NCBI RefSeq assembly: GCF_028368995.1
Contig: NZ_JAQNDL010000002.1
Location: 1,216,001-1,280,000, forward strand
Direction: 5' to 3'
Source: Nannocystis bainbridge
GTDB lineage: Bacteria > Myxococcota_A > Polyangia > Nannocystales > Nannocystaceae
Length of the DNA stretch: 64,000 nucleotides
Shown: positions 1 to 64,000 of the stretch, piece by piece
Layout of the letters: every line of letters begins with the position of its first letter
Position numbering within the stretch: position 1 is the stretch's first letter
The notes under the pieces: model-generated
What the model was told of the DNA's origin: nothing
Seen by the model: the letters and a program-made list of their open reading frames with translations, nothing else
Databases searched by the model: none
Position numbers and translations under genes: made by a program

Positions 1-336
1 GGGGCCGGCGTTCGCCATCGACAGCAGGTACTTGCCCTGGTGCTTCAGGTTGAAGTTCTCGTCGGCGAACTTCTCGCCGTAGATCGACTCGCCGCCGGTG
101 CCGTTGCCGCGGGTGAAGTCGCCGCCCTGGCACATGAAGCCGGGGATGATGCGGTGGAAGCTCGAGCCCTTGAAGTGGAGCGGCTTGCCGGAGCGGCCGA
201 CGCCCTTCTCGCCGGTGCTCAGCGCGCGGAAGTTCTCCGCGGTCTTCGGCACGACGTCAGCGAAAAGCTCGAACACGATGCGGCCGGCGGGAGCACCGCC
301 GATGGAAATGTCGAAAAAGACGCGCGGGTTTGCCAT
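1..336 (-). CDS. Cyclophilin-type peptidyl-prolyl cis-trans isomerase (runs off the window; C-terminus missing)
   Basis: Not in the ORF track. Manual translation from the ATG at 336 gives [95 protein letters not shown], with the cyclophilin [16 protein letters not shown] signature. Confidence 0.97.
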
Positions 337-451
337 GAGGCCGCGGACTTTACCACAACCCGGCACGGGCGCCGGCGGGCAGGGCGCCGCAGAACCGCGT
401 GAACCGGCGAGCCCGGCGTTCCCTTCGGAGGTCACGCCCGCGTCGGGCGAG

Positions 452-643
452 AAAAAAACGCGAGCGGGTCGCCCGACATGATTTGGCCGAAGTTCAACCC
501 CTACATCTAGTAGGTGGGATCTGCGTTAGCCGCGTCGGGCTTCTCGTCGGACGAGCCTGCGCACCAGCGACCAGAGACGGACCCCTGGCTGAACGGAGTA
601 GGTAGAACTTTGGGCCTCATGCCGAGCGTCCCGCTCGCGTCTT
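452..643 (-). ncRNA. ssrS: Probable 6S RNA
   Basis: About 190-nt rod. 5' AAGACGCGAGCGGGACGCUCGGCAUG pairs with 3' CAUGUCGGGCGACCCGCUCGCGUUUU, with G-U pairs only on the minus strand. Inner stems GGCC/AAGUUC/CCUA pair with UAGG/GAACUU/GGCC. It has a central bubble region, a CCCACCU..GGGUUGAA segment resembling 6S RNAs, a 3' U-tract and an upstream promoter. Confidence 0.75.
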
Positions 644-644
644 C

Positions 645-673
645 ACTGTAGCACCACTCCGTCGACGTGGCGA
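645..673 (-). promoter_or_regulatory. Sigma70-like promoter for the putative 6S RNA
   Basis: Minus strand TCGCCA-17 bp-TACAGT with an extended -10 TG; predicted start about 638-639, at the 5' end of the stem. Confidence 0.55.
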
Positions 674-705
674 CGTGCGCGACGCCCGACATCATCTGGA
701 TCACC

Positions 706-1311
706 TCACTGCAACGGCCACGGGGTGAGGACGTAATCGGACCCACCTGCGTGGCAGCCGGTGCACAGCTTGACGCCGGTGTCGTCCGCATACACGGTGG
801 CGTCGAGGCGCTCGTACCAGTACCAGCCGTCGCCCTCCGCGCTGTCGGGGGCGAGCTTGACCATCACGGCGTAACCGACGATCGCGTCGGTGCCGCTGCC
901 ATACAACTCCTTGACGGAGGCGGCGCCCGCGAGGTGCTCGGTGTCCGCGGCGAGCGAGTCGGCGAGCGCGGGGTTGACGAAGGTCCGCACGTTGCCGCCG
1001 TGCGGGCCCGAGGACGCGTGGATCTGCGATTCGGACGGCCAGCTGCGGTAGGCGCCGCCGGCGAGCCAGGCCTCGAGCGCTTCGGCCGAGTCGGTGGGCG
1101 GCGCGACCTCGGTGTCGCCGGTCGTGCTCGCAGTGCTCGCGTCGGGGGCGGTCGCGGACGGATCGTCTCCGGTCGCGCTCGTGGTCGTCACGGTCGAGCT
1201 CGTCGAAACCTCCGAGGTCGTGCCGTCGCTGTCGCCGGGCTCCTCGGCGGCACCGCACGCGCAGGCGAAGAGGGTAAGGACGAGGCTGAGGCGCGCGCTG
1301 GGTTCGGCCAT
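706..1311 (-). CDS. Lipoprotein with Thr/Ser-rich linker and cytochrome P460-like c-type heme domain
   Basis: Signal/lipobox LFACAC; STTT linker; C-terminal VKELY...YAVMVK...GDGWYWYE...CTGCH (CxxCH). Confidence 0.75.
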   Translation of the reverse strand: MAEPSARLSLVLTLFACACGAAEEPGDSDGTTSEVSTSSTVTTTSATGDDPSATAPDASTASTTGDTEVAPPTDSAEALEAWLAGGAYRSWPSESQIHASSGPHGGNVRTFVNPALADSLAADTEHLAGAASVKELYGSGTDAIVGYAVMVKLAPDSAEGDGWYWYERLDATVYADDTGVKLCTGCHAGGSDYVLTPWPLQ

Positions 1312-1477
1312 GCGCGGCGTCAACGGGGCGACGCGGCGGGAGTTACAGTGCGTCGCCTCGCTCGCGCCCTGGCGTGAGCGCGGGTCGAACGTCGATCGTG
1401 CGGGGGCGAGCGAGACGGGAGCGTCGTGCAGGGCGACCACGACGCGGCGCCGCTGCGCGAGCGACCCCTCGCGGGAG

Positions 1478-2543
<1,066 letters not shown>

Positions 2544-2545
<2 letters not shown>

Positions 2546-2641
2546 GATGTCCTCCGGGACATGTCGAAAAGGGAATGTCGAATCGGACAGGTATGAAGGA
2601 GCAGGTCCGAACGGACAGGTCCGAACGGACAGGTCCGAACG
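2544..2641. repeat. 14-bp-phased GACA[T/G]G-N8 array (7 units)
   Basis: Units at 2544, 2558, 2572, 2586, 2600, 2614, 2628, e.g. gacatgtcgaaaag / ggaatgtcgaatcg / gacaggtatgaagg / agcaggtccgaacg / gacaggtccgaacg. Fills the whole intergenic gap. Confidence 0.9.
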
Positions 2642-2642
2642 G

Positions 2643-3848
2643 TCAGCCGGCGCGGCCGGGGCGGTGGCGGGCGAGGATCCGGCGGGCGGCGGCGACCTTG
2701 TGGACCTCGTCGGGACCGTCGTAGATCCGCGCGCCGCGCTCGCGGGTGTAGAAGAAGGCGAGCACGGTGTCGTCGGTGAGGCCGAGCGCGCCGTGGACCT
2801 GGATCGCGCGGTCGAGGACCTCGGACAGGACCTCGGCGACGTGGAACTTGATCAGCGAGATGTCGTCGCGGGCGGCGGCGAAGCCGTGCTGGTCGATGAG
2901 CCAGGCGGTGCGCAGGACCAGCAGGCGGGCGGCGTCGATGCGGGCGCGGCACTCGGCCAGCCAGGCCTGGACGATCTGCTTGTCGCCGAGGTGCTCGCCC
3001 GGGGCGAGCTCGCGGGCGACGGCCCGCGCGGCCATCAGGCCGAGGGCGCGCTCGCAGATGCCGAGCCAGCGCATGCAGTGGTGGATCCGCCCGGGGCCGA
3101 GGCGCTCCTGGGCGATGACGAAGCCGCCGTGCGCCGGGCCGAGCAAGCTGTCCCTCGGGACACGACAGGCGGTGAACTCGAGCTCGGCGTGCGAGTCCCA
3201 GCCGGCGCCGGCGTGGCCGAAGATCGGGACGTTGCGGACGCGGCGAAACCCGGGGGTGTCGGTCGGGACGATCAGCATGCTGGCGCGCCGATGGGCCTCG
3301 GCAGCGGGATCGGTGACGGCCATGACGACGGCGAAGGCGGCCCCGTCGGCGCCGGTGGTGAACCACTTGCGGCCGTCGAGCACGTAGTCGTCGCCGTCGA
3401 GGCGGGCGGCGCAGCGCAGCAAGGTGGGGTTGGAGCCGGCGGTGTCGGGCTCGGTCATGGCGAAGCAGCTGCGGATGTCGCCGCGCAGGAGCGGCTCCAA
3501 CCAGCGCTCGCGCTGGGCCGGGCTGGCGTAGCGGTGGAGGATCTCCATGTTGCCGGCGTCGGGCGCCTGGCAGTTGCAGGCGAGGTGACCGAGCGGGCTG
3601 CCGCCGAGGACCTCGCTGAGGAGGCCGTGATCGAGGAGCGAGAGGCCGAGGCCACCCTCCTCTTTGGCCATCTGCGGCAGCCACAGGCCCTCGGCGCGGG
3701 CCGCGGCGCGCAGGCCGGCGACGATGTCGTCGCAGTCGGCGACGCCGCGTGCGAGCACGGTCGGCTCGACCGGGAGGACGTGGGTGCGCATGAAGGCGCG
3801 GGCTCGGTCGAGCAGGGCCGCGGTCGCGGGCGGGATCGCGAAGTCCAT
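2643..3848 (-). CDS. Acyl-CoA dehydrogenase (ACAD10/11 / FadE2-like)
   Basis: [54 protein letters not shown] and [10 protein letters not shown] motifs. Confidence 0.96.
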
Positions 3849-4054
3849 GGTGCCGCGAGGCTACCGCAGGAGATGCTTCAGGGGCCATCGGGGCCGCGAG
3901 GCGTGGCGAGCCGCGGCGAGTCGTGGCGGGCGAGCCGTATCAGGCGGCAGCGGGCGGCGTTCTGCCGGGGAGCAGGCTGGGCGCTCGCCTGGTACTCGTG
4001 GCGCGGCCGGAAGGTGCGACCGAGCGGCCCAGCGGGGATGCCGACAGCCGGCGT

Positions 4055-4777
4055 TCAGCGCAGGGTCACGTGGGCGCGCTCGTGGATGTGCGGGAGGGCG
4101 TTGAAGACCCGCAGCTGCATCTCGCCGGGGCGGTAGGCGAGCTCGGTCAGCGAGGCGTTGTGGACGATGAAGCTGGTCTTGAGGCCAGCCCAGGTGTCGA
4201 GCCCGAGCGCCAGCGCCGTGACGACGCCGACCGGCCCGGCCGAGCTGACGACGAGCACGGTGCTGCGGCGCGGGTGCTGCTGCATGACCCGCTCGAGGCC
4301 GCGGGCGACGCGGCCCTGGAACGCGGCGAACGGCTCGACCGCGGGGTGCTCGACGCGACCCTCGTGCCAGCGGCGCATGGCGGCCTGGAACACCAGCTCG
4401 AAGGCCCGCTGGTGACCGGGGCTGCCGCGCTCGGCGCCCATCCAGGCGGTGGCGAGGGCGGCGAGCTCGGGGTCGGCCTCGCACAGCGCGGGCATGGCGT
4501 CCTTCATCAGCGCGATCGCGGGGTACTCGTCGAACTCGAGCAGCTCGCTCGGCGCGGGGAACTCGGCGCCGGCCTGCTGCGCGCCGGCGACCAGCAGCGC
4601 GGCGGTGTCGCGCTGACGCTTGCGCGGGCCGGCGTAGATCGCCTGCGGCGGATCGATCATGCCCGCGAGGTAGCGACCGAGGGCGCTGGCCTGCTGCTCG
4701 CCGAGCGGGGAGAGCACGTCGTAGTCGGCGGCGCCGAGCGACGCCTGGCCGTGGCGGATGATCAGCAGTCGGCTCAC
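4055..4777 (-). CDS. Histidine phosphatase (phosphoglycerate mutase) family protein
   Basis: GTG start at 4777; LLIIRHGQAS (RHG motif), RQRDTA, NASLT. Confidence 0.9.
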   Translation of the reverse strand: MSRLLIIRHGQASLGAADYDVLSPLGEQQASALGRYLAGMIDPPQAIYAGPRKRQRDTAALLVAGAQQAGAEFPAPSELLEFDEYPAIALMKDAMPALCEADPELAALATAWMGAERGSPGHQRAFELVFQAAMRRWHEGRVEHPAVEPFAAFQGRVARGLERVMQQHPRRSTVLVVSSAGPVGVVTALALGLDTWAGLKTSFIVHNASLTELAYRPGEMQLRVFNALPHIHERAHVTLR

Positions 4778-4951
4778 GCCGGCGATCGTGCCCGCGGCGG
4801 TGGGCCGGATCAATCCGAGCGGCGCCAGCCTCGCGTGTGCGGGGGCACGAGCGGGCGCGGCCGACGACGCTCGCCGGTACGAAGGGACATGTCCTTCGGG
4901 GCATGTGTGTGTCGCTGCGACGCGTCGAACGGCGGGCGGGTCGCGTACGGG

Positions 4952-5035
4952 GATCGGTCCGAAAGGGCATGTCCTTCGGGACATGGGCGAACGGACATGT
5001 TCAAAACGGCATGCGCGAAAGGACAGGTCCTTGCG
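4952..5035. repeat. 14-bp-phased array (6 units), plus a doublet at about 4886-4905
   Basis: gatcggtccgaaag / ggcatgtccttcgg / gacatgggcgaacg / gacatgttcaaaac / ggcatgcgcgaaag / gacaggtccttgcg. Confidence 0.9.
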
Positions 5036-5061
5036 GAGCCTGTCCTCGGTGCCGGCGCGGC

Positions 5062-5427
5062 TCAGCGCTTCGAGATCTCGGCGTCGAGCTGGCGCTCGAT
5101 CGCCTCGAGCTCTCGCATCTTGCGCTCGAAGTCGTCGCCGCCGCTGCGCTTGCGGCCGGGGCCGAGGGCGCGGGCGCTGCGGCCGCCGGTGACGGCCTTG
5201 CGCTCGCCGCTGCCGGCGACCAGGCGGTAGCCGATGTAGCCGGCGCCGGCGAGGGCGCCGACGAACAGGACGTTGCCCAGGACGGCGAAGAACAGGCCGA
5301 ACACCATGCGGGCGGCGATCATCAGGGCGAACAGGCCGCCGAGCACGAGCAGCGAACCCTTGGCGAAGCGAGAGGCGACGCTGGGGCGATCGTCGTCGTC
5401 ATGTTCGTAGGAACCCATGGACATCAT
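5062..5427 (-). CDS. Small membrane protein (2 TM helices, C-terminal coiled coil), function unknown
   Basis: Hydrophobic segments followed by DFERKMRELEAIERQLDAEI; codon usage is typical for the window. Confidence 0.75.
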   Translation of the reverse strand: MMSMGSYEHDDDDRPSVASRFAKGSLLVLGGLFALMIAARMVFGLFFAVLGNVLFVGALAGAGYIGYRLVAGSGERKAVTGGRSARALGPGRKRSGGDDFERKMRELEAIERQLDAEISKR

Positions 5428-5543
5428 GGATAGGCGATGGCGGAGGCGGTGGCAAACCCTCCGGCGCGGTCGGCCGCCAGGTCGCCCGGTGCGGGCCGAT
5501 GCGCGGTCCCGGCGAGGCTGCGGGCCTTAAAGTCACACGCGCG

Positions 5544-7388
5544 TCACGGCCCTGCAGGGGGCCGCGGAGCGGCGGCCGGGTCCGGCGAGTCGAGGGCGCC
5601 ATCGCCGGGCAAGCGCGCGCCAGGGGTCGCCTTGCGCGGCAAGGAGGCCGGCTTCGGGCGCGCCGCGGGCCATCCGCCGTCGAGCGGTGCGGGGGCCTCG
5701 GCGCCTGGGACGGGCGGGGAGGACCGGGGCGGCGTGGGCGTCGATGGGGCGACCGGGGCGAGGGCGTGCTCCGGGGGCGAGGCGGGGAGGTCTGCTGCAG
5801 GTGGAGCGACACTCGTCGCTGCGTCCGGGCCCTCGCTGGCCGGGAGCCGGTCTGTGGGGTGCTCGTCGGCGCCCGAGCAGTCGTCGGGCTGCGGGTCGGT
5901 GCAGGGGCCCTCGGGGTCGTCGGTGGACTCCAGGGGCGAGCTGGGGACGGGAGGACCCATGCGGCTCGTCGCGGCGTCGGACGGGGAATACGCCGCGGCG
6001 CGCCGGGTCGACAGCGCGACGGCGCCGTCGAGCGAGCCGCCGATCGCGGTCCGCAGCGGCGCAGGCCGCAGCGAGCCGCTGACGATGCCGGCGGTGACGA
6101 GGGCCAGCCCGGCCGCGACCAGCAGCGGGACCAGGCGACGCGGCCACAAGCCGCGCGCGGGGGGCTCGGACGGCGGCGCGACCCAGCGAGCGGCGGAGTC
6201 GCTGGCGCGGCCGTAGGGCAGGGTGGGCGCGCTGTCGTGGAGCGAGGCGTCGCGCGACAGCGAGGCGCTGCTGCTGGCGGCGCCGGCGGTCGAGTCGCCG
6301 GCCTCGAGCACGTCGCGCCAGGGGTGCTCGCCGGTGCTGGCGGCGTCGGAGGCCGGCACGAGGCCGGCGCGGCCCGACAGGCGGGCCCGGTCGACCCGCA
6401 TGCTGATGGCCGAAGCCCGCGGCTCGAGGTGCTCGGTGAAGTCGTCGGCGTCGCTGTCGAGCGTGCCGCTGAATTGCAGCCGACCCACTTCGATCGCCGC
6501 CATCGCGTTGGCGAGCGCCATCACGGTGGGCCAGCGATCGTCGGGCGATTTGGCGAGCGCGCGCAGGACGATGGCCTCGAGCTCGGCGGGGATCCGGCGC
6601 CGCACGGCCGCGGAGAACGGCGGAGGCGGGGTGATGAGGTGCGCCGCGAGCACGTGGGCCGGCCGCGCGTCGACGAACGGGACCCGCCCGGTGAGGCACT
6701 CGTAGAGGATGACGCCGAGCGCGTAGACGTCGGTGCGGCGATCGATGACGCCGGTGCTGATCTGCTCGGGCGCGGCGTAGCGGGCCAGCTGCAGCGCGGC
6801 GCCGGGCTCGGCGCACGACCACACGCGGCCGCCGCTGGCGACCAGCAGGCCCGGGCTGACGACCTTGAGCGTGCCCGGGTCGTTCTTGTCGCGCACCGGG
6901 TAGAGGCTGCTGGTCGAGAGATCCTGGCGGATCACCCCGTGCTCGTGGGACAGGTGCACGATCTGGCAGGCGCGCACCATCAACGAGCGCAGCCGCTGCC
7001 ACCGCGGCGGACCCTGCCGCGCCAGCTCGTCGGCCAGGCTGGCGTCGGGGAACACGTCGGTGACGAGGTACAGCCGATCGCAGGCGTCGTGGCCGAGATC
7101 GAGGAGATCGACCAGGTCGGCGAGCAGCGGCGAGTCGCCGCGCGGGAGCCGGAGGTTGCGGGTGCGCCGGAGGTCGAGCCGCGCCAGCAGCTCGTCGCCG
7201 CCGCTCAGCTCGGGGGTCACGAACCTCACCGCGACCGTGCGCGCGAGCTCGAGATCCTCGGCGCGCACGAGCTCGCCGAGCGCGTCACGGCCGAGCCGGG
7301 TGACGAGGCGATAACGACCGGCCAGGAGTGAACCTGGCCCCGGGGCCATCAGGCCGTCGGCGCGCGGTCTGTCGTCGGTGCTCGCCAT
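5544..7388 (-). CDS. Membrane-anchored Ser/Thr kinase-like protein, probable pseudokinase
   Basis: Real start MASTDDRP at 7388, inside the 2923-aa shadow ORF. Has GRYRLV, YAAPEQ, DRRTDVYALGVILYECLTGRVPF and RALAKSPDDRWPT, then a TM helix and Pro-rich tail. Catalytic motifs are degenerate. Confidence 0.85.
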   Translation of the reverse strand: MASTDDRPRADGLMAPGPGSLLAGRYRLVTRLGRDALGELVRAEDLELARTVAVRFVTPELSGGDELLARLDLRRTRNLRLPRGDSPLLADLVDLLDLGHDACDRLYLVTDVFPDASLADELARQGPPRWQRLRSLMVRACQIVHLSHEHGVIRQDLSTSSLYPVRDKNDPGTLKVVSPGLLVASGGRVWSCAEPGAALQLARYAAPEQISTGVIDRRTDVYALGVILYECLTGRVPFVDARPAHVLAAHLITPPPPFSAAVRRRIPAELEAIVLRALAKSPDDRWPTVMALANAMAAIEVGRLQFSGTLDSDADDFTEHLEPRASAISMRVDRARLSGRAGLVPASDAASTGEHPWRDVLEAGDSTAGAASSSASLSRDASLHDSAPTLPYGRASDSAARWVAPPSEPPARGLWPRRLVPLLVAAGLALVTAGIVSGSLRPAPLRTAIGGSLDGAVALSTRRAAAYSPSDAATSRMGPPVPSSPLESTDDPEGPCTDPQPDDCSGADEHPTDRLPASEGPDAATSVAPPAADLPASPPEHALAPVAPSTPTPPRSSPPVPGAEAPAPLDGGWPAARPKPASLPRKATPGARLPGDGALDSPDPAAAPRPPAGP

Positions 7389-7697
7389 GGGTCCGTCGCA
7401 AGCATAGTGACCAGCGGGCGAGCGAGCGCAACAAATTTGCTTTTTGGCGGCTGACCTTTGGGCCAGATCGATCTCGAGGCGGCGGCGGCGACGATCGGCG
7501 GCGGCGAACGAGCGGGGTCGCGGCGCCGATGTGCGGTCGCTACGGCGCCGGTCGCGAGATCGCGGCGGCGAGCCGGGCGAGCGGTCTGCGGTGTTCGCGC
7601 GAAATGCCCGAATCGGCGCAACTGCGGCGGATTTCCGGTCGCATGCGGCCGGGCTACAGGTCGATCGGGCCCCGGATCGGGCATACTCGCGGGCACC

Positions 7698-10600
7698 GTG
7701 GCGCAGCAAGACGACAAGGGTGGAAAGCCCGCGAGCACTCCGGGTCGGCCTCCTATCACTCTCCCCGGCGGGCCGCTGCGGGACGACGAGATTCCCCGCG
7801 ATCCCGCGGATCTCTTCGACGCCATCATCGTCGACGAGCGAGCGACCGGGCTGGGCGTGGCTGCCCGTCCGGGGGCCATCCCGCCGATGCCGACGATGCC
7901 GCCGATGGAGGTCGACATCGACGAGGAGATCGAGCTGCAAGCGGACGAACCGGCGCGGCCCCCCTCGCGGCCGGTGCCGCCGGCGCCGCGAGCGCCCGAG
8001 ATCAAGGCCGACAAGCCGGAGCCGAGCAAGCCGGCGCCGGCGCCCACCAGGCCGGAGCCGTCGCGGCCGTTTGCCAAGCTCAGCGAGCCCAAGCCGGCGG
8101 CCGAGTCCGGCAAGCCGGCGCCGCCGACGTTCGGGGCCGGCGGGCTCGGCAAGAGCCTCGGCTCCATGCCGATGCGTGGGGTCTCGCGGCCCACGCCGGC
8201 GCTCGGCAATACGACGCTGATCGGCAGCGGGCCGACGGCCAAGGCGCCGTCGCAGCCGCAACCGGCCGCGCCGGGGTCGCCGCTGGTGGTCCCGCCCGGT
8301 CGCAGGCCTGACGAGTCCGGCACCCGCAAGACGGTCGCCGACGATCTCGAGGTCGATCTCGAGAGCGACGTGCCGGCGGCCGCGCCGAGCATCGACGTGC
8401 TGGCGGTGACCGCCCGCGACGGCGAGATCGATCCGGCGGTGGTGCAGGCGGCGAGGGCCGAGGTCCCGCGCGCCTCCGAGTCGGCGACGCGGCTCTCCAA
8501 CCCCGACACCACGCCGCGGCCCGGTCCGGCGGCGCCGATGCCCGAGGCGCTGCGCACCCGCCTGCTGGCCCGCGGCGCGCCGCCTCCCGGTCCCAGAGGA
8601 CAGGCTCCTTCGGACAGGTCCCCTGTGCCAGGTGCTCCAGGACAGGTCCTTGGGGACAGGTCCTCGGGGCCAGCTCCGCTCGCGCCCGGCGAGCCGCCGC
8701 GCTCGCGGACCACGCCGATGTCGGGCCCCTCGGGGGTGCCGGCGACCGGCGCTCGCGGGCCCTCGGGGCCGGTGACGCGGACCATCTCGAGCCCGGCGAT
8801 GGCGGCCGAGAACCCGTTCCTGCGCGCGGCCCAGGCCCAGATCGAGGCGTGGGAGGCCGAGCTGGCGACCCAGCCCGACCTGTTCCGCGCGGCCCGGCTG
8901 TCGTACGAGATCGGCCGGCTCTACGAGTACCCGCTCGGCGACGTGGTCCAGGCCGGGACCTACTACCTGCGCGCGCACGGGCTGGCGCCCGAGTTTTTGC
9001 CGGTGGTCCGCGGGGCGCGGCGCTCGCTGCTGGCGCAGAAGAACTGGTCGCGCGCGCTGCCGCTGTTCGACACCGAGATCCGGCTGACGTCGGAGCAGAA
9101 GCGCAAGGCGGCGCTGCTGGCCGCCAAGGCGACGGTGCTGCTCGACGGGCTGGCCAACGACGGCGAGGCGCGGGCGACGTTCGCCCAGGCCCGCGACCTC
9201 GACCCGAGCAACGTCGCCTACCTGCGGGCGCTCGAGCAGCTCGACGCCAAGGCCGGCGCGTGGGACCAGCTCGAGCGGACGACCGCGCAGCTGGCCAGCG
9301 CGGTCGAGAAGGACCCGCGCCTGCGCTCGGCGCTGGTGGCCCGCCGGGCCCACCTGGCCGAGGTGCGGCTCAAGAGCGTCGGCAGCTCGGTGGAGCTGCT
9401 CGAGACGGCGCTCGACCTCGATCCGGCGGCGTCGGGCGCGTTCGCGGCGCTCAAGCGCCTGCACCACGGGCAGCACCGCTGGCGCGAGCTCATCAGCGTG
9501 CTCGAGCGCGAGGCCCAGCAGCTGGGCGATCCCGACGTGCGGGCGATGTCCTACTACCGGATCGCCCGCCTGCACTCGGAGCGGCTCGGCAGCCGCGACA
9601 AGGCGATCGCCGCGCTCGAGCGCTCGGTCGCCGAGAGCCCGCGCTACCGCCTGGTGCTCGAGGAGCTGATCCGCCTGTACGAGGCCGCGGAGCGCTACGA
9701 CGCGATGACGCACACGCTGCAGGCGCTGGTCGAGCTGCTCGAGCTGCCGTCGGAGAAGATCAGCGTCCTCTACCAGATCGGCGACATCGTCGAGCACCGC
9801 CTGCACAACGAGGACGAGGCGATGGAGTGGTACGAGGCGGCGCTGGAGATCGAGCCGGCTTACCGCCCGAGCCTGCGCGCGCTGTCGAAGCTGCTGACGC
9901 GCAAGAAGCAGTGGGACCGGCTGCTGCACATGCTGCAGGCCGAGGCCGAGGCGGTCAACGACGGCACGCGGGCGGCCGCGGCGTACACCAAGATGGCGGA
10001 GATCCACGAGGTCCAGCTCGAGGATCCGGAGCGGGCGATGGAGTACCACTCGCGCGCGCTGACGCTGCACCCGGGCCTGGCGACGGCGTTCAAGGCGCTG
10101 CTGCGGCTGTTCGCCGCCTCGGGCCGCCACCACGAGCTCATCGAGCTGCTCGAGCGCGGCATCGACTCGGCCGAGGAGGACGATCGCCGGATCGCGTACC
10201 TCACCCGCATCGCCGACCTCTACGTCGACTACCTCAACGAGCCGGTCCAGGCCGCGCACACGTACCGCCGGATCCTCAAGATCGACCCCGACCACATCGG
10301 GGCGATCCACGCGCTGCAGCGGGCCTGCGAGCTGGCCGGGCGCTACAAGGAGCTGGTCGAGGCGATCGAGCTCGAGGCGAGCAAGACGCTCGACAAGCCG
10401 CGCATCGTCCAGCTGCTCCACCGCGCCGGCGAGGTGCTCGACGAGAAGCTCGACGACCGCGACGGCGCGCTGGTCCGCCTGCGCCGCGTGCTCGAGGTCG
10501 ACCCGAAGTACGCGCCGGCGCTGGCGAGCATCGGTCGCCTGTACCATCGGACAGGTCGCTGGGACGAGCTGCTGCACACCTACGAGCGCGAGCTGGCGAT

Positions 10601-13600
10601 CACGCCGCCGGGCAAGGCCGCGGTGGCGCTGCTGCACACCATGGGCGGGCTGTGCGAGAGCCGGCTGGCCGACACGCGGCGGGCGATCGGCTGCTACCGC
10701 AACGCGATCGAGATCGACGCCAAGCACGGGCCGTCGCTGCACGCGCTGCAGCGGCTGCTCGAGCGCGGCAAGAGCTGGCAGGAGTTGGTCGACGTGCTCG
10801 AGGTCGAGCTGCGCGGGCTGTCGGAGCCGCGGGCCCGGGCGCAGGTGGCGTACCGGGTCGGCCGCGTGTACGAGGAGCACCTGACCGACGCGCCGCGGGC
10901 GGTGGTCGCCTACCAGGCGGCGCTGCAGGCTCTCGGCGACTATCGACCGGCGCTCGACGGCCTGGCCCGCGTGCGCGCGGCGCTCGAGGCATGGCCCGGG
11001 GTGGTCGAGGACCTGGCCCAAGAGGCAGCCACGGCCAAGGACGGATCGCTGGCGACCGCGGCGCTGCTGCGCGCCGGCGAGGTGTTCGCCGAGCAGCTCG
11101 GCCAGCCGGAGCGGGCCATCGCCGCCTACGAGCGGGTGCTCGAGCGCGAGCAGGGCAACCTCGCGGCGATGCTGGCCCTCGACGCGCTGTACCGCCAGCA
11201 GGGCATGTGGAAGTCGCTGGCCGACCTGCAGGTGCGGCTGTCGAAGCACGTCGGCGACGAGGGCGCCAAGGTGGCGGCGCTGCGCGAGCTGGCCCGCCTC
11301 TACGAGGGCCCGGTCGGCGCCGACATCGACACCATCCGCAACACCTACGGGGCGGTGCTGCAGCGCGCGCCCACCGATCCGGTCGCGCTCGCGGGGCTCG
11401 AGCGGCTGGCGCTCGCGGGGCGCGACGATCAGACGCTGGCCCGCATCGACGCCCAGATCGTCGGCATGGAGGGCGAGGACCCGACGCTGCTCGGCGCCTA
11501 CTACACGCGCCTCGGCGAGACGCTCGAGCGCGCCGGCTCGCTGCAAGCCGCGGCCAAGAGCTACGAGATGGCGCTCACCGGCGATCCAGAGAGCCTCGGG
11601 GCGATCCTCGGGCTCGTGCGCGTGTCGACGCTGATCGACGACCCGCGGGCGCTGGCGGCCGCCAAGGCGCGCCTGGCCGCGGCCGAGCGCAGCGGCGAGA
11701 CGGCGGCGGGCCTGCTGGTCGAGACGGCCAAGATCCGGCTGCAGCGGCTCGACGATCCGGAGGCCGCGACGCGGGACCTCGAGCTCGCGCTCGAGCGCTA
11801 CCCCGATCACGCCGAGGCCGCCGACATGCTCTACAAGATCCTGCTCATGCTCGAGCAGGGCACGCGCCTGCTCGAGAAGCTGTCGCAGGCGGCGGCGGCG
11901 GCCCGCGGGGCCGAGCGGTCGGCGGCGTTGTGGCTGCGGATCGCCGAGCTGTACGCCGACGAGCTCGGCAACCTGGCGGGCGGCATCAGCGTGTTGCGAC
12001 GTGTCCTTCGGGACAGGCCACGGCACGCGCCGATGTTGCTGTTCCTGGCCGACCTCTACAACCGCAACGCCCAGTGGGGCGACGCGGCCGAGATCTACGG
12101 CGAGATCCTGCAGGTCGCCAGCCAACCCGACGCGCTGTTCACCGCCAACCGCAACCTCGCCGGGCTGCTCGCCGATCACATCGGCGACCTGCCGCGCGCG
12201 CGTCAGTGCCTCGAAGCGGCGCTGCAGGTGCGGCCCGACGACCGCGGGGCGCTGCTGGCCCTCACCGACGTCTACGCCCGCATGGGCGACGGCGCGGCCG
12301 CGGCCGAGACGGCGCGGCGGCTGCTGCGGGCCTCGACGACCATCGACGACCGCGTGGCCGCGATCGTCCACCTCGCGCACATCGAGCTGCACCAGGGTCG
12401 CCGCATGCAGGGCCTCGAGGCGCTGCTCAGCGCGGTCGCGCTCGAGGGCCCCGACGGCGTCGCGGCCGGCGAGTACGCCAAGCAGGTCCAGTCCGCCGAC
12501 GACTGGGAGCTGTACGAGCAGGCGCTGATGCGGCACCTGCAGCAGGTCGCCGGCGACGACGCCAAGCTCGGGCGCGCTTACCTCGAGCTGGCGCGCGTGC
12601 AGGGCGAGGCGATGCAGCGCTCGGACAAGGCGATCGCCACGCTCGAGTTCGGCATCGCCGAGGTCAAGCAGAACCTCTCGCTGCGGCTCGCGCTCGGCGA
12701 GCGCCTGCGGGCCCAGGGCCTGGCCGATCAAGCCGGCGCCGTGTTCCGCCAGGCCGCAGGGTTCTACCCCGCGTCGCCCGATCCGTGGCGCGGGCTCGTG
12801 CAGTGCTACGTCGACCGCGGCAAGATGGCCGAGGCCGCGCTCGGGCTCGGGCCGCTGTGCGTGCTCGGAGCCGCGAGCGAGTCGGACATGCGGGCGCTGA
12901 GCCGCATGACCCCCAAGCCGGCGTCGGCGGCCCCGAACTCGTTCGCGCCCGAGGTGCTGCGGACCCACCTCGACCGCAGCCAGCAGGGCGCGGTCGCCGA
13001 GAAGCTCATCAACGCGATCAGCCTCAGCCTCAGCAAGCTGTACCTCGGAGACCTCACTCGCTTCAGCGTCAACGTGAAGGAGAAGATCACGGCGCGCTCG
13101 GGCAACCCGCTGCGCGCGTTCGTCGACAAGATCGCGGGGCTGTTCGGCCTGCCGGACTACGACCTCTACGTCTATCGCGGCGCCGGCACCACGGTCAGCC
13201 TCGAGTTCGGCGCGCTGCCGGTGGTGCTCGTGCCGGCCACGGTGCTGCGGCTGTCCGAGCCGCAGCAGGCGTTCGTCATCGCGCGGGCGCTCGCCTACGT
13301 GCAGCGCGGGCTGCAGGCTGTGACCCGCTTCAAGGCCTCCGAGTTGATGCTGATCCTCGCCGCCGCGGCCCGCACCGCCGCGCCCAACTACGGCTCGAAC
13401 CTCGCCGATCCGAGCGCGCTCGACGACCTCCAGCGGCGCATCGTCAAGGTGCTCGGGCGGCGCGAGCGGCAGGTGCTGCAGGACGTCTCGGCCGAATACG
13501 CTCAGTCGGCGCCGGTCGACTTCCATGCGTGGTACGCCGACCTCAAGACGACGTCGCTGCGCGCCGCGGCGCTCATCGCCGCCGACCTGCCGTCGTGTGC

Positions 13601-13751
13601 GGCCTTGCTGCGACAGGAGGACCAGGCGCTGCTGTACCTCGAGGGCGAGGAGCTCGTGTTCAACTCCGAGGTCATTGCCGACCTCCTGCGCTTCTGGTGC
13701 AGCGAGGGGGCGATCGATCTGCGCCGTCGCACCGGCCTCCTGTCGGGGTAA
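7698..13751 (+). CDS. Giant tetratricopeptide-repeat protein with Pro-rich N-terminus (myxobacterial AgmK-like TPR family)
   Basis: Probable GTG start (VAQQDDKGG); dozens of TPR-like helices (e.g. AMEWYEAALEIEPAYRPSLRALSKLL); strong GC3 bias in this frame. Confidence 0.85.
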   Translation: MAQQDDKGGKPASTPGRPPITLPGGPLRDDEIPRDPADLFDAIIVDERATGLGVAARPGAIPPMPTMPPMEVDIDEEIELQADEPARPPSRPVPPAPRAPEIKADKPEPSKPAPAPTRPEPSRPFAKLSEPKPAAESGKPAPPTFGAGGLGKSLGSMPMRGVSRPTPALGNTTLIGSGPTAKAPSQPQPAAPGSPLVVPPGRRPDESGTRKTVADDLEVDLESDVPAAAPSIDVLAVTARDGEIDPAVVQAARAEVPRASESATRLSNPDTTPRPGPAAPMPEALRTRLLARGAPPPGPRGQAPSDRSPVPGAPGQVLGDRSSGPAPLAPGEPPRSRTTPMSGPSGVPATGARGPSGPVTRTISSPAMAAENPFLRAAQAQIEAWEAELATQPDLFRAARLSYEIGRLYEYPLGDVVQAGTYYLRAHGLAPEFLPVVRGARRSLLAQKNWSRALPLFDTEIRLTSEQKRKAALLAAKATVLLDGLANDGEARATFAQARDLDPSNVAYLRALEQLDAKAGAWDQLERTTAQLASAVEKDPRLRSALVARRAHLAEVRLKSVGSSVELLETALDLDPAASGAFAALKRLHHGQHRWRELISVLEREAQQLGDPDVRAMSYYRIARLHSERLGSRDKAIAALERSVAESPRYRLVLEELIRLYEAAERYDAMTHTLQALVELLELPSEKISVLYQIGDIVEHRLHNEDEAMEWYEAALEIEPAYRPSLRALSKLLTRKKQWDRLLHMLQAEAEAVNDGTRAAAAYTKMAEIHEVQLEDPERAMEYHSRALTLHPGLATAFKALLRLFAASGRHHELIELLERGIDSAEEDDRRIAYLTRIADLYVDYLNEPVQAAHTYRRILKIDPDHIGAIHALQRACELAGRYKELVEAIELEASKTLDKPRIVQLLHRAGEVLDEKLDDRDGALVRLRRVLEVDPKYAPALASIGRLYHRTGRWDELLHTYERELAITPPGKAAVALLHTMGGLCESRLADTRRAIGCYRNAIEIDAKHGPSLHALQRLLERGKSWQELVDVLEVELRGLSEPRARAQVAYRVGRVYEEHLTDAPRAVVAYQAALQALGDYRPALDGLARVRAALEAWPGVVEDLAQEAATAKDGSLATAALLRAGEVFAEQLGQPERAIAAYERVLEREQGNLAAMLALDALYRQQGMWKSLADLQVRLSKHVGDEGAKVAALRELARLYEGPVGADIDTIRNTYGAVLQRAPTDPVALAGLERLALAGRDDQTLARIDAQIVGMEGEDPTLLGAYYTRLGETLERAGSLQAAAKSYEMALTGDPESLGAILGLVRVSTLIDDPRALAAAKARLAAAERSGETAAGLLVETAKIRLQRLDDPEAATRDLELALERYPDHAEAADMLYKILLMLEQGTRLLEKLSQAAAAARGAERSAALWLRIAELYADELGNLAGGISVLRRVLRDRPRHAPMLLFLADLYNRNAQWGDAAEIYGEILQVASQPDALFTANRNLAGLLADHIGDLPRARQCLEAALQVRPDDRGALLALTDVYARMGDGAAAAETARRLLRASTTIDDRVAAIVHLAHIELHQGRRMQGLEALLSAVALEGPDGVAAGEYAKQVQSADDWELYEQALMRHLQQVAGDDAKLGRAYLELARVQGEAMQRSDKAIATLEFGIAEVKQNLSLRLALGERLRAQGLADQAGAVFRQAAGFYPASPDPWRGLVQCYVDRGKMAEAALGLGPLCVLGAASESDMRALSRMTPKPASAAPNSFAPEVLRTHLDRSQQGAVAEKLINAISLSLSKLYLGDLTRFSVNVKEKITARSGNPLRAFVDKIAGLFGLPDYDLYVYRGAGTTVSLEFGALPVVLVPATVLRLSEPQQAFVIARALAYVQRGLQAVTRFKASELMLILAAAARTAAPNYGSNLADPSALDDLQRRIVKVLGRRERQVLQDVSAEYAQSAPVDFHAWYADLKTTSLRAAALIAADLPSCAALLRQEDQALLYLEGEELVFNSEVIADLLRFWCSEGAIDLRRRTGLLSG
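8599..8682. repeat. 14-bp-phased array (6 units) inside the TPR CDS
   Basis: gacaggctccttcg / gacaggtcccctgt / gccaggtgctccag / gacaggtccttggg / gacaggtcctcggg / gccagc... at 8599, 8613, 8627, 8641, 8655, 8669. Confidence 0.85.
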
Positions 13752-13773
13752 CATCCCCGGCCGGAGGTTGGAC

Positions 13774-15093
13774 ATGACATATCGCGGAACGTGGATCGCG
13801 GCGGCCGTCCTGGCCGTCGCGTGCGGTGGAGGCGGGGGTAGCACGTCGGAGGGCGAGGCGACCGCCGCCACGACGGATGGCACCGGGGCTGGCCCGACGA
13901 CCATGTCTTCCGAGACAGGTTCGACCGCCGGGCCGACCACCGACGGGCCGACCACCGCGGGGCCGACGACGGTCGGACCGACGACGAGCGGGCCGACGAC
14001 GACCGACCCGACGACGGACACCACGGCGGGGCCGACCACCGACCCGGGCACCGGCACCGACACGACCGGGCCCGACACGACCACCGGCGCGGGCGACGAC
14101 AGCACCCTGTGCGCGTCGCAGGCCGAGGGCCTGTTCTTCCCGGCCGACGCGATCTGGTACCACGACGCCTCGAACGATCCGGTCGCGTCCGACTCGAACG
14201 CGATCACGCAGTGGATGGTGCAGAACTCGCCGCCGAACGGGTGGGGCACCGGGACGATGCGGATCGACTTCAGCATCACCGCCATCGACGCCCCGGCCGG
14301 GACCGAGAAGCGCACCTACGAGCTCGACAACGACTTCTACTACTCGCCCGACTGCGACGTCGCCCCGATCCCGCTGCCACCCGGCGGCGTGGTCGAGGAC
14401 TACCCGCAGGACATCCCGCCGCCCGACAGCTTCGAGGGCTACGACTGCAGCGGCTACCAGGACGGCGCCGACTGCCACATGATCGTGGTGTCGCGCAGCG
14501 AGCAGCGGCTCTACGAGATTTACCACGCGACCGTCGACGCGCAGTCGGACCAGTTCACCGCCGGCTGCCTCGCGCTGTGGGACACCTCGAAGACCTACGA
14601 CCTCGACGGCCGCGGCCAGCAGTGCACCAGCGCCGACGCGGCCGGCTTCCCGATCGCGCCGCTGCTGTTCTCGGCCGAGGAGGTCGCCGCCGGCGAGATC
14701 AACCACGCGATCCGGTTCATCCTGCCCAACTCGATGATCCGGGCCAAGAAGTACGTCGCGCCCGCGACCCACGGCACCAACACCACCGGGCCGATGAATT
14801 CGATCCCGTACGGCGGCCACATGCGCCTGCGCGCCGACTACCCGCTCGACAACCTCAGCCCCGGCGCGCAGGTGGTCGCCAGGGCGATGCAGAAGTACGG
14901 CATGTACATGTCGGACGGCGGCAACATCGCCCTGACCGCGCAGAGCGACGTGTACGGCTGCGCGACCTGGGCCGACGTCGGCGTCGATCCGCAGTCGCTC
15001 GCCGACCTCAAGGCCACCGACTTCGAGATCATCGATCACGGGCCGACGATCGACGTGACCTACGAGTGCGAGCGGACGCCCATCATGGAATAG
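13774..15093 (+). CDS. Lipoprotein with Thr/Gly/Pro linker and an uncharacterised globular domain
   Basis: GGAGG RBS; lipobox LAVAC; (GPTT)n linker; domain with SADAAGFP, GEINHAIRF and MQKYGMYMSDGG. Confidence 0.85.
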   Translation: MTYRGTWIAAAVLAVACGGGGGSTSEGEATAATTDGTGAGPTTMSSETGSTAGPTTDGPTTAGPTTVGPTTSGPTTTDPTTDTTAGPTTDPGTGTDTTGPDTTTGAGDDSTLCASQAEGLFFPADAIWYHDASNDPVASDSNAITQWMVQNSPPNGWGTGTMRIDFSITAIDAPAGTEKRTYELDNDFYYSPDCDVAPIPLPPGGVVEDYPQDIPPPDSFEGYDCSGYQDGADCHMIVVSRSEQRLYEIYHATVDAQSDQFTAGCLALWDTSKTYDLDGRGQQCTSADAAGFPIAPLLFSAEEVAAGEINHAIRFILPNSMIRAKKYVAPATHGTNTTGPMNSIPYGGHMRLRADYPLDNLSPGAQVVARAMQKYGMYMSDGGNIALTAQSDVYGCATWADVGVDPQSLADLKATDFEIIDHGPTIDVTYECERTPIME

Positions 15094-15114
15094 GGCGCCC
15101 GCCGCGGCGCGGGT

Positions 15115-17112
15115 TCACGGCGCGCCGTGGACCCACTTCGACCACGCGAGCAGGACGTCCGCGGCGGCGTCGAGCTTGCTGAAGGTCTCGACGCCGATCG
15201 AGTTGGTCTCCTCGTAGTGGTCGCCCTCGGCCTCGCTGACCCACGGCGGATCGCCGAGCACGAAGTCGTACTCGGGCAAGATGTAGCCGAGCTCGTCGTT
15301 GCCCATGCCGACGATGAAGCGGTAGGTCCCGTGCATCTTGTCCTTGAGGTACGGCCCGTCGGGCGCCTCGAGCAGGTTGGGCGGGTTGGTGTTGTTGGGG
15401 TCGACGAGCGGCTTGGTCGGCGCGTGGATGTGGCTGCCGTCGTAGCCGCCGATCGCCAGCTCGGGGAACAGCTCGCCCGGCACGGTGAGGAACTGCGCCG
15501 GTCCGAGGTTGATGAGCGCCGCCTCGGTGCTGATGTAGAGGCCGTCCATCTCCATGAACGTCTCGCGGTCGAAGATGCCGAGCTGGAACATGGCCTGGAA
15601 GTTGAGGTTGTCGACCCTGAGCTTGAACAGGTGCGCCTGCAGATCGAGCTGCGGCGCGGCGATGGTGTCGCCGTTGGCGAGCGCGTCGAGGGCCATCTCG
15701 CCGAGCAGCTGACCGATCGCGTCGGCCTTCTCGAACGAGGCCGACTGGTAGGTCTCGCCGTCGGGCGTCTTCACGGCCATGCCGAGCGGCGTCATCAGGC
15801 CGCCGACGGCCGCGTTGAGGAACAGGCACGGGCCGCCGACGCCGGGCTTGCCGGGCGCCTGCAGCCACTGGCTGCCCTGCTCGAGCGTGCGCCGCAGGCC
15901 GTGGGCGAAGTCGCTGGTCATCAGCGTGTTCTCGTCGGACAGCGCCTCCGGGTGGTTGCCGAAGCTGACGAGGCTGGCGATCGTGTTGGCCTCGGCGTCG
16001 ACCAGCTGGACCGCGCCGATCATCTCGTCGACGACGAACGGATCGCGGCTGTCGTTGATGACGTTGCCGACGCCGTTGGCGTGGTACGTCGAGGTGTCGA
16101 CCTCGCCGACGACCATCTGCGTGACCTCGACCTTGGCCTCGTCGGCGGCGACGATGGCGTCGACGATCGCCTGGCGCACCTGCGTGCGGTAGGCCGGGTC
16201 GTAGCCGCTGACGAGCTGCTCCGGGCCCCACAGGCCCATGGTGTCGGGGCCCTCGTGGTTGTGCAGCGCGTGCAGCAGGACGTAGTCGACCTCGAGGCCC
16301 ATCTGCGCCAGCGTGTCGCGGATCGCCATGGTCTCGTTGTTGAAGAAGCCGACGAGGTCGAGGGTGACGATCGCCAGCTTGGTGTTGCCCTGCTCGAGCA
16401 CGAGCGCGCGGGCCCACAGGCCGTCGCCCTCGCCGACGAGGCCGAGGCCCTCGCCGCGCACGCCGGTCGCCGGGCGGCCGTTGTGGAAGCCGGCCAGCCA
16501 GCTGGCCTGGAACTCGCCGTCGTCCTCGCCGTCGTCGGCGGCGACGTAGCCGGGATCGCCGGGGCACAGGCGATCGCAGCCGCAGTCGCGGAACACCTCG
16601 CCCGGCGGCTCGTACTCGGCGTCGGCGTCGAGGTCGGTCCACGCCTCGAAGCAGCCCGGCACGATCGACAGCACCGACGCGCCCGCCAGCAGCACGGCGT
16701 CGGGCACCGGATCGCAGTGACCGTCGGGATCTCCGGGACACACGAGATCGGGCACCACGTCGGGCGGCGGCGGCCCGTCGGTGTCGGTGTCGCCGGTCGT
16801 CGTCGTCGTCGTGGATGTGGAGGTGGTGGTCGTCGTCGTCGACGGATCGACGGTCGTCGCCGTCGGGTCCGTGGTCGTCGTGGTGGTCGTCGTCGAAGTG
16901 ACGGCGTCGGTGGTGGTCGGCGTGCCGGTGGTGGTCGGACCGTCGGTGCTCCACGTCGCGCTCTCGGTGGTCGTGGAGGTCGGCGGCGGGTCGCTCGTCG
17001 TGGTCGAAGACGAGGAGCTCGAGGAGGTGTCGGTGTCGGTGGCCGCGGCGGTCGAGTCGCCGCAGGCCAGCGGGAATACGGCAAGCGTGAGGAGAAGCGG
17101 GCGAGATATCAT
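15115..17112 (-). CDS. Lipoprotein, neutral/alkaline ceramidase-like metallohydrolase
   Basis: Lipobox PLAC; poly-Thr linker; LWARALVLE, HALHNHEGPDTMGLWG, NHPE, SDF, TVPGELFPE and GNDELGYI motifs. Confidence 0.75.
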   Translation of the reverse strand: MISRPLLLTLAVFPLACGDSTAAATDTDTSSSSSSSTTTSDPPPTSTTTESATWSTDGPTTTGTPTTTDAVTSTTTTTTTTDPTATTVDPSTTTTTTSTSTTTTTTGDTDTDGPPPPDVVPDLVCPGDPDGHCDPVPDAVLLAGASVLSIVPGCFEAWTDLDADAEYEPPGEVFRDCGCDRLCPGDPGYVAADDGEDDGEFQASWLAGFHNGRPATGVRGEGLGLVGEGDGLWARALVLEQGNTKLAIVTLDLVGFFNNETMAIRDTLAQMGLEVDYVLLHALHNHEGPDTMGLWGPEQLVSGYDPAYRTQVRQAIVDAIVAADEAKVEVTQMVVGEVDTSTYHANGVGNVINDSRDPFVVDEMIGAVQLVDAEANTIASLVSFGNHPEALSDENTLMTSDFAHGLRRTLEQGSQWLQAPGKPGVGGPCLFLNAAVGGLMTPLGMAVKTPDGETYQSASFEKADAIGQLLGEMALDALANGDTIAAPQLDLQAHLFKLRVDNLNFQAMFQLGIFDRETFMEMDGLYISTEAALINLGPAQFLTVPGELFPELAIGGYDGSHIHAPTKPLVDPNNTNPPNLLEAPDGPYLKDKMHGTYRFIVGMGNDELGYILPEYDFVLGDPPWVSEAEGDHYEETNSIGVETFSKLDAAADVLLAWSKWVHGAP

Positions 17113-17280
17113 CACGGCGCATCGTAGCCGAGCCCGCCCGCGCCCGGGCCGCGCGCGCGTGAGAACAGGCGAGGGCTCGGCGGGCGCGGGCGATTCGACA
17201 GGGCCGAACGGACATGTCCTTGGGGACATGTGATCGGCTGAGCTTGCGCACGGGCGCGGCTCCGCTACGTTGACGCCGTC

Positions 17281-17850
17281 ATGGCCCGACGCGCGCTCGT
17301 CCTCTCCTGCGGCCTGCTGGCCTGCCAGCCCAAACCCGAGCCCGGCGGCGGCGATCCGACGCCGGCCAACGGGATGACCCTCGAGTCGGAGGCGTTCGCC
17401 GCGGGCGCGTCGATCCCGAGCGAGTACACCTGCGAGGGCCGCGACATCTCGCCACCGCTGCGCTGGTCGGGCGTGCCGGCGGCGGCCCGGAGCCTGGCGC
17501 TGATCGTGACCGACCCCGACGCGCCCGACCCGGCCGCGCCGCAGACGACCTTCACCCACTGGATCCTCGTCGACCTGCCGCCGACCGACGGCGCGCTGCC
17601 GGCAGGCGTGACGGCCGATCGGCTGCCCGCGGGGGCGCGCGAGGGCACCAACGATTTTGGGCGCGTCGGCTACGGCGGGCCGTGTCCGCCGGTCGGTCGC
17701 CATCGCTACTTCCACACGCTCTACGCGCTCGACACGACGCTGCCGTCGCTGCGAGCACCCACCCGCGGGGCGCTCGAGCAGGCGATGGCCGGGCACGTGC
17801 TGGCCAGGGCCGAGCGAATGGGCACGTACCAAAAGCGCGAGGCCGAGTGA
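17281..17850 (+). CDS. YbhB/YbcL family (PEBP/RKIP-like) lipoprotein
   Basis: YTCEGRDISPPLRW, DPDAP, FTHW and YGGPCPPVGRHRYFHTLYALD motifs. Confidence 0.95.
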   Translation: MARRALVLSCGLLACQPKPEPGGGDPTPANGMTLESEAFAAGASIPSEYTCEGRDISPPLRWSGVPAAARSLALIVTDPDAPDPAAPQTTFTHWILVDLPPTDGALPAGVTADRLPAGAREGTNDFGRVGYGGPCPPVGRHRYFHTLYALDTTLPSLRAPTRGALEQAMAGHVLARAERMGTYQKREAE

Positions 17851-17989
17851 GCGGGTCTGCGCGCGTGTCGGGCTGTCGCGGCGGGCGGCGGGCCGCTGAC
17901 AAACTGTCACGCGCACCGGTGGGGCGAGGCGAGGGGAGACGCGGAGATCGGCGAATCGCGGCTGGTGCGGATCTTGCCTCGAGGTCGGT

Positions 17990-18988
17990 GTGACGCCTCG
18001 CCTCGCGCTGCTGCCCGTCTGCCTCGGCCTGCTACTGGGCTGCGGCGACGCGACGGCCGAGCCGGAGGTCGCGCTCGAGGCGGCGCCGACGAACCTCGAG
18101 GCGGCGGTGGAGCCGGGCCCGGCCCCGGTCGCCTGCGAGGGCTGTGCGAACGGACATGTCCCCGAGGACAGCATCGAGGAGACCGAGCTGCCGCTGACGC
18201 TGCTCGCCACCACCGCGGCGGCCGACCCCGCGAGCAGCCAGGCGACCATCCGCGACGATCCGAGCGGCGTGATCCGGGTGTTCCGCGTCGGCGACCTGGT
18301 GTGGGACGGCACCACGATCGCGGCGGTCGAGCGCGGCGCGGTGATCCTGGCCCGCGCCGGCCAGCGAGAGCGCCTGGCCATGGGGACAGGTACGGTCGAG
18401 CTGCGAGCGACCGACGTCTACTACCCCGATCTGTTCGCCGACGAGGACTTCGCCGGCGTGCTGGCGCAGGGCGTCAAGCTGCCCCCGGGGCCAGGTTACG
18501 TGGTCAAGAACGAGGACCATGCGTGGGGCACGCCGCGGACGGTGCGGCTGCTGCAGGAGACGATCCGCGCTTACACGCGCGGCGGTCGCGGCGGGCCGAA
18601 GGTCCACGTCGGTGACATCAGCCTGCACGGCGGCGGCGTGTTCCCCCCGCACCTCTCGCACCGTCACGGGCGCGACGTCGACGTCGGCTACGTGCTCAAG
18701 GGCGGCGACGCCGACGTGACGCGGTTCGTGGTGGCGAACCGCGACAACCTCGACGTCGCGCGCTCCTGGGCGCTGATCGAGGCGGTGCTGGCCACCGATC
18801 AGGTCCACTACGTGTTCATGGACTACGGCCTGCAGAAGCTGTTCTACGAGCACGCCGTGACCGCGGGGATCAGCGCGCGCCGCCTCAACGAGGTGTTCCA
18901 GTACCCGCGCGGCGAGGGTGCTTCGGCCGGCGTCATCCGTCACTGGCGCGGGCACCGGAATCACTTCCACGTCCGCTTCCGCGAGTGA
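17990..18988 (+). CDS. Lipoprotein with a GspC/PilP-like beta domain and a penicillin-insensitive murein endopeptidase (MepA-like) domain
   Basis: Lipobox LLGC; WGT, VGDIS..GG...PHLSHRHGRDVDVGY and HRNHFHVR (LAS-type Zn peptidase). Confidence 0.8.
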   Translation: MTPRLALLPVCLGLLLGCGDATAEPEVALEAAPTNLEAAVEPGPAPVACEGCANGHVPEDSIEETELPLTLLATTAAADPASSQATIRDDPSGVIRVFRVGDLVWDGTTIAAVERGAVILARAGQRERLAMGTGTVELRATDVYYPDLFADEDFAGVLAQGVKLPPGPGYVVKNEDHAWGTPRTVRLLQETIRAYTRGGRGGPKVHVGDISLHGGGVFPPHLSHRHGRDVDVGYVLKGGDADVTRFVVANRDNLDVARSWALIEAVLATDQVHYVFMDYGLQKLFYEHAVTAGISARRLNEVFQYPRGEGASAGVIRHWRGHRNHFHVRFRE

Positions 18989-19219
18989 GCGAGTGCGACC
19001 GCGAACAGAGGAGTGACGCGCCACGCGTGTCGCTCCGGTGAAGCGGTGATGCGGAAGGCGAGCGCGGCTCGCCGCGGGGGGCGACAGCGGCGGCTTCTGT
19101 CGTGCGTCTCCGGCTCGGCAGCTCCCGATCGCGGCCCGACGAAGCGGTGAGACGGAGCGCACGCGGGTCGCGTCGCGCCGGTCGCGCGAGCCGTGCACCG
19201 CGGTCATCTTGAGGTCTGG

Positions 19220-19474
19220 ATGACTGGCGTCGACGTGCACGCGCTCGCGCTCGAGAAGGTCGGGCGGGTCCTGGGACCCGGCCGCGCGCGGACGCTGCTG
19301 CAGGCGTTCCTCGCCCGCGCGGACAAGCTCGCGCTGGTGACCACGGACGATCTGCAGGCGTTCGGCGAGGCCCTCGGCGCTCACGGGGGCATCGAGCAGG
19401 CGGTCGGCGCGCTGTTGATGGTCCAGGCCGTGCTCATCGAGACCGCCGAGCCGCCGCCCGGTCCGCCGCGCTGA
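19220..19474 (+). CDS. Small hypothetical protein
   Basis: GAGG RBS before the ATG at 19220; helical 84-aa product; typical codon usage. Confidence 0.6.
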   Translation: MTGVDVHALALEKVGRVLGPGRARTLLQAFLARADKLALVTTDDLQAFGEALGAHGGIEQAVGALLMVQAVLIETAEPPPGPPR

Positions 19475-19537
19475 CGACCGACCCGCGTCGGGCCGGGCTT
19501 GCCGCCGGCGGTCCTCGGCCTCAGTCTGTCGCCCCCG

Positions 19538-20950
19538 ATGTCCGAACGACCCGCAAACCGGCCCACCGCGATCCTCGTCGGCGTTCAGCTGCCCGGCGTC
19601 GGCGACACGGAGTACGCCGCCGACCTCGCCGAGCTGGCCCGCCTCGTCGACACTCTCGGCTACGACGTCACCGCGACGCTGTCCCAGCGACGCGAGGCGC
19701 TCAGCAAGTCGGTGGTGCTCGGCGAGGGCAAGCTGCGCGAGCTGGCCGAGCTCACCGGCGGCCGCGGCTACGTGCCCTCGGCCGTGCCCCTGCGCAAGGA
19801 CAAGGCCCGCCAGCGCCGCGAGGACGGCAGCAGCGAGGGGGACGACGAGGTCGAGTTCGACGACTTCGAGGAGGACGACGGCCAGGTGCCGATCGTCGGC
19901 AAAGATGTCCCCGAGGACAGCAAGAAGCGACCGGGCCTGGTCGCGGTCGACCACGAGCTCGGACCCAGCCAGGCGCGCAACCTCGAGAAGGCGACAGGGG
20001 TGCAGGTGCTCGACCGCACCGGCGTGATCGTCGAGATCTTCCACCGCCACGCACGCAGCCGCGAGGCCAAGCTGCAGGTCGAGCTGGCCCGCCTGGCCTA
20101 TGTCGCGCCGCGCCTGCGCGAGACCGGTAACCGCAGCGAACGCCAGGCCGGCCGCGGCGCGGGTGAGACCGAGCTCGAGTTCGATCGCCGGCGGATCCGC
20201 GATCGCATGGCCGAGATCCGGCGCGAGCTCGAGGCGGTCCACCGCGAGCAGGACCACCGCCGCGAGCACCGCGCGGGCCAGCCGACGGTCGCCCTGGTCG
20301 GCTACACCAACGCCGGCAAGAGCTCGCTGATGCGCGCGCTGACGGGCAGCGAGGTGCTGGTCGCCGATCAGCTGTTCGCCACCCTCGACACCACCGTGCG
20401 CGCGCTCCACCCCGAGGCGCACCCGCGGATCCTGGTCTCCGACACCGTCGGCTTCATCAAGAAGCTGCCGCACGACCTGGTCGCCTCGTTCCGCTCGACC
20501 CTCGACGAGGCTCGCCACGCCGGCCTGCTGCTGTTCCTGGTCGACGCGTCCGATCCGACCTTCCGCGACCAGTACGCGGTCACCCGCGAGGTCATCGGCG
20601 AGATCGGGGCCAACCACGCCGCTTCGCGCCTGATCCTCAACAAGGTCGATCGCCTCGACGAAGCCCAGCGCGAGGAGCTGCGGATCGAGTTCCCCGACGC
20701 GATCCAGATGTCGGCCATCGACAAGGGCGACGTGGCCCGCCTGCACGCGACGATCGTGGCGTTCTTCGGGCAGTCGCTGATCGAGGCCGAACTGCTGATC
20801 CCGTGGCCGCAGCACGCCCTGGTCGGCCAGCTCCACGGCGAGGCGCAGGTGCTGTCCGAGGTCCACGAGGAGGACGGCACGCGCGTGCGCGTGCGCATCG
20901 AGCCCGAGACGCTCAAGCGCGTGCGCGCGGCGCTGGGCGAGGAGACGTAG
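19538..20950 (+). CDS. hflX: GTPase HflX
   Basis: EIFHRHARSREAKLQVELA, GRGAGETELE, GYTNAGKSS, LFATLDT, DTVGFI and NKVD motifs. Confidence 0.97.
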   Translation: MSERPANRPTAILVGVQLPGVGDTEYAADLAELARLVDTLGYDVTATLSQRREALSKSVVLGEGKLRELAELTGGRGYVPSAVPLRKDKARQRREDGSSEGDDEVEFDDFEEDDGQVPIVGKDVPEDSKKRPGLVAVDHELGPSQARNLEKATGVQVLDRTGVIVEIFHRHARSREAKLQVELARLAYVAPRLRETGNRSERQAGRGAGETELEFDRRRIRDRMAEIRRELEAVHREQDHRREHRAGQPTVALVGYTNAGKSSLMRALTGSEVLVADQLFATLDTTVRALHPEAHPRILVSDTVGFIKKLPHDLVASFRSTLDEARHAGLLLFLVDASDPTFRDQYAVTREVIGEIGANHAASRLILNKVDRLDEAQREELRIEFPDAIQMSAIDKGDVARLHATIVAFFGQSLIEAELLIPWPQHALVGQLHGEAQVLSEVHEEDGTRVRVRIEPETLKRVRAALGEET

Positions 20951-21111
20951 CCCGGGGCGAGGCGGCCGATCGCCGCCCCGGGGACGCCGGAGCGGCGCCA
21001 CCGCGTCGAGGTGCGCCCGATCGCCGGGCGAGTGTTGCGCTGTAGCGATCCGGCGAGCGGCCGCTCGCGTGCTCGGCCCGGTGGTCCTGGCCTGATATCA
21101 TCGCGCTCGCC

Positions 21112-21507
21112 ATGGCCGACGATCCCGAGGCGCGACGGGTGACCGAGCTGCTCGACCGGCTCACGCGCGGCGAGCTCGGCGAGGCCGAGGCCGAGGAGCT
21201 CGAGCTGTACGCCCAGAGCGATCCGGAGCTGCGGGCTGTCATCGCGGCGCGGACCAGCCAGGCGGCGCTCGGCGGCGGATGGCTGGCGCGGGTCGAGGCC
21301 GACCACCGGATCGCGCGCGCCGAGCGGTCGCCGCGGGTGATGTTCGAGCGCGGGCTCGGCGGCGTCCTGGTCGCGCTCGGCCTCGTCGCCTCGGTCGTCG
21401 CGCCGGTGCTCGGGCCGGGGCTGGCGGCCTTCGGCCTGGCCGTGCTCGCGTACTCGTGGATCCGCGTGAATCACCGTCAGGACCCCTACAAGGACATTCA
21501 GCGATGA
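21112..21507 (+). CDS. Hypothetical membrane protein (2 TM)
   Basis: C-terminal TM hairpin ending DPYKDIQR; overlaps the next gene (ATGA). Confidence 0.75.
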   Translation: MADDPEARRVTELLDRLTRGELGEAEAEELELYAQSDPELRAVIAARTSQAALGGGWLARVEADHRIARAERSPRVMFERGLGGVLVALGLVASVVAPVLGPGLAAFGLAVLAYSWIRVNHRQDPYKDIQR

Positions 21508-21887
21508 CCAGCACCCCCGCCGTCCTCCACGCCGCCGACCTCGCGCACCGCAAGGCGGGCGAGATGCTCGTGACCACCACCGAGTCGGTGCCGGGGTTCC
21601 GCGTGGTGCGGGTGCTCGGGCTGGTCCGCGGCAACACGGTCCGCACCCGCAACGTCGGCCAGGACTTCCTCGCCGGTCTGCGCAACCTGGTCGGCGGCGA
21701 GGTGACGCAGTACACCGCGATGCTGTCGCAGAGCCGCGAACAGGCGCTCGACCGCATGCGCGCGGAGGCGCTGGCCCTCGGGGCCAACGCGATCATCGCC
21801 ATGCGCCTGACGACCTCGACGGTGATGGCCGGGGCGGCCGAGATCCTGGCGTACGGGACCGGGGTGATCCTGGCGCCGGTGGAGTGA
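21504..21887 (+). CDS. YbjQ/UPF0145 family protein
   Basis: MLVTTTESVPG..LGLVRG..GGEVTQYT..REQALDRM...GANAIIAMR...EILAYGT. Confidence 0.93.
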   Translation: MTSTPAVLHAADLAHRKAGEMLVTTTESVPGFRVVRVLGLVRGNTVRTRNVGQDFLAGLRNLVGGEVTQYTAMLSQSREQALDRMRAEALALGANAIIAMRLTTSTVMAGAAEILAYGTGVILAPVE

Positions 21888-21899
21888 GCTGGCCTTGTA

Positions 21900-23788
<1,889 letters not shown>

Positions 23789-24040
23789 CACAGTCGCCTG
23801 GAAGTTCTCCGAGGGTTGGCGGGGGTGACCGCTGGTGCTCCGAGCCATACGGCGCCGGAGGCGACCCCTGGAGAACGTCGGGTTCGCTGTATCAGGCGGT
23901 CGGGTGACCCGCGAAATTCACGGCCGGCCCGGCGCGGGCAATGGTCGGGCAGCCCGGGGGTGCACGTCAACCCGGGCAGCGTCGACGGAAAGCGTCCTGG
24001 GGGACATCTGATTTCGAATCACGCGCGACGCTGTGCTGGA

Positions 24041-24130
24041 GGCATGTCGCGAAGACTCATGATGTCCTTCGGGACATGTCGTTAAAAAGTTTCTTCGGAC
24101 ATGTCCTCAAGGACATTTATGTTCATGTCG
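24041..24130. repeat. Cluster of 14-bp motif copies
   Basis: Perfect TGTCC-N4-GGACA at 24063-24076 and 24102-24115, with flanking CATG units; only partly in phase. Confidence 0.8.
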
Positions 24131-25004
24131 CGCGGGGCGGGCGAGTGATGACGAAGCGCGGGCAGGTGTCGGCGTCGTCCCTCAGCCAGCGCTGCGGGCC
24201 AGCGGCGGACTCGCGCAGGCGGTCGTCGGCGGCGCGCCACAGCTGATCGAGGTTGGCGGGCAACTGGCACGTCGCGGCGAACTGCGCCGGATCGGCGAGG
24301 TCGCGCCAGATCTGCTGGCAGTAGGCCAGCAGGTCGTTCTCGTAGAAGCGGAGCAGCGGGGCCGAGACGAGCGGCCCGCGGTGCCAGCGACGCAGGCCGT
24401 CGCCGAGGGCGCGGCCAAGCTCGAGCAGGAGCGGGCGCGGGACCCGGTGCGTGAGCAGCAGGTGCTTGCTCAGGTCGTGCTGGACGCCGAAGAAGTGGTA
24501 GTCGCGGCCGGCCCGCACGCGCCGCGGCTCGGGCAGGCGCAGGCGAGCGGCCGCGGCCAGGGCGGTGTAGTAGGTGCCGGCGCCGAGAGCGATCGGGACC
24601 TCGCCCCGCAGGTTGCCTTCGAGCCATGTCCGTTTGTTCATGGCCGAAGAGACAGCCTGATAGTAGCGCGGGCGCGGGCCGAGGTCGGGCACCCGCGCGA
24701 TCAGGCTGGCCGGGGCCGGGGCGCCGTCGACGAAGCCGCGCGCGTCCCAGGTGAAGCCGAGCCGCTGCAGCCAGGCGCGCACGGCCGGGTGACCGCCGAG
24801 GACGTCGACGCGCCCGACCACGGCGGCGTGGGCCCGGGTGTCGTGGGCGGGGAAGCGGAGCAGCAGGCCGTGGTCGTCACGCGCGAGCGCGGGCGCGACG
24901 CCGAAGCGGCGGCGGTAGGCGGCGATGAACGGGCGCAGCAAAGCGGCCTCGGCGTCGGGACCGGCCGGCTGGGGCAGCGGCGCGGTGGCGGCGTCGAGGA
25001 GCAT
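24123..25004 (-). CDS. Hypothetical protein downstream of the radical SAM gene
   Basis: ATG at 25004, 26 bp after the rSAM stop; 293 aa; contains HFFGVQHDLSKH and FYENDL; no family recognised. Confidence 0.7.
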   Translation of the reverse strand: MLLDAATAPLPQPAGPDAEAALLRPFIAAYRRRFGVAPALARDDHGLLLRFPAHDTRAHAAVVGRVDVLGGHPAVRAWLQRLGFTWDARGFVDGAPAPASLIARVPDLGPRPRYYQAVSSAMNKRTWLEGNLRGEVPIALGAGTYYTALAAAARLRLPEPRRVRAGRDYHFFGVQHDLSKHLLLTHRVPRPLLLELGRALGDGLRRWHRGPLVSAPLLRFYENDLLAYCQQIWRDLADPAQFAATCQLPANLDQLWRAADDRLRESAAGPQRWLRDDADTCPRFVITRPPRAT

Positions 25005-25030
25005 GCGCGGCGCTGGGCGGCGGGCGAGCG

Positions 25031-26083
25031 TCAGGGCACCGGGACGAATTCGTCCCAGCCGTAGCGGCGCAGGTAGTTGCCCCACACGCCCTCGCACACG
25101 GGCTCGTAGCGGCAAGCGGCGCACTCGGGCCGCTTGTGACGGGCGCTGTCGTCGAGGTCGGCGCGGCGCACGGCGACGAGCCCGCCGTCGGGCCCGGAGC
25201 GCCGCTCGGCCAGGCGATCGGCAGGGATGAGGTCGGTGTGCACGGCCACCGGCGGCTCGAAGTGGACGTAGTCCTCGACGTAGCCGCGGTTGTGATCGGG
25301 CAGCCGCGTGGTGGTGCACAGCGGGATGTCGACGAAGAACGCCTGGACCTGGCGCTCGCGCGCGGAGGCCTGCTGCAGGAACCCTTCGGCGGCCGCGGCG
25401 ATCTCGGTGTAGGTCGGGAACAGCTGGTCGAAGAAGGTGTTGGCGCGGCCGTTCGCCTGCATGACGTTGAACACGACCTGGTCGACCCCGCGCTCGCGCA
25501 GGAACACGTAGATCTCGTGGAGGTGCGGCAGGTTGCGCTTGGTGACGACGGTGCTGGTGTGCAGCGCGACGCCGAGCCGCTTGTAGCGGGCGATCGTGGC
25601 GATCCCGCCGACCGTCTGCTCGAAGCTGCCCGGGGTGCGGGTGAGGGCGTCGTGCAGCTTGGCGGTGTGGCCGTGGATGCTGACGTAGACCTTGTTGAGC
25701 CCGGCGGACAGCAAGAGGCGCGCGTAGCGGTCATAGCTGAGCGCGCGACCATTGGTCATCATGCTGATCTGGCGCGCACCTGCCTCTTTGGCCATCTTCA
25801 CCCAGACGGGCAGCCGCTGGTTGGTGGTCGGCTCGCCGGAGGTGAAGCACACCTCCTCGAAGGCGTCGTGCTGACCGAGGATCCAGCGCACGGTCTCGTC
25901 GGTGGTGGCGGAGTTGACGACGTAGCGGCCGTCGCGGTCCTCCTCCATGCAAAAGATGCAATTGTTGTTGCACACCGCGCCGGTCAGGATATGCACCCGC
26001 GGGGCCTTGCCGGCGATCCGCGCCTCGATCGCACCGCCAGCGGACGGGCGTTCACCAGGAGCCGTGGGAGCCGTGCGATCCAT
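25031..26083 (-). CDS. Radical SAM enzyme, His-Xaa-Ser system (HxsC-like) peptide maturase; start uncertain
   Basis: CNNNCIFC (CxxxCxxC), TSGEPT, MMTNGR, VSIHG..HDALTRTPGSF, DIPLC; C-terminal CAACRYEPVCEG auxiliary-cluster motif. Confidence 0.88.
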   Translation of the reverse strand: MDRTAPTAPGERPSAGGAIEARIAGKAPRVHILTGAVCNNNCIFCMEEDRDGRYVVNSATTDETVRWILGQHDAFEEVCFTSGEPTTNQRLPVWVKMAKEAGARQISMMTNGRALSYDRYARLLLSAGLNKVYVSIHGHTAKLHDALTRTPGSFEQTVGGIATIARYKRLGVALHTSTVVTKRNLPHLHEIYVFLRERGVDQVVFNVMQANGRANTFFDQLFPTYTEIAAAAEGFLQQASARERQVQAFFVDIPLCTTTRLPDHNRGYVEDYVHFEPPVAVHTDLIPADRLAERRSGPDGGLVAVRRADLDDSARHKRPECAACRYEPVCEGVWGNYLRRYGWDEFVPVP

Positions 26084-26315
26084 GCGAGCCGTGCGATCCA
26101 TGCGAGCCGTGCGAACCGTGCGAGCCGTGCGAACCGTGCGACGCGTGACCGGGGTCGCCGGGGGCGAAGGTGGCCGCGGCGACGAGGTCGCCGCTCGGCA
26201 CGCCCGTCTCGGCGTACTCCAGCGCCTTGTCCGAGATCTCACGGTGTTCGGGTCCAAGCACGGCGCTGGCCTTCTTGCGAAAGGAGACGAGCTCGTCAGG
26301 ATCAGAGGCGGCCAT
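26052..26315 (-). CDS. His-Xaa-Ser repeat precursor peptide (HxsA-like), 87 aa ending HAS(HGS)9W
   Basis: Ten 9-bp repeats (26058-26147) with synonymous variation that preserves His-x-Ser only in this frame; directly upstream of the rSAM gene. Confidence 0.88.
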   Translation of the reverse strand: MAASDPDELVSFRKKASAVLGPEHREISDKALEYAETGVPSGDLVAAATFAPGDPGHASHGSHGSHGSHGSHGSHGSHGSHGSHGSW

Positions 26316-26483
26316 GGCTGCACCATAGCCGAACCTCCGCGCGGCTCGCAGCACGAACCAGTGAGAACGCGCGGGGCCGGTGCGAAGCGGCGGTAGCACC
26401 GACCGAACGGCTCCAGAAGCGGCTTTGCCGACAACTTGACACCGCACGGGCCCCGCCCGTAGCGTCCCAGAAAGGCTCTACGC

Positions 26484-27404
26484 ATGCAGATTCGGGTACT
26501 TTCTCTCGCGCTCCTGGTCGCCGCGGGCTCGACGTCCGGCTGCAGCGACGACTTCGAGCTGCCCAACAGCTCCGGCGTACCGACGGCGCCCGACGGCGCG
26601 ACGACCACGACGACGGGCGAGACGCCGACGACCTCGACGCAGGGGACGACCGCCGTGGACACGACCACCACGGGCGATCCGACCGGCGAGCCGACCAGCT
26701 CGACCACCGACCCGACGGCGGGCGGCATGTGCAACATCTACGACCAGGACTGCTCCGGCGACGAGAAGTGCACCGCGTACGCGAGCCCCAACACGTTCAT
26801 CCCCGAGGGCATCAAGTGCGTGCCGGTGCCCGACAACCCGAAGGCCGCCAATGAGCCGTGCAACGTCGGTCCCGAGGGCCTCGGCGACGACAACTGCGAG
26901 CTCGGCACGGTCTGCCTCGACCTCGACTTCAACGGCTCGGGCTTCTGCCTGCCGTACTGCACCGGCGACTCGCAGAACCCGGTCTGCGAGGGCAGCGACA
27001 CCACCTGCGTTAAGCTGTTCTTCGGCTACGACTTCGGCAACTGCTTCAAGCAGTGCGACCCGCTGCTGCAGGACTGCGCCGAGGGCGAGGGCTGCTACAT
27101 GGACGCGATCAAGGTCGGCAACACGGGCTTCGTGTGCCTGCCGGTCGTGCAGGGCGGGGCCGAAGCGACCTTCCAGGACACGTGCATCGGCTGGTCGTCG
27201 TGCGCGCCCGGGTTCGCCTGTGTGTTCGACGCGCTGGTGCCCGAGTGCTCGTTCTCATACTGCTGCTCGCCGTGGTGCGACGTGTCCGAGGGCGACGACG
27301 CATGTCAGGCGCTCGACGAGAAGATGTCGTGCATCGCCTGGTACAGCGAGGGACAGGCGCCGCCGGGGTTCGAGAACGTCGGGGTCTGCGGGATCCCCGA
27401 GTAG
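26484..27404 (+). CDS. Cys-rich lipoprotein with Thr-rich linker
   Basis: Lipobox TSGC; repeated C-[ND]-x3-QDC-x2-[GD]E-x-C modules; about 20 Cys. Confidence 0.85.
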   Translation: MQIRVLSLALLVAAGSTSGCSDDFELPNSSGVPTAPDGATTTTTGETPTTSTQGTTAVDTTTTGDPTGEPTSSTTDPTAGGMCNIYDQDCSGDEKCTAYASPNTFIPEGIKCVPVPDNPKAANEPCNVGPEGLGDDNCELGTVCLDLDFNGSGFCLPYCTGDSQNPVCEGSDTTCVKLFFGYDFGNCFKQCDPLLQDCAEGEGCYMDAIKVGNTGFVCLPVVQGGAEATFQDTCIGWSSCAPGFACVFDALVPECSFSYCCSPWCDVSEGDDACQALDEKMSCIAWYSEGQAPPGFENVGVCGIPE

Positions 27405-27625
27405 GGGGTCCCCGGCGTTTTTGGCCGGGGCCCGCGCAGTTTACGCTGTCAAATCAGCGTTTGGCCCTGGAAAAGGCGAGAACGCGGCGGAATTCGGGGT
27501 TTTCGCGCGATCGATGGCGAAGTGGCGTGAGTCGGTAAAGCTGCCGTAAACTCACCGCCCGGGCCGTCCCGGCGGTGTATCAAAAGCCGCCGGGGGCCAC
27601 TGCGGCCCCCACGGAGGAGACTCAG

Positions 27626-28345
27626 ATGCCAATGTCTCGGACAACTCGCCTCACCCTGCCGATGCTGCTCGCGCTGTTCGCGACGCAGCTTGCCGCCTGC
27701 GCGCCGACCATGTTCGACGACGCGACGGCGCTGGCCGTCGTAGGGGACCCGCCGCCGCTTCCGGCGCCGCCGCCGCCGCCGCCACCACCTCCCGAGCCGG
27801 AGCCGGAGCCGCCGAAGCGCGTGGTGGTCGAGGACAACAAGATCTCGATCAACGAGAAGATCCAGTTCGACCTCGACAAGGCGACGATCCGCCCCGAGTC
27901 GGACGGCCTGATGGCCGAGATCATCTCGGTCATCAAGGAGAACCCGCACATCAAGAAGATCGCCATCGAGGGCCACACCTCGAGCGAGGGCACCGACAAG
28001 CACAACCTCAAGCTGTCGGACGCGCGCGCCAAGGCGGTCATGGACTACTTCGTGAAGAAGGGCGCCCTGCCCAAGGAGATGTTCACGGCCAAGGGCTACG
28101 GCGAGACCCGCCTCATCGCCGACGAGTCGTCGGAAGAGGGCAAGGAGAAGAACCGTCGCGTCGAGTTCAACATCATCGAGCAGGACGTGACGAAGAAGAA
28201 GGTCGAGATCGACCCGAAGACCGGCCAGAAGAAGATCGTCGAGGAGTCGACCTCGACCGTCGAGAACCCGTCGCCCGAGACGCCGGCCGAGGGTGGTGCC
28301 GCCGCGCCTGCTCCCGCCGCCGACCCGGCCAAGGCCACCAAGTAA
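27626..28345 (+). CDS. OmpA-family (peptidoglycan-binding) lipoprotein
   Basis: GGAGG RBS; lipobox LAAC; Pro linker; IEGHT, NLKLSDARAKAV, GYGE and KNRRVEF motifs. Confidence 0.93.
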   Translation: MPMSRTTRLTLPMLLALFATQLAACAPTMFDDATALAVVGDPPPLPAPPPPPPPPPEPEPEPPKRVVVEDNKISINEKIQFDLDKATIRPESDGLMAEIISVIKENPHIKKIAIEGHTSSEGTDKHNLKLSDARAKAVMDYFVKKGALPKEMFTAKGYGETRLIADESSEEGKEKNRRVEFNIIEQDVTKKKVEIDPKTGQKKIVEESTSTVENPSPETPAEGGAAAPAPAADPAKATK

Positions 28346-28361
28346 AGAGGGAGCCACGAAC

Positions 28362-28748
28362 ATGCGCATTTCCACGATCCTCTGCTCCCTGCTGGTCGCC
28401 GCGGTCACGACCGCCTGCGCCGGCGTCAAGCGCGACGCGGAGACCTACCGCGCCGACACCCGCTCGGTGCTCGAGACCAAGAACAGCGCCGTGAAGGCCT
28501 GCTACGACCAGGCCCTGGTCGACGACCAGAGCGTCAGCGGCGAGGTCCTGGTCCGCTTCAAGGTCGAGAAGAAGACCGGGCGGCTCTACGACGTCGCCGT
28601 CGACCCGGCCGGCACCCAGGCGCCCGAGGCGCTGCAGTCGTGCATCGTCCGCGCCGTCGACGGCCTGGTCCTCGACCCGGTCGACCGCCGCGAGGGCATC
28701 GCCTCGTACAAGTACACGTTCAAGGCCAACCCGCCGGTCCAGCTCTGA
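28362..28748 (+). CDS. Lipoprotein with AgmX/PglI C-terminal (TonB-C-like) domain
   Basis: Lipobox TTAC; VKACYDQAL...GEVLVRFKV...LQSCIVRAV...YKYTF pattern. Confidence 0.75.
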   Translation: MRISTILCSLLVAAVTTACAGVKRDAETYRADTRSVLETKNSAVKACYDQALVDDQSVSGEVLVRFKVEKKTGRLYDVAVDPAGTQAPEALQSCIVRAVDGLVLDPVDRREGIASYKYTFKANPPVQL

Positions 28749-28816
28749 GCGGACCGGCGTGGCGTTCGCGGCCGTCGGGGCGTGCCCCGGCGGCCGTGTT
28801 CGCGAGCGGCGGAGGC

Positions 28817-29065
28817 GATATGTCCATCAAGCAATGTCCATGAGGACATGGCCTTTAGGACACGTCGACCGAGCGCGCCGCGGCTGAGATGGGGCGCCGC
28901 AGACCGCCAGGAGCGGCGGACCTCGGATCGAGCCGCGGCCGGGATGGTTGGGTTTGGAATAAGATGTCCTTCAGGGCATGGTCTTGAGGACATGCATTTT
29001 AGGGCATGCGGTTTGAGACATGTCCGAAGAGAAATGTCTCTTTGGACATGACCTTGGGGGACACG

Positions 29066-29066
<1 letters not shown>
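28817..29066. repeat. Two 14-bp-phased arrays (4 units at 28817-28872; 7 units at 28961-29058)
   Basis: aagatgtccttcag / ggcatggtcttgag / gacatgcattttag / ggcatgcggtttga / gacatgtccgaaga / gaaatgtctctttg / gacatgaccttggg; lies between convergent genes. Confidence 0.9.
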
Positions 29067-32314
<3,248 letters not shown>

Positions 32315-32326
32315 CGGCCGGCTCTC

Positions 32327-33958
32327 TCAGTCGAGGATCCCGTGGATGTACCAGCGGTCGCGCGGGCGGTCGTAGAACAGCCAGGCGATGTCGCCGTGGG
32401 CGGTCTCGGCGAAGTAGTAGTCGCGCTCGACCTCGCGGGCCCACCAGCCGCCGCTGATCCGGTACGGCCCGGCCATGCGCACGACGGCGCCGCGGACCAG
32501 GCCGCTGGCGGCCAGCCAGTGCTCGTCGGCCTCGTCGCGGCGCGGCAGCGGGACCGGCCGCGGGAGCAGGCGCCGGCACAGCGGCGGGGCGGCCAGGGCC
32601 TCATGATGGTTGGCCGGGAGGTCGTGCACGATCGGGCACGTCACGTCGGACACGGGCTCCCAGGCGAAGCTGGCCTCGGGGAGGTGGGCGGAGCGCAGGC
32701 TGGCGCGGGTGACGGCCTGCTCGCCGAACGCGGCGCGGACGCGGGCGAGGGCCCGGGCGGCGGCGGCGAGGTCGCGACCGCGGCCGCGCAGGAGGGCGAG
32801 CTGCTCGGCGCGGGCGCGGGCGCCGAGGCCGACGAGGACGACGCGCTTGACCGGGGCGGCGAGGGTGAGGCCGTCGAGGCGCAGGCGCAGGAGGTCGAGC
32901 AGCTGCAGCAGATCTTCGGGCTCGGCCTGCAGCGGGGCGGCCGGCTCGACGGTGGTGACGGCGGGATCTTCGTGGTCGAGCTCGAGGGTGAGGCGGAGCT
33001 CGACGAGGGCGTCGCCGCCGCTGCAGACCTGGCGTAAGAGACAGGCGATCGGCTCCTTGAGCGCGAACAGCAGCCGCTCGCGGTCGTCGTCGGGCGGGTC
33101 GATCTCGAGCGCGAGCTCGGGCGGATCGTCGGGCTGCGACGGCCGCAGCGGGGCGTGCTCGCGGCCGGAGGCGCGGGCGTGGAGGGCGGCGGCGGCGCTG
33201 CCGAGGCGGGTCCGCACGTCGGCGGCGGGCAGGGCGAGGAAGCCGCCGAGGGTGGAGATCCCGAGCTTCTCGAGGGTGTCCTGAAGGACAGGTGCGAGGT
33301 CGAGCGCGGCGAGCGGGACGGCGCCGACGCGGGCGGCCTCCTCGGCCGGGCTGGCGAGCACGAGCGGGGCGCTCAGCGAGCCGTGGCGGGCCAGGGCGAG
33401 GGTGTGAAAGCGGGTGAAGCCGACGGCGACCCCGGCGGTGTAGCCGAGCGCCTGGAGGTCGCTCCGCAGCCCGCCGGCCCAGGTCGGGAGGTCGCCCTGC
33501 AGCCGCTCGAGGCCGGTGGGATCGAGCCAGAAGACGCCGCGCGGATCGAGGCACGGCTCGACCCGCGGCGAGCGGCGCAGGAGCGCGCGCAGCAGCTCGT
33601 CGGCGGCCTCGTCGAGCATGTCCTCGGGGACAGGTTCGGCGTGGAGATCGGGCACCAGGCCGCGGGCGGCGGCGCAGCGCATGCCGCGAGCGACGCCGCG
33701 GCGCCGCGCGGCCTGGTTGGCCCACAGGACCTCGGCCTGCGGGCCCTCGCGGCGGAGGACGGCGACCGGGGCGCCGCGCAGCTCGGGCCGCCGCCGCAGC
33801 AGGACCTGCAGCGGAAAGGCGGGCAGGTGGGCGCAAGCGAGCCGCGCGGGCGGGTCGAGAGCGAGGCTGTCCTCAGGGACATGTGCCGATGCGCGCGCGC
33901 TGCCGAGGCTCGCAGGCGGAGCTTGGAAGTGGAGCGCGGGCTGGGAGGGACGAGCCAT
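32327..33958 (-). CDS. imuB: ImuB (inactive Y-family polymerase)
   Basis: NQAARRRGVARGM, SPRVEP, LGISTLGGF and C-terminal GPYRISGGWW...RDYYF...W.IHG motifs; cassette position. Confidence 0.92.
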   Translation of the reverse strand: MARPSQPALHFQAPPASLGSARASAHVPEDSLALDPPARLACAHLPAFPLQVLLRRRPELRGAPVAVLRREGPQAEVLWANQAARRRGVARGMRCAAARGLVPDLHAEPVPEDMLDEAADELLRALLRRSPRVEPCLDPRGVFWLDPTGLERLQGDLPTWAGGLRSDLQALGYTAGVAVGFTRFHTLALARHGSLSAPLVLASPAEEAARVGAVPLAALDLAPVLQDTLEKLGISTLGGFLALPAADVRTRLGSAAAALHARASGREHAPLRPSQPDDPPELALEIDPPDDDRERLLFALKEPIACLLRQVCSGGDALVELRLTLELDHEDPAVTTVEPAAPLQAEPEDLLQLLDLLRLRLDGLTLAAPVKRVVLVGLGARARAEQLALLRGRGRDLAAAARALARVRAAFGEQAVTRASLRSAHLPEASFAWEPVSDVTCPIVHDLPANHHEALAAPPLCRRLLPRPVPLPRRDEADEHWLAASGLVRGAVVRMAGPYRISGGWWAREVERDYYFAETAHGDIAWLFYDRPRDRWYIHGILD

Positions 33959-34099
33959 GAGGCGCGGCGCCTTGAAAGGCGAGCGAGCGGAGGAACGAGC
34001 GGAGCGCGGCGAGCGAGAGCGGGGCGAACGGAGCGCTGCGAAGGCGCAGGGGAGCGCGAGCGCGCGGCGGACTGAAGCGCGGACCGGAGCGCGGGCGCG

Positions 34100-34849
34100 T
34101 CAGGCCAGGCCCCAGGGGCCGCGGCGGAGCTCGCTGGCCGCGAGGCGCGGGGCGGCGCCCTTGTGCTTGAGGACGTCGGGGCGGAGGGCGAACAGGCCGG
34201 CGCCGCGGCGCTCGCGGCGGGGCTGGAGGCGCAGGCCGACCATCGGGCCCAGCGAGTCGCGCCGGGCCGAGCCGCGGGTCAGGAGGACGACGCGGCAGCC
34301 GTGCGCGCGCGCGAGGCCGGCCAGGCGCGCCTGCCAGGCGCTGCCGTGCAGTCCTCGAGGACAGGTCCGAACGGACATGCCCTCGGGGACAGGGCGATCG
34401 GTGGCCGGGATCTTGTCGCTCGCGTCCGCGCGGGCGGGCGGCGGGGCGCTGAGGTCGAGGACGCACAGGCCGTAACCGCCCGAGCGCAGCAGCAGCTCGG
34501 CGGCGCGAGCGATGCCGGCGGCGCCGCGATCCTCGGGGATGTGGACGACGATGAGGGAGTCGAGGTCGACGCCGGAGTCGGCCAGATCGGGCGGGAACAG
34601 CGGCCCGCCGACCGGCTGAATCCACACGGTGGTCTCGCCCTCGAGCTGGGCCTGACGGACCAGCGCGACGGCGGTGGTGAGGCGCGCGCCGGCGGCCCCG
34701 CCCGAGACCTCGATCAGCTTGCCGGGCGCGGCCAGGGTGACGAAGGAGGCGGGAGAAGCGGCGCTTTCGGTGTCTGCGGGAGCTGTCCCTTCGGACAGCT
34801 CATCCACCACGCCTTCCTCTTCGACCCCCCTCAACGCCACGACCGTCAT
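34100..34849 (-). CDS. imuA: ImuA (RecA-like)
   Basis: GKLIEVSG (degenerate Walker A), FPPDLADSGVDLDSL, AAELLLRSGGYGLCVLDL; first gene of the cassette. Confidence 0.88.
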   Translation of the reverse strand: MTVVALRGVEEEGVVDELSEGTAPADTESAASPASFVTLAAPGKLIEVSGGAAGARLTTAVALVRQAQLEGETTVWIQPVGGPLFPPDLADSGVDLDSLIVVHIPEDRGAAGIARAAELLLRSGGYGLCVLDLSAPPPARADASDKIPATDRPVPEGMSVRTCPRGLHGSAWQARLAGLARAHGCRVVLLTRGSARRDSLGPMVGLRLQPRRERRGAGLFALRPDVLKHKGAAPRLAASELRRGPWGLA

Positions 34850-34861
34850 GCGTCAAGGTTT

Positions 34862-34878
34862 ACTGAACATCCAATCAG
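34862..34878 (-). promoter_or_regulatory. Putative LexA (SOS) box upstream of imuA
   Basis: ACTGAACATCCAATCAG (minus strand CTG-N7-GTTCAG) matches the ends and spacing of the Myxococcus-type LexA box; about 13 bp upstream of the imuA start in an AT-rich patch. Confidence 0.65.
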
Positions 34879-35038
34879 AATCAAAGAAATTTGTGTGTCC
34901 TGGCTTACGCTCGGAACTGACCTGCGCGTTCCGGCGCACTGCGCGAGGCTGCGCAGCGCGGATGTGCTCGCGGGCTCGACCTGCTCGAAAGGACAGGTCA
35001 GAAAAGCGCGCGTGAGCGCGTGGTAAAACCGGCAATCG

Positions 35039-35950
35039 ATGGCAGGTGACAGCTCGACCGCCCACATCATCCAGTCGCTCGTCGCCAACTTGCTGATCGC
35101 GGTGGCGAAGGGCGTGGCAGCGATGATCACGGGCTCGGGCGCCATGCTCGCCGAGACGCTGCACTCGCTGGCCGATTGCGGGAATCAGCTGCTGCTGCTG
35201 CTCGGCGTGCGCATGAGCCGGCGACCGCCGAGCGAGAAGCACCCGCTCGGCCACGGCCGCTCGCTCTACTTCTGGTCGTTCATGGTGGCGCTGTTGTTGT
35301 TCTCGGGCGGCGGGGTGTTCTCGCTGTACGAGGGCTTCCACAAGCTCGGCCACGCGGGCGAGGTGGAGAGCGTGGAGGTCGCCCTGGCGGTGCTGGCGCT
35401 GTCGTTGGCGATCGAGGGCTGGGCGACGCTGAAGAACATCGGCGAGATGAACAAGCGCCGCCGCGGCAAGCCGTTCTTCCAGTACCTGCGCGACAGCAAG
35501 GACTCGGACCTGGTGGTGGTGTTCGGCGAGAACGCGGCGGCGTGCCTCGGCCTCATCCTGGCGCTGCTGGCCCTGCTGATGGCGAGCGTGACGGGCGACG
35601 GGCGCTGGGACGCCATCGGGACGCTGGCGATCGGCGCGGTGCTGATCGGCGTGGCGGTGTTCCTGGCCGTCGAGGTGAAGTCGCTGCTGGTCGGCGAGGC
35701 CGCCGATCCGGAGATCGCGGCGGCCGCCGCGGCGCTGGCCGTCGAGGACCCGAAGATCACGCGCGTGCTGCGGCTCATCACGGTGCAGCAAGGCCCCGGC
35801 GAGGTGCTGGTCGCGGTCAAGCTGGGGTTCGCCGAGGGGATGACGGTCGAGCAGGTCGCGGGGACGATCAATGAGTTCGAGACCCGCCTGCGCGGCCGCT
35901 GCCCCGAAGTGAAGTGGTGCTTCGTCGAGCCCGACATCCCGCGCACGTGA
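35039..35950 (+). CDS. Cation diffusion facilitator (CDF) family transporter
   Basis: SGAMLAETLHSLADCGNQ, HPLGHGR..YFWSF, ENAAA and WDAIG motifs; about 6 TM helices plus a C-terminal domain. Confidence 0.93.
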   Translation: MAGDSSTAHIIQSLVANLLIAVAKGVAAMITGSGAMLAETLHSLADCGNQLLLLLGVRMSRRPPSEKHPLGHGRSLYFWSFMVALLLFSGGGVFSLYEGFHKLGHAGEVESVEVALAVLALSLAIEGWATLKNIGEMNKRRRGKPFFQYLRDSKDSDLVVVFGENAAACLGLILALLALLMASVTGDGRWDAIGTLAIGAVLIGVAVFLAVEVKSLLVGEAADPEIAAAAAALAVEDPKITRVLRLITVQQGPGEVLVAVKLGFAEGMTVEQVAGTINEFETRLRGRCPEVKWCFVEPDIPRT

Positions 35951-36042
35951 GCGCCGGAGCGAGAGACGGCGGACGGGGCGCTACGAGCCTCGAGCATGCG
36001 GGGCGGTGACTCGCACGCGTCAGGCTTCGTGAGCCTGAAGCA

Positions 36043-36438
36043 TCACTCGCGGCCGGTCTCGAACACGAGGCGTCGCGCGAACTCTCCCTCGACGAGGGCG
36101 GCGGCGGCCTCGGCCAGCTGGGCGACGCGGTCGCTGCGTTCGCTGCGGGCGAGGTCGCGGATCTGGTCGAGGAGGGCGCGGTAGGCCCCGAGCAGGCTCT
36201 CGCGCGCGCTGGACAGGCTGTCGGGCGACGATGGGACGTGCGTGGGCGTCACTCGCTGAGGTGATGTGTCCGAAGAGACAGGTTCCGCTGAGTCCGTCGG
36301 GCCGGTTCCTTTGGACATGTCCAATGGGACATGTCTATAGGGAAAGGTGGCGGACGGCGAGGTCGCTCCGGGTTCATCGGGCCTGGTCGGGCCGGACGGC
36401 GTGGCGGGGTTCGTCGTCTCCAGATCGTCGTCGTGCAT
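36043..36438 (-). CDS. Hypothetical protein with disordered, motif-derived N-half and helical C-half
   Basis: Helical C-terminus ARESLLGAYRALLDQIRDLA...; start uncertain (36438 or 36507); 14-bp motif blocks at 36263-36350. Confidence 0.5.
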   Translation of the reverse strand: MHDDDLETTNPATPSGPTRPDEPGATSPSATFPYRHVPLDMSKGTGPTDSAEPVSSDTSPQRVTPTHVPSSPDSLSSARESLLGAYRALLDQIRDLARSERSDRVAQLAEAAAALVEGEFARRLVFETGRE

Positions 36439-36615
36439 CCGAGGCCTCCACGCGAGCCGGTCGCGGCCCGGGCGGCCAGCGTTCTCCGGGGAGGGCGAGG
36501 GTGTCAACGTTCGATCGGGCGCGCGCCGACGCTGCCGCGATCGCGCGGCGCGAGCTCGGCCGTTGAAAGAGCTGTCGCGAGAGACAGGTGAGCGCGCGAG
36601 CGATCGCGGGCGCTC

Positions 36616-37764
36616 TCAGAACGGCACGGAGAAGGCCAGGCTGCCGAGGCGGGCGTACGGCCCGAAGCGGTAGCCCTCCGAGTAGAAGACGTGGTTGTAC
36701 GTCGCCTGCACCCACGCGCCCTTGAGCCAGTGGAGCCCGCGCACGCGGGCGAGGCCGTCGAGCTCGACGGTCATCTCGACGCCGGGGGTGTGCGAGTGGA
36801 ACTTGGTCATCTTCGGGTCGGCGGTGCGATAGATGGTGTCGCTGCCGTAGTTGCCGTCTTCGCGCCAGAAGTAGGCGCCGGACTGGGTGTAGAAGCGGTA
36901 GCGCAGGCGCAGGACGACGCGGCGGAGGAAGCGGACGTGAGCGCGGACCTCGGGGGCGTGGGCGACGATGGCCCAGTCGTCGGCGTAGAAGCGGTAGCGA
37001 CCCTCGAGCACGAGCGGGGTTTTAGGCACGGCGTAGCGCAGGAAGCCGCTCAGGGCGAGGCGCCGGCGCTGGCGCGGGTGCGACTCGTCGAGGCCGTCGC
37101 GGACCTTGCGGTAGGGGTTGTCCTGCGGGCCCTTGGAATAGATGCCCTCGGCCAGCACGCCGCCGAGCAGCCGGCGGGTGAGGGCGTGGGTGTACCCGAG
37201 CCCGAGGTAGTGGACCTGCAGGAGGTTCGAAGGGCGCGCACCTGTCCCGGAGGACATCTCCTCGAGGTTCATGCGACCGCCGGTCCACGGGATGGCCCGA
37301 CCGCCGTAGAGCTGCAGCACGGAGTCGAGGTTGGCCATGTACTGCAGGCTGACGGTGCCGGCGCGGTTGAAGACGTCGCGCGCGCCGCCGAGGCCGAAGC
37401 TGCGCGAGACCCAATCGCTCTCGGTCGAGTAGCGGAAGAAGCCGCCGAACGACCACTCCTTGAGCCGCGCAGAGGCCCGCAGGGTGCCCTCGTGGCGGAA
37501 CTCGGTGAAGAGGAAGTCGCCGCCGGTGACGGCCGCCGCGCCGGCGCCGATCGAGGCCGAGGTGACGGAGTCGAGCAGGTACTCGGCGCCGATCGTGAAG
37601 CGCTCGTCGGGGAGGTCCTTCTCGACGTAGACGACCGGCGCGAGCACCCGGGTCGAGGTCTCGCGGTAGTAGTTGCCGCGCACGGTGACGCGATCCTCGG
37701 CCGCGAGATCGCGGGCGACGAGGAGCGAGACGAAACAGGCGAGGAAGACTAGCCGCAGCCGCAT
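36616..37764 (-). CDS. DUF3570-like outer-membrane beta-barrel protein
   Basis: Signal peptide; DSVTSASI, STESDWVS, NPYRKV, YRFYADDW and RYRFYTQS motifs; terminal Phe; paired with a DUF4266-like gene. Confidence 0.8.
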   Translation of the reverse strand: MRLRLVFLACFVSLLVARDLAAEDRVTVRGNYYRETSTRVLAPVVYVEKDLPDERFTIGAEYLLDSVTSASIGAGAAAVTGGDFLFTEFRHEGTLRASARLKEWSFGGFFRYSTESDWVSRSFGLGGARDVFNRAGTVSLQYMANLDSVLQLYGGRAIPWTGGRMNLEEMSSGTGARPSNLLQVHYLGLGYTHALTRRLLGGVLAEGIYSKGPQDNPYRKVRDGLDESHPRQRRRLALSGFLRYAVPKTPLVLEGRYRFYADDWAIVAHAPEVRAHVRFLRRVVLRLRYRFYTQSGAYFWREDGNYGSDTIYRTADPKMTKFHSHTPGVEMTVELDGLARVRGLHWLKGAWVQATYNHVFYSEGYRFGPYARLGSLAFSVPF

Positions 37765-37973
37765 CCGCCACCTGCGGCGCCGTGCCCGCCGAACCCGCCT
37801 TCGCGCGCCGATTCGACGTGCGACTGGAACTTGTCCTCCATGCCTTCGGCGGCGGGGTTCATCTCGGGGCGGCTCAGGACCTCGCGCTCGGACGGACGAA
37901 CCGTGGCGCAGCCGGCAGGCAGAGCGAGGGCTGCGAGGACGAGGGCGACGAGGCGCGCGGGTCCGGCGAACAT
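37749..37973 (-). CDS. DUF4266-like small lipoprotein
   Basis: GCATVRPSERE.L...M; C-terminal REG..GG.G..GGGCGCG. Confidence 0.85.
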   Translation of the reverse strand: MFAGPARLVALVLAALALPAGCATVRPSEREVLSRPEMNPAAEGMEDKFQSHVESAREGGFGGHGAAGGGCGCG

Positions 37974-38082
37974 CGGCCCGACCTTAGCCGCAGAAATCTC
38001 GCGGCAGCAAGGCCCCGCGGATCGGGCTTCGCCGGCGCGGCACCCTTGTCAGCGCGGCGCGCCTGGTCTATCCCCCGTGCGA

Positions 38083-38793
38083 ATGGGCCTCCTGATCGTC
38101 ATCGACGGGCCTGCGGGCGCAGGAAAGAGCACGGTCGCGCGCCGCGTGGCGCAGCACTTCGGACTGCCGGTGCTCGACACCGGCGCCATCTACCGCACGC
38201 TGGCGCTGGCGGCCCGCGAGCGCGGGATCGCCTGGAGCGACGAGCCCGGGTTGGTGGCGCTGGCCGCGGGCCTGCCCATCCGCTTCGAGGCGGCCAGCGA
38301 GACTGGCGGCCCGCGGGTGCTGTGCGACGGGCGAGACGTCACGCAGGCGATCCGGACGCCGGAGATCTCCGATGGTTCGTCGCAGGTGTCGGCGCTGCCG
38401 GCGGTCCGCGCCAGTCTGTTGGAGATCCAGCGTCGCCTCGGCCGGGACGGCTGCGTGGCCGAGGGCCGCGACCTGGGGACGGTGGTGTTCCCCGATGCGA
38501 CGCACAAGTTCTTCCTCACGGCCAGCGACGCCGTCCGCGCCGCCCGACGTCAGGCCGAGCTCGAGGGCGTCGCGCTGGCGGACGTCCTGCGCGACCTGAA
38601 CCGGCGTGACGAACGCGATCGGTCCCGCGCTGCCGCCCCGATGGCCCGGGCCGAGGACGCCGTTCTCGTCGATTCCAGCGATCTCGACGCCGACGCGGTG
38701 GTGGCCGCCATCGTGCGCGCCGTGACGTCCAGGCTCTCTGGGCCCGGCGGGGCCGCCGGTGGGCCGGTTGACGGGTCGCCCAAAAGCGCCTAG
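38083..38793 (+). CDS. cmk: Cytidylate kinase
   Basis: IDGPAGAGKST, LDTGAIYR, EGRDLGTVVFPDA and RDERD motifs. Confidence 0.97.
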   Translation: MGLLIVIDGPAGAGKSTVARRVAQHFGLPVLDTGAIYRTLALAARERGIAWSDEPGLVALAAGLPIRFEAASETGGPRVLCDGRDVTQAIRTPEISDGSSQVSALPAVRASLLEIQRRLGRDGCVAEGRDLGTVVFPDATHKFFLTASDAVRAARRQAELEGVALADVLRDLNRRDERDRSRAAAPMARAEDAVLVDSSDLDADAVVAAIVRAVTSRLSGPGGAAGGPVDGSPKSA

Positions 38794-38796
38794 CTT
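38768..38796 (+). promoter_or_regulatory. Sigma70-like promoter of rpsA
   Basis: TTGACG-17 bp-TAGCTT. Confidence 0.6.
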
Positions 38797-38910
38797 CCCC
38801 CCGCTCGCGTAGGCCAGAGTGGCGTGCGTCGTGCGTGTCCGTCAGGTCACGTCCACGAGGCCGCTCCTCTCAAAGAGCCAACGCGGGGCGGAAGGAACTT
38901 TCACCCGAAC

Positions 38911-40623
38911 ATGCAAGAGCAACACAACCTGCGCGCCGACGGAGACGATGATTTCGCGGCGCTCTTCGAGAAGAACACCCAGGAGAATCCGGAGATCCGT
39001 GAAGGCACGATCGTCCTGGGGACCATCGTCGACATTATCGGCGAGTACGCCGTGGTCGATGTCGGTTGCAAGGCAGAGGGCCAGGTCCCGCTGCGAGAGT
39101 TCGCCGAGGAAGACGGCAGCATCAACATCCGCGTCGGCGACAAGATCGAGGTCCTCCTCGAGGCGCAAGAGGACAACAACGGCCTCGTGGTCCTGTCGAA
39201 GGACAAGGCCCGCAAGCGCAAGGTGTGGGACGAGATCCAGACGGCGTGCGAGGCCGAGGGTCTGGTCCGCGGCACCATCCAGGCCCGCGTGAAGGGCGGC
39301 CTTGCGGTGCTGCTGCAGGGCGGCGTGAAGGCGTTCTTGCCGGGGAGCCAGGTCGATCTGCGGCCCGTCCGCAACCTGGACACCTTCATCGCCAAGGACT
39401 TCGACTTCAAGATTATAAAGTTCAACAAGAAGCGCGGTAACATCGTGTTGTCGCGCCGGGTGCTGCTCGAGGCGGAGCGCGCCAACCTGAAGAGCGACAC
39501 GCTCAACCGGCTGCAAGAGGGCGAGATCGTCGAGGGTGTGGTCAAGAACCTCACCGACTACGGTGCCTTCATCGACCTCGGCGGCATCGACGGCCTGCTC
39601 CACATCACGGACATGTCGTGGGGCCGCGTCAACCACCCGAGCGAGCTGTTCCAGGTCGGCGACAAGGTTCGCGTCAAGGTCCTGAAGTTCAACTCGGACT
39701 CCGAGCGCGTCAGCCTCGGCCTCAAGCAGATCACCGCGGATCCGTGGGTCAACGCCGAGCAGCGTTACATCCCCGGCACCGTGGTCGAGGGCAAGGTCGT
39801 CAGCATCAAGGACTACGGCGCCTTCATCGAGCTCGAGGAGGGCATCGAGGGTCTGGTCCACGTGTCCGAGATGTCCTGGACGCGCCAGATCAAGAACCCG
39901 AAGCAGATCCTCAAGATCGGCGATCAGGTCCGCGCGGTGGTCCTCGACATCGACGTGTCGCAGAACCGCATCTCCCTCGGCATGAAGCAGCTCGAGGAGA
40001 ACCCGTACGACAAGGTGCTCGAGACCTACCCGCCGGGCACCATCGTCGAGGGCGTGGTCCGCAACATCGCCGACTTCGGCGTGTTCGTGGAGCTCGAGCC
40101 GGGCATCGACGGCCTCGTGCACATCACGGATCTCAGCTGGACGCAGCGGGTCCGTCACCCGAGCGAGCTGTTCAAGAAGGGCGACCGCGTCCGCGCGATG
40201 GTCCTGAACATCGACAACTCGGGCGAGAAGCCGAAGATCAGCCTCGGCCTCAAGCAGCTCGCGCAGGATCCGTGGGACCGGATCCCGTACGACTACCCGA
40301 CGGGCAAGATCTTCGAGGTCAAGATCCTCAAGCTCACCGACTTCGGCGCGTTCGCCGAGCTCGAGCCGGGCATCGAGGGCCTGATCCACATCTCGGAGAT
40401 CAGCGAGGAGCGCATCGAGGACCCCCGGTCGGTGCTCGAGCCGAACCAGCGCGTGCGTGCGGAGCTCATCCAGATGGACCCGGCCGAGCGCAAGATCGGC
40501 CTGTCGATCAAGAGCGCCAAGCGCCAGGACGAGCTCGCCGACGCCCAGGGCTACGCCAACGCCAGCGAGGCCGGCGCGACCCTCGGCGACGTGTTCGCCA
40601 ACAAGTTCCGCGACCGCTCGTAG
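38911..40623 (+). CDS. rpsA: 30S ribosomal protein S1
   Basis: Six S1 domains (AFLPGSQVD, DYGAFIDLGGIDGLLHITDMSW etc.); follows cmk. Confidence 0.99.
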   Translation: MQEQHNLRADGDDDFAALFEKNTQENPEIREGTIVLGTIVDIIGEYAVVDVGCKAEGQVPLREFAEEDGSINIRVGDKIEVLLEAQEDNNGLVVLSKDKARKRKVWDEIQTACEAEGLVRGTIQARVKGGLAVLLQGGVKAFLPGSQVDLRPVRNLDTFIAKDFDFKIIKFNKKRGNIVLSRRVLLEAERANLKSDTLNRLQEGEIVEGVVKNLTDYGAFIDLGGIDGLLHITDMSWGRVNHPSELFQVGDKVRVKVLKFNSDSERVSLGLKQITADPWVNAEQRYIPGTVVEGKVVSIKDYGAFIELEEGIEGLVHVSEMSWTRQIKNPKQILKIGDQVRAVVLDIDVSQNRISLGMKQLEENPYDKVLETYPPGTIVEGVVRNIADFGVFVELEPGIDGLVHITDLSWTQRVRHPSELFKKGDRVRAMVLNIDNSGEKPKISLGLKQLAQDPWDRIPYDYPTGKIFEVKILKLTDFGAFAELEPGIEGLIHISEISEERIEDPRSVLEPNQRVRAELIQMDPAERKIGLSIKSAKRQDELADAQGYANASEAGATLGDVFANKFRDRS

Positions 40624-40806
40624 TCGCGGCTCGCTCCGCGCTACGGCGCGGGGCGTGTGAGCTCCCGGCGCCCTGACGGCCGCCGGGCCGACATCGAAGG
40701 CTCTGTCCGATCCGCGGTCTCCGCGGGCGGACGGGGCCTTCGCTGTTTGCGGCGGCGTGCGCGACGGCGCTTGATCGCTCCCCCGAGTCGGGGTAAGCCG
40801 CCGGGC

Positions 40807-41334
40807 ATGGCCGAGGTTCTGGCGAAGGTGCAGACGATCGAAGGCACGCTCGACGCATCGGGGCTGCGGCTGGCGATCGTCGTCAGCCGGTTCAACAGCT
40901 TCATCACCGAGCGCTTGCTCGAGGGGGCCGTCGACGCGCTGGTGCGCTCGGGGGCCCGCGCCGAGGACATCACGGTGGTGCGCTGCCCGGGGGCCTTCGA
41001 GATCCCGATGGTCGTCGGCCAGGTGCTGTCGGCCAGGAGCTACGACGCCGTGATCACGCTGGGCTGCCTGATCCGCGGCGACACCGTGCACTTCGATCTG
41101 ATCGCGGCCGAGTGCTCGCGCGGCGTGTCGCAGATGGCGCTGGCGTTCGAGGTGCCGGTGACGTTCGGCGTGCTCACGACCGACACGCTCGAGCAGGCGA
41201 TCAACCGCGCCGGCGCCAAGGCGGGCAACAAGGGCGCCGAGGCGGCGATGGCCGCGGTCGAGCAGGTCCGCCTCTATCGCGAGATCGCAAACCGCGGGGC
41301 GAGCGACGCCCAGACCGAGGCCGCCGGTGGCTGA
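40807..41334 (+). CDS. ribH: 6,7-dimethyl-8-ribityllumazine synthase
   Basis: VSRFNSFIT, PGAFEIP, IRGDTVHF and GNKGAEAA motifs. Confidence 0.97.
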   Translation: MAEVLAKVQTIEGTLDASGLRLAIVVSRFNSFITERLLEGAVDALVRSGARAEDITVVRCPGAFEIPMVVGQVLSARSYDAVITLGCLIRGDTVHFDLIAAECSRGVSQMALAFEVPVTFGVLTTDTLEQAINRAGAKAGNKGAEAAMAAVEQVRLYREIANRGASDAQTEAAGG

Positions 41335-41830
41335 CGCCAAGCCGCCGCGGCACCCGCAGCGGGCCCAGGGCCGGGAGGTCGCGTTGCTGGCGCTGTGTCA
41401 CCTCGAGTCGTATCGGCCCGAGGAGCGCGCGCGGGCGCTCGAGCTGTTCTGGGCCCACGTGCCGGCCGAGGCCGGCGACGGCGGCCAGGAGCTGCGCGGC
41501 TGGGTGGCCGATCCCAAGGTCGTCGAGTTCGCGCGCCGGCTGCTGGCTGTGAACAGCGAGCGGGCGACGGAGATCGACGCGGCGATCGAGGCGACCTCGC
41601 GGTCGTGGCGGCTGGCGCGGATGGACCGCGTCGACCGCAACGTGCTGCGCCTGGTCGGCGCCGAGAGCCTCGGCCTGTCCGAAACGCCACGTGTGGTGAT
41701 CGTCTCCGAGGCGGTCCGGCTGGCGGCCCGCTACGGCAGCGAGCGCAGCGCGCCGTTCGTCAACGGGGTCGCGCAAGCGCTGGCGGGCAAGCTCCGCGGC
41801 GAGGTCCGCGAGGCCCGCGAGGACGGTTAG
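41327..41830 (+). CDS. nusB: Transcription antitermination factor NusB
   Basis: WRLARMDRVDRNVLRL, EAVRLAARYG and FVNGV motifs; follows ribH. Confidence 0.93.
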   Translation: MADAKPPRHPQRAQGREVALLALCHLESYRPEERARALELFWAHVPAEAGDGGQELRGWVADPKVVEFARRLLAVNSERATEIDAAIEATSRSWRLARMDRVDRNVLRLVGAESLGLSETPRVVIVSEAVRLAARYGSERSAPFVNGVAQALAGKLRGEVREAREDG

Positions 41831-41981
41831 GCCCGCGGTTCGGGGACGGGCGGGGTCCTGCGGTCACGCGTGGGGACTTGGCGCATGCCCGGTGACCGTA
41901 CAGCTGTCCGGCCCGGTGAGCGCAATCGCGGCCCACGCATGGTGTTAAAGGGGACGGGCGTCCGGGCGTATACTGGCCGAG

Positions 41982-42365
41982 ATGCCGATCCGCGCTCTGG
42001 TCGTCGATGACTCCGCGGCGATGCGGACCTTCGTCAGCTCGGTCCTGGAGTCGACCGGTGATTTCGATGTCGACGAGGTCGGGCACGGCTTCGAGGCCAT
42101 ACGCCTGCTGCCTCGCGGCGACTACGCCCTGTTCGTGTTCGACGTCAACATGCCCGACTTCAGCGGGATCGAGCTGATCCGGGCCGTGCGCGAGCAGCCG
42201 CGTTACTCGCGGACGCCGCTGGTGGTGATGACCACCGAGGGCCGGCTCGGCGATCTCGAGCGGGCGCGCCAGGCCGGGGCGCAGGTCGTGATCACCAAGC
42301 CGTTCACGCCGGCGGGCCTGCTCGAGGCCGTGACGCGGGCGCGCGAGCTCGGAGGCGCGGATTGA
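41982..42365 (+). CDS. cheY: CheY-like single-domain response regulator
   Basis: VVDDS, FDVNMP, MTTEG and TKPF motifs. Confidence 0.9.
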   Translation: MPIRALVVDDSAAMRTFVSSVLESTGDFDVDEVGHGFEAIRLLPRGDYALFVFDVNMPDFSGIELIRAVREQPRYSRTPLVVMTTEGRLGDLERARQAGAQVVITKPFTPAGLLEAVTRARELGGAD

Positions 42366-44554
42366 CGAGCATCGACCAGAACGCCACCGAGTTCATCGCC
42401 GAGGCGCAGGAGATCATCGAGACCTTCTCGCGCACGCTGCTCGAGCTCGAGGCGCAGTCGCGCGGGAGCGGTCCGGAGCCGGACCTGATCAACGCGGCGT
42501 TCCGGGCGATCCACAGCCTCAAGGGTCTGGCCGGTCTGTTCGGCGCGTCGGCCATCGGCGGGCTGTCGCACAGCCTCGAGAACACGCTCGACAGCCTGCG
42601 GCTCGGCAAGCTCGATCTGTCGCGGCCGGTGCTCGACGTGCTGTTCGAGGCGATCGAGGTGTTCGGCCGCCTGCTGGCGCCGCAGGGCGAAGAGGGCGGC
42701 GGGTCCGAGGTCGACACCGAGCCGGTGCTGACGCGGCTGCGCCAGCTCGGTGAGCGCGAGGCGGAGTCGGCTGGCCCTCAGGACAGCCTCGAGTGGGTCG
42801 GCGAGAACATCCTCAGCGTGCTCACCGAGTACGAGGAGCACCGGCTGCGCGAGAACATCAAGGCCGGGCGCAACCTGTACCGGGTCCACGCCAAGTTCGA
42901 CATCATGCAGATCGATGTCGGGCTCGAGCAGCTGAAGGACAAGATGAAGGGCTACGGGGAGGTCATCACCTACCTCCCCAGCGCCGACGGCTCGTCCGAC
43001 GACGCGATCGAGCTCGACATCCTGCTCGGCTCGAAGGGCACCCTCGGCGAGATCAACGGGGCGCTGGCCAACCCCGACGTGGCGGTCCATCGGCTCACGC
43101 CCGCGGCCGAGGCGCCGCCGCCGGTGCCCTCGACCGGCCGCCTGGCGCCGCTGCCGTCCGCTGCCAAACCTGCTCCTCCGGTCATGTCCGAAGGGCCATC
43201 CAGGCGCGCCGAGCCGCCGCCGCGCGCCAGCGGGCCGACGACCTCCCGCACGGTGGTGACCACCACCGAGGAGCCCGATCCGGCCGTCGTCGCCTCGAGC
43301 GAGGCGAGCCTGCGCAGCCTCAGCCAGACGGTGCGGGTCGACCTGCGCCGGCTCGACCTGCTGATGAACCTGGTCGGCGAGCTGGGCCTGGTCCAGGCCA
43401 ACCTGACGGGGGTGCTCGACGAGCTGCGCCAGCTCGATCACAGCGCCGACGTGTCGCGCGAGCTGCGGGTCCAGATCCGCGACATGCACCGCAAGCTGGC
43501 GCTGCTGCAGCAGGGCATCCTCGACGTCCGCATGGTGCCGATCGGGCAGGTGTTCGACAAGCTGGCCCGGGTGGTCCGCAAGCTCAGCCGCGACCTCGAC
43601 AAGGAGATCCGGCTCGTCATCTCGGGGGCGGAGACGGTGCTCGACAAGCTGATCGTCGAGGAGCTGTCCGACCCGCTGATGCACATGATCCGCAACTGCA
43701 TCGACCACGGGATCGAGCCGGCGGTCGAGCGGGTGGCGCTCGACAAGCTGCCGGGCGGGAAGATCGAGCTGCGGGCGTTCCAGAAGGGCAACCGCGTCGT
43801 CATCGAGGTCGAGGACGACGGCCGCGGGATGGACTGGATGCGGATCCGCGACGTCGCGGTCCGCCGCAACCTCCTCAACGCCGAGGAGGCCGTGTCGCTG
43901 ACCCCGGGCGAGGCGGTCAACCTGATCTTCCAGCCGGGCTTCAGCACCCGCGACTCGGCGACCGAGGTGTCGGGCCGCGGCGTCGGCATGGACATCGTCA
44001 AGACCAACATCGCCCGCCTGTCGGGCATGATCGACGTCACCACCGACCTCGGTCGCGGGACGACCTTCTCGATCACGCTGCCGGTGACGCTGGCGATCAT
44101 CCAGGCGCTGGTGATCCAGTCGGCCGGGCACACGTTCTGCATCCCGCTCAACTCGGTGCTCGAGTCGATCATGGTCGAGACGCGCGAGATCGGGACGGTC
44201 GAGGGCCACGAGGTCATCACGCTCGGCGGCCGCACGCTGCCGCTGCTGCAGCTGTCGCGCCTGTTCGGGCTGAGGCCGCTCAACAAGAACTACCGCGATC
44301 CGAACCGCCTCTACGTGGTGGTGGTCGGGCTGGCGCAGCACCGCGTGGGTCTGGTGGTCGACGAGCTGCTCGGCCAGCAGGACGTGGTGATCAAGCCGCT
44401 GGGCAGCGCGGTCCGCAACGTGCCCGGCATCGCCGGCGCGACCGAGCTCGGGGCCAACCGCACGGTCTTGTTGCTCGACGTCGGCCGGCTGGTCGACGAG
44501 GGCGTGCGCCAGTCGGACGTGGCCTACAACCTCGGAGGCGGGCATGTCCGGTGA
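42362..44554 (+). CDS. cheA: Chemosensory histidine kinase CheA
   Basis: Hpt FRAIHSLKG; VRVDLRRLDLLMNLVGEL; HMIRNCIDHGIE; DDGRG; SGRGVGMD; C-terminal CheW domain. Confidence 0.97.
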   Translation: MTSIDQNATEFIAEAQEIIETFSRTLLELEAQSRGSGPEPDLINAAFRAIHSLKGLAGLFGASAIGGLSHSLENTLDSLRLGKLDLSRPVLDVLFEAIEVFGRLLAPQGEEGGGSEVDTEPVLTRLRQLGEREAESAGPQDSLEWVGENILSVLTEYEEHRLRENIKAGRNLYRVHAKFDIMQIDVGLEQLKDKMKGYGEVITYLPSADGSSDDAIELDILLGSKGTLGEINGALANPDVAVHRLTPAAEAPPPVPSTGRLAPLPSAAKPAPPVMSEGPSRRAEPPPRASGPTTSRTVVTTTEEPDPAVVASSEASLRSLSQTVRVDLRRLDLLMNLVGELGLVQANLTGVLDELRQLDHSADVSRELRVQIRDMHRKLALLQQGILDVRMVPIGQVFDKLARVVRKLSRDLDKEIRLVISGAETVLDKLIVEELSDPLMHMIRNCIDHGIEPAVERVALDKLPGGKIELRAFQKGNRVVIEVEDDGRGMDWMRIRDVAVRRNLLNAEEAVSLTPGEAVNLIFQPGFSTRDSATEVSGRGVGMDIVKTNIARLSGMIDVTTDLGRGTTFSITLPVTLAIIQALVIQSAGHTFCIPLNSVLESIMVETREIGTVEGHEVITLGGRTLPLLQLSRLFGLRPLNKNYRDPNRLYVVVVGLAQHRVGLVVDELLGQQDVVIKPLGSAVRNVPGIAGATELGANRTVLLLDVGRLVDEGVRQSDVAYNLGGGHVR

Positions 44555-45110
44555 GCGCGAAGACCTGTGGCAGGCGCTGCTGCGCAGCGGCGAGGTCGTG
44601 GTCACCGACGAGGACTACGAGCACGGCTACAAGCGCGAGGTCCGGCAGGACCTGCAGCAGTACGTGACGTTCCGGGTCAGCGGCGAGGTCTACGGGCTGG
44701 CGATCCACGAGATCGAGGAGATCAGCAAGGTCTTCCAGACCACCCACGTGCCGCGCACGGCGGATTTCTTGCTCGGGATCGGCAACGTCCGCGGCCGCAT
44801 CATGCCGGTCATCGATCTGGCCCGCCGCCTGCGCCTGCGCCCGGCGGAGCGCGGTCGGGCGGCGCGGGTGTTGATCGTGCACTTCAACGACGAGCCGTAC
44901 GGGCTGGTGGTCGACGAGGTGATGGACGTGATCCGGATCCCGCCCGAGGCGATGGAAGACAAGCCGGGCGGGCTGACCGGGACGCGCGCCGAGTACATCC
45001 GCGCGCTCGGTCGCAACGGCAAGGATCTGGTGATCATCCTCCACCTGCCGGCGCTCCTCGACGCCAAGGACTTCGTCAAAGTGACGGTCTACGAGGAGGG
45101 TCGCTCGTGA
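44544..45110 (+). CDS. cheW: CheW adaptor
   Basis: THVPRTADFLLGIGNVRGRIMPVIDL and GLVVDEV motifs. Confidence 0.93.
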   Translation: MSGEREDLWQALLRSGEVVVTDEDYEHGYKREVRQDLQQYVTFRVSGEVYGLAIHEIEEISKVFQTTHVPRTADFLLGIGNVRGRIMPVIDLARRLRLRPAERGRAARVLIVHFNDEPYGLVVDEVMDVIRIPPEAMEDKPGGLTGTRAEYIRALGRNGKDLVIILHLPALLDAKDFVKVTVYEEGRS

Positions 45111-45712
45111 CGGAGGTCCGCGAGGGTCGCTCCAGCGCCGCCGAGGAGGACCTCAAGGTCGCCGGCTTCTACGTCGGCACGGGCCTCTACGGCATCGAGA
45201 TCATGCGGATCAAAGAGGTCATCCAGGCCCGCCCGTATCCGATCCGCCCGGTGCCGTACGCGCCCGAGATCGTGGAGGGCGTGATCCAGCTGCGCGGCGT
45301 GGTGATCCCCGTGGTGGATCTGCGGCGACGCTTCCGCGTGACGATCGATCCGGCCATCGACCACCTCAACAAGCTGATCATCGTCAGCGTGGCGGGGCGC
45401 ATCGCCGGCCTCAAGGTCGACCGCGTGCTGGGCGAGCTGCGGGTGCCCGCGGGCGGCCTGCGACCGGCGCCGTCGATGCTGCGGCCGGAGCTCGATCGCA
45501 GCGGTGATACCAATATCTTCAGCGGGGTTTCGCGGGCCCATCGACACCGCGAACGCTCGGAGAATCGCCGCCAGCCGCTGGTCGGCGGCGACCGACGAGG
45601 ACACACGCCGACGGCGGTGGGACAACCAACGCCGGTGGAAGACCGACAGGCGGGCGACGACATGGTTTTTGTGATCAACCTCGATGCGCTGCTGCGCACG
45701 GGGGGGAGGTAG
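45107..45712 (+). CDS. cheW: Second CheW adaptor with C-terminal insertion
   Basis: GTGA overlap; YGIEIMRIKEVI and EGVIQLRGVVIPVVDLRRRF motifs. Confidence 0.9.
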   Translation: MTEVREGRSSAAEEDLKVAGFYVGTGLYGIEIMRIKEVIQARPYPIRPVPYAPEIVEGVIQLRGVVIPVVDLRRRFRVTIDPAIDHLNKLIIVSVAGRIAGLKVDRVLGELRVPAGGLRPAPSMLRPELDRSGDTNIFSGVSRAHRHRERSENRRQPLVGGDRRGHTPTAVGQPTPVEDRQAGDDMVFVINLDALLRTGGR

Positions 45713-45718
45713 CGCGGG

Positions 45719-46441
45719 GTGAGCGAGGCGCAGGTGAGGCTCAAGATCCTGGTCGCCCACGAGCGGCTGGCGCTCGGACAGGCGATCGGCCGGGTGCTGG
45801 CGGCGCAGGGGTTCGTGGCGGTGACGGTGACGGACACGGCGGCGGCCGAGCAGGCGATGCGCGCCGACATGTTCGCCGCGTTGGTGCTCGACGTGGCGTT
45901 GCCGGGCGGCAAGGCGTGTCACGAGCTGATCCAGCTGGCGAAGTCCGAGCTGCCGGCGCCGATCCCCGCGGTCGTGCTGGTGGCGTCGGTGTTCCGCAAG
46001 ACCAGCTACAAGCGACGCCCGACCCAGCTGTACGGGGCCGACGATTACGTCGAGATCCATCGCCTCGGCGATCAGCTGCCGGGCAAGCTGTGGCACCTGC
46101 TCGGCGGCGATCCGGGGGCGATGCCCGGGCTCGTCGAGGCGGAGGCGGTGCTTTCGACGATCCAGGACGAGGGCGATCAGCGGCTGTTCGAGCAGCGCGG
46201 GCGCACGCTGCGGCTGTCCGAGCTGATCGTCGCCGACCTGATCCTGTACGCCGGCGATCGCGTGCTCACGGCCACGACGCAGGCCGAGGCCCGGGCGCTG
46301 CTGGCCGGCGATCTCGAGGCGGCGCGGCAGCTGTTCCGCCAGATCAATCCGGTCCCGCTGGCGCCGGGCGTCGATCCGATCGGCGCCGCCTTCGACGACA
46401 TGATGCGGATGTTCAACCTCGATCCCGGGGAGCCCTCATGA
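45719..46441 (+). CDS. Atypical receiver-domain protein with helical C-terminal domain
   Basis: REC fold with LVLDVALPG but an altered acidic pocket (VAHER); YKRRPTQLYGADDYVE motif. Confidence 0.75.
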   Translation: MSEAQVRLKILVAHERLALGQAIGRVLAAQGFVAVTVTDTAAAEQAMRADMFAALVLDVALPGGKACHELIQLAKSELPAPIPAVVLVASVFRKTSYKRRPTQLYGADDYVEIHRLGDQLPGKLWHLLGGDPGAMPGLVEAEAVLSTIQDEGDQRLFEQRGRTLRLSELIVADLILYAGDRVLTATTQAEARALLAGDLEAARQLFRQINPVPLAPGVDPIGAAFDDMMRMFNLDPGEPS

Positions 46442-48474
46442 ACGCGCTCCGCTCCGATCTCGCGCGCTGCATCGAATTCTTCGGGAGCGAACGCTGGCGC
46501 GAGCGCAAGGACGCGTCCCGCGACTTGCTGGCGGCGGTCCGCGAGCAGCCGCCCGCGCCGGACCAACTGGCCATCCTCGTCGAACAGCTGCTCGACGGGC
46601 TGGTGACGCCGGACTCGGTGGCACGCCGCTCGGTGTGCCACGAGGTGCTGACGGGCATCGGTCCTTCGGTGGTGCCGGCGATCCGCCGGCGACTCCGGGT
46701 CGGTGGGGTCGGGTCACGCATGGTCGTCGATCTGCTCGGCGACGTCGGCGGGGCCGACGACGTGCCGCTGCTGGCGGCGATCCTCGGCGCCCCGGGCGAC
46801 GACAACGTGCGCGCCTCGGCGGCCGCGGCCCTGGGGGTGCTCGGCGGGGCCGAGGCCGAGCGCGCGCTGGCGAATGTCCTTTCGGACAGCTCGGAGATGC
46901 TGCGGATGTTCGCCCTCGACGCGCTGGCCCGCCTCGGGGTGGTGGTGCCGCCGGCGCGGCTGAGCGGGCTGCTCGCCGATCCGGTGACGCGGCGCGCGGC
47001 GGTGGCGGTGCTCGGGTACAGCGGCGATCCGGCGGCGGCGAGCCAGCTGGTGCAGTTTCTGGGCGATCCGATGCCGGGGGTGCGCGCGGCCGCGGCGGTG
47101 GCGGTGGTGCGGCTGCACGCGACGCTGTCGCTGCGCGGCGATCCGGTGGCAGTCGCGGCGGCGCTGGCGGAGCGCGACGGCGAGCCGCTGCGCCAGCGGA
47201 TCCGCGAGCTCGTCGAGCACCGCCAGCTCGAGGTCAAGCTCGCGGCGCTGGCCCTGGCCGGGGCGCTCGGCGACGTGCGCAGCCTGGCGCATGTCCTCCG
47301 GGCCATGTCGGATCCGGAGCTGCGCGAGCGCGCGGTCGAGTTCGCGGCCGGGCTCGGGGCGGCGGCTGTACCTGTCCTTGTGGACATGGTCGAACAGACA
47401 GCCCCCGAGGCGCTCGGCGATCTGTTCTTGCTGGTGAGCGGGCTCGGGCCGGCGGGCACGCACCCGCGGCTGGTCGAGGCGTTGACGGCGGCGCTGGCCG
47501 GTCCCGACGCCCACGCGGCGTGCATGGCCGCGACGGCGCTCGGCAAGATCGGCGGGCTCGAGGTGATCGCGCCGCTGGCCCGCGCGCTCGCGCTCGAGGG
47601 TCCGGCGGGCGAGGCGGCGGCGGTGGCGTTCGCGGCGGTGGCCGGGCGAGCGCTCGGGTCGCGCCACGCCCGGGTCGCGCCGCATCTGCCGGCGGAAGCG
47701 GGCGGGGGGGCGCTGCTGCGCAACCTGTGCCGCGCGTTCGGCATGCTCGGTCGCGGCGGCGACGTCGGCTTCGTGGCGCCGCTGATCGCCCGGCTCGGCG
47801 ATAGCGACGTCGGCGTGCGTCTGCTGGCCGCACGAGCGCTGGGCCAGATCGGCGGCGAGCACGAGGGCGCGGCGGCGCTGGCCCTGGCGCTGCAAGACGA
47901 GGACGCGGGCGTGCGGGCGGCGGCGTCCCGCAGCCTGGGACAGATCGGCGCGGCGGAGTCGGTGCCGGCGCTGCTGACCGCGTCCCGTGACCCGAGCTCG
48001 TCGGTGCGCGCCGCGGCCGTGCAGGCGCTGGTCGGGCTCGACAACCCGATCGCGCTGACGCGGCTGCGCGAGGTGGTGCTGGCCGACACGGCGCCGGCGG
48101 TGGTGATCCAGGCGATCGCGGGGCTGAGCCGCTCGGGCACCGATCAGGATCTGGTGATGCTGATGAGCCTGTGCCGCGCGCCCGATCACGAGATCGTGAA
48201 GGCGGCGGCGCGCGGGCTGGCCGGCTGTCGCGGGCATCGAGCCACGGCGGCGGTGCTCGGGCTGCTCGAGCACCCGCGCTGGGACGTCCGCTGGGCGGCC
48301 GCCGAGGCGCTGGGCGAGCGCGGCGACACGACCGCCTTGCACCCGCTGCGCCGCGTCCACGCCGTCGAGCCGGATCCGCTGGTGCGCAAGGTGCTGGCGG
48401 GCGCGGTGGCGCGGCTCGAGACGCGCGCGGCCGAGCAGGCGGCGGTCGACGGCGAGGGAGCGCCCACGGCGTGA
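46438..48474 (+). CDS. HEAT/PBS-lyase repeat protein
   Basis: Many D..VR..AA.ALG repeats; ATGA overlap with the upstream gene. Confidence 0.9.
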   Translation: MNALRSDLARCIEFFGSERWRERKDASRDLLAAVREQPPAPDQLAILVEQLLDGLVTPDSVARRSVCHEVLTGIGPSVVPAIRRRLRVGGVGSRMVVDLLGDVGGADDVPLLAAILGAPGDDNVRASAAAALGVLGGAEAERALANVLSDSSEMLRMFALDALARLGVVVPPARLSGLLADPVTRRAAVAVLGYSGDPAAASQLVQFLGDPMPGVRAAAAVAVVRLHATLSLRGDPVAVAAALAERDGEPLRQRIRELVEHRQLEVKLAALALAGALGDVRSLAHVLRAMSDPELRERAVEFAAGLGAAAVPVLVDMVEQTAPEALGDLFLLVSGLGPAGTHPRLVEALTAALAGPDAHAACMAATALGKIGGLEVIAPLARALALEGPAGEAAAVAFAAVAGRALGSRHARVAPHLPAEAGGGALLRNLCRAFGMLGRGGDVGFVAPLIARLGDSDVGVRLLAARALGQIGGEHEGAAALALALQDEDAGVRAAASRSLGQIGAAESVPALLTASRDPSSSVRAAAVQALVGLDNPIALTRLREVVLADTAPAVVIQAIAGLSRSGTDQDLVMLMSLCRAPDHEIVKAAARGLAGCRGHRATAAVLGLLEHPRWDVRWAAAEALGERGDTTALHPLRRVHAVEPDPLVRKVLAGAVARLETRAAEQAAVDGEGAPTA

Positions 48475-49328
48475 ACACGCGGGCTTCCGGCGGGATCGAG
48501 CCCCCGGTGCGCGTGCGCATCACGCCGGAGGAGTCGCGGCTGCTGGCGGAGCTGATCCTCGAGTACTGCGGCGTGCTGCTCGCCAGCGACGCGGGGTTCT
48601 TGCTCGAGCGCCGGCTGGCGTCGCGGCTCGACCACCTGAGCCTCGGGTCGTATCTCGAGTACTACCACTACCTCAGCTACGACCTCGGCGGGCCGGTCGA
48701 GCTGCTCGAGTGCATCGAGCGGGTCACGACCCACGAGACTTACCTGTTCCGCGAGCAGTTTCAGCTCGACGCGTTCGAGCGCGAGATCCTGCCGGTGCTG
48801 CTCGGGCGACGGGGGGCGCGCGCACCCGTGGTGTGGAGCGCCGGCTGCTCGACCGGCGAAGAGGCGTACACGATCGCCGCGCTGCTGGCCGAGACCGCCC
48901 GCCCGGGGGCGCGGGTGATCGGCAGCGACATCAGCCTGCGCGGGGTCCGGACGGCCGAGGTCGGGATCTACGGGCCGAGCAGTTTTCGCACGACCCCCGA
49001 GGAGCGGCGGGAGCGCTACTTCGAGCCGCTCCCGAGCGGGCAGTGGCGGGCCATCGAGCCGCTGCGGCGGATGTGCACCTTCGTCCACCTCAACCTCCTC
49101 GACACCGCCCGGTACACCGAGCTCGGCGCCATCGACACGATTTTCTGCCGCAACGTCCTGATGTATTTATCGAGCCAGGCGAGGCGGCGCGTGGTCGAAG
49201 GGTTCTACGACGCGCTGGTGCCGGGAGGCTACCTGTTGCTCGGACACTCGGAGAGCCTGATCAGCGTCCCGGGGCGCTTCGACCTCGTGAACCTCAGCAA
49301 CGACCTCGTGTATCGCAAGCCGGGTTAG
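48471..49328 (+). CDS. cheR: CheR methyltransferase
   Basis: TTHETYLFRE, WSAGCSTGEEAYTIA, IFCRNVLMY and GYLLLGHSE motifs. Confidence 0.96.
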   Translation: MNTRASGGIEPPVRVRITPEESRLLAELILEYCGVLLASDAGFLLERRLASRLDHLSLGSYLEYYHYLSYDLGGPVELLECIERVTTHETYLFREQFQLDAFEREILPVLLGRRGARAPVVWSAGCSTGEEAYTIAALLAETARPGARVIGSDISLRGVRTAEVGIYGPSSFRTTPEERRERYFEPLPSGQWRAIEPLRRMCTFVHLNLLDTARYTELGAIDTIFCRNVLMYLSSQARRRVVEGFYDALVPGGYLLLGHSESLISVPGRFDLVNLSNDLVYRKPG

Positions 49329-49338
49329 AGGAACTGCG

Positions 49339-50460
49339 ATGGACGGCCATAAGCTGCGCGCCCTGGTAGTCGACGACTCGGCCTACAACCGGCAGACGAT
49401 CGCCGCGATGCTCGAGCTCGATCCGGGCGTCGAGGTCATCGGCCGCGCCTCCAACGGCAAGGAGGCGCTGCGCATGGTGTTCGACCTCCAGCCGGACGTC
49501 ATCACGCTCGACCTCGAGATGCCGGAGATGGACGGCTTCTCGTTCTTGCGGGTGCTGATGGCCAAGAAGCCGCTGCCGGTGATCGTCGTCAGCGGCCACG
49601 CCGAACGCGACCATGTGTTCCGCGCGCTCGAGCTCGGCGCGCTCGACTTCATCGCCAAGCCGGGCCGCCACATCGGCCCCGACCTGCGCACGATCCAGGA
49701 GGACCTGCTGGCCAAGCTGCGCGTGGTAAGGCGCCTCAGCGTGGTCCGCCTGCTGCAGCGCGCGCAGCACCTGGCCGAGCAGCGCGGCGAGCGGTCGACG
49801 CTCGAGGTGCCGGCGTTCGACAGCGGCCGCTACGAGCCGCAGAAGCGCCGCGGGCCGCCGCTCGGCGTGCTGGGGATCGCGGCCTCGACCGGCGGTCCGC
49901 CCGCGCTGCAGCAGCTGCTGTGCGCGCTGCCGGTGACGCTGCCGATCGCCATCCTCGTGGCCCAGCACATGCCGGCGCGCTTCACCCGGGCGTTCGCGGC
50001 GCGGCTCGACAAGATCTGCTCGTTCCAGGTGTGCGAGGCGACCGATCAGCAGGAGCTGCAGGCGGGTGTGGTGTACATCGCCCCGGGCGCGGCCAACCTC
50101 GAGGTCGACGCCGGGCCGACCGGCGTGCGCGTGCGCGTGCGGCCGCCGCGGGGCGGGGCGACGATCGTCCCGTCGGGCGACCTGCTGTTCAAGACGGTGT
50201 CCGACCTGTTCGGGCCTCGCTTCTGCGCGCTGATCTTGACCGGCATGGGCAGCGACGGGCGCGAGGGGGCCGAGCTGGCCAAGCGGCTGGGGGCGACGGT
50301 GCTGGCCGAGGATCCGAACACGGCGGTGATGCCGGGCATGCCGGCGGCCGCGATCGACGCCGGCGTGGTCGACTCCGTGCTGTCGCTCGAGGAGCTGCCG
50401 GTGGCGATCCAGCGGTTTGCAGACGCCTGCCGACCGCGGCCGGAAGAGCTGCCGCGGTAG
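49339..50460 (+). CDS. cheB: CheB methylesterase/response regulator
   Basis: REC domain plus ASTGGP, QHMP and LTGMGSDG (catalytic residues present). Confidence 0.97.
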   Translation: MDGHKLRALVVDDSAYNRQTIAAMLELDPGVEVIGRASNGKEALRMVFDLQPDVITLDLEMPEMDGFSFLRVLMAKKPLPVIVVSGHAERDHVFRALELGALDFIAKPGRHIGPDLRTIQEDLLAKLRVVRRLSVVRLLQRAQHLAEQRGERSTLEVPAFDSGRYEPQKRRGPPLGVLGIAASTGGPPALQQLLCALPVTLPIAILVAQHMPARFTRAFAARLDKICSFQVCEATDQQELQAGVVYIAPGAANLEVDAGPTGVRVRVRPPRGGATIVPSGDLLFKTVSDLFGPRFCALILTGMGSDGREGAELAKRLGATVLAEDPNTAVMPGMPAAAIDAGVVDSVLSLEELPVAIQRFADACRPRPEELPR

Positions 50461-50596
50461 CGCCCGGGGGCTGCGGGGCTCGCCGGGCGGCGGGCAGCCC
50501 GCGATGGCGGCGCTGCAGTTCGTCATGCGAAATCACCCCCAGGAGCTGGCGCCGGCGGGCGCCCGTCCGGCCTTGAGGCGTGATACCTTCGCCCCG

Positions 50597-51424
50597 ATGC
50601 GTGCGCAGGACGCCGGCCAGGGGGACCTTCACGACAAGACCCGGGCGGCACTTCATGAATTTTTCGGACGCGGGGAGGCCTTCGTCCGCCAACTCATCGC
50701 CGAGAACGAACGCCTGCGCGGCGAACTCAACGAAGCGCAACCCGATCGTCCGGCGCGACCGGAGCTGACGCCGGGCACGGTGATGGAAGGCCTCATCGGC
50801 CGCATCGTCGAGCTCGAAAAGGCGCGGGGCGCTGCAGCGGAGGCGGGGGCGCCGGCGCCGGCCGGCGAGGTCGCTCGCCTGCGCGATCGCCTGGTCCAGC
50901 TCGAGGACGAGAACTACCACCTCGCGTCGATGTACGTCGCGGGGCTGCAGTTCCACGCGTCGCGGACGATCGGCGACGTGCTGCAGACCACCACCGAGAT
51001 CCTGCTCAACTTCATCGGCGTCGGCGCCTTCACCCTCTACCTCGTCGACGAGGAGCGGCGCGTGTTGTTCCCGATCGCGCGCGAGGGCGGAGAGATGGAC
51101 GAGCTCGTCGAGATCGAGATGGACGAAGCGAGCCCCGCGGCGCAGATGGTCCAGCGGGGACGCCCGTGGACCCGCGGAGATCCCGCATACGCGTCGGACG
51201 ACGTGATCATGTATCTTCCGCTGGTCAGTGGACGGCGGCTCGTCGCGGTCCTGCGGCTCGAAGCGTTTCTGGCGCAAAAGCCCGGCTTCGAGGACAATGA
51301 CTACAGCCTCCTCTCCATGATTTCCGAACACGCCGGCATCGCCATCGAGTCGGCGTGGATCCGGGCTCACGCCAAGGCGGTCGCGCTGCAGCGGCAGGCC
51401 GTAGAACACCTCCTCGGATCATGA
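50597..51424 (+). CDS. Coiled-coil plus GAF domain protein
   Basis: LIAENERLR and LEDENYHLASMYVA coiled coils; GAF-like LYLVDEE...YLPLVSG..LVAVL...LSMISEHAGIAIE. Confidence 0.8.
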   Translation: MRAQDAGQGDLHDKTRAALHEFFGRGEAFVRQLIAENERLRGELNEAQPDRPARPELTPGTVMEGLIGRIVELEKARGAAAEAGAPAPAGEVARLRDRLVQLEDENYHLASMYVAGLQFHASRTIGDVLQTTTEILLNFIGVGAFTLYLVDEERRVLFPIAREGGEMDELVEIEMDEASPAAQMVQRGRPWTRGDPAYASDDVIMYLPLVSGRRLVAVLRLEAFLAQKPGFEDNDYSLLSMISEHAGIAIESAWIRAHAKAVALQRQAVEHLLGS

Positions 51425-51822
51425 CCCAGGACACCCAAACTCGCCGGCTCAACGCGTTGGTGGTCGAAGACAGCCCACCGATGCGGAAGATGATCGTGTT
51501 CGCGTTGTCGCGGATCCGGGAGCTCAGCGTGGTCGAGGCCGACGACGGCGTCGACGCGCTCCGCCGCCTGTCGGGCACCAAGTTCGACATCATCATCACC
51601 GACATCAACATGCCCATCCTCGACGGGCTGAAGCTCGTCAAGCGCCTGCGGGCGGACGAGACCTACCAGGACGTGCCGATCATCATCATCACGACCGAGG
51701 GGGCCGCCGAGGACCGGCAGCGCGCGCTGGCGCTGGGCGCCAACGCGTACATCACCAAGCCCATCCAGGCCCCGGCGGTCATCAAGCTGGTGCGCGAGAT
51801 CCTCAACCTGGAGGAGCGGTGA
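51421..51822 (+). CDS. cheY: CheY-like single-domain response regulator
   Basis: VVEDS, ITDINMP, ITTEG and ITKPI motifs. Confidence 0.92.
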   Translation: MTQDTQTRRLNALVVEDSPPMRKMIVFALSRIRELSVVEADDGVDALRRLSGTKFDIIITDINMPILDGLKLVKRLRADETYQDVPIIIITTEGAAEDRQRALALGANAYITKPIQAPAVIKLVREILNLEER

Positions 51823-52880
51823 CCCCAGGCCGCCGCGCCGGGCCTCGCGGGGCCGGCGGCGAGGCGGCGGGTGCTGGTCGTTCGGGCAGGTCCGAATGGA
51901 CAGGTCCGAAACGACAGGCAGGGGGGCGACCGGGAGCTGGTCGTTCGGGCAGGTCCGAAGGGACAGGTCCAAAACGACAGGCGGAGGGCGGCTCGCTCGC
52001 GCGGGCGATCGAGGCGTACCTCGAGCACCTGAAGGTCGAGCGGCGGCTGCGGCCCAACTCGCTGCTGGCGTACGGCGGCGACCTCGAGGCGTTCGCGGCC
52101 CACGCGGAGGCGGCGGAGGTCGAGGCGCTGGCGGCGGTGTCGCCGGCGCTGTTGCTGCGCTTCGCGGTCGGGTTGGCGCAGGCGGGGCTGTCGCCGCGCA
52201 GCCAGGCGCGGCGGCTGACGGCGGTGCGCGGGCTGTTTCGGTTCCTGCGCGAGGAGGGCCAGCTCGAGGTCGACCCGGCCCAGGCGCTGCGCCTACCGAA
52301 GCTGCCCAAGCGCTTGCCGGAGCTGCTGAGCCGCGGCGAGGTCGAGGCGCTGCTGGTCGCGCCGGGGCAGGACGGCCCGCTGGCGCTGCGCGACACGGCG
52401 CTGCTCGAGCTGCTCTATGCGACAGGTTGCCGGATCTCCGAGGCCCTCGATCTGACCCTCGATCGGCTCTACCTCGATCAAGCGATTGTGCGGCTCACCG
52501 GCAAGGGGGACAAGCAGCGGCTGGTGCCGCTCGGCTCGCCCGCGATCGCGGCGCTGCAGGCGTGGCTGACGAGCGGACGACCGGAGTTGGTGCGCGGCTC
52601 GCTGCGCTGGGTGTTCGTCAACCATCGTGGGGGCAAGCTGTCGCGCGTGGGTTTCTTCCTCAAGCTGCGGGAGCACGCGCTGGCGGCCGGCATCACGCGC
52701 CCGATCTCGCCGCACAAGCTGCGGCACAGCTTCGCCACGCATCTGCTCGAGGGCGGCGCCGACCTGCGCGCCGTGCAGGCGCTGCTCGGGCACGCGGACA
52801 TCGCCACGACGGAAATCTACACGCACGTGACGCGCGACCACCTGCGCGAGCGCCACAAGCGGCACCACCCGCGGGCGTGA
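51819..52880 (+). CDS. xerD: Tyrosine recombinase XerD with N-terminal extension
   Basis: LYATGCRISE, GKGDKQRLVP, SPHKLRHSFATHLL, LLGHADIATTEIYTH and HHPRA motifs; GTGA coupling to cheY. Confidence 0.92.
   Translation: MTPGRRAGPRGAGGEAAGAGRSGRSEWTGPKRQAGGRPGAGRSGRSEGTGPKRQAEGGSLARAIEAYLEHLKVERRLRPNSLLAYGGDLEAFAAHAEAAEVEALAAVSPALLLRFAVGLAQAGLSPRSQARRLTAVRGLFRFLREEGQLEVDPAQALRLPKLPKRLPELLSRGEVEALLVAPGQDGPLALRDTALLELLYATGCRISEALDLTLDRLYLDQAIVRLTGKGDKQRLVPLGSPAIAALQAWLTSGRPELVRGSLRWVFVNHRGGKLSRVGFFLKLREHALAAGITRPISPHKLRHSFATHLLEGGADLRAVQALLGHADIATTEIYTHVTRDHLRERHKRHHPRA
51871..51985. repeat. 63-bp duplication built from 14-bp-phased GACAGG units at the xerD 5' end
   Basis: gctggtcgttcg-ggcaggtccgaa(tg/gg)-gacaggtcc(g/a)aaac-gacagg at 51873 and 51936. 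Confidence 0.85.
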
Positions 52881-53061
52881 AGGCAGCGCCGACGCGAGCG
52901 GCGTGATGGGCGAGGACCCGCCGGCACGCACGACGGGGGCGCGCTGCCGGGGCGGGCTCACGATCGTGAGCCCGCGAGCGTGGGGATGGGCGTGAGGTGT
53001 TCGAGGCGCGAGCGGCGGCCGGACGGCCAGAGCCGTGCGCGACGCCGGGACACGTGGCCGC

Positions 53062-53117
53062 GAGATGGCGGAATGGACATGGCGGAACGGGCATGTCCGA
53101 TCGGTCATGTATGCTCC
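53062..53117. repeat. 14-bp-phased array (4 units)
   Basis: gagatggcggaatg / gacatggcggaacg / ggcatgtccgatcg / gtcatg... Confidence 0.85.
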
Positions 53118-53209
53118 GTGTCGGCGGGCGCGGACGGGGCGGCGGGGCCGGAATTTGCGCCGGCTCACGCCGCCAGGGGGCCGGGTCTGCGAGCGCGGGG
53201 GCCCGAGGT

Positions 53210-53238
53210 TTGACTCGGGCGGGCGCGGGCGGTAATTT
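53210..53238 (+). promoter_or_regulatory. Sigma70-like promoter for the S2P-scpA-scpB-rluB run
   Basis: TTGACT-17 bp-TAATTT. Confidence 0.6.
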
Positions 53239-53269
53239 TGTAGGGTCCCGCTCTCGCGGGCCTCTCGCC

Positions 53270-54004
53270 GTGGATCGCGCCTTCTCCCAAATTGCAGTGC
53301 TCGGTCTGCTCGGCGTCCAGGCCGCCGACGTCCGGCGCATGCTGGTCTTCGTCGTCTGCCTGGTGCTCGCCACGGCGGTTCACGAGTTCGCCCACGCCTA
53401 CACGGCCGACCGCCTCGGCGACCCGACGCCCGGGCGCGAGGGTCGCCTGACCCTCAACCCGCTGGCGCACGCCGACCCGATCGGCACCATCGCCCTGCCG
53501 CTGTTCGCCGGGCTGACGCACGCGCCGCTGTTCGGCTGGGGCCGGCCCGTCAACACCCAGCCCCGCTATTACAACCGCAAGCTCAGCATGCGCGGTGGCA
53601 TGGCGCTGGTCGCGTTCGCGGGGCCGCTGTCGAACATCCTGCAGGCGCTGCTGGTGGCGCTGCTGGTCCTGGGCCTGGTGGCGGGCGGCGTCAGCCCCGA
53701 CGCGCACGCCAGCGTGTTCGGGGTGCTCGGCCTGTTCTTCATCATGAACATCACGCTGGCGGTGTTCAACCTGCTGCCGGTGCACCCGCTGGACGGCGGC
53801 AAGGTGCTGGCGTGGCTGCTCCCGTCGCGCGCGCAGGCGGTCGACGATTTCCTGGCGAAGTGGGGCTGGGCGCTGCTGCTGGCGCTGCTGCTGTCACCCG
53901 CGCTGGCCATGATCTTTCAGCCGGTGATGCAGCTGGCGTACAAGACCATGGCCCTCGTCGACGTCCGCTGGCTCGCCGCCCTCGCCGAGCTGCTGGGGCG
54001 CTGA
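53270..54004 (+). CDS. Site-2 protease (M50 family); start uncertain
   Basis: HEFAH, LGDPTP..EGRLTLNPLAH.DPIG, AGPLSN and FNLLPVHPLDG motifs. Confidence 0.93.
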   Translation: MDRAFSQIAVLGLLGVQAADVRRMLVFVVCLVLATAVHEFAHAYTADRLGDPTPGREGRLTLNPLAHADPIGTIALPLFAGLTHAPLFGWGRPVNTQPRYYNRKLSMRGGMALVAFAGPLSNILQALLVALLVLGLVAGGVSPDAHASVFGVLGLFFIMNITLAVFNLLPVHPLDGGKVLAWLLPSRAQAVDDFLAKWGWALLLALLLSPALAMIFQPVMQLAYKTMALVDVRWLAALAELLGR

Positions 54005-54032
54005 AGCGGGCGAGAGCGAGCAAGAGCGGGCG

Positions 54033-57000
54033 ATGGAGCAGGGAAGCACGGGCCTCGGCGAGGGCGCTCCTCGCACGCGCGAGCGCAAAGGCCCTTCGAG
54101 CCCGGTCTATTCGGTCGAGCTCGAGGTGTTCGAGGGCCCGCTCGACCTGCTGCTGCACCTGGTGCGCAAGCACGAGCTCGACATCCTCGACATCCCGATC
54201 GCGTTCGTCGCCGAGAAGTACCTCGCGTACCTCGACGTGATGCGTCAGCTCGACCTCGAGATCGCGGGCGACTACCTGGTGATGGCGGCGACGCTGGCCT
54301 ACCTGAAGAGCCGCGAGCTGCTGCCGCCCGAGCCGCGCGCCGGCGAGGCGGGTCAGAGCGAGGAAGACGAGGGCGAGGACCCACGCGAGGCGCTGATCCG
54401 CCGGCTCGTCGAGTACGAGCGGTTCAAGCAGGCGGCGGCCGAGCTCGACTCGCTGCCGATGTCGGGCCGCGACGTGTTCGCTCGCGGCGCCGAGCTGGTG
54501 ATGCCGCCGGTCGATCCGGGGCTCGCGCCGGTGTCGCTGTTCAACCTCGCGGAGGCGTACTACCGCGTGCTCACGCGCGCGAAGGTGAAGTCGACCCACG
54601 AGGTCCAGATCGAGGCGGTGACGGTGGCCCAGCGGATCAAGCAGCTGGCGCTGATCCTCGAGGAGAAGCCGCACTTCGAGTTCGAAGAGCTGTTCCTGAA
54701 CCGCACCTGGGGCAGCGAGCGGGAGCTGCGGGCGATGGTGGTAGTGACCCTGATGTCGATCCTCGAGATGGTGAAGCTCGGGGTGGCGGGGGTGCAGCAG
54801 CCGCTCGACAGCACGACGATCCGGATCTACCGCCGCGCGTCCGCGGAGCAGACGCAGGCGGCGCTGGCCGACTACGACGAGGACGAGAGCTTCGGCGCGC
54901 CGAAGCCAAAGGCCGGCGAAGAGGAAGGCGCGCCGGCGAAGCCGCGCGAGACCGGGGCGTCGCGCGCAGCGGCGGAGGCGGAGCTCGATGCGGTCGAGGA
55001 GGCCGCGCTGCTGGCGGAGGCGCTGGCGTCGGTGCAAGAGCCCGAGGAGCCTGTCGTCGGCTACGCGGACGAGAGCGAGGATGTGGCGGCGAACGACGCC
55101 GCGAGCGAGTATGACGACGAGCCACGCCCGGCGCCGCGACGCAGCCGGAGCGAGGGCCGCCGGCCTGTGCTCGAGGACAGGGACGAGGCGATCGAGGAGA
55201 CGGCGGACGAGCGCTTCGTGATCGTCGAGGGGTCGAGCGCCGAGCCGCCGCGCGAGCACGTGAGCCGGTGGGGACGGGGCGCGGACGAAGCGGAGGAGCA
55301 GCGGGCCGGCGAGGAACTGTTGGAGCCCGGGGCGACGGCGGTGGGCGAGGATGTCCCCGGGGACATGTCGATCTCGGGGGAGCCAGGCGGAGTCGAGGAT
55401 GTCCTCGGGGACATGTCGACTGCGGCCGAGGATGCCCTCGAGGACATGCCGGGTGCTGATGCGTCGGGCGAAGATCTGTCCGCGGGTCCTGAAGATGGCC
55501 TTGTCGCGGGTGCGGGCGGAGAGATGCCCGGGGATTCGCTGGAGGCCGAAGATGTCCTTGAGGACATGCTGGCTGCGACGGACGAGACGGTCGCAATCGA
55601 GGATGTCTCGGAGGCGTTGCCGGACACAGGTGTCGCGGAGGGCCTCGAGGGTCTCTCCGGAGCGGACGATGAGCCGGCCGGGTCGGTGGAGGCCGAGGAT
55701 GTCCTTGGGGACATGCCGTTCGGGGACGACACGGCAGCAGCGACCGAATCGGGGCTGATCGCGGAGCTTGCGAGCGAGTCGGGCGAGCTGTCGAGCGCTG
55801 AGGACGAAGAATCGCCGCGCGGCGAGGATGACCTCGGGGTGCTGACGGTCGATGTCGCCGAGGACGAGGGCGACGGACGCGCATCGTTCGGCGAGCCGGA
55901 AGAGGGCGGCGGCCTGGATGTCCCTGAGGACACCTCCGTCATAGCGAGTGACGAGCGACTTTCGGCTGAAGACGAAGGTTTCTTTGAAGAAATTGCACGC
56001 GGCGTCGCGGTCGGAGCTGCGGAGGAACCACAGGAGAAATCCGAGAGCGACGAGAGCGCGGGGGCCGATGCTGGGGTCGCAGACGAGGCGCTCGCTCAGG
56101 GGGGCCTTGGTACTGGCTGGAGAGCGGGCGATGAGCCGGCCGCGTCGGTGAGGGCCGAGGATGTCCTCGGGGACATGCCGCTCGCCGACGACCAGGCAGC
56201 AGCAAGCGAGTCGGGTGAGCCTTCGGGCGCAGCGGACGAAGAGTCGCCGCGTGGCGAGCTGGACCTCGAGGCCCTGCCGGCCGACTTCGCCGAGGAAGAT
56301 AGCGACGGACGCGCATCGGCAGGGGCGGACCTGGATGTCCTCGAGGACGCATCCGGCTCCGCGGCGGGCGAGCGCCTCCTGGTTGCTGAGGAAGGTTCGT
56401 CGGCTGAAGCCGTTGCTCGCAGCGTCGCGGTCAGAGCTACCGAGGAGCCGCGGGAGGATGTTGAAAGCCTCGAGGGCGCGGCGATCGATGCTGGCTTCGC
56501 TGGCGAGGAGTCCGTCGCGGGCGAAGTCTTTGCCGACGCAGTGACGGAGGCCGCCGAGGAACTGCCGGAGCAATCCCGGAGTGACGCGAGCGTGGCGGAG
56601 GATGCGGGCTTCGCTGGCGAGGAGCTCGCCGCGGACGAAGTCATCGCCGACGCGGCGACGGAGGGAGCTGAATCCTCCAATGCCGGCGAAGGTGCCATGG
56701 CGCGCGGGGACGCGACGGAGGCCGCTGGAGCGGCTGACGGCGATACCGTGACTGTCGCAGACGTGGCGACGGAGGCGGCCGGATTTGCGGATGCGGGCGA
56801 AGACCCGGTCGTCGATACGGGGGATGTCGCTGACAGCGTCCCGGAGCGGTTGGCCGAGGCGCTGCTGCCGGAAGTTGCTAGCGACGAAGATGTCGTGACG
56901 GCAGATGCCGTCGTGCCGACGGAAGTCGCGGAGCCCGCCGACGGAGAGCGAGATGCGGCGGACGTCGCTGCCGGAGAGCGGCGCGAAGATGTCCTTGAGG

Positions 57001-57218
57001 ACATGTCTGATGTCGCGGTTCGGAAAGCCGAAGCGGTCCCCGAAGACGGCGAGGCGGGAGATCCAGCCGACGCCGGGCGCGAGACGACCGACGAGAAAGA
57101 AGCTGTCCTTTCAGACAGCGACGAAGAAGAGGCCGGCGGGTTGTTCCTCAACACCGGCGAGGGCCTCGGGGGCCGCGAGCTCGGCGACGTCGATGACGAT
57201 GAGGATGACGCGCAGTGA
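54033..57218 (+). CDS. scpA: Segregation and condensation protein A with about 790-aa acidic C-terminal extension
   Basis: FEGPLDLLLHLVRKHELDI, YLVMAATLAYLKSRELLP and ILEMVK motifs, then an E/D/A-rich tail. Confidence 0.92.
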   Translation: MEQGSTGLGEGAPRTRERKGPSSPVYSVELEVFEGPLDLLLHLVRKHELDILDIPIAFVAEKYLAYLDVMRQLDLEIAGDYLVMAATLAYLKSRELLPPEPRAGEAGQSEEDEGEDPREALIRRLVEYERFKQAAAELDSLPMSGRDVFARGAELVMPPVDPGLAPVSLFNLAEAYYRVLTRAKVKSTHEVQIEAVTVAQRIKQLALILEEKPHFEFEELFLNRTWGSERELRAMVVVTLMSILEMVKLGVAGVQQPLDSTTIRIYRRASAEQTQAALADYDEDESFGAPKPKAGEEEGAPAKPRETGASRAAAEAELDAVEEAALLAEALASVQEPEEPVVGYADESEDVAANDAASEYDDEPRPAPRRSRSEGRRPVLEDRDEAIEETADERFVIVEGSSAEPPREHVSRWGRGADEAEEQRAGEELLEPGATAVGEDVPGDMSISGEPGGVEDVLGDMSTAAEDALEDMPGADASGEDLSAGPEDGLVAGAGGEMPGDSLEAEDVLEDMLAATDETVAIEDVSEALPDTGVAEGLEGLSGADDEPAGSVEAEDVLGDMPFGDDTAAATESGLIAELASESGELSSAEDEESPRGEDDLGVLTVDVAEDEGDGRASFGEPEEGGGLDVPEDTSVIASDERLSAEDEGFFEEIARGVAVGAAEEPQEKSESDESAGADAGVADEALAQGGLGTGWRAGDEPAASVRAEDVLGDMPLADDQAAASESGEPSGAADEESPRGELDLEALPADFAEEDSDGRASAGADLDVLEDASGSAAGERLLVAEEGSSAEAVARSVAVRATEEPREDVESLEGAAIDAGFAGEESVAGEVFADAVTEAAEELPEQSRSDASVAEDAGFAGEELAADEVIADAATEGAESSNAGEGAMARGDATEAAGAADGDTVTVADVATEAAGFADAGEDPVVDTGDVADSVPERLAEALLPEVASDEDVVTADAVVPTEVAEPADGERDAADVAAGERREDVLEDMSDVAVRKAEAVPEDGEAGDPADAGRETTDEKEAVLSDSDEEEAGGLFLNTGEGLGGRELGDVDDDEDDAQ

Positions 57219-57243
57219 CGGCGGCCGTGACAGGGGGTAGGAG

Positions 57244-60200
57244 ATGGTGAAGCCGCGCAAGACGGGCCTGAAGGCCCCTCCGCGGGTGCATGCGGGCGAG
57301 AGCGTGCCGGCGGTCGAGGCCGATGCGCCCGAGCCGACGGCGGAGGCGCCGGAGGCCGAACCCGACGAGCTTGCACAGGCCGAGGTCGACGCCGCGGAGG
57401 ACGTGACGGACGAGGATGCTTCTGCGGTGGCGCAGGAGGGACCCGTCGAGGACGCGGCAGAGGCAGGGGCGAGCGATGAAGCTGCGGAGGCCGGTGAGCC
57501 AGCCTCCGAGGAAGAGACGCGCGAGGCGCCGTCGCGCCCCGTCCGCCGCGGTCGCAAGGCTGCGCGCAGCCAGAGCGCGGCCAGCGAGGCGACCGCGGAT
57601 AGCGAGCCACCGCGGAAGGGCCGGCGGGGCCGCAAGGACCGAGCGAGCGCGGGCGATGGGATCGTCGGCGAAGACAGCGAGGTCGAAGCGGGGTCGACTG
57701 CACCCGCTAGCGGGCCGGACGAGGGCGAGGGCAGCGACGAGAAACGTGCAACGGTCGAGGGATCGGAGCTGGCCGATGAGACAGGTGCTTCTGGATCTGG
57801 CGAGGGGCGAGCGCTAGACGCTGACGACGCGTCAGCCGTGGTCTCGGGTGATGCGTCGCGGGCGACCGAGGAGGCAGCCGCTTCGCAAGGGAGCGAGGGC
57901 AGTGGTTCGTCCGATTCGCAGGTGTCCGAAGGGACAGATTCCCCGGGCGCCGGCGACGATGCCCGGGTGGAGGATCCTTCGGGCGCAACGGGTGAGGCTG
58001 CGGCCGAGCTGGCCGAAGGAGCAGGTCCGGAGGATGCGATCGCGGCGGCGCTGGCTGCCGCCTCGACGCCGCGGGCCGCCACCCCGGGGGTGGTGCTCAG
58101 CGACGAGCTGCCGATCGACCCCGACGACGACCTGCGCGGGATCGAGGGCGAGGCATCGGCGCGGCTGGTGTCGATCCTCGAGAGCCTGCTGTTCTCGGCG
58201 GCCAAGCCGTTGTCGGTGAAGGACCTGCGCAAGGTGCTGCAGGAGACCAGCCAGCGGCAGATCCAGCTGGCGCTGCGTCACCTGCTGGACGTGACGAGCT
58301 CGCGCGGGGTGGTGCTCGCGCAGGTCGCGGGCGGGTTCCAGTTCCGCACCCACCCGGAGAACGCGGTGTGGGTGCAGAAGATGCTGCAGGCGAAGCCGGC
58401 GAAGCTGAGCCGCACGCAGATCGAGACGCTGGCGATCGTGGCTTACCGACAGCCGGTGACTCGTCCGGAGATCGATGACATCCGCGGGGTCGACAGCGGC
58501 GCGGTGTTGAAGTCGTTGCTCGAGCGCGAGCTGATCCAGATCGTCGGCAAGAAGGACGAGCCGGGGCGCCCGCTGCTGTACGGGACGACCGTGCGGTTCC
58601 TCGAGTTCTTCAATCTCCGTGGGCTGCGCGACCTGCCGACGCTGCGAGACTTCCGTGATCTGTCCGAGGAATCCAAGGCGACCGTGCGCGAGCGCCTCGG
58701 TGACTTGCAGATCGCAGAGGCGCTGGGTCAGGAGGTGCTGGGGTTCGCCGGTGCCGAAGGAAAGGTCCCAGAGGACATGACCCCGGGGACAGGTGCGGAG
58801 GTGCCGGGGGGCGCGGCCGGGGAAGGTGCGGGCGGCGAAGCGTCGAGCACGGGCGCGTCGCAGCTTGAAGATGCGAGCCCGCAGTCTGCGGAGACGGGCG
58901 AGGACGGAGGCGTCGTTGCCTCAGGCGAGCAGGCGGAAGACGCGGCGAGCGGTGAGGCGGCGAGCGCCGGTACGGGCGAAGCCGCGGATGATGCAGGCAG
59001 CGCGAGTCGCTCCCACGACCTGAGCCCAGCGGATGCGGACGAAACCGCAGGAGCGCGTGGCTCGGGAGAACAGCGTCCGCCCGACGATACGGATGGTGTG
59101 GGCACGGTCGGCGATGCGGATGACGCGGGGGCGACCCGTGACGCGCGGGACGCCGTTACGGTGGATGAGGCCGACGACGCGGCGGCGACGGGGGACTCGG
59201 AGAGCCTCGGCACGGTCGTCGATGCGGATGAGGCGGGAGAGCCGGAGGACTCGCGGGCTCAGAATGCGATCGACGACGAGCACGCGACGAGTCACCCGGA
59301 CTCGGAGGACGAGTCCGGTGGCGACGCGGAGGACGCGGGCGAGTCGGATAACTCGGGGGAGCCCGGTACGATTGACGCTGTGAGCGACGCTCGCGCGGCG
59401 AGGGACCCGGACTCGGAGGACGAGTCTGGTGGCGACGCGGCGAGTGAGGCGGCCTCGAGGCCGGACTCGGAAGACGCGTCTGGCGAAGCGGATGCGGTGA
59501 GTGACTCGGTCTCGGAGGATGCCGCCGGCGGTGACGCGGACGCGGCGGACGAGTCGGAGCTCGAGACTGCGGACGACGCGGACGTGGCGAGCGGCTCGGA
59601 GAGCGAGCCCGCGGACGACGCGGAGACGGCGAGCGGCTCGGACGATGAGCCGGCGGACGACGCGGAGGCGGCGAGCGGCTCGGACGACGAGTCTGCCGAC
59701 GACGCGGACGTGGCGAGCGACTCGGAAGTCGAGACCACGGGCGACGCGGACGTGGCGGGCGACTCGGAAGTCGAGACTACAGACGACGCGGACGTGGCGA
59801 GCGACTCTGACGACGGCGCTGAGGACGACGGCGTGACGAGCGAATCAGCCGCGGACGACGCTGATCCAGACGACGCGGCTGCGCGAGTGGATGGCGATCG
59901 GAAAGAAGCCCCCGAGTCGGGCGACGACACGCATGGCGGTTCCGGCTCCGCGGAAGAGGGAGAAGGACCGGGACTGAACCGCGACGACGCCCTTGAAGCC
60001 GCGCCCAGCGACGACGAGGAGGAGACCGCTGCGATCACCGATCGGCGGGTCGAGCTCGACGATGAATTCGTGACGCGAGTGGACGCCGACGAGCTCAGCG
60101 AACATGATCCTGAGGACATGTCAGGGGATGCCGCGTCGGAGCAGGACGAGGACGCGAGCGCCAGCAAGCCGGCGGATCGCGCCGAACAAGATGACGAGGA

Positions 60201-60345
60201 CGGTGAGCACGGGCTCGCCGACGAGGACGGCGAGCGTGAGCTCGCCGACGAGGGCTCCGAGGAGCGCGAGGCATTCGACGGGGCGGTCACGCCTCGTCGG
60301 AAGCCGCGCGAGCCGGGGGCCGAGGATGAAGATGCCGAGAATTGA
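57244..60345 (+). CDS. scpB: Segregation and condensation protein B with long acidic N- and C-terminal extensions
   Basis: Core ILESLLF...VAGGFQFRT...ETLAIVAYRQPVTR..IDDIRGV...GRPLLYGTT..FLEFF...DLP at about 58110-58700. Confidence 0.93.
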   Translation: MVKPRKTGLKAPPRVHAGESVPAVEADAPEPTAEAPEAEPDELAQAEVDAAEDVTDEDASAVAQEGPVEDAAEAGASDEAAEAGEPASEEETREAPSRPVRRGRKAARSQSAASEATADSEPPRKGRRGRKDRASAGDGIVGEDSEVEAGSTAPASGPDEGEGSDEKRATVEGSELADETGASGSGEGRALDADDASAVVSGDASRATEEAAASQGSEGSGSSDSQVSEGTDSPGAGDDARVEDPSGATGEAAAELAEGAGPEDAIAAALAAASTPRAATPGVVLSDELPIDPDDDLRGIEGEASARLVSILESLLFSAAKPLSVKDLRKVLQETSQRQIQLALRHLLDVTSSRGVVLAQVAGGFQFRTHPENAVWVQKMLQAKPAKLSRTQIETLAIVAYRQPVTRPEIDDIRGVDSGAVLKSLLERELIQIVGKKDEPGRPLLYGTTVRFLEFFNLRGLRDLPTLRDFRDLSEESKATVRERLGDLQIAEALGQEVLGFAGAEGKVPEDMTPGTGAEVPGGAAGEGAGGEASSTGASQLEDASPQSAETGEDGGVVASGEQAEDAASGEAASAGTGEAADDAGSASRSHDLSPADADETAGARGSGEQRPPDDTDGVGTVGDADDAGATRDARDAVTVDEADDAAATGDSESLGTVVDADEAGEPEDSRAQNAIDDEHATSHPDSEDESGGDAEDAGESDNSGEPGTIDAVSDARAARDPDSEDESGGDAASEAASRPDSEDASGEADAVSDSVSEDAAGGDADAADESELETADDADVASGSESEPADDAETASGSDDEPADDAEAASGSDDESADDADVASDSEVETTGDADVAGDSEVETTDDADVASDSDDGAEDDGVTSESAADDADPDDAAARVDGDRKEAPESGDDTHGGSGSAEEGEGPGLNRDDALEAAPSDDEEETAAITDRRVELDDEFVTRVDADELSEHDPEDMSGDAASEQDEDASASKPADRAEQDDEDGEHGLADEDGERELADEGSEEREAFDGAVTPRRKPREPGAEDEDAEN
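59569..59820 (+). repeat. 42-bp (14-aa) tandem repeat x6 in the ScpB tail
   Basis: Units at 59569, 59611, 59653, 59695, 59737, 59779 encoding ADDADVASGSESEP-like peptides. Confidence 0.85.
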
Positions 60346-60375
60346 GCCGCGAGGCGGCGCGAAGGAGCAGCGAGC

Positions 60376-62430
60376 ATGAAGCGAACGACCAACCAGGGCA
60401 GGGCCAGTGGAACGAAGGCCGCCGCGCGGTCGCAGGGCGCCCGAAATCAGGGCAAGCCACAAAGCCGCCGAGACGCGGCAGGGGCCGAGCGACCCGCGGG
60501 CAAGGGCGGCGCGGGACGAGCTCGTCCCGCCGGAGCCGCAGGGCGCGGGCGTGCCGGGGGCGAGACCCGAGGCGGCGCAGGTCCAGCAGGGCGAGACAGG
60601 CCGGGGCGCCGGGGTGCCGAGGGCGCGGAGACCGACGGCGCGTCGGCTGGCCGCAAGGGCAGGTCCGATGCGCCAGGTCGTGGCGAGCATGTTCGAAAGG
60701 ACATGTCCCGTGGCACAGGCGCGCCGGGGCGCGGGCGCGGCGGCACGGCCGCGGGCGCCGACCGCGACGGCGGGACGCGGACCCGGGGCGGGCGTCCTGA
60801 GGAGACCGCGCAGCGGCGGGCTGTCCGCGGGGACAGGTCGGAGTCCGCGGGCCGGGCTGTCCGTGGGGACAGGTCGGAGTCCGCGGGCCGGGCTGTCCGT
60901 GGGGACAGGTCGGAGTCCGCAGGCAGGGCCGGCCGGGGGCAGTCCAAGGGGCAGGCCGTCCGTGGCAGCAGAGCGGAGCCCACGGGTCGCGCTGGCCGAA
61001 GGGACAGGACCGAGCCCACGGGGCGGGCTGGCCACAAGGAGTTTGCGGGGCGAGCTGCCCGCGGGAACAGGTCGGACTCGGCGGGTCGTCCTGGTCGTGG
61101 GGACAGGTCGAGCGCCGGCAGAGCCGCGCGCGAGGACCGGGACGACGCCGGGACGCATGAGGCTGTCCGTGGGGACAGGCCGGCGGCGCGCGGCGCGGCC
61201 CGCTCGGCCGGCCGCGAGTCGGCGGGTGACGGCGAGCGGGCAGTCCGCGGGCGCAAGCCTGAGGGTCGAGCCGCCGCGCGCGCAAACGGGGCGCCGCGCG
61301 GCGCCCTCCGCGGCCCGACCGGTCGGGCCGCGGCCCGCGGCGGTGCGGCTGCCCGTGGCGACGGGTCGCACGAGCGCACCGGCGCGGCCGGCGGTGCTTC
61401 CGGGAAGCCGAAGGCACCTGCCTCGAAGGCCAGCAAGGCTCGCGGCAAGGCGGCGGGCAGCGCGGCGCCACGCGGCCTGACGGACGCGGTGGGGCTGCGC
61501 CAGGCGGAGCGGACGGCGGCGGAGCGGACCGGGGCGAAGACCCGGGCGAAGAAGGGGATCGCGGCCGCGCCGGAGATCCTGCGGCCCCCGAAGTTGCGCC
61601 TGCAAAAGGCGCTGGCGGCGGCGGGCGTGACCTCGCGGCGCAAGGCCGAGGATCTGATCGAGGCCGGCGCGATCAAGGTCAACGGCAAGCGGGTCACCGA
61701 GCTGGGTTCGAAGGTCGATCCCGATCGCGACGTGATCGAGGTCCGAGGCTCGCGCATTCAGCTGGAGAAGAAGGTCTACTTCCTGCTGAACAAGCCCGAC
61801 GGGGTGGTGTGCTCGGCGGAGGGGCCGAAGGACAACGAGGGGCGGCCGACCGTGCTGTCGCTGTTCCCCGAGCTGCCGCAGCGGATCTACCCGGTCGGTC
61901 GCCTCGACTTTCACAGCCGCGGGGCGCTGATCCTGACCAATGACGGCGATCTCGCGGCGGCGTTGACCCACCCGCGGCACGAGATCCCGAAGACGTACCA
62001 CGTGAAGTTCCAGGGCAAGCTCACGGAGGACGAGCTCGGCACCCTGGCCAACGGGGTCACGCTCGAGGACGGGACGGTCACGCGCCCGGCGGCGGAGGTC
62101 AGCGTCATCAAGGACACCGCGACCAACAGCTGGGTGCAGATCACCCTGCAGCAGGGCCTCAATCGCCAGCTGCGCCGCATGGGCGAGGCTATCGGCAGGC
62201 CGGTGCTGAAGCTGATCCGCGTCGCTATCGGCGGCCTCACGGCGGACGGACTGGCAGATGGTGAGTTTCGTCCGCTGACCCCGACCGAGGTCTACGACCT
62301 CATGGCGGCCGCTTCGCCGGCTGCGGCGCCCGCCGCCAAGGCCCGGGCCCAGGGCGGCGCCGGGGATTCACCCGCGAGCACGGGCGGCCGGGCGCGTTCC
62401 CGGCTTGCGCCGGGGAAGCGGGCGGGGTAG
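60376..62430 (+). CDS. rluB: 23S rRNA pseudouridine synthase (RluB/RsuA family) with about 400-aa Arg/Gly/Ala-rich N-terminus
   Basis: RLQKALAAAGVTSRRKAE (S4 domain), LNKPDG, YPVGRLD and GLNRQLRRM motifs; follows scpB. Confidence 0.92.
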   Translation: MKRTTNQGRASGTKAAARSQGARNQGKPQSRRDAAGAERPAGKGGAGRARPAGAAGRGRAGGETRGGAGPAGRDRPGRRGAEGAETDGASAGRKGRSDAPGRGEHVRKDMSRGTGAPGRGRGGTAAGADRDGGTRTRGGRPEETAQRRAVRGDRSESAGRAVRGDRSESAGRAVRGDRSESAGRAGRGQSKGQAVRGSRAEPTGRAGRRDRTEPTGRAGHKEFAGRAARGNRSDSAGRPGRGDRSSAGRAAREDRDDAGTHEAVRGDRPAARGAARSAGRESAGDGERAVRGRKPEGRAAARANGAPRGALRGPTGRAAARGGAAARGDGSHERTGAAGGASGKPKAPASKASKARGKAAGSAAPRGLTDAVGLRQAERTAAERTGAKTRAKKGIAAAPEILRPPKLRLQKALAAAGVTSRRKAEDLIEAGAIKVNGKRVTELGSKVDPDRDVIEVRGSRIQLEKKVYFLLNKPDGVVCSAEGPKDNEGRPTVLSLFPELPQRIYPVGRLDFHSRGALILTNDGDLAAALTHPRHEIPKTYHVKFQGKLTEDELGTLANGVTLEDGTVTRPAAEVSVIKDTATNSWVQITLQQGLNRQLRRMGEAIGRPVLKLIRVAIGGLTADGLADGEFRPLTPTEVYDLMAAASPAAAPAAKARAQGGAGDSPASTGGRARSRLAPGKRAG
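60817..60925 (+). repeat. 36-bp tandem repeat x3, each containing a perfect TGTCC-N4-GGACA
   Basis: Motifs at 60822, 60858, 60894; encodes (AGRAVRGDRSES)n. Confidence 0.9.
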
Positions 62431-62495
62431 TGTCCGCGCCCGCTCGTCGTTCAGGACCCGCAGGGTCGTGAAGACAATTTCCGCCAGGACTTCGT

Positions 62496-62801
62496 ATGGC
62501 CAAGAACTCTCAAGTTTTGCGCGACAAGAAGCGCGACAAGCTGATCAGCAAGTACGCCGCCCGCCGCAGCGACCTGCGCGACAAGCTCAAGGACCCGAAC
62601 ATCGACATCGAGGACAAGCTCACGATTTCGGCTCAGCTCACCAAGCTGCCGCTGAACTCGTGCCCGACCCGCAAGACCCGACGCTGCATGCTGACGGGCC
62701 GCTCCAAGGCGGTCTATCGCAAGTTCGGCCTGTGCCGGAACATGCTCCGTGAGCTCGCCCTCAAGGGCGAACTGCCGGGCGTGACCAAGTCGAGCTGGTG
62801 A
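62496..62801 (+). CDS. rpsN: 30S ribosomal protein S14, long 101-aa form
   Basis: [14 protein letters not shown] and RCMLTGR....[24 protein letters not shown] motifs. Confidence 0.96.
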
Positions 62802-62826
62802 ACTTCTCGCCCGCCGCAGGAGAGTC

Positions 62827-63186
62827 ATGAAGTCCGGAATCCATCCCAGCTACCGCAAGGTCCTGTTCGTCGACGCCTCCTCGGGTGACGAGTGGGTGTC
62901 CTACTCGACGATGACCGGCGGCGACTCGCGCGCCCACAAGGGCGAGGATCTCCCCGTCGTTCGCGTCGACATCTCGTCGTTCAGCCATCCGTTCTGGACT
63001 GGCCAATCGCGCGAGGTCGACACCGAGGGCCGCATGGACCGCTTCCGTCGCCGCTACAACGTCAAGGGCGGCCCCTCGGCGGCTGCCGCGGCCAAGCCGG
63101 CCGCTGCAGCCCCCGCTCCGGCGCCCCTGAAGGCCGAGCCGGTCGTCGCCGCCGCCAAGCCGGCCGCGAAGGCGAAGAAGAAGTAA
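62827..63186 (+). CDS. rpmE2: 50S ribosomal protein L31 type B with Ala/Lys/Pro tail
   Basis: MKSGIHPSYRKVLF.D and VDISSFSHPFWTG...DTEGRMDRFRRRY motifs; no CxxC. Confidence 0.93.
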   Translation: MKSGIHPSYRKVLFVDASSGDEWVSYSTMTGGDSRAHKGEDLPVVRVDISSFSHPFWTGQSREVDTEGRMDRFRRRYNVKGGPSAAAAAKPAAAAPAPAPLKAEPVVAAAKPAAKAKKK

Positions 63187-63225
63187 CTCCGTCGGACCTG
63201 CCCGGTCCGGCGACGTTCGAGCTTC

Positions 63226-63266
63226 ACGCGCGTCATGACCTCCGGGTCGTGATGCGCGTTCGCTTT
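63226..63266 (+). terminator. Hairpin, probable terminator after rpmE2
   Basis: 15-bp stem ACGCGCGTCATGACC / GGTCGTGATGCGCGT with G-U pairs on the + strand, TCCG loop and a weak U-tract. Confidence 0.55.
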
Positions 63267-63296
63267 GGGTCGCTGCCAGGTCGTGGCCGCCGGTGC

Positions 63297-63416
63297 GCCG
63301 AGACCGTGCGGGGTTGACCGCGAGCCGAGGCTCGCGGCTCCATCGCCCGTCTCAAGGCCGAGACCGTGCCGGCTTTGACCGCGAGCCGAGGCTCGCAGGC
63401 TCATCGCCTGTCTCGA
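63297..63416. repeat. 60-bp tandem duplication with internal hairpin (REP-like)
   Basis: gccgagaccgtgc...ttgaccGCGAGCCgaGGCTCGC...catcgcc.gtctc at 63297 and 63357, between convergent genes. Confidence 0.75.
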
Positions 63417-63486
63417 AGACCAGGCGATCGTCGGCGCGGCGGCGAGGGCACGGGCCTGTCCCGAAGGGCAGGTCCCGGGTTCACGC

Positions 63487-63999
63487 TCAGACGCGCAGGA
63501 CCTGGGCGGCCCAGGTGAAGCCGGTGCCGAACGCGGTCATCGCCACCAGGTCGCCGTCCTTCACGCGACCGGCGGTGCGAGCCTCGTCGAGCGCGACGGG
63601 GATCGTCGCGGCCGACATGTTGCCGTAGCGATCGACGATCGAGACCATCTTCGCCGGGGCGATCGCGGTGCGGGCCCGCGTGGCCTCCATGATGCGCGTG
63701 TTGGCCTGGTGCGGGATGAGCAGCGAGACCTCCTCGGGGGTCACGCCGGCGCGCTTCAGGGCCTCGATGGCGCCCTCGCTCATGGCGGTGACGGCGTGCT
63801 TGAACACGGTGTTGCCCTCCATGTGCACCGTGTGGGCCCGGGCCGCGACGCTCTCGGCGCTGGCGGGCTGACGCGAGCCACCGGCGGGCTGGTAGAGCAC
63901 GCGAGCGAGGGTGCCGTCGGCGCCCCAGGCCGAGCCGAGCAGGCCGCGATCTTCGTCGCAGGCCGTGAGGATGGCCGCGCCGGCGCCGTCGCCGAACAA
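63487..63999 (-). CDS. fabH: 3-oxoacyl-ACP synthase III, C-terminal part (5' end outside the window)
   Basis: FGDGAGA, MEGNTVFKHAV, PHQANTRI, YGNMSAATIP and AFGTGFTW motifs. Confidence 0.95.
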   Translation of the reverse strand: MFGDGAGAAILTACDEDRGLLGSAWGADGTLARVLYQPAGGSRQPASAESVAARAHTVHMEGNTVFKHAVTAMSEGAIEALKRAGVTPEEVSLLIPHQANTRIMEATRARTAIAPAKMVSIVDRYGNMSAATIPVALDEARTAGRVKDGDLVAMTAFGTGFTWAAQVLRV

Positions 64000-64000
64000 C

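Follow-up and report, generated by a model that had tools for sequence, protein, structure and literature searches.

A 14-bp palindrome present in about 2000 perfect copies in a Nannocystis genome is not explained by known repeat or binding-site families

The window (the entire 64,000-nt stretch of Nannocystis DNA analyzed) includes genes for an acyl-CoA dehydrogenase, a TPR protein, DnaE2, an ImuB-like protein, a HEAT-repeat protein, ScpA, ScpB, and RluB, and contains 32 perfect matches to the palindrome TGTCC-N4-GGACA (Table 1), compared with 0.03 on average and never more than 1 in 100 dinucleotide shuffles. The 32 positions given in a preliminary description are all exact, and no others exist. 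Allowing up to one mismatch gives 69 matches versus 1.6 expected, and the 37 further copies include the GGTCC.., ..AGACA, and ..GGGCA variants reported previously. Gene calls are our own, which makes all genic and intergenic counts approximate; by these calls, 19 perfect copies in the window are genic and 13 are intergenic. Chain 21890..21987 runs on in degenerate form, with CATG each 14 bp, to ~22170, and convergent region 28748-29066 holds more degenerate units at 28965-29048. At site 33868, three of the four relatives aligned there keep the arms (G010 has one arm change), with flanks 80 to 83% identical and a different spacer.

Table 1. Palindromic units and chains in the window. Gene assignments follow our own calls; G001 is a relative genome.
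Positions	Element	Context
2548..2561	Perfect unit	Intergenic; opens 3-unit chain 2548-2589
2604..2645	3-unit chain	GGTCC-N4-GGACA variants, exact 14-bp step; same intergenic region as unit 2548
3149..3162	Perfect unit	In acyl-CoA dehydrogenase gene (2643-3848, -)
4956..5039	6-unit chain	Intergenic; includes perfect unit 4970-4983
8589..8672	6-unit chain	GGTCC/GGACA variants; called 5' part of 2017-aa TPR ORF (coding status uncertain)
12002..12015	Perfect unit	In TPR protein gene
17215..17228	Perfect unit	Intergenic; GGACA directly before; G001 keeps arms, spacer differs
18157..18170	Perfect unit	Genic (167 nt past called start); one-mismatch unit abuts at 18143
19906..19919	Perfect unit	In gene 19499-20950; G001 identical
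21890..21987	7-unit chain	Intergenic; includes perfect unit 21918-21931
24063..24076	Perfect unit	Convergent intergenic region 23788-24123
24102..24115	Perfect unit	Convergent intergenic region 23788-24123; GGACA directly before
28821..28862	3-unit chain	Convergent intergenic region 28748-29066; includes perfect unit 28835-28848
31797..31810	Perfect unit	In dnaE2, codons TGT CCC AAG GGA CAT; in-place substitutions; kept in 6 Nannocystis genomes
31970..32039	5-unit chain	In Nannocystis-specific ~65-aa DnaE2 insertion
32611..32652	3-unit chain	Degenerate; in imuB-like gene
33277..33290	Perfect unit	In imuB-like gene; 5 relatives identical
33619..33632	Perfect unit	In imuB-like gene; 5 relatives identical
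33868..33881	Perfect unit	In imuB-like gene
34350..34391	3-unit chain	In gene 34100-34849
34784..34797	Perfect unit	5' coding part of gene 34100-34849 (imuA position)
36304..36345	3-unit chain	Intergenic; includes perfect unit 36318-36331
37243..37256	Perfect unit	In gene 36616-37764
46875..46888	Perfect unit	In HEAT-repeat gene
47373..47386	Perfect unit	In HEAT-repeat gene
51875..51979	Two 3-unit chains	51875-51916 and 51938-51979
53066..53107	3-unit chain	
55352..55365	Perfect unit	Long C-terminal extension of ScpA, translated ..EDVPGDM..
55400..55413	Perfect unit	ScpA extension
55553..55566	Perfect unit	ScpA extension
55700..55713	Perfect unit	ScpA extension
55919..55932	Perfect unit	ScpA extension
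56162..56175	Perfect unit	ScpA extension
56990..57003	Perfect unit	ScpA extension
57923..57936	Perfect unit	Between scpA and called scpB start; in longer ORF 57244-60345
58750..58791	3-unit chain	In scpB ORF
60822..60907	Perfect units 60822, 60858, 60894	One per 36-bp tandem-repeat copy; upstream of called rluB start
61164..61177	Perfect unit	Upstream of called rluB start; in longer ORF 60376-62430

Across the 11-Mb genome, TGTCC-Nx-GGACA occurs 1987 times at x = 4 versus 0 to 19 times at each other x from 0 to 15, and it exceeds every other 5-N4-5 palindrome in absolute count. Units with up to one mismatch number 6245 (4258 with one mismatch), and the 14-mer is overrepresented ~100-fold or more. 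The N4 center varies, with TTCG and CGAA as the commonest spacers (193 of 1987). A second palindrome, attributed in the preliminary description to head-to-tail units, arises where GGACA directly precedes a site (5 of 32 in the window), creating GGACATGTCC; in the genome as a whole, GGACA-Nx-TGTCC has 956 copies at x = 0, whereas no x from 1 to 12 gives more than 19. Pairing arms flank this junction on both sides nearly always (G, 0.83; C, 0.87), whereas only about half of the 14-mers adjoin a half-site. Because, in addition, only x = 4 is enriched, the basic unit of this short dispersed repeat is the 14-bp palindrome itself. By hand calculation, perfect and one-mismatch units approximately explain the half-site excess over reversed-word controls. 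The motif is present in all 11 Nannocystis genomes searched, is weak in two sister genera, and does not rise above the control in the other genera searched.

Neighboring units follow each other at exactly 14 bp and have multiplied locally as head-to-tail arrays: 1332 chains have at least three units, whereas steps of 12, 13, 15, or 16 bp give no more than 3, and the longest chains reach nine units. Nevertheless, of the 1971 perfect sites that are genic or intergenic, 1309 lack an adjoining unit. Variant subfamilies are grouped in blocks, e.g., GGTCC arrays, and in orthologous spacers of different species the units turn over fast while the array stays put. In DnaE2, ScpA, and ScpB, arrays lie within lineage-specific, fast-evolving insertions and tails. 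Arrays fold as very stable stems of RNA or single-stranded DNA (as RNA, −29 to −51 kcal/mol, z −6.4 to −7.2; overall z about −6 to −7), whereas single units as RNA (−8.8 to −12.5 kcal/mol, z −1.0 to −2.8) are ordinary for their base composition.

The placement "mostly inside genes" proposed initially holds for the window but not for the genome, where 1161 perfect copies are intergenic, 810 are genic, and 16 lie on a gene edge (58% intergenic, at eight times the genic density; 41% within ORFs). Sites are densest in convergent spacers (1.63/kb), followed by tandem (0.64 to 0.70/kb) and divergent ones (0.21/kb). Chains of at least two units occupy 49% of the 1294 convergent spacers, i.e., about half, compared with 19% of the 3472 tandem and 10% of the 1443 divergent ones. 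Sites lie a median of 64 bp past the upstream stop codon, with a quarter of them no more than 22 bp away. Tolerance alone, convergent spacers being free of promoters, could account for part of this bias. ORF-internal copies are distributed evenly along ORFs and use the reading frames 462/283/65, in proportion to codon tolerance. All five contigs carry sites at ~18 per 100 kb; the sole poor bins (2 to 3 per 100 kb) are low in GC and atypical in codon usage. The preliminary description had overlooked the strong preference for convergent spacers and the 3' ends of genes, the arrays with their exact 14-bp step, and the fact that most copies genome-wide are intergenic.

The palindrome is kept by selection on the DNA sequence. 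Ten synonymous-codon shuffles yield 24.8 genic copies on average and no more than 33, versus the 810 observed, and sites use rare codons (TGT, 10% of Cys; GGA, 2.8% of Gly; ACA, 2.3% of Thr). At 109 sites alignable to G001, arms of genic sites have changed at 38 of 880 positions (4.3%) versus 10.7% in flanks (P = 4e-11), third codon positions at 18 of 340 (5.3%) versus 657 of 3880 (16.9%; P = 6e-10), and arms of intergenic sites at 11 of 210 versus 12.3% in flanks (P = 0.001). Solitary genic copies arise through point substitution and then stay conserved: in dnaE2, CPKGH replaces the GEKGT, GDRGQ, APKGR, or SDKGS of four other genera without an indel and is kept in six Nannocystis genomes.

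Constraint on the arms is sequence specific rather than structural. The 4258 one-mismatch copies are distributed over arm positions 1 to 5 (both arms summed) as 432, 50, 1889, 498, and 1389; positions 2/13 are thus nearly invariant and 3/12 free, which is the reverse of what hairpin stability predicts, as the most tolerant pair is the middle of the stem. Compensatory arm changes show no clear excess (TGTCT/AGACA, 127 versus ~94 under independent arm decay, by hand calculation), the single exception being C-G at position 3 (146; expected, ~60; spacer-control background, 28). One-mismatch variants oriented by transcript have no wobble-keeping bias (intergenic, 256 versus 232, P = 0.30; genic, 298 versus 378). 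Flanks and spacer are symmetric irrespective of transcription direction, no T-run follows the units, and TTCG is not favored over CGAA in sense orientation (25 versus 32).

We tentatively prefer, at somewhat less than even probability, a reading in which the 14-mer is a Nannocystis-specific repeat unit recognized as duplex DNA by a dimeric protein and acting where transcription units end. Such a sequence-specific dimer would contact each half-site mainly at positions 1, 2, and 4 and ignore the 4-bp center, with the two invariant G/C positions, 11 bp apart, separated by approximately one helical turn. At the ends of transcription units, each array would recruit several dimers and could form a two-way barrier, serving as a transcription roadblock or insulator or as a supercoil-handling site, and solitary genic copies may be low-occupancy sites of the same protein. 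Searches in this genome found no binding protein, and binding is therefore something that we infer. A Pfam search of the genome found no PadR, and its LexA box is of a type other than TGTCC-N4-GGACA. Six genes picked by eye from 42 small genes beside divergent-spacer sites include one MarR, one ArsR, and two TetR, an estimated lack of excess. Two type IIA topoisomerase A subunits occur in Nannocystis and also in most relatives searched (range, 1 to 3; none found in one), so that Nannocystis has no extra copy. Since the 14-bp step is not a helical repeat, dimer arrays would spiral around the DNA, and the TTCG and CGAA spacers, which are not themselves symmetric, count against a symmetric dimer.

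An RNA role suits the 3'-end placement equally well. Stem-loops of a REP-like element at mRNA 3' ends, terminating transcription in both directions or blocking 3' exonucleases, would fit the short distance from stop codons, the chains in about half of convergent spacers, the stability of folded arrays, and the frequency of TTCG; furthermore, a 20-kb test stretch has only one consensus-type terminator just past a gene end. This explanation is nevertheless unlikely, as the stem is least constrained in its middle and most at position 2, lacks wobble bias, clear enrichment of compensated doubles, sense preference for TTCG, and a following T-run, is not unusually stable as a single unit, and occurs in 810 evenly spread ORF-internal copies conserved at synonymous positions. 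Arm sequence would then be conserved only through shared descent or an RNA-binding factor. Slightly less probable still is an uptake or self-recognition signal spread by molecular drive, as for DUS and USS, in which a receptor or nuclease favors the word, recombination enriches it where tolerated, and arrays and 3'-end placement are by-products of tolerance. Thousands of copies, genus specificity with weaker occurrence in two sister genera, use of all three frames, synonymous-site conservation, and scarcity in atypical bins agree with such a signal. ComEC and DprA family genes are present, but the same families match in 10 to 11 of 14 control genomes. Half-sites alone, however, show no excess, only the exact 5-N4-5 palindrome being enriched, whereas known uptake sequences are asymmetric words in which single copies dominate, and we know of none with exact-step chains such as those found here.

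A functionless selfish microsatellite, growing by replication slippage and short-patch gene conversion and persisting where harmless, appears improbable. The exact step, the blocks of subfamilies, the fast turnover of units within persistent arrays, and the arrays in variable segments of DnaE2, ScpA, and ScpB are as expected, but position-specific constraint (50 versus 1889 variants) is not expected under neutral decay, two-thirds of perfect sites lack an abutting unit, and solitary genic sites derive from substitution, use rare codons, and have third positions that change three times more slowly than flanking ones. Least probable by far, and largely refuted, is that the units serve as operators for a conventional transcription factor or mark the ends or footprints of MITEs, insertion sequences, RAYT-mobilized REPs, or retrons. 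Dimeric repressors have operators with a similar dyad geometry, and TG...CA is frequent at transposon termini. However, divergent, promoter-bearing spacers are poorest in sites and 6245 units are far beyond a regulon, in agreement with the preliminary description, which had judged the pattern unlike one. Neither are the units MITE or insertion sequence ends, since flanks are unique at 1700 sites and shared with a distant site at only 287 of 1987. None of the three outcomes that the preliminary description had named as refuting (loss of the excess under a codon-aware null, no preference for x = 4, or MITE or insertion sequence ends) was observed. The genome yielded no Y1 transposase, which speaks against RAYT mobilization; the retron msr/msd region upstream of one of two non-intron RT genes lacks the unit, and the group II intron copy examined contains no perfect unit and has none adjoining its 5' end.

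No known repeat or binding-site family explains the palindrome. The suggested likeness to chromosome-organizing and iterated motifs stands for HIP1 and uptake sequences in copy number, lineage specificity, occurrence in genes and spacers, and conservation, but not for matS/SlmA-type sites. The latter, like Noc-NBS, are dimer-bound palindromes of 12 to 16 bp in genes and spacers, unrelated to promoters, with tens of sites that are restricted to the terminus region or absent from it, whereas Nannocystis has thousands of sites without an ori/ter pattern and no gradient or gap in density around the GC-skew switch (C3, ~1.5 Mb). Rickettsia palindromic elements similarly form lineage-specific insertions in tolerant protein segments, but they are mobile units of ~100 to 150 bp, and many genic copies of the 14-bp unit are not insertions. 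DUS of Neisseria and USS of Pasteurellaceae have ~10 specified bases of unequal importance, ~2000 copies, genus "dialects," tolerated frames in genes, enrichment after genes, and depletion in foreign DNA. Nannocystis shares these traits, but its motif is enriched only as a full palindrome at one spacing and forms long arrays, whereas DUS/USS are asymmetric and mostly single. HIP1 of cyanobacteria, which to our knowledge has no agreed function, is likewise a short palindrome that a single lineage carries in excess by orders of magnitude, in coding as well as noncoding DNA, and conserves more strongly than neutrality predicts, but it is a contiguous octamer rather than a bipartite 5-N4-5 motif with tandem arrays and a convergent-spacer bias. 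REP/BIME elements of enterobacteria and pseudomonads (REPINs with RAYT) are also short, lineage-specific palindromes in hundreds to thousands of copies, with fast turnover and with clusters in the spacers that follow genes or separate convergent ones; in Escherichia coli, BIMEs are targets for binding or cleavage by gyrase, IHF, and Pol I. The Nannocystis unit differs from them in its length of only 14 bp, free 4-bp center, exact 14-bp abutment, frequent location within ORFs, origin of genic copies by point substitution, and lack of any Y1/RAYT gene found in the genome.

All 32 perfect copies of TGTCC-N4-GGACA claimed for the window in the preliminary description were found, at identical coordinates, and chance expectation is indeed near zero (dinucleotide shuffles of the window give 0.03 sites). 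The one-mismatch copies mentioned there were likewise recovered, with 69 window sites at ≤1 mismatch versus 1.6 expected. Across the N. bainbridge assembly (11.05 Mb, 71.5% GC, five contigs, the window being C3:1216001-1280000), 1987 copies occur at a center of 4 bp (x = 4) and 0 to 19 at each other x from 0 to 15, and 4258 copies beyond the 1987 carry one arm mismatch. In absolute numbers, no other 5-N4-5 palindrome of the genome is as common, even though this one has a lower GC content than the genome as a whole. Sites are present on all contigs at a chromosomal density of ~18 per 100 kb. The proposal that they might be chromosome position markers of the matS/SlmA type was not borne out by mapping relative to origin and terminus: GC skew changes from positive to negative at ~1.5 Mb of contig C3, ~250 kb downstream of the window and probably at the replication terminus or origin, and unit density is unchanged there. 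Some 100-kb bins contain 2 to 3 units; their GC content is 68.6 to 69.7% in four and 70.7 to 71.1% in the other two, native codon usage is weaker in all, and GC skew is near zero in most. They probably represent large regions that are acquired or atypical.

The repeated unit is the 14-mer. Arms in the opposite order, GGACA-Nx-TGTCC, are enriched solely at x = 0, as GGACATGTCC (956 copies), the second palindrome that head-to-tail units had been said to create. A pairing arm is found four bases off on both sides of nearly every such 10-mer (G, 0.83; C, 0.87), whereas an abutting half-site (a single arm) accompanies the 14-mer in only about half of cases, so that GGACATGTCC is formed where two units abut. 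By a hand count, perfect and one-mismatch units roughly use up the surplus of half-sites relative to reversed-word controls, and lone half-sites are therefore not enriched. With the 14-mer masked, flanks similar to those of a distant site were found at just 287 of the 1987 sites; the sites are thus not the termini of a MITE or IS, which the preliminary description had considered as an explanation.

Units frequently form arrays with an exact 14-bp step. Distances between neighboring units at ≤1 mismatch peak at 14 (485), 28 (274), and 42 (165) bp, and those from CATG to CATG peak at 14 (3736), 28 (2073), 42 (1586), and 56 (751) bp. With units at ≤3 mismatches, 1808 chains of two units and 1332 of at least three were found, the longest having nine. 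For steps of 12, 13, 15, or 16 bp, the same scan gave no more than 3 three-unit chains. The GC content of chains with at least four units is 59%, versus 70% for all intergenic regions. Variant units are grouped in blocks, such as the GGTCC arrays of the window, which points to local tandem duplication. Unit spacing of 36 bp forms a minor peak across the genome (65 cases), and the window contains a 36-bp tandem repeat near an RluB-like pseudouridine synthase gene; a longer ORF would place this repeat in an N-terminal extension of the protein.

Genes were called with our own caller by a codon-usage log-odds score (8225 genes, 85% coding), on which the following site counts depend. Perfect sites number 1161 in intergenic regions, 810 in genes, and 16 on gene edges, and intergenic density is 8-fold higher because intergenic regions make up 15% of the genome. 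Density is greatest between convergent genes (1.63 sites/kb), lower between tandem genes (0.64 to 0.70 sites/kb), and lowest between divergent genes (0.21 sites/kb). Among intergenic regions of at least 30 bp, a unit at ≤1 mismatch is present in 57% of convergent (n = 1294), 27% of tandem (n = 3472), and 16% of divergent (n = 1443) cases, a chain of at least two in 49, 19, and 10%, and a chain of at least three in 37, 11, and 3%, respectively. The convergent bias persists although divergent regions are longer. Sites lie a median of 64 bp from the stop codon upstream of them. Genic sites are evenly distributed along genes, with 462, 283, and 65 in the three frames.

Genic copies require rare codons (TGT, 10% of Cys codons; GGA, 2.8% of Gly codons; ACA, 2.3% of Thr codons), and their enrichment survives a codon-preserving null, as shuffling of synonymous codons within genes gave a mean of 24.8 and a maximum of 33 sites (10 shuffles) versus 810 observed. 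Conservation was assessed by alignment to 1.2 Mb of a related genome (G001; ~90% identical), in which 109 sites were usable after 20 short, 1 ambiguous, and 6 indel-containing cases were dropped. Arms of the 88 genic sites changed at 38 of 880 positions (4.3%) versus 10.7% in flanks (P = 4e-11), and at third codon positions the figures were 18/340 (5.3%) and 657/3880 (16.9%; P = 6e-10). Arms of the 21 intergenic sites changed at 11 of 210 positions (5.2%) versus 12.3% in flanks (P = 0.001), which is weaker evidence because an aligned array unit may be the neighbor of the true ortholog. Apparent hypervariability of the 4-bp center (42.9% versus 12.3% in intergenic flanks; 18.5% versus 10.7% in genic flanks) was not relied on, since array units may misalign with their neighbors and genic "near" positions also evolve fast (14.1%, by hand). 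Low local constraint explains most of the genic center divergence.

A site in dnaE2, within the mutagenesis cassette, reads TGT CCC AAG GGA CAT, and the unit is kept in six Nannocystis genomes; four other genera have GEKGT, GDRGQ, APKGR, or SDKGS at this position with no indel, so that genic copies can arise by substitution and then persist. In addition, a chain of five units lies within a ~65-amino-acid insertion of Nannocystis DnaE2 (residues ~73 to 140); four other genera lack this insertion or have a much shorter one. The extension of ScpA that contains seven sites is ~800 amino acids long and repeats an acidic ..EDV(L/P)GDM..-type motif encoded by the palindrome. Megablast comparison of the region around the scpA end, scpB, and the 36-bp repeat with G001 gave no alignment of ≥1500 bp. 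Two housekeeping genes in a same-strand run of the window are free of perfect units.

Features referred to in the text (plain coordinates are window positions; C1, C2, C3, and C5 are contigs of the N. bainbridge assembly)
Feature	Position	Strand	Remarks
GGTCC arrays	2604; 8589		
Unit passing terminator scan	24101-24116		
Mutagenesis cassette	29066-34849	-	Order imuA-imuB-dnaE2; first gene named by position only
dnaE2 site	31797		
GTTCAG-type box	roughly 34865-34885		~20-30 nt upstream of start of first cassette gene
Ribosomal protein S1 gene	38911-40623		No perfect unit
CheA-type histidine kinase gene	42362-44554		No perfect unit
ScpA	54033-57218		1061 aa; Pfam ScpA domain residues 43-248; very long low-complexity C-terminal extension
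Seven sites in ScpA extension	55352-57003		
Region compared with G001	55256-61463		
ScpB	58090-60345		751 aa; ScpB domain residues 29-185; very long low-complexity C-terminal extension
Longer ORF	60376-62430		
36-bp tandem repeat	60822-60907		3 copies, one perfect unit each; upstream of called start of RluB-like gene
RluB-like pseudouridine synthase gene	61489-62430		
lexA (box upstream)	C1:3164914		
Non-intron RT gene	C1:2369264-2370817		msr/msd-like region upstream, without unit
Non-intron RT gene	C1:3253745-3255046		
Group II intron copies	C1:3394425; C2:1697652; C3:907422		Identical scores
Bins with 2-3 units	C1 0.5-0.6, 1.1-1.3, and 1.8-1.9 Mb; C2 1.8-1.9 Mb; C5 0.4-0.5 Mb		
Mesorhizobium palindrome	Mesorhizobium shonense L033 4320-4362		Between glycosyltransferase-like ORFs

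The mismatch spectrum bears on whether a DNA sequence or a hairpin is recognized. By arm position 1 to 5 (arms summed), the 4258 one-mismatch copies number 432, 50, 1889, 498, and 1389, a pattern unlike that of a hairpin, which suffers most at its middle pair; here the middle is freest and position 2 is nearly fixed. By hand arithmetic, double changes that restore pairing are approximately as frequent as independent decay of the arms predicts, with the exception of C-G at position 3, and one-mismatch units oriented with the transcript show no preference for changes that keep G-U over those that make C-A (256 versus 232 downstream of co-directional genes; 298 versus 378 in genes). Unit flanks are symmetric. 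Among 484 sites read in the direction of the upstream gene, positions +4 to +15 show no enrichment of T, a consensus terminator scan of 20 kb passed one unit, and an intrinsic (Rho-independent) terminator was rejected, as the hairpin has no following U-tract. An RNA-level stem-loop of the REP type would draw on the gene-end arrays and their predicted folding: as RNA, arrays are predicted to fold at -29 and -51 kcal/mol (z of -6.4 and -7.2) and single units at -8.8 to -12.5 kcal/mol, unremarkable for their composition (z of -1.0 to -2.8), and predicted DNA folding energies are approximately half the RNA values. Set beside the mismatch spectrum, this stem-loop is unlikely, if the most credible of the rivals. 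We infer base-specific recognition of two half-sites, with key G/C positions 11 bp apart and the center unread, a geometry that would be that of a dimeric protein, itself putative, binding duplex DNA.

A signal for DNA uptake or self recognition, similar to DUS and spread by drive, shares presence in genes and conservation with the unit, and the ComEC and DprA families occur in the genome but are near-universal. A word that is asymmetric and enriched as single copies in either orientation is a DUS feature, whereas here the full palindrome at x = 4 alone is enriched, and this explanation appears distinctly unlikely. A functionless satellite generated by slippage is improbable: the 14-bp arrays and blocks of variants resemble its expected product, and the conservation of genic arms, including third codon positions, stands against it. 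An operator or mobile-element end has a close to negligible chance, despite some resemblances. The operator of a transcription factor regulon (LexA, PadR, or CRP/FNR-like) was rejected on the scarcity of sites between divergent genes and the lack of a PadR family gene (the motif has a likeness to a PadR operator, but the genome gave no PF03551 match), consistent with the preliminary view that the sites do not form a regulon. The unit resembles the LexA/SOS box of CTGT-N8-ACAG type, and one unit lies in the imuA-imuB-dnaE2 region; the lexA and imuA upstream regions carry a GTTCAG-type box and no unit, and the box before the first cassette gene resembles that upstream of lexA. An autoregulated binder was sought among 42 genes of ≤320 amino acids located no more than 200 bp from a perfect site of a divergent region; six picked by eye comprised one MarR, one ArsR, two TetR, and two genes without a family, by estimate no recurrent family or excess.

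Mobile sources were also examined. A RAYT/REPIN system was rejected, as a PF01797 (Y1, IS200/IS605-type) search of the genome, whose marker-gene completeness is 90.5%, gave 0 matches with 3 candidates scored; the search was positive in 6 of 14 control genomes. Of the two non-intron RT genes, one directly follows coding sequence, and the other has just upstream of it an msr/msd region that is retron-like and contains long inverted repeats; a retron origin was rejected on the msr/msd-like region entered in the table. The N. exedens repeats reported by Lampson and Rice in 1997 are described, in a passage of a review (PMC6868368), as duplicated msr/msd copies. Group II introns were rejected, since one copy (L106) contains no perfect unit and has none beside its 5' end; the single copy that was scanned matched the Rfam intron domains. 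An extra type IIA topoisomerase was likewise rejected: every Nannocystis genome searched has two PF00521 genes, as do most relatives (range, 1 to 3; none found in one), so that there is no lineage-specific copy.

A scan of one genome per species (185,579 species) with two abutting units as the query matched Nannocystis and Mesorhizobium, apart from three single MAG contigs. The former comprised N. punicea, N. pusilla, N. exedens, N. radixulma, one further strain, and several MAGs; no viral contig rich in units was among the matches listed, with a single match per stretch. Among 31 related genomes of the family and class, all 11 of Nannocystis contain 114 to 2090 copies each, scaling with assembly size (reversed-word control, 1 to 6), two other genera of the family contain 87 and 161 (control, 10 and 1), and the remaining 18, from other genera of the family and class, contain 0 to 7, similar to the control. 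The genus with 161 copies was sampled over 400 kb, where the 13 units present are again only at x = 4, solitary and without 14-bp arrays. Of 13 units from 400 kb of genus g4, 9 were alignable over the site, with 1 perfect and 3 one-mismatch counterparts in N. bainbridge; deep conservation is not clearly above chance at 70 to 84% identity. The Mesorhizobium double unit (~16 species) was rejected as a related element because, in the one locus read, it sits within a longer perfect palindrome of 42 bp. This palindrome, found once per listed stretch in M. shonense and ~15 other Mesorhizobium loci, may represent a conserved terminator or else a repeat of that genus.

The reading that we favor, tentatively and at less than even confidence, is a DNA word read as a duplex by a putative dimeric protein; remaining probability is assigned to explanations not thought of. 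Where transcription units end, and especially where two converge, arrays might act as two-way barriers or supercoil-handling sites, and the same putative protein would occupy the genic copies at a low level. A more specific version, quite unlikely to hold as a whole, is a previously undescribed kind of transcription-unit boundary system in Nannocystis, in which a dedicated sequence-specific protein, or a type IIA topoisomerase of unusually sharp specificity cutting across the unread 4-bp center, would assemble on arrays in approximately half of convergent regions and stop read-through or relieve the supercoils of converging transcription, with the ~800 conserved genic copies as secondary sites. 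If true, it would amount to a bacterial insulator element spelled out as a fixed DNA word.

The motif is very clean: it has one spacing, exceeds expectation by ~100-fold or more, and is under measurable purifying selection that extends to synonymous sites. It also combines a clear placement rule (convergent gene ends) with exact array geometry. Because culturable Nannocystis strains with complete genomes carry it, the identity of its reader is directly testable. The motif is useful for annotation as well: genes are hard to call at 72% GC, and the arrays signal where they end. They further account for unusual low-complexity segments, both insertions and tails, of conserved proteins (e.g., DnaE2, ScpA, and ScpB).

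To our knowledge, genome-wide iterated words (REP, HIP1, DUS/USS, and Chi) are rare, and there is no agreement on the function of HIP1. Each such word opened a piece of chromosome biology. Abstracts of the literature searched on myxobacterial and Nannocystis palindromic and msDNA repeats and operator arms contain no description of the motif. Of the likenesses proposed in the preliminary description, those to HIP1 and DUS hold for shared features, that to matS-type sites does not, and its statement that the motif matches none of them stands. The unit resembles REP/BIME in copy number, lineage specificity, and 3'-end arrays, including the REP/REPIN clustering at gene 3' ends and between convergent genes; it differs in having no RAYT and in the location of 810 of 1987 perfect copies inside called ORFs, REP/REPIN being extragenic only. 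The origin- or terminus-restricted distribution of matS, SBS, and NBS sites is absent. With HIP1 the unit shares a short palindrome in orders-of-magnitude excess, conserved and present in coding and noncoding DNA, but HIP1 is an octamer of cyanobacteria and the unit a bipartite sequence of a myxobacterium. The motif is thus real and strong, its function is putative, and it stands apart from REP/BIME, HIP1, DUS/USS, and matS-type sites in the features that define each.

What the first reader, a model, noticed from the sequence alone, without database searches (positions are those of the whole stretch)
24123..26315. Compact His-Xaa-Ser precursor / radical SAM / unknown protein operon (candidate RiPP or metallopeptide system)
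Seen: an 87-aa peptide with a 56-aa leader-like part and a HAS(HGS)9-Trp tail, whose repeats vary only synonymously after the first unit. It is followed by a radical SAM enzyme (CNNNCIFC; C-terminal CxxC-x5-C) and a 293-aa protein of no recognisable family with a HFFGVQHDLSKH motif. Established: His-Xaa-Ser repeat peptides with radical SAM partners (HxsA/B/C/D families) are bioinformatically defined, and some peptide-modifying rSAMs crosslink aromatic-Xaa-Xaa triplets. Inference: this is a variant with one rSAM, an unusually long run of 10 triplets, a terminal Trp and a different third gene (protease or tailoring enzyme?). The product could be a poly-crosslinked or metal-chelating peptide. No transporter or protease is recognisable nearby.
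Basis: partly seen in the sequence, partly recalled or inferred. Interest (0 to 1): 0.78.

Follow-up and report, generated by a model that had tools for sequence, protein, structure and literature searches.

The report
Split type-4 His-Xaa-Ser peptide system
This is a real small gene for a histidine-glycine-serine repeat peptide next to its radical-SAM modifying enzyme, a catalogued but unstudied relative of a recently described anti-phage system, whose other helper genes lie far away in the same genome.

Summary
On the minus strand lie an 87-aa peptide (56-aa leader, HAS(HGS)9W), a 350-aa radical SAM enzyme and a 293-aa protein with no family.

It is not a new kind of system. The peptide scores as HxsA4 and the enzyme as HxsC4, both above NCBIfam's curated cut-offs. 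This scan has met HxsA4 before on other DNA.

The "one-rSAM variant" reading is wrong. In 7 of 16 related genomes with HxsC4, HxsB lies within about 1.3 kb of HxsA4-HxsC4; in the one locus scanned (G009) the order is HxsD-HxsB-HxsA4-HxsC4. Here, and in the closest sister species, the orthologous HxsD-HxsD_rel-HxsB trio sits about 362 kb away. The cassette is therefore split, not reduced.

The third gene is not a core part. It is adjacent only within this genus (closest named relatives: Nannocystis). It belongs to an unannotated family of at least 148 clusters, one member of which is fused to an HxsC-like rSAM domain. It has a confident model with no clear known fold and a conserved His/Asp/Glu cluster.

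The peptide core, H[ACG]S(HGS)nW with n = 8-19, does not vary across the families of Myxococcota sampled, and dN/dS is about 0.02. The chemistry and the biological role remain untested. The canonical HXS system blocks phage DNA entry, but this peptide lacks that effector's export and wall-binding features.

The parts
26052..26315 (-). hxsA4: 87-aa His-Xaa-Ser repeat precursor (stop codon included)
   Evidence: Translation. NF038313 HxsA4 scores 82.6 bits against a cut-off of 55. dN/dS is 0.017-0.030 against 5 sister species. It lies upstream of HxsC4 in 16 of 16 loci of the family.
26148..26315 (-). Leader, residues 1-56: acidic, no hydrophobic signal-like stretch, with a conserved L-P-x-F ... 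(Q/E)-R-E-I-S ... A ... A-(D/E) pattern
   Evidence: Alignment of 15 HxsA4 copies from several families of Myxococcota. Invariant: M1, L9, L20, A31. Nearly invariant: P10, E26, A35. The absence of a signal peptide is read directly from the sequence.
26055..26147 (-). Core: HAS + 9 x HGS + terminal Trp, encoded by a 9-bp repeat with synonymous variation
   Evidence: Every core column is invariant in the 15 aligned copies, apart from the number of units and the middle residue of the first unit.
25031..26083 (-). hxsC4: 350-aa radical SAM enzyme (alternative ATG at 26101). Its start lies inside the HGS repeat of hxsA4.
   Evidence: NF038332 scores 609.5 bits against a cut-off of 500; canonical HxsC TIGR03977 scores only 94.5 against 267.9. 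Pfam Radical_SAM, 67.6 bits. C38/C42/C45 plus C79, C256 and C321/C324/C330 are invariant in 22 of 22 orthologues, and 114 residues are invariant overall.
24123..25004 (-). ORF3: 293-aa protein of an unannotated family, 26 nt downstream of hxsC4 on the same strand; a genus-level accessory gene
   Evidence: No Pfam, NCBIfam or PADLOC hit. Adjacent to HxsC4 only in same-genus loci: 7 of 16 loci. AlphaFold2 model with pLDDT 87.7 and pTM 0.86. No PDB match at Foldseek E<=0.001. H170, H176, D177, H181, H186, E222 and D224 are invariant in 18 sequences. The profile search finds 148 representative clusters. dN/dS is 0.24-0.35.
24072..24116 (.). Two copies of the dispersed GGACATGTC(C) palindromic motif and a hairpin just beyond the ORF3 stop; possibly the end of the transcription unit
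   Evidence: This is the only terminator-like site in 23700..26700, called on the + strand. The motif occurs 23 times in the window against 0.42 expected. Any function is inferred.

Best explanation
The locus is half of a type-4 His-Xaa-Ser (Hxs) peptide-maturation cassette.

hxsA4 is translated into an 87-aa precursor. Its 56-aa leader recruits the maturases. Its core of ten H-x-S triplets plus a C-terminal Trp is the substrate.

The adjacent HxsC4 is a radical SAM enzyme with the canonical CxxxCxxC cluster and four further invariant Cys that could hold one auxiliary cluster. It acts together with the SPASM-type radical SAM enzyme HxsB and the small proteins HxsD and HxsD_rel. In this genome those three are encoded as an orphan trio about 362 kb away (G000:C3:1603685-1605776) and so must work in trans.

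Inferred chemistry: radical H-abstraction at each triplet gives a repeated covalent change. The most likely form is a three-residue His-to-Ser C-C crosslink of the kind HaaB, HtkB and YhhB make on H-x-x motifs. A second modification by the other rSAM may follow, as the canonical system installs +8 Da on an SHRSS motif.

The product would be a rigid, poly-imidazole peptide. Because the parts are dispersed, appear vertically inherited and sit among housekeeping genes, I think a cell-physiological role such as metal binding is somewhat more likely than phage defence. ORF3 is a lineage-specific accessory, probably a metal-dependent tailoring enzyme.

Shown here: gene identities, orthology, selection and co-occurrence. 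Inferred: trans action, chemistry, role and ORF3 function.
For: Identity: HxsA4 and HxsC4 score above curated cut-offs.

Ancestral cassette: in G009 the order is HxsD (63.9 bits), HxsB (552.8 bits), HxsA4, HxsC4, ORF3. HxsB lies within about 1.3 kb of HxsC4 in 7 of 16 HxsC4-bearing relatives.

Split: the genome holds HxsD (55.3 bits), HxsD_rel (75.5 bits, the only copy) and HxsB (573.8 bits) at C3:1603685-1605776. The 14 kb fetched around them hold no H-x-S repeat peptide, and no HxsC- or HxsC4-like match lies beside them. That HxsB is 76-77% identical to the HxsA4-linked HxsB of G009 and G002, but only 38% identical to the genome's own canonical HxsB. The same separation, 343-397 kb, is seen in G001, G005 and G007.

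Co-occurrence: 22 of 23 genomes with HxsC4 over the cut-off, and 51 of 52 with an HxsC4-like match at E<=1e-80, also have HxsA4. Among the remaining sampled Myxococcota the figure is 83 of 349 (cross-tabulated by eye).

Selection: dN/dS is about 0.02 for the peptide and about 0.1 for the enzyme. The core is invariant across families.

Precedents: HxsC binds HxsD, and rSAM-dependent maturation gives +8 Da on SHRSS (PMC13128918, section 9). His-C2 to X3-C-beta cyclophanes are made by HaaB, HtkB and YhhB (PMC11499958, passages read).

ORF3 link to rSAM enzymes: one family member, P0053, is fused to an HxsC/HxsC4-like rSAM domain. The ORF3-like gene of G416 lies in a 1011-aa open frame next to rSAM similarity. 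9 of 10 ORF3-family genomes in the phylum sample also have HxsA4.

Weak expression hint: contigs of three RNA libraries from two studies match parts of hxsC4 (25517..25998, 178-298 nt, 4-12 mismatches) and the repeat.
Against: Nothing here shows any modification, trans action or product.

The canonical system's only measured change is a single +8 Da at one motif, not -2 Da per triplet (PMC13128918).

Neither HxsC4 nor the orphan HxsB reaches the cut-off of any cyclophane-synthase model. For HxsB: YhhB 47.3 against 445, AmcB 56.2 against 425.

Co-occurrence counts are inflated by shared ancestry. HxsA4 also occurs in 83 sampled genomes without an HxsC4-like gene, so the peptide does not need HxsC4.

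The RNA-library contigs are 90-99% alike, come from relatives, may contain DNA, and the short repeat contigs could come from any HGS gene.

ORF3 is missing beside HxsC4 in 7 of 7 assessable loci of other lineages, and in the phylum sample it is never next to HxsA4 outside this genus.

The argument for a physiological role over defence rests only on gene context.
Confidence: 0.7

Rival explanations
1. It has the same biological role as canonical HXS. Matured HxsA4 is an envelope-located anti-phage effector that blocks entry of phage DNA, and this is simply the myxobacterial form of that defence.
For: The maturases are homologues of HxsB, HxsC and HxsD, which are required for HXS defence in E. 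coli (PMC13128918; abstract and sections 9-11). The His-rich repeats were proposed there to engage DNA. The repeat number varies between lineages, n = 8-19, as might be expected under an arms race. Presence is patchy at phylum level: HxsC4 over the cut-off in 23 of 401 genomes.
Against: HxsA4 has no signal-like N-terminus and no Pfam domain other than a spurious collagen-repeat hit. Its leader is acidic and its repeats contain no Arg or Lys. The genome's own canonical HxsA-like protein, by contrast, has a signal-like start and HRS/HSS repeats. The canonical models fail: HxsA 9.6 bits against 121.65, HxsC 94.5 against 267.9. There is no PADLOC hit beyond generic rSAM similarity to viperins. The parts are scattered and sit among hflX-, thrC- and dnaE2-like genes, not in a defence island. 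Identity falls steadily with taxonomic distance (96% down to 55%), as vertical descent predicts.
Confidence: 0.2
2. One reading: a self-contained three-gene RiPP operon (precursor, single rSAM, ORF3 as protease or tailoring enzyme) that needs nothing else.
For: The three genes are co-directional with a 26-nt gap or an overlap. No terminator-like site lies between them. The arrangement is conserved in 6 sister species and in G009. An ORF3-family member is fused to an HxsC-like rSAM.
Against: Every one of the 16 related genomes with HxsC4 also keeps the HxsA4-type HxsB orthologue at 66-97% identity. Two of those 16 matches are partial: G016 covers query residues 224-499, and G006, which has no HxsC4, gave only a fragment. 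HxsB is adjacent in 7 of the 16. The orphan trio here has no substrate gene of its own within 14 kb. ORF3 is missing from the cassette in all other genera examined.
Confidence: 0.08
3. It is a decaying remnant: after the cassette split, hxsA4-hxsC4 no longer work.
For: They are physically separated from hxsB and hxsD. No promoter-like site was found, but that scan does not cover myxobacterial promoters.
Against: All three frames are intact. dN/dS is 0.02-0.35. All 8 Cys of HxsC4 are kept. The split arrangement is itself conserved in at least 4 species. The separated HxsB is 94-97% identical among those species.
Confidence: 0.02

Closest known systems
NCBIfam type-4 His-Xaa-Ser cassette: HxsA4 (NF038313), HxsC4 (NF038332), HxsD_rel (NF038315), with HxsB (TIGR03978) and HxsD (TIGR03976)
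   Same: All five models are met above their cut-offs in this genome. The precursor architecture (leader, HxS repeats, terminal W) and the order A4-C4 match relatives.
   Different: The cassette is split into two loci about 362 kb apart. A genus-specific ORF3 is appended. These models are only bioinformatic definitions: no paper in the searched library mentions HxsA4 or HxsC4.
Canonical HXS anti-phage system HxsD-HxsB-HxsC-HxsA of E. coli (PMC13128918, Nat Commun 2026)
   Same: Two radical SAM enzymes plus a small HxsD protein mature a His-Xaa-Ser repeat protein. HxsB and HxsD fall in the same NCBIfam families.
   Different: [quoted passage not shown] Here it is an 87-aa peptide with ten uniform HGS units, no such domain and no basic residues in the repeats. 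HxsC4 is only distantly related to HxsC (94.5 bits against 267.9). The gene order differs. This genome also carries a separate canonical D-B-C-A locus.
Triceptide (three-residue cyclophane) radical SAM/SPASM maturases acting on His motifs: HaaB (HAA), HtkB (HTK), YhhB (HNR) (PMC11499958; abstract and passages read)
   Same: The substrate logic is the same: repeated aromatic-X-X triplets that begin with His, following a leader.
   Different: Those enzymes are single SPASM maturases. Neither HxsC4 nor HxsB reaches their model cut-offs. A Ser at position 3 and two cooperating rSAMs are not described for them. No crosslink has been shown for any Hxs peptide.
Peptide-derived cofactor pathways with an rSAM/SPASM enzyme and a small chaperone (PqqA/PqqE/PqqD, MftA/MftC/MftB); recalled from general knowledge, not tested here
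   Same: A small precursor, an rSAM-SPASM enzyme, a small partner protein, stable chromosomal inheritance, and genes that can be dispersed.
   Different: PqqE and mycofactocin models score far below their cut-offs on HxsC4: 37.2 against 381, and 44.2 against 265. Those precursors carry one reactive pair, not 10-20 repeats.
Aromatic amino-acid hydroxylases (Biopterin_H, PF00351), for ORF3 only
   Same: They are the only whole-length structural matches to the ORF3 model: C. violaceum PAH 4q3z at Z 5.0, rmsd 5.4, 175 residues aligned, 17% identity; also 5jk5, 7vgm, 2v27 and 4bpt at Z 3.4-4.5. The invariant H181-x4-H186 ... E222 resembles the H-x4-H ... E pattern seen in PAH sequences of relatives, HELVGH ... 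LEFG.
   Different: There is no Pfam hit. Profile-profile probability is 0.4-0.5%. The Z values are in the range the tool calls common by chance. Whether the residues are equivalent could not be checked.

Membership tests
HxsA4 (NCBIfam NF038313) | Score at or above the curated cut-off (55 bits) | tested here: met
   82.6 bits, E 2.8e-23, residues 9-87 on model positions 2-93 of 93.
HxsA4 (NCBIfam NF038313) | C-terminal run of His-Xaa-Ser triplets after a leader | tested here: met
   HAS(HGS)9W after a 56-aa leader.
HxsA4 (NCBIfam NF038313) | Occurs with Hxs maturases | tested here: met
   HxsC4 is adjacent. HxsD, HxsD_rel and HxsB are in the same genome. 22 of 23 HxsC4 genomes in the phylum sample have HxsA4.
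HxsC4 (NCBIfam NF038332) | Score at or above the curated cut-off (500 bits) | tested here: met
   609.5 bits, model positions 4-335 of 335.
HxsC4 (NCBIfam NF038332) | Radical SAM CxxxCxxC cluster motif | tested here: met
   C38-N-N-N-C42-I-F-C45, invariant in 28 of 28 aligned sequences. Pfam Radical_SAM 67.6 bits.
Complete type-4 Hxs cassette | HxsB, HxsD and HxsD_rel encoded next to HxsA4-HxsC4 | tested here: not met
   They lie about 362 kb away on the same contig. HxsB is adjacent in 7 of 16 relatives. All parts are present in the genome.
Canonical HXS anti-phage system (PMC13128918) | HxsC equivalog (TIGR03977, cut-off 267.9) and HxsA equivalog (TIGR03979, cut-off 121.65) | tested here: not met
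   94.5 bits and 9.6 bits respectively.
Canonical HXS anti-phage system (PMC13128918) | Effector with a peptidoglycan-binding domain, N-terminal processing and export | tested here: not met
   No domain hit beyond a below-threshold collagen-repeat match. No hydrophobic N-terminal stretch, read. Processing itself cannot be tested here.
Canonical HXS anti-phage system (PMC13128918) | Protects against phage by blocking DNA entry | not testable with these tools
   Needs phage challenge assays.
Triceptide cyclophane synthases (YhhB NF041707, XyeB TIGR04496, AmcB NF041718, GrrM/OscB TIGR04261) | Maturase above a family cut-off | tested here: not met
   HxsC4: none of these is among its 25 best families. 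Orphan HxsB: YhhB 47.3 against 445, AmcB 56.2 against 425, GrrM/OscB 45.8 against 310.
Triceptide cyclophane synthases | Aromatic-X-X crosslink in the product | not testable with these tools
   Needs mass spectrometry and NMR of the modified peptide.
Aromatic amino-acid hydroxylase fold (PF00351), for ORF3 | Sequence-profile membership | tested here: not met
   No Pfam hit at E<=1. PF00351 finds nothing in the own genome. hhalign probability 0.4% and 0.5%.
Aromatic amino-acid hydroxylase fold (PF00351), for ORF3 | Shared fold and an equivalent 2-His-1-Glu iron site | tested here: inconclusive
   The best whole-length matches are PAH chains, but at Z 3.4-5.0 and rmsd 4.7-6.3. No residue-level superposition was available.

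The most novel reading that the evidence does not exclude
Type-4 Hxs in Myxococcota may not be a phage-defence island. It may instead be a dispersed, vertically inherited pathway that turns an invariant (HGS)n-Trp peptide into a poly-crosslinked imidazole product, such as a metal-binding peptide or a cofactor precursor. On this reading the ORF3 family is a previously unrecognised non-haem-iron, PAH-like tailoring enzyme with a 2-His-1-carboxylate site. It would work with HxsC-type radical SAM enzymes, sometimes fused to them, for example by oxidising the conserved terminal Trp or a His.
Probability: 0.12. Interest if true: 0.7.

Novelty: new member of a known kind. Interest (0 to 1): 0.38.

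Why it matters
The canonical HXS system has only just been shown to be an anti-phage system, and the radical chemistry of its maturation is still unsolved. Its authors could not reconstitute it, partly because HxsA is insoluble (PMC13128918, Discussion).

Type-4 precursors such as this one are short and uniform: ten identical triplets. They are under very strong selection and could be a much easier substrate for working out what HxsB and HxsC-type enzymes do to His-x-Ser.

This genome also shows that the cassette can work, or at least persist under selection, when split across about 362 kb. That matters for genome mining, because neighbourhood-based RiPP and defence finders would call this locus a "one-rSAM" system and the distant trio an orphan.

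ORF3 adds an unannotated family of at least 148 clusters, with a conserved His/Asp/Glu cluster and an occasional fusion to rSAM domains.

None of this changes the classification. It is a catalogued family that this scan has met several times.

Tried and rejected
- **ORF3 binding to HxsA4.** Complex prediction on ORF3 (alignment A1) with HxsA4 (alignment A3) scored 0.01 against a mark of 0.32. No verdict, and the controls were not run. This says nothing either way.
- **ORF3 by language-model features.** The nearest clusters were APH/phosphotransferase-like at 0.92, but with only 114-138 shared features, which is in the range of chance hits. Dropped.
- **ORF3 against the PDB by sequence.** Profiles A1 and A4 gave only E 0.39-1.1 noise.
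- **ORF3 against the PDB by fold.** Foldseek gave 0 of 291 listed matches at E<=0.001. VIA-align over 48,161 chains gave one chain at Z>=5, and generic helical bundles dominated residues 187-277. The N-terminal half was not folded and searched alone, so I do not claim a new fold.
- **ORF3 as a PAH relative by sequence.** hhalign probability was 0.4% and 0.5%. Kept only as a lead.
- **PADLOC.** There is nothing for HxsA4 or ORF3. HxsC4 hits viperin models at 18-42 bits, which is generic rSAM similarity.
- **The search for related loci with alignment A4.** This failed because the alignment has no conserved 7-10 column stretch. I used the genome search with the same alignment instead.
- **Context of ORF3-family genes in 9 other Myxococcota loci.** rSAM similarity lay within the fetched flanks in 2 of them (G416, G336) and in none of the other 7. 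None was next to an HxS peptide.
- **Promoter scan.** No sigma-70-like site in 23700..26700. This is uninformative for this organism.
- **RNA evidence.** Only contigs from relatives in three RNA libraries were found. Parts of the stretch without cover mean nothing.
- **Earlier notes on this genome.** There were none.
- **Supplementary files.** Those of PMC13128918 could not be read. They may hold the list of variant HXS gene orders (its Fig. 5d) and so might mention type-4-like arrangements.


Full report
**1. What is there**

All three genes lie on the minus strand.
- 26052..26315 encodes an 87-aa peptide, MAASDPDELVSF...GDPG-HAS-(HGS)9-W.
- 25031..26083 encodes a 350-aa radical SAM protein with CNNNCIFC and a C-terminal C-x2-C-x5-C.
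- 24123..25004, starting 26 nt further on, encodes a 293-aa protein containing HFFGVQHDLSKH.

The repeat has a 9-bp period with 9.2 copies and 83% matches. Its nine HGS units differ only by synonymous codons.

The rSAM frame has no ATG, GTG or TTG between the peptide's stop codon and the cluster motif. Its start must therefore be one of two ATGs created by CAT-GGA (His-Gly) codon pairs inside the repeat, which gives an overlap of 32 or 50 nt.

The eight flanking ORFs scanned are:
- an HflX-type GTPase;
- a YbjQ-family protein;
- a PLP-dependent ThrC-like enzyme;
- an OmpA-family protein;
- a DnaE2-like polymerase;
- three ORFs with no Pfam hit.

None is a transporter, protease, mobile-element gene or defence gene.

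**2. Identity**

NCBIfam names the peptide HxsA4 (NF038313, 82.6 bits, cut-off 55) and the enzyme HxsC4 (NF038332, 609.5 bits, cut-off 500). The canonical models fail: HxsC scores 94.5 against 267.9, and HxsA scores 9.6 against 121.65. Pfam sees only Radical_SAM. ORF3 has no hit in NCBIfam, Pfam or PADLOC.

The pair is therefore a member of a curated family, so far defined only by bioinformatics. No paper in the searched library contains "HxsA4" or "HxsC4". This scan's notebook lists several earlier HxsA4 findings on other DNA.

**3. Relatives and selection**

The closest named homologues of ORF3 are Nannocystis proteins.

Among the own genome and 40 relatives, HxsC4 is over the cut-off in 15 of 41. 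A sixteenth copy is cut by a contig end at 489.9 bits. An HxsA4 gene lies directly upstream in all 16 loci.

Every copy read has the core H[A/C/G]S(HGS)nW with n = 8-19. This includes copies from other families of the phylum. In a 15-sequence alignment all core columns are invariant except the copy number and the middle residue of the first unit. The leader keeps an L-P-x-F ... REIS ... A ... A-D/E pattern.

dN/dS against sister species:
- peptide: 0.017-0.030;
- HxsC4: 0.086-0.152 (four species; the G003 row was dropped as out of register);
- ORF3: 0.24-0.35.

All 8 Cys of HxsC4 and 114 of its residues are invariant in 22 orthologues. Four of those Cys (C256, C321, C324, C330) could hold an auxiliary cluster. 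That is an inference.

**4. The missing partners**

In G009, a diverged member of the genus, the order is HxsD (TIGR03976, 63.9 bits), HxsB (TIGR03978, 552.8 bits), HxsA4, HxsC4, ORF3.

An HxsB gene lies within about 1.3 kb of HxsC4 in 7 of the 16 genomes: G002, G009, G011, G013 (divergent orientation), G018, G019 and G023.

The window's genome has two HxsD/HxsB pairs.
- The pair on contig C2 is followed by a true HxsC (390.2 bits) and a 217-aa protein with a signal-like start and HRS/HSS repeats. That is a canonical D-B-C-A system.
- The other, at C3:1603685-1605776, is HxsD, then HxsD_rel (NF038315, 75.5 bits, the only copy in the genome), then HxsB (573.8 bits). The 14 kb fetched around it hold no HxS peptide, and no HxsC-like gene lies beside it.

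The C3 HxsB is 76-77% identical to the HxsA4-linked HxsB of G009 and G002, and 66-73% identical to those of other genera. It is only 38% identical to the genome's own canonical HxsB. It is therefore the orthologue of the cassette's HxsB, now about 362 kb from hxsC4.

The same split is seen in G001 (397 kb), G005 (354 kb) and G007 (343 kb). In G003, G010, G004, G008 and G016 the two halves are on different contigs.

So "one rSAM" is an artefact of looking at a single locus.

**5. Wider distribution**

In an even sample of 401 genomes of the phylum:
- HxsC4 is over the cut-off in 23, and an HxsC4-like protein (E<=1e-80) is in 52.
- HxsA4 is at E<=1e-8 in 134, and over the cut-off in 125.

Reading the two tables together, 22 of 23 and 51 of 52 of the HxsC4 genomes have HxsA4, against 83 of the other 349. 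The single miss, G405, is 77% complete. These genomes are kin, so the contrast is descriptive only.

Linkage is often lost. Of 14 distant loci with HxsC4 over the cut-off:
- 2 have D-B-A4-C4;
- 1 has HxsA4 about 5 kb away;
- 11 have none within the flanks fetched, and one of those has only about 200 nt upstream.

Yet 5 of 5 such genomes checked carry HxsA4 elsewhere, from 8 kb to 2 Mb away or on another contig.

HxsC4 identity to the window's copy falls with taxonomic distance:
- about 96% in the closest species;
- 72-81% in more distant members of the genus;
- 64-76% in other genera of the family;
- 59-68% in other families of the class;
- 55-61% in other classes.

This pattern fits vertical descent. 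It was not tested with a tree.

**6. ORF3**

ORF3 is adjacent to HxsC4 only in the genus: 7 of 16 loci. Two more loci end at a contig edge. In 7 assessable loci a different gene follows: a roughly 500-aa protein ending KERGQ...FETKMRI in three, an ATPase-like protein, a kinase-like protein, and others.

A word-based search found 16 proteins. A profile search of 1.84 billion representatives found 148 at E<=0.001 and 125 at E<=1e-10. Many of these carry an extra 120-250 aa at the N-terminus.

I aligned 102 sequences: ORF3 itself and 101 of the 148 hits. I left out fragments, several weak hits and a few longer ones such as P0141. Of these 102, 100 have no Pfam domain, one is fused to Radical_SAM and one to hemerythrin.
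- The rSAM fusion, P0053, has the ORF3-like part at residues 10-266. Its rSAM domain has HxsC4 and HxsC as best NCBIfam hits, at 56.9 and 56.5 bits.
- G416 has an ORF3-like stretch in a 1011-aa open frame beside rSAM similarity.

In the phylum sample the family occurs in 10 of 401 genomes. Nine of those have HxsA4 and four have HxsC4. Outside this genus it is never next to HxsA4.

The AlphaFold2 model is confident (pLDDT 87.7, pTM 0.86): an alpha/beta N-terminal half and a helical C-terminal half.

H170, H176, D177, H181, H186, E222 and D224 are invariant in 18 sequences. H176, D177 and H181 are kept in 90% or more of the 102.

No solved structure matches clearly. The only whole-length matches are phenylalanine hydroxylases at Z 3.4-5.0. 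H181-x4-H186 ... E222 recalls their H-x4-H ... E pattern. However, profile-profile comparison gives 0.4-0.5% probability, so this stays a lead.

**7. How it most likely works**

Shown by the calls above: what the genes are, that they are under selection, and which genes travel together.

Inferred:
- The leader docks the precursor on the maturases.
- HxsC4, HxsB, HxsD and HxsD_rel act together although they are encoded apart. In the canonical system HxsC pulls down HxsD, and both rSAM active sites are needed (PMC13128918, section 9).
- Each HGS unit is modified.

The nearest chemical precedents are the His-C2 to X3-C-beta cyclophanes of HaaB, HtkB and YhhB (PMC11499958) and the unexplained +8 Da on SHRSS in HxsA (PMC13128918).

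As to role, HxsA4 lacks the signal-like start, the basic repeats and the wall-binding domain of the canonical effector. Its genes are scattered among housekeeping genes. I therefore put phage defence at about 0.2 and favour a physiological product such as a metal-binding peptide, without direct evidence.

Contigs from three RNA libraries of two studies match parts of hxsC4 and the repeat at 90-99% identity. That is at most a weak hint that relatives transcribe the locus.

**8. Verdict**

This is a new member of a known, uncharacterised family, with two local twists: a split cassette and an added gene from an unannotated family. Interest is moderate. Its main value is as a tractable substrate for solving Hxs chemistry, and as a warning for neighbourhood-based genome mining.

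Noticed in passing
G000:C2:1612786-1616448 (locus L062 4786..8448), outside the window: The genome also has a complete canonical HxsD-HxsB-HxsC cassette (56.3, 607.8 and 390.2 bits). It is followed by a 217-aa protein with a signal-like N-terminus, HRS/HSS repeats, a Gly/Ser-rich linker and a C-terminal domain. That protein gets no NCBIfam hit at E<=1e-6. It is probably a divergent HxsA effector.
   Followed up: partly
window 24072..24106 and 21 other sites (e.g. 4885, 17210, 18152, 21913, 29017, 36313, 60699): The palindromic motif GGACATGTC(C) occurs 23 times in the window against 0.42 expected. Several of the sites checked, for example those just beyond the ORF3 stop, lie in intergenic gaps. 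It may be a dispersed REP-like element or a terminator/operator motif.
   Followed up: partly
window 26083..26103: Both candidate start codons of hxsC4 are created by CAT-GGA (His-Gly) codon pairs inside the hxsA4 repeat, so the enzyme's translation start is embedded in its substrate's core-coding region. In G009 the two genes do not overlap.
   Followed up: partly
Relatives: G023:C28:9809-28005, G019:C12:870698-888037, G013:C23:191347-208829, G018:C1135:1671-8716; own genome C3:1183924-1188187 and C3:333066-337615: In other genera the type-4 cassette sits in neighbourhoods with 3-7 further radical SAM genes, many in open frames of 600-900 aa. The own genome has similar rSAM pairs about 55 kb upstream of the window's operon, outside the window, and elsewhere.
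   Followed up: no
G035 (another family of the class): C114:6787-7698, C451:4959-5870, C410:10310-11218: This genome has three HxsC4-like paralogues at 311-322 bits (about 42% identity) and four HxsB-like genes at 47-50% identity. In the phylum sample, 29 genomes carry HxsC4-like proteins that match at E<=1e-80 but fall below the HxsC4 cut-off, all together with HxsA4. NCBIfam does not seem to name this clade.
   Followed up: no
P0105 (database protein, 478 aa): An ORF3-family domain is fused to a bacteriohemerythrin domain (97.2 bits), an iron- and O2-binding module. This fits, loosely, a metal- or oxygen-dependent role for the family.
   Followed up: no
G021:C116:13-1029 (locus L036): The most distant ORF3 homologue among the 40 relatives (30% identity) sits at a contig start, in a genome that has an HxsA4-type HxsB but no HxsC4 over the cut-off.
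   Followed up: no
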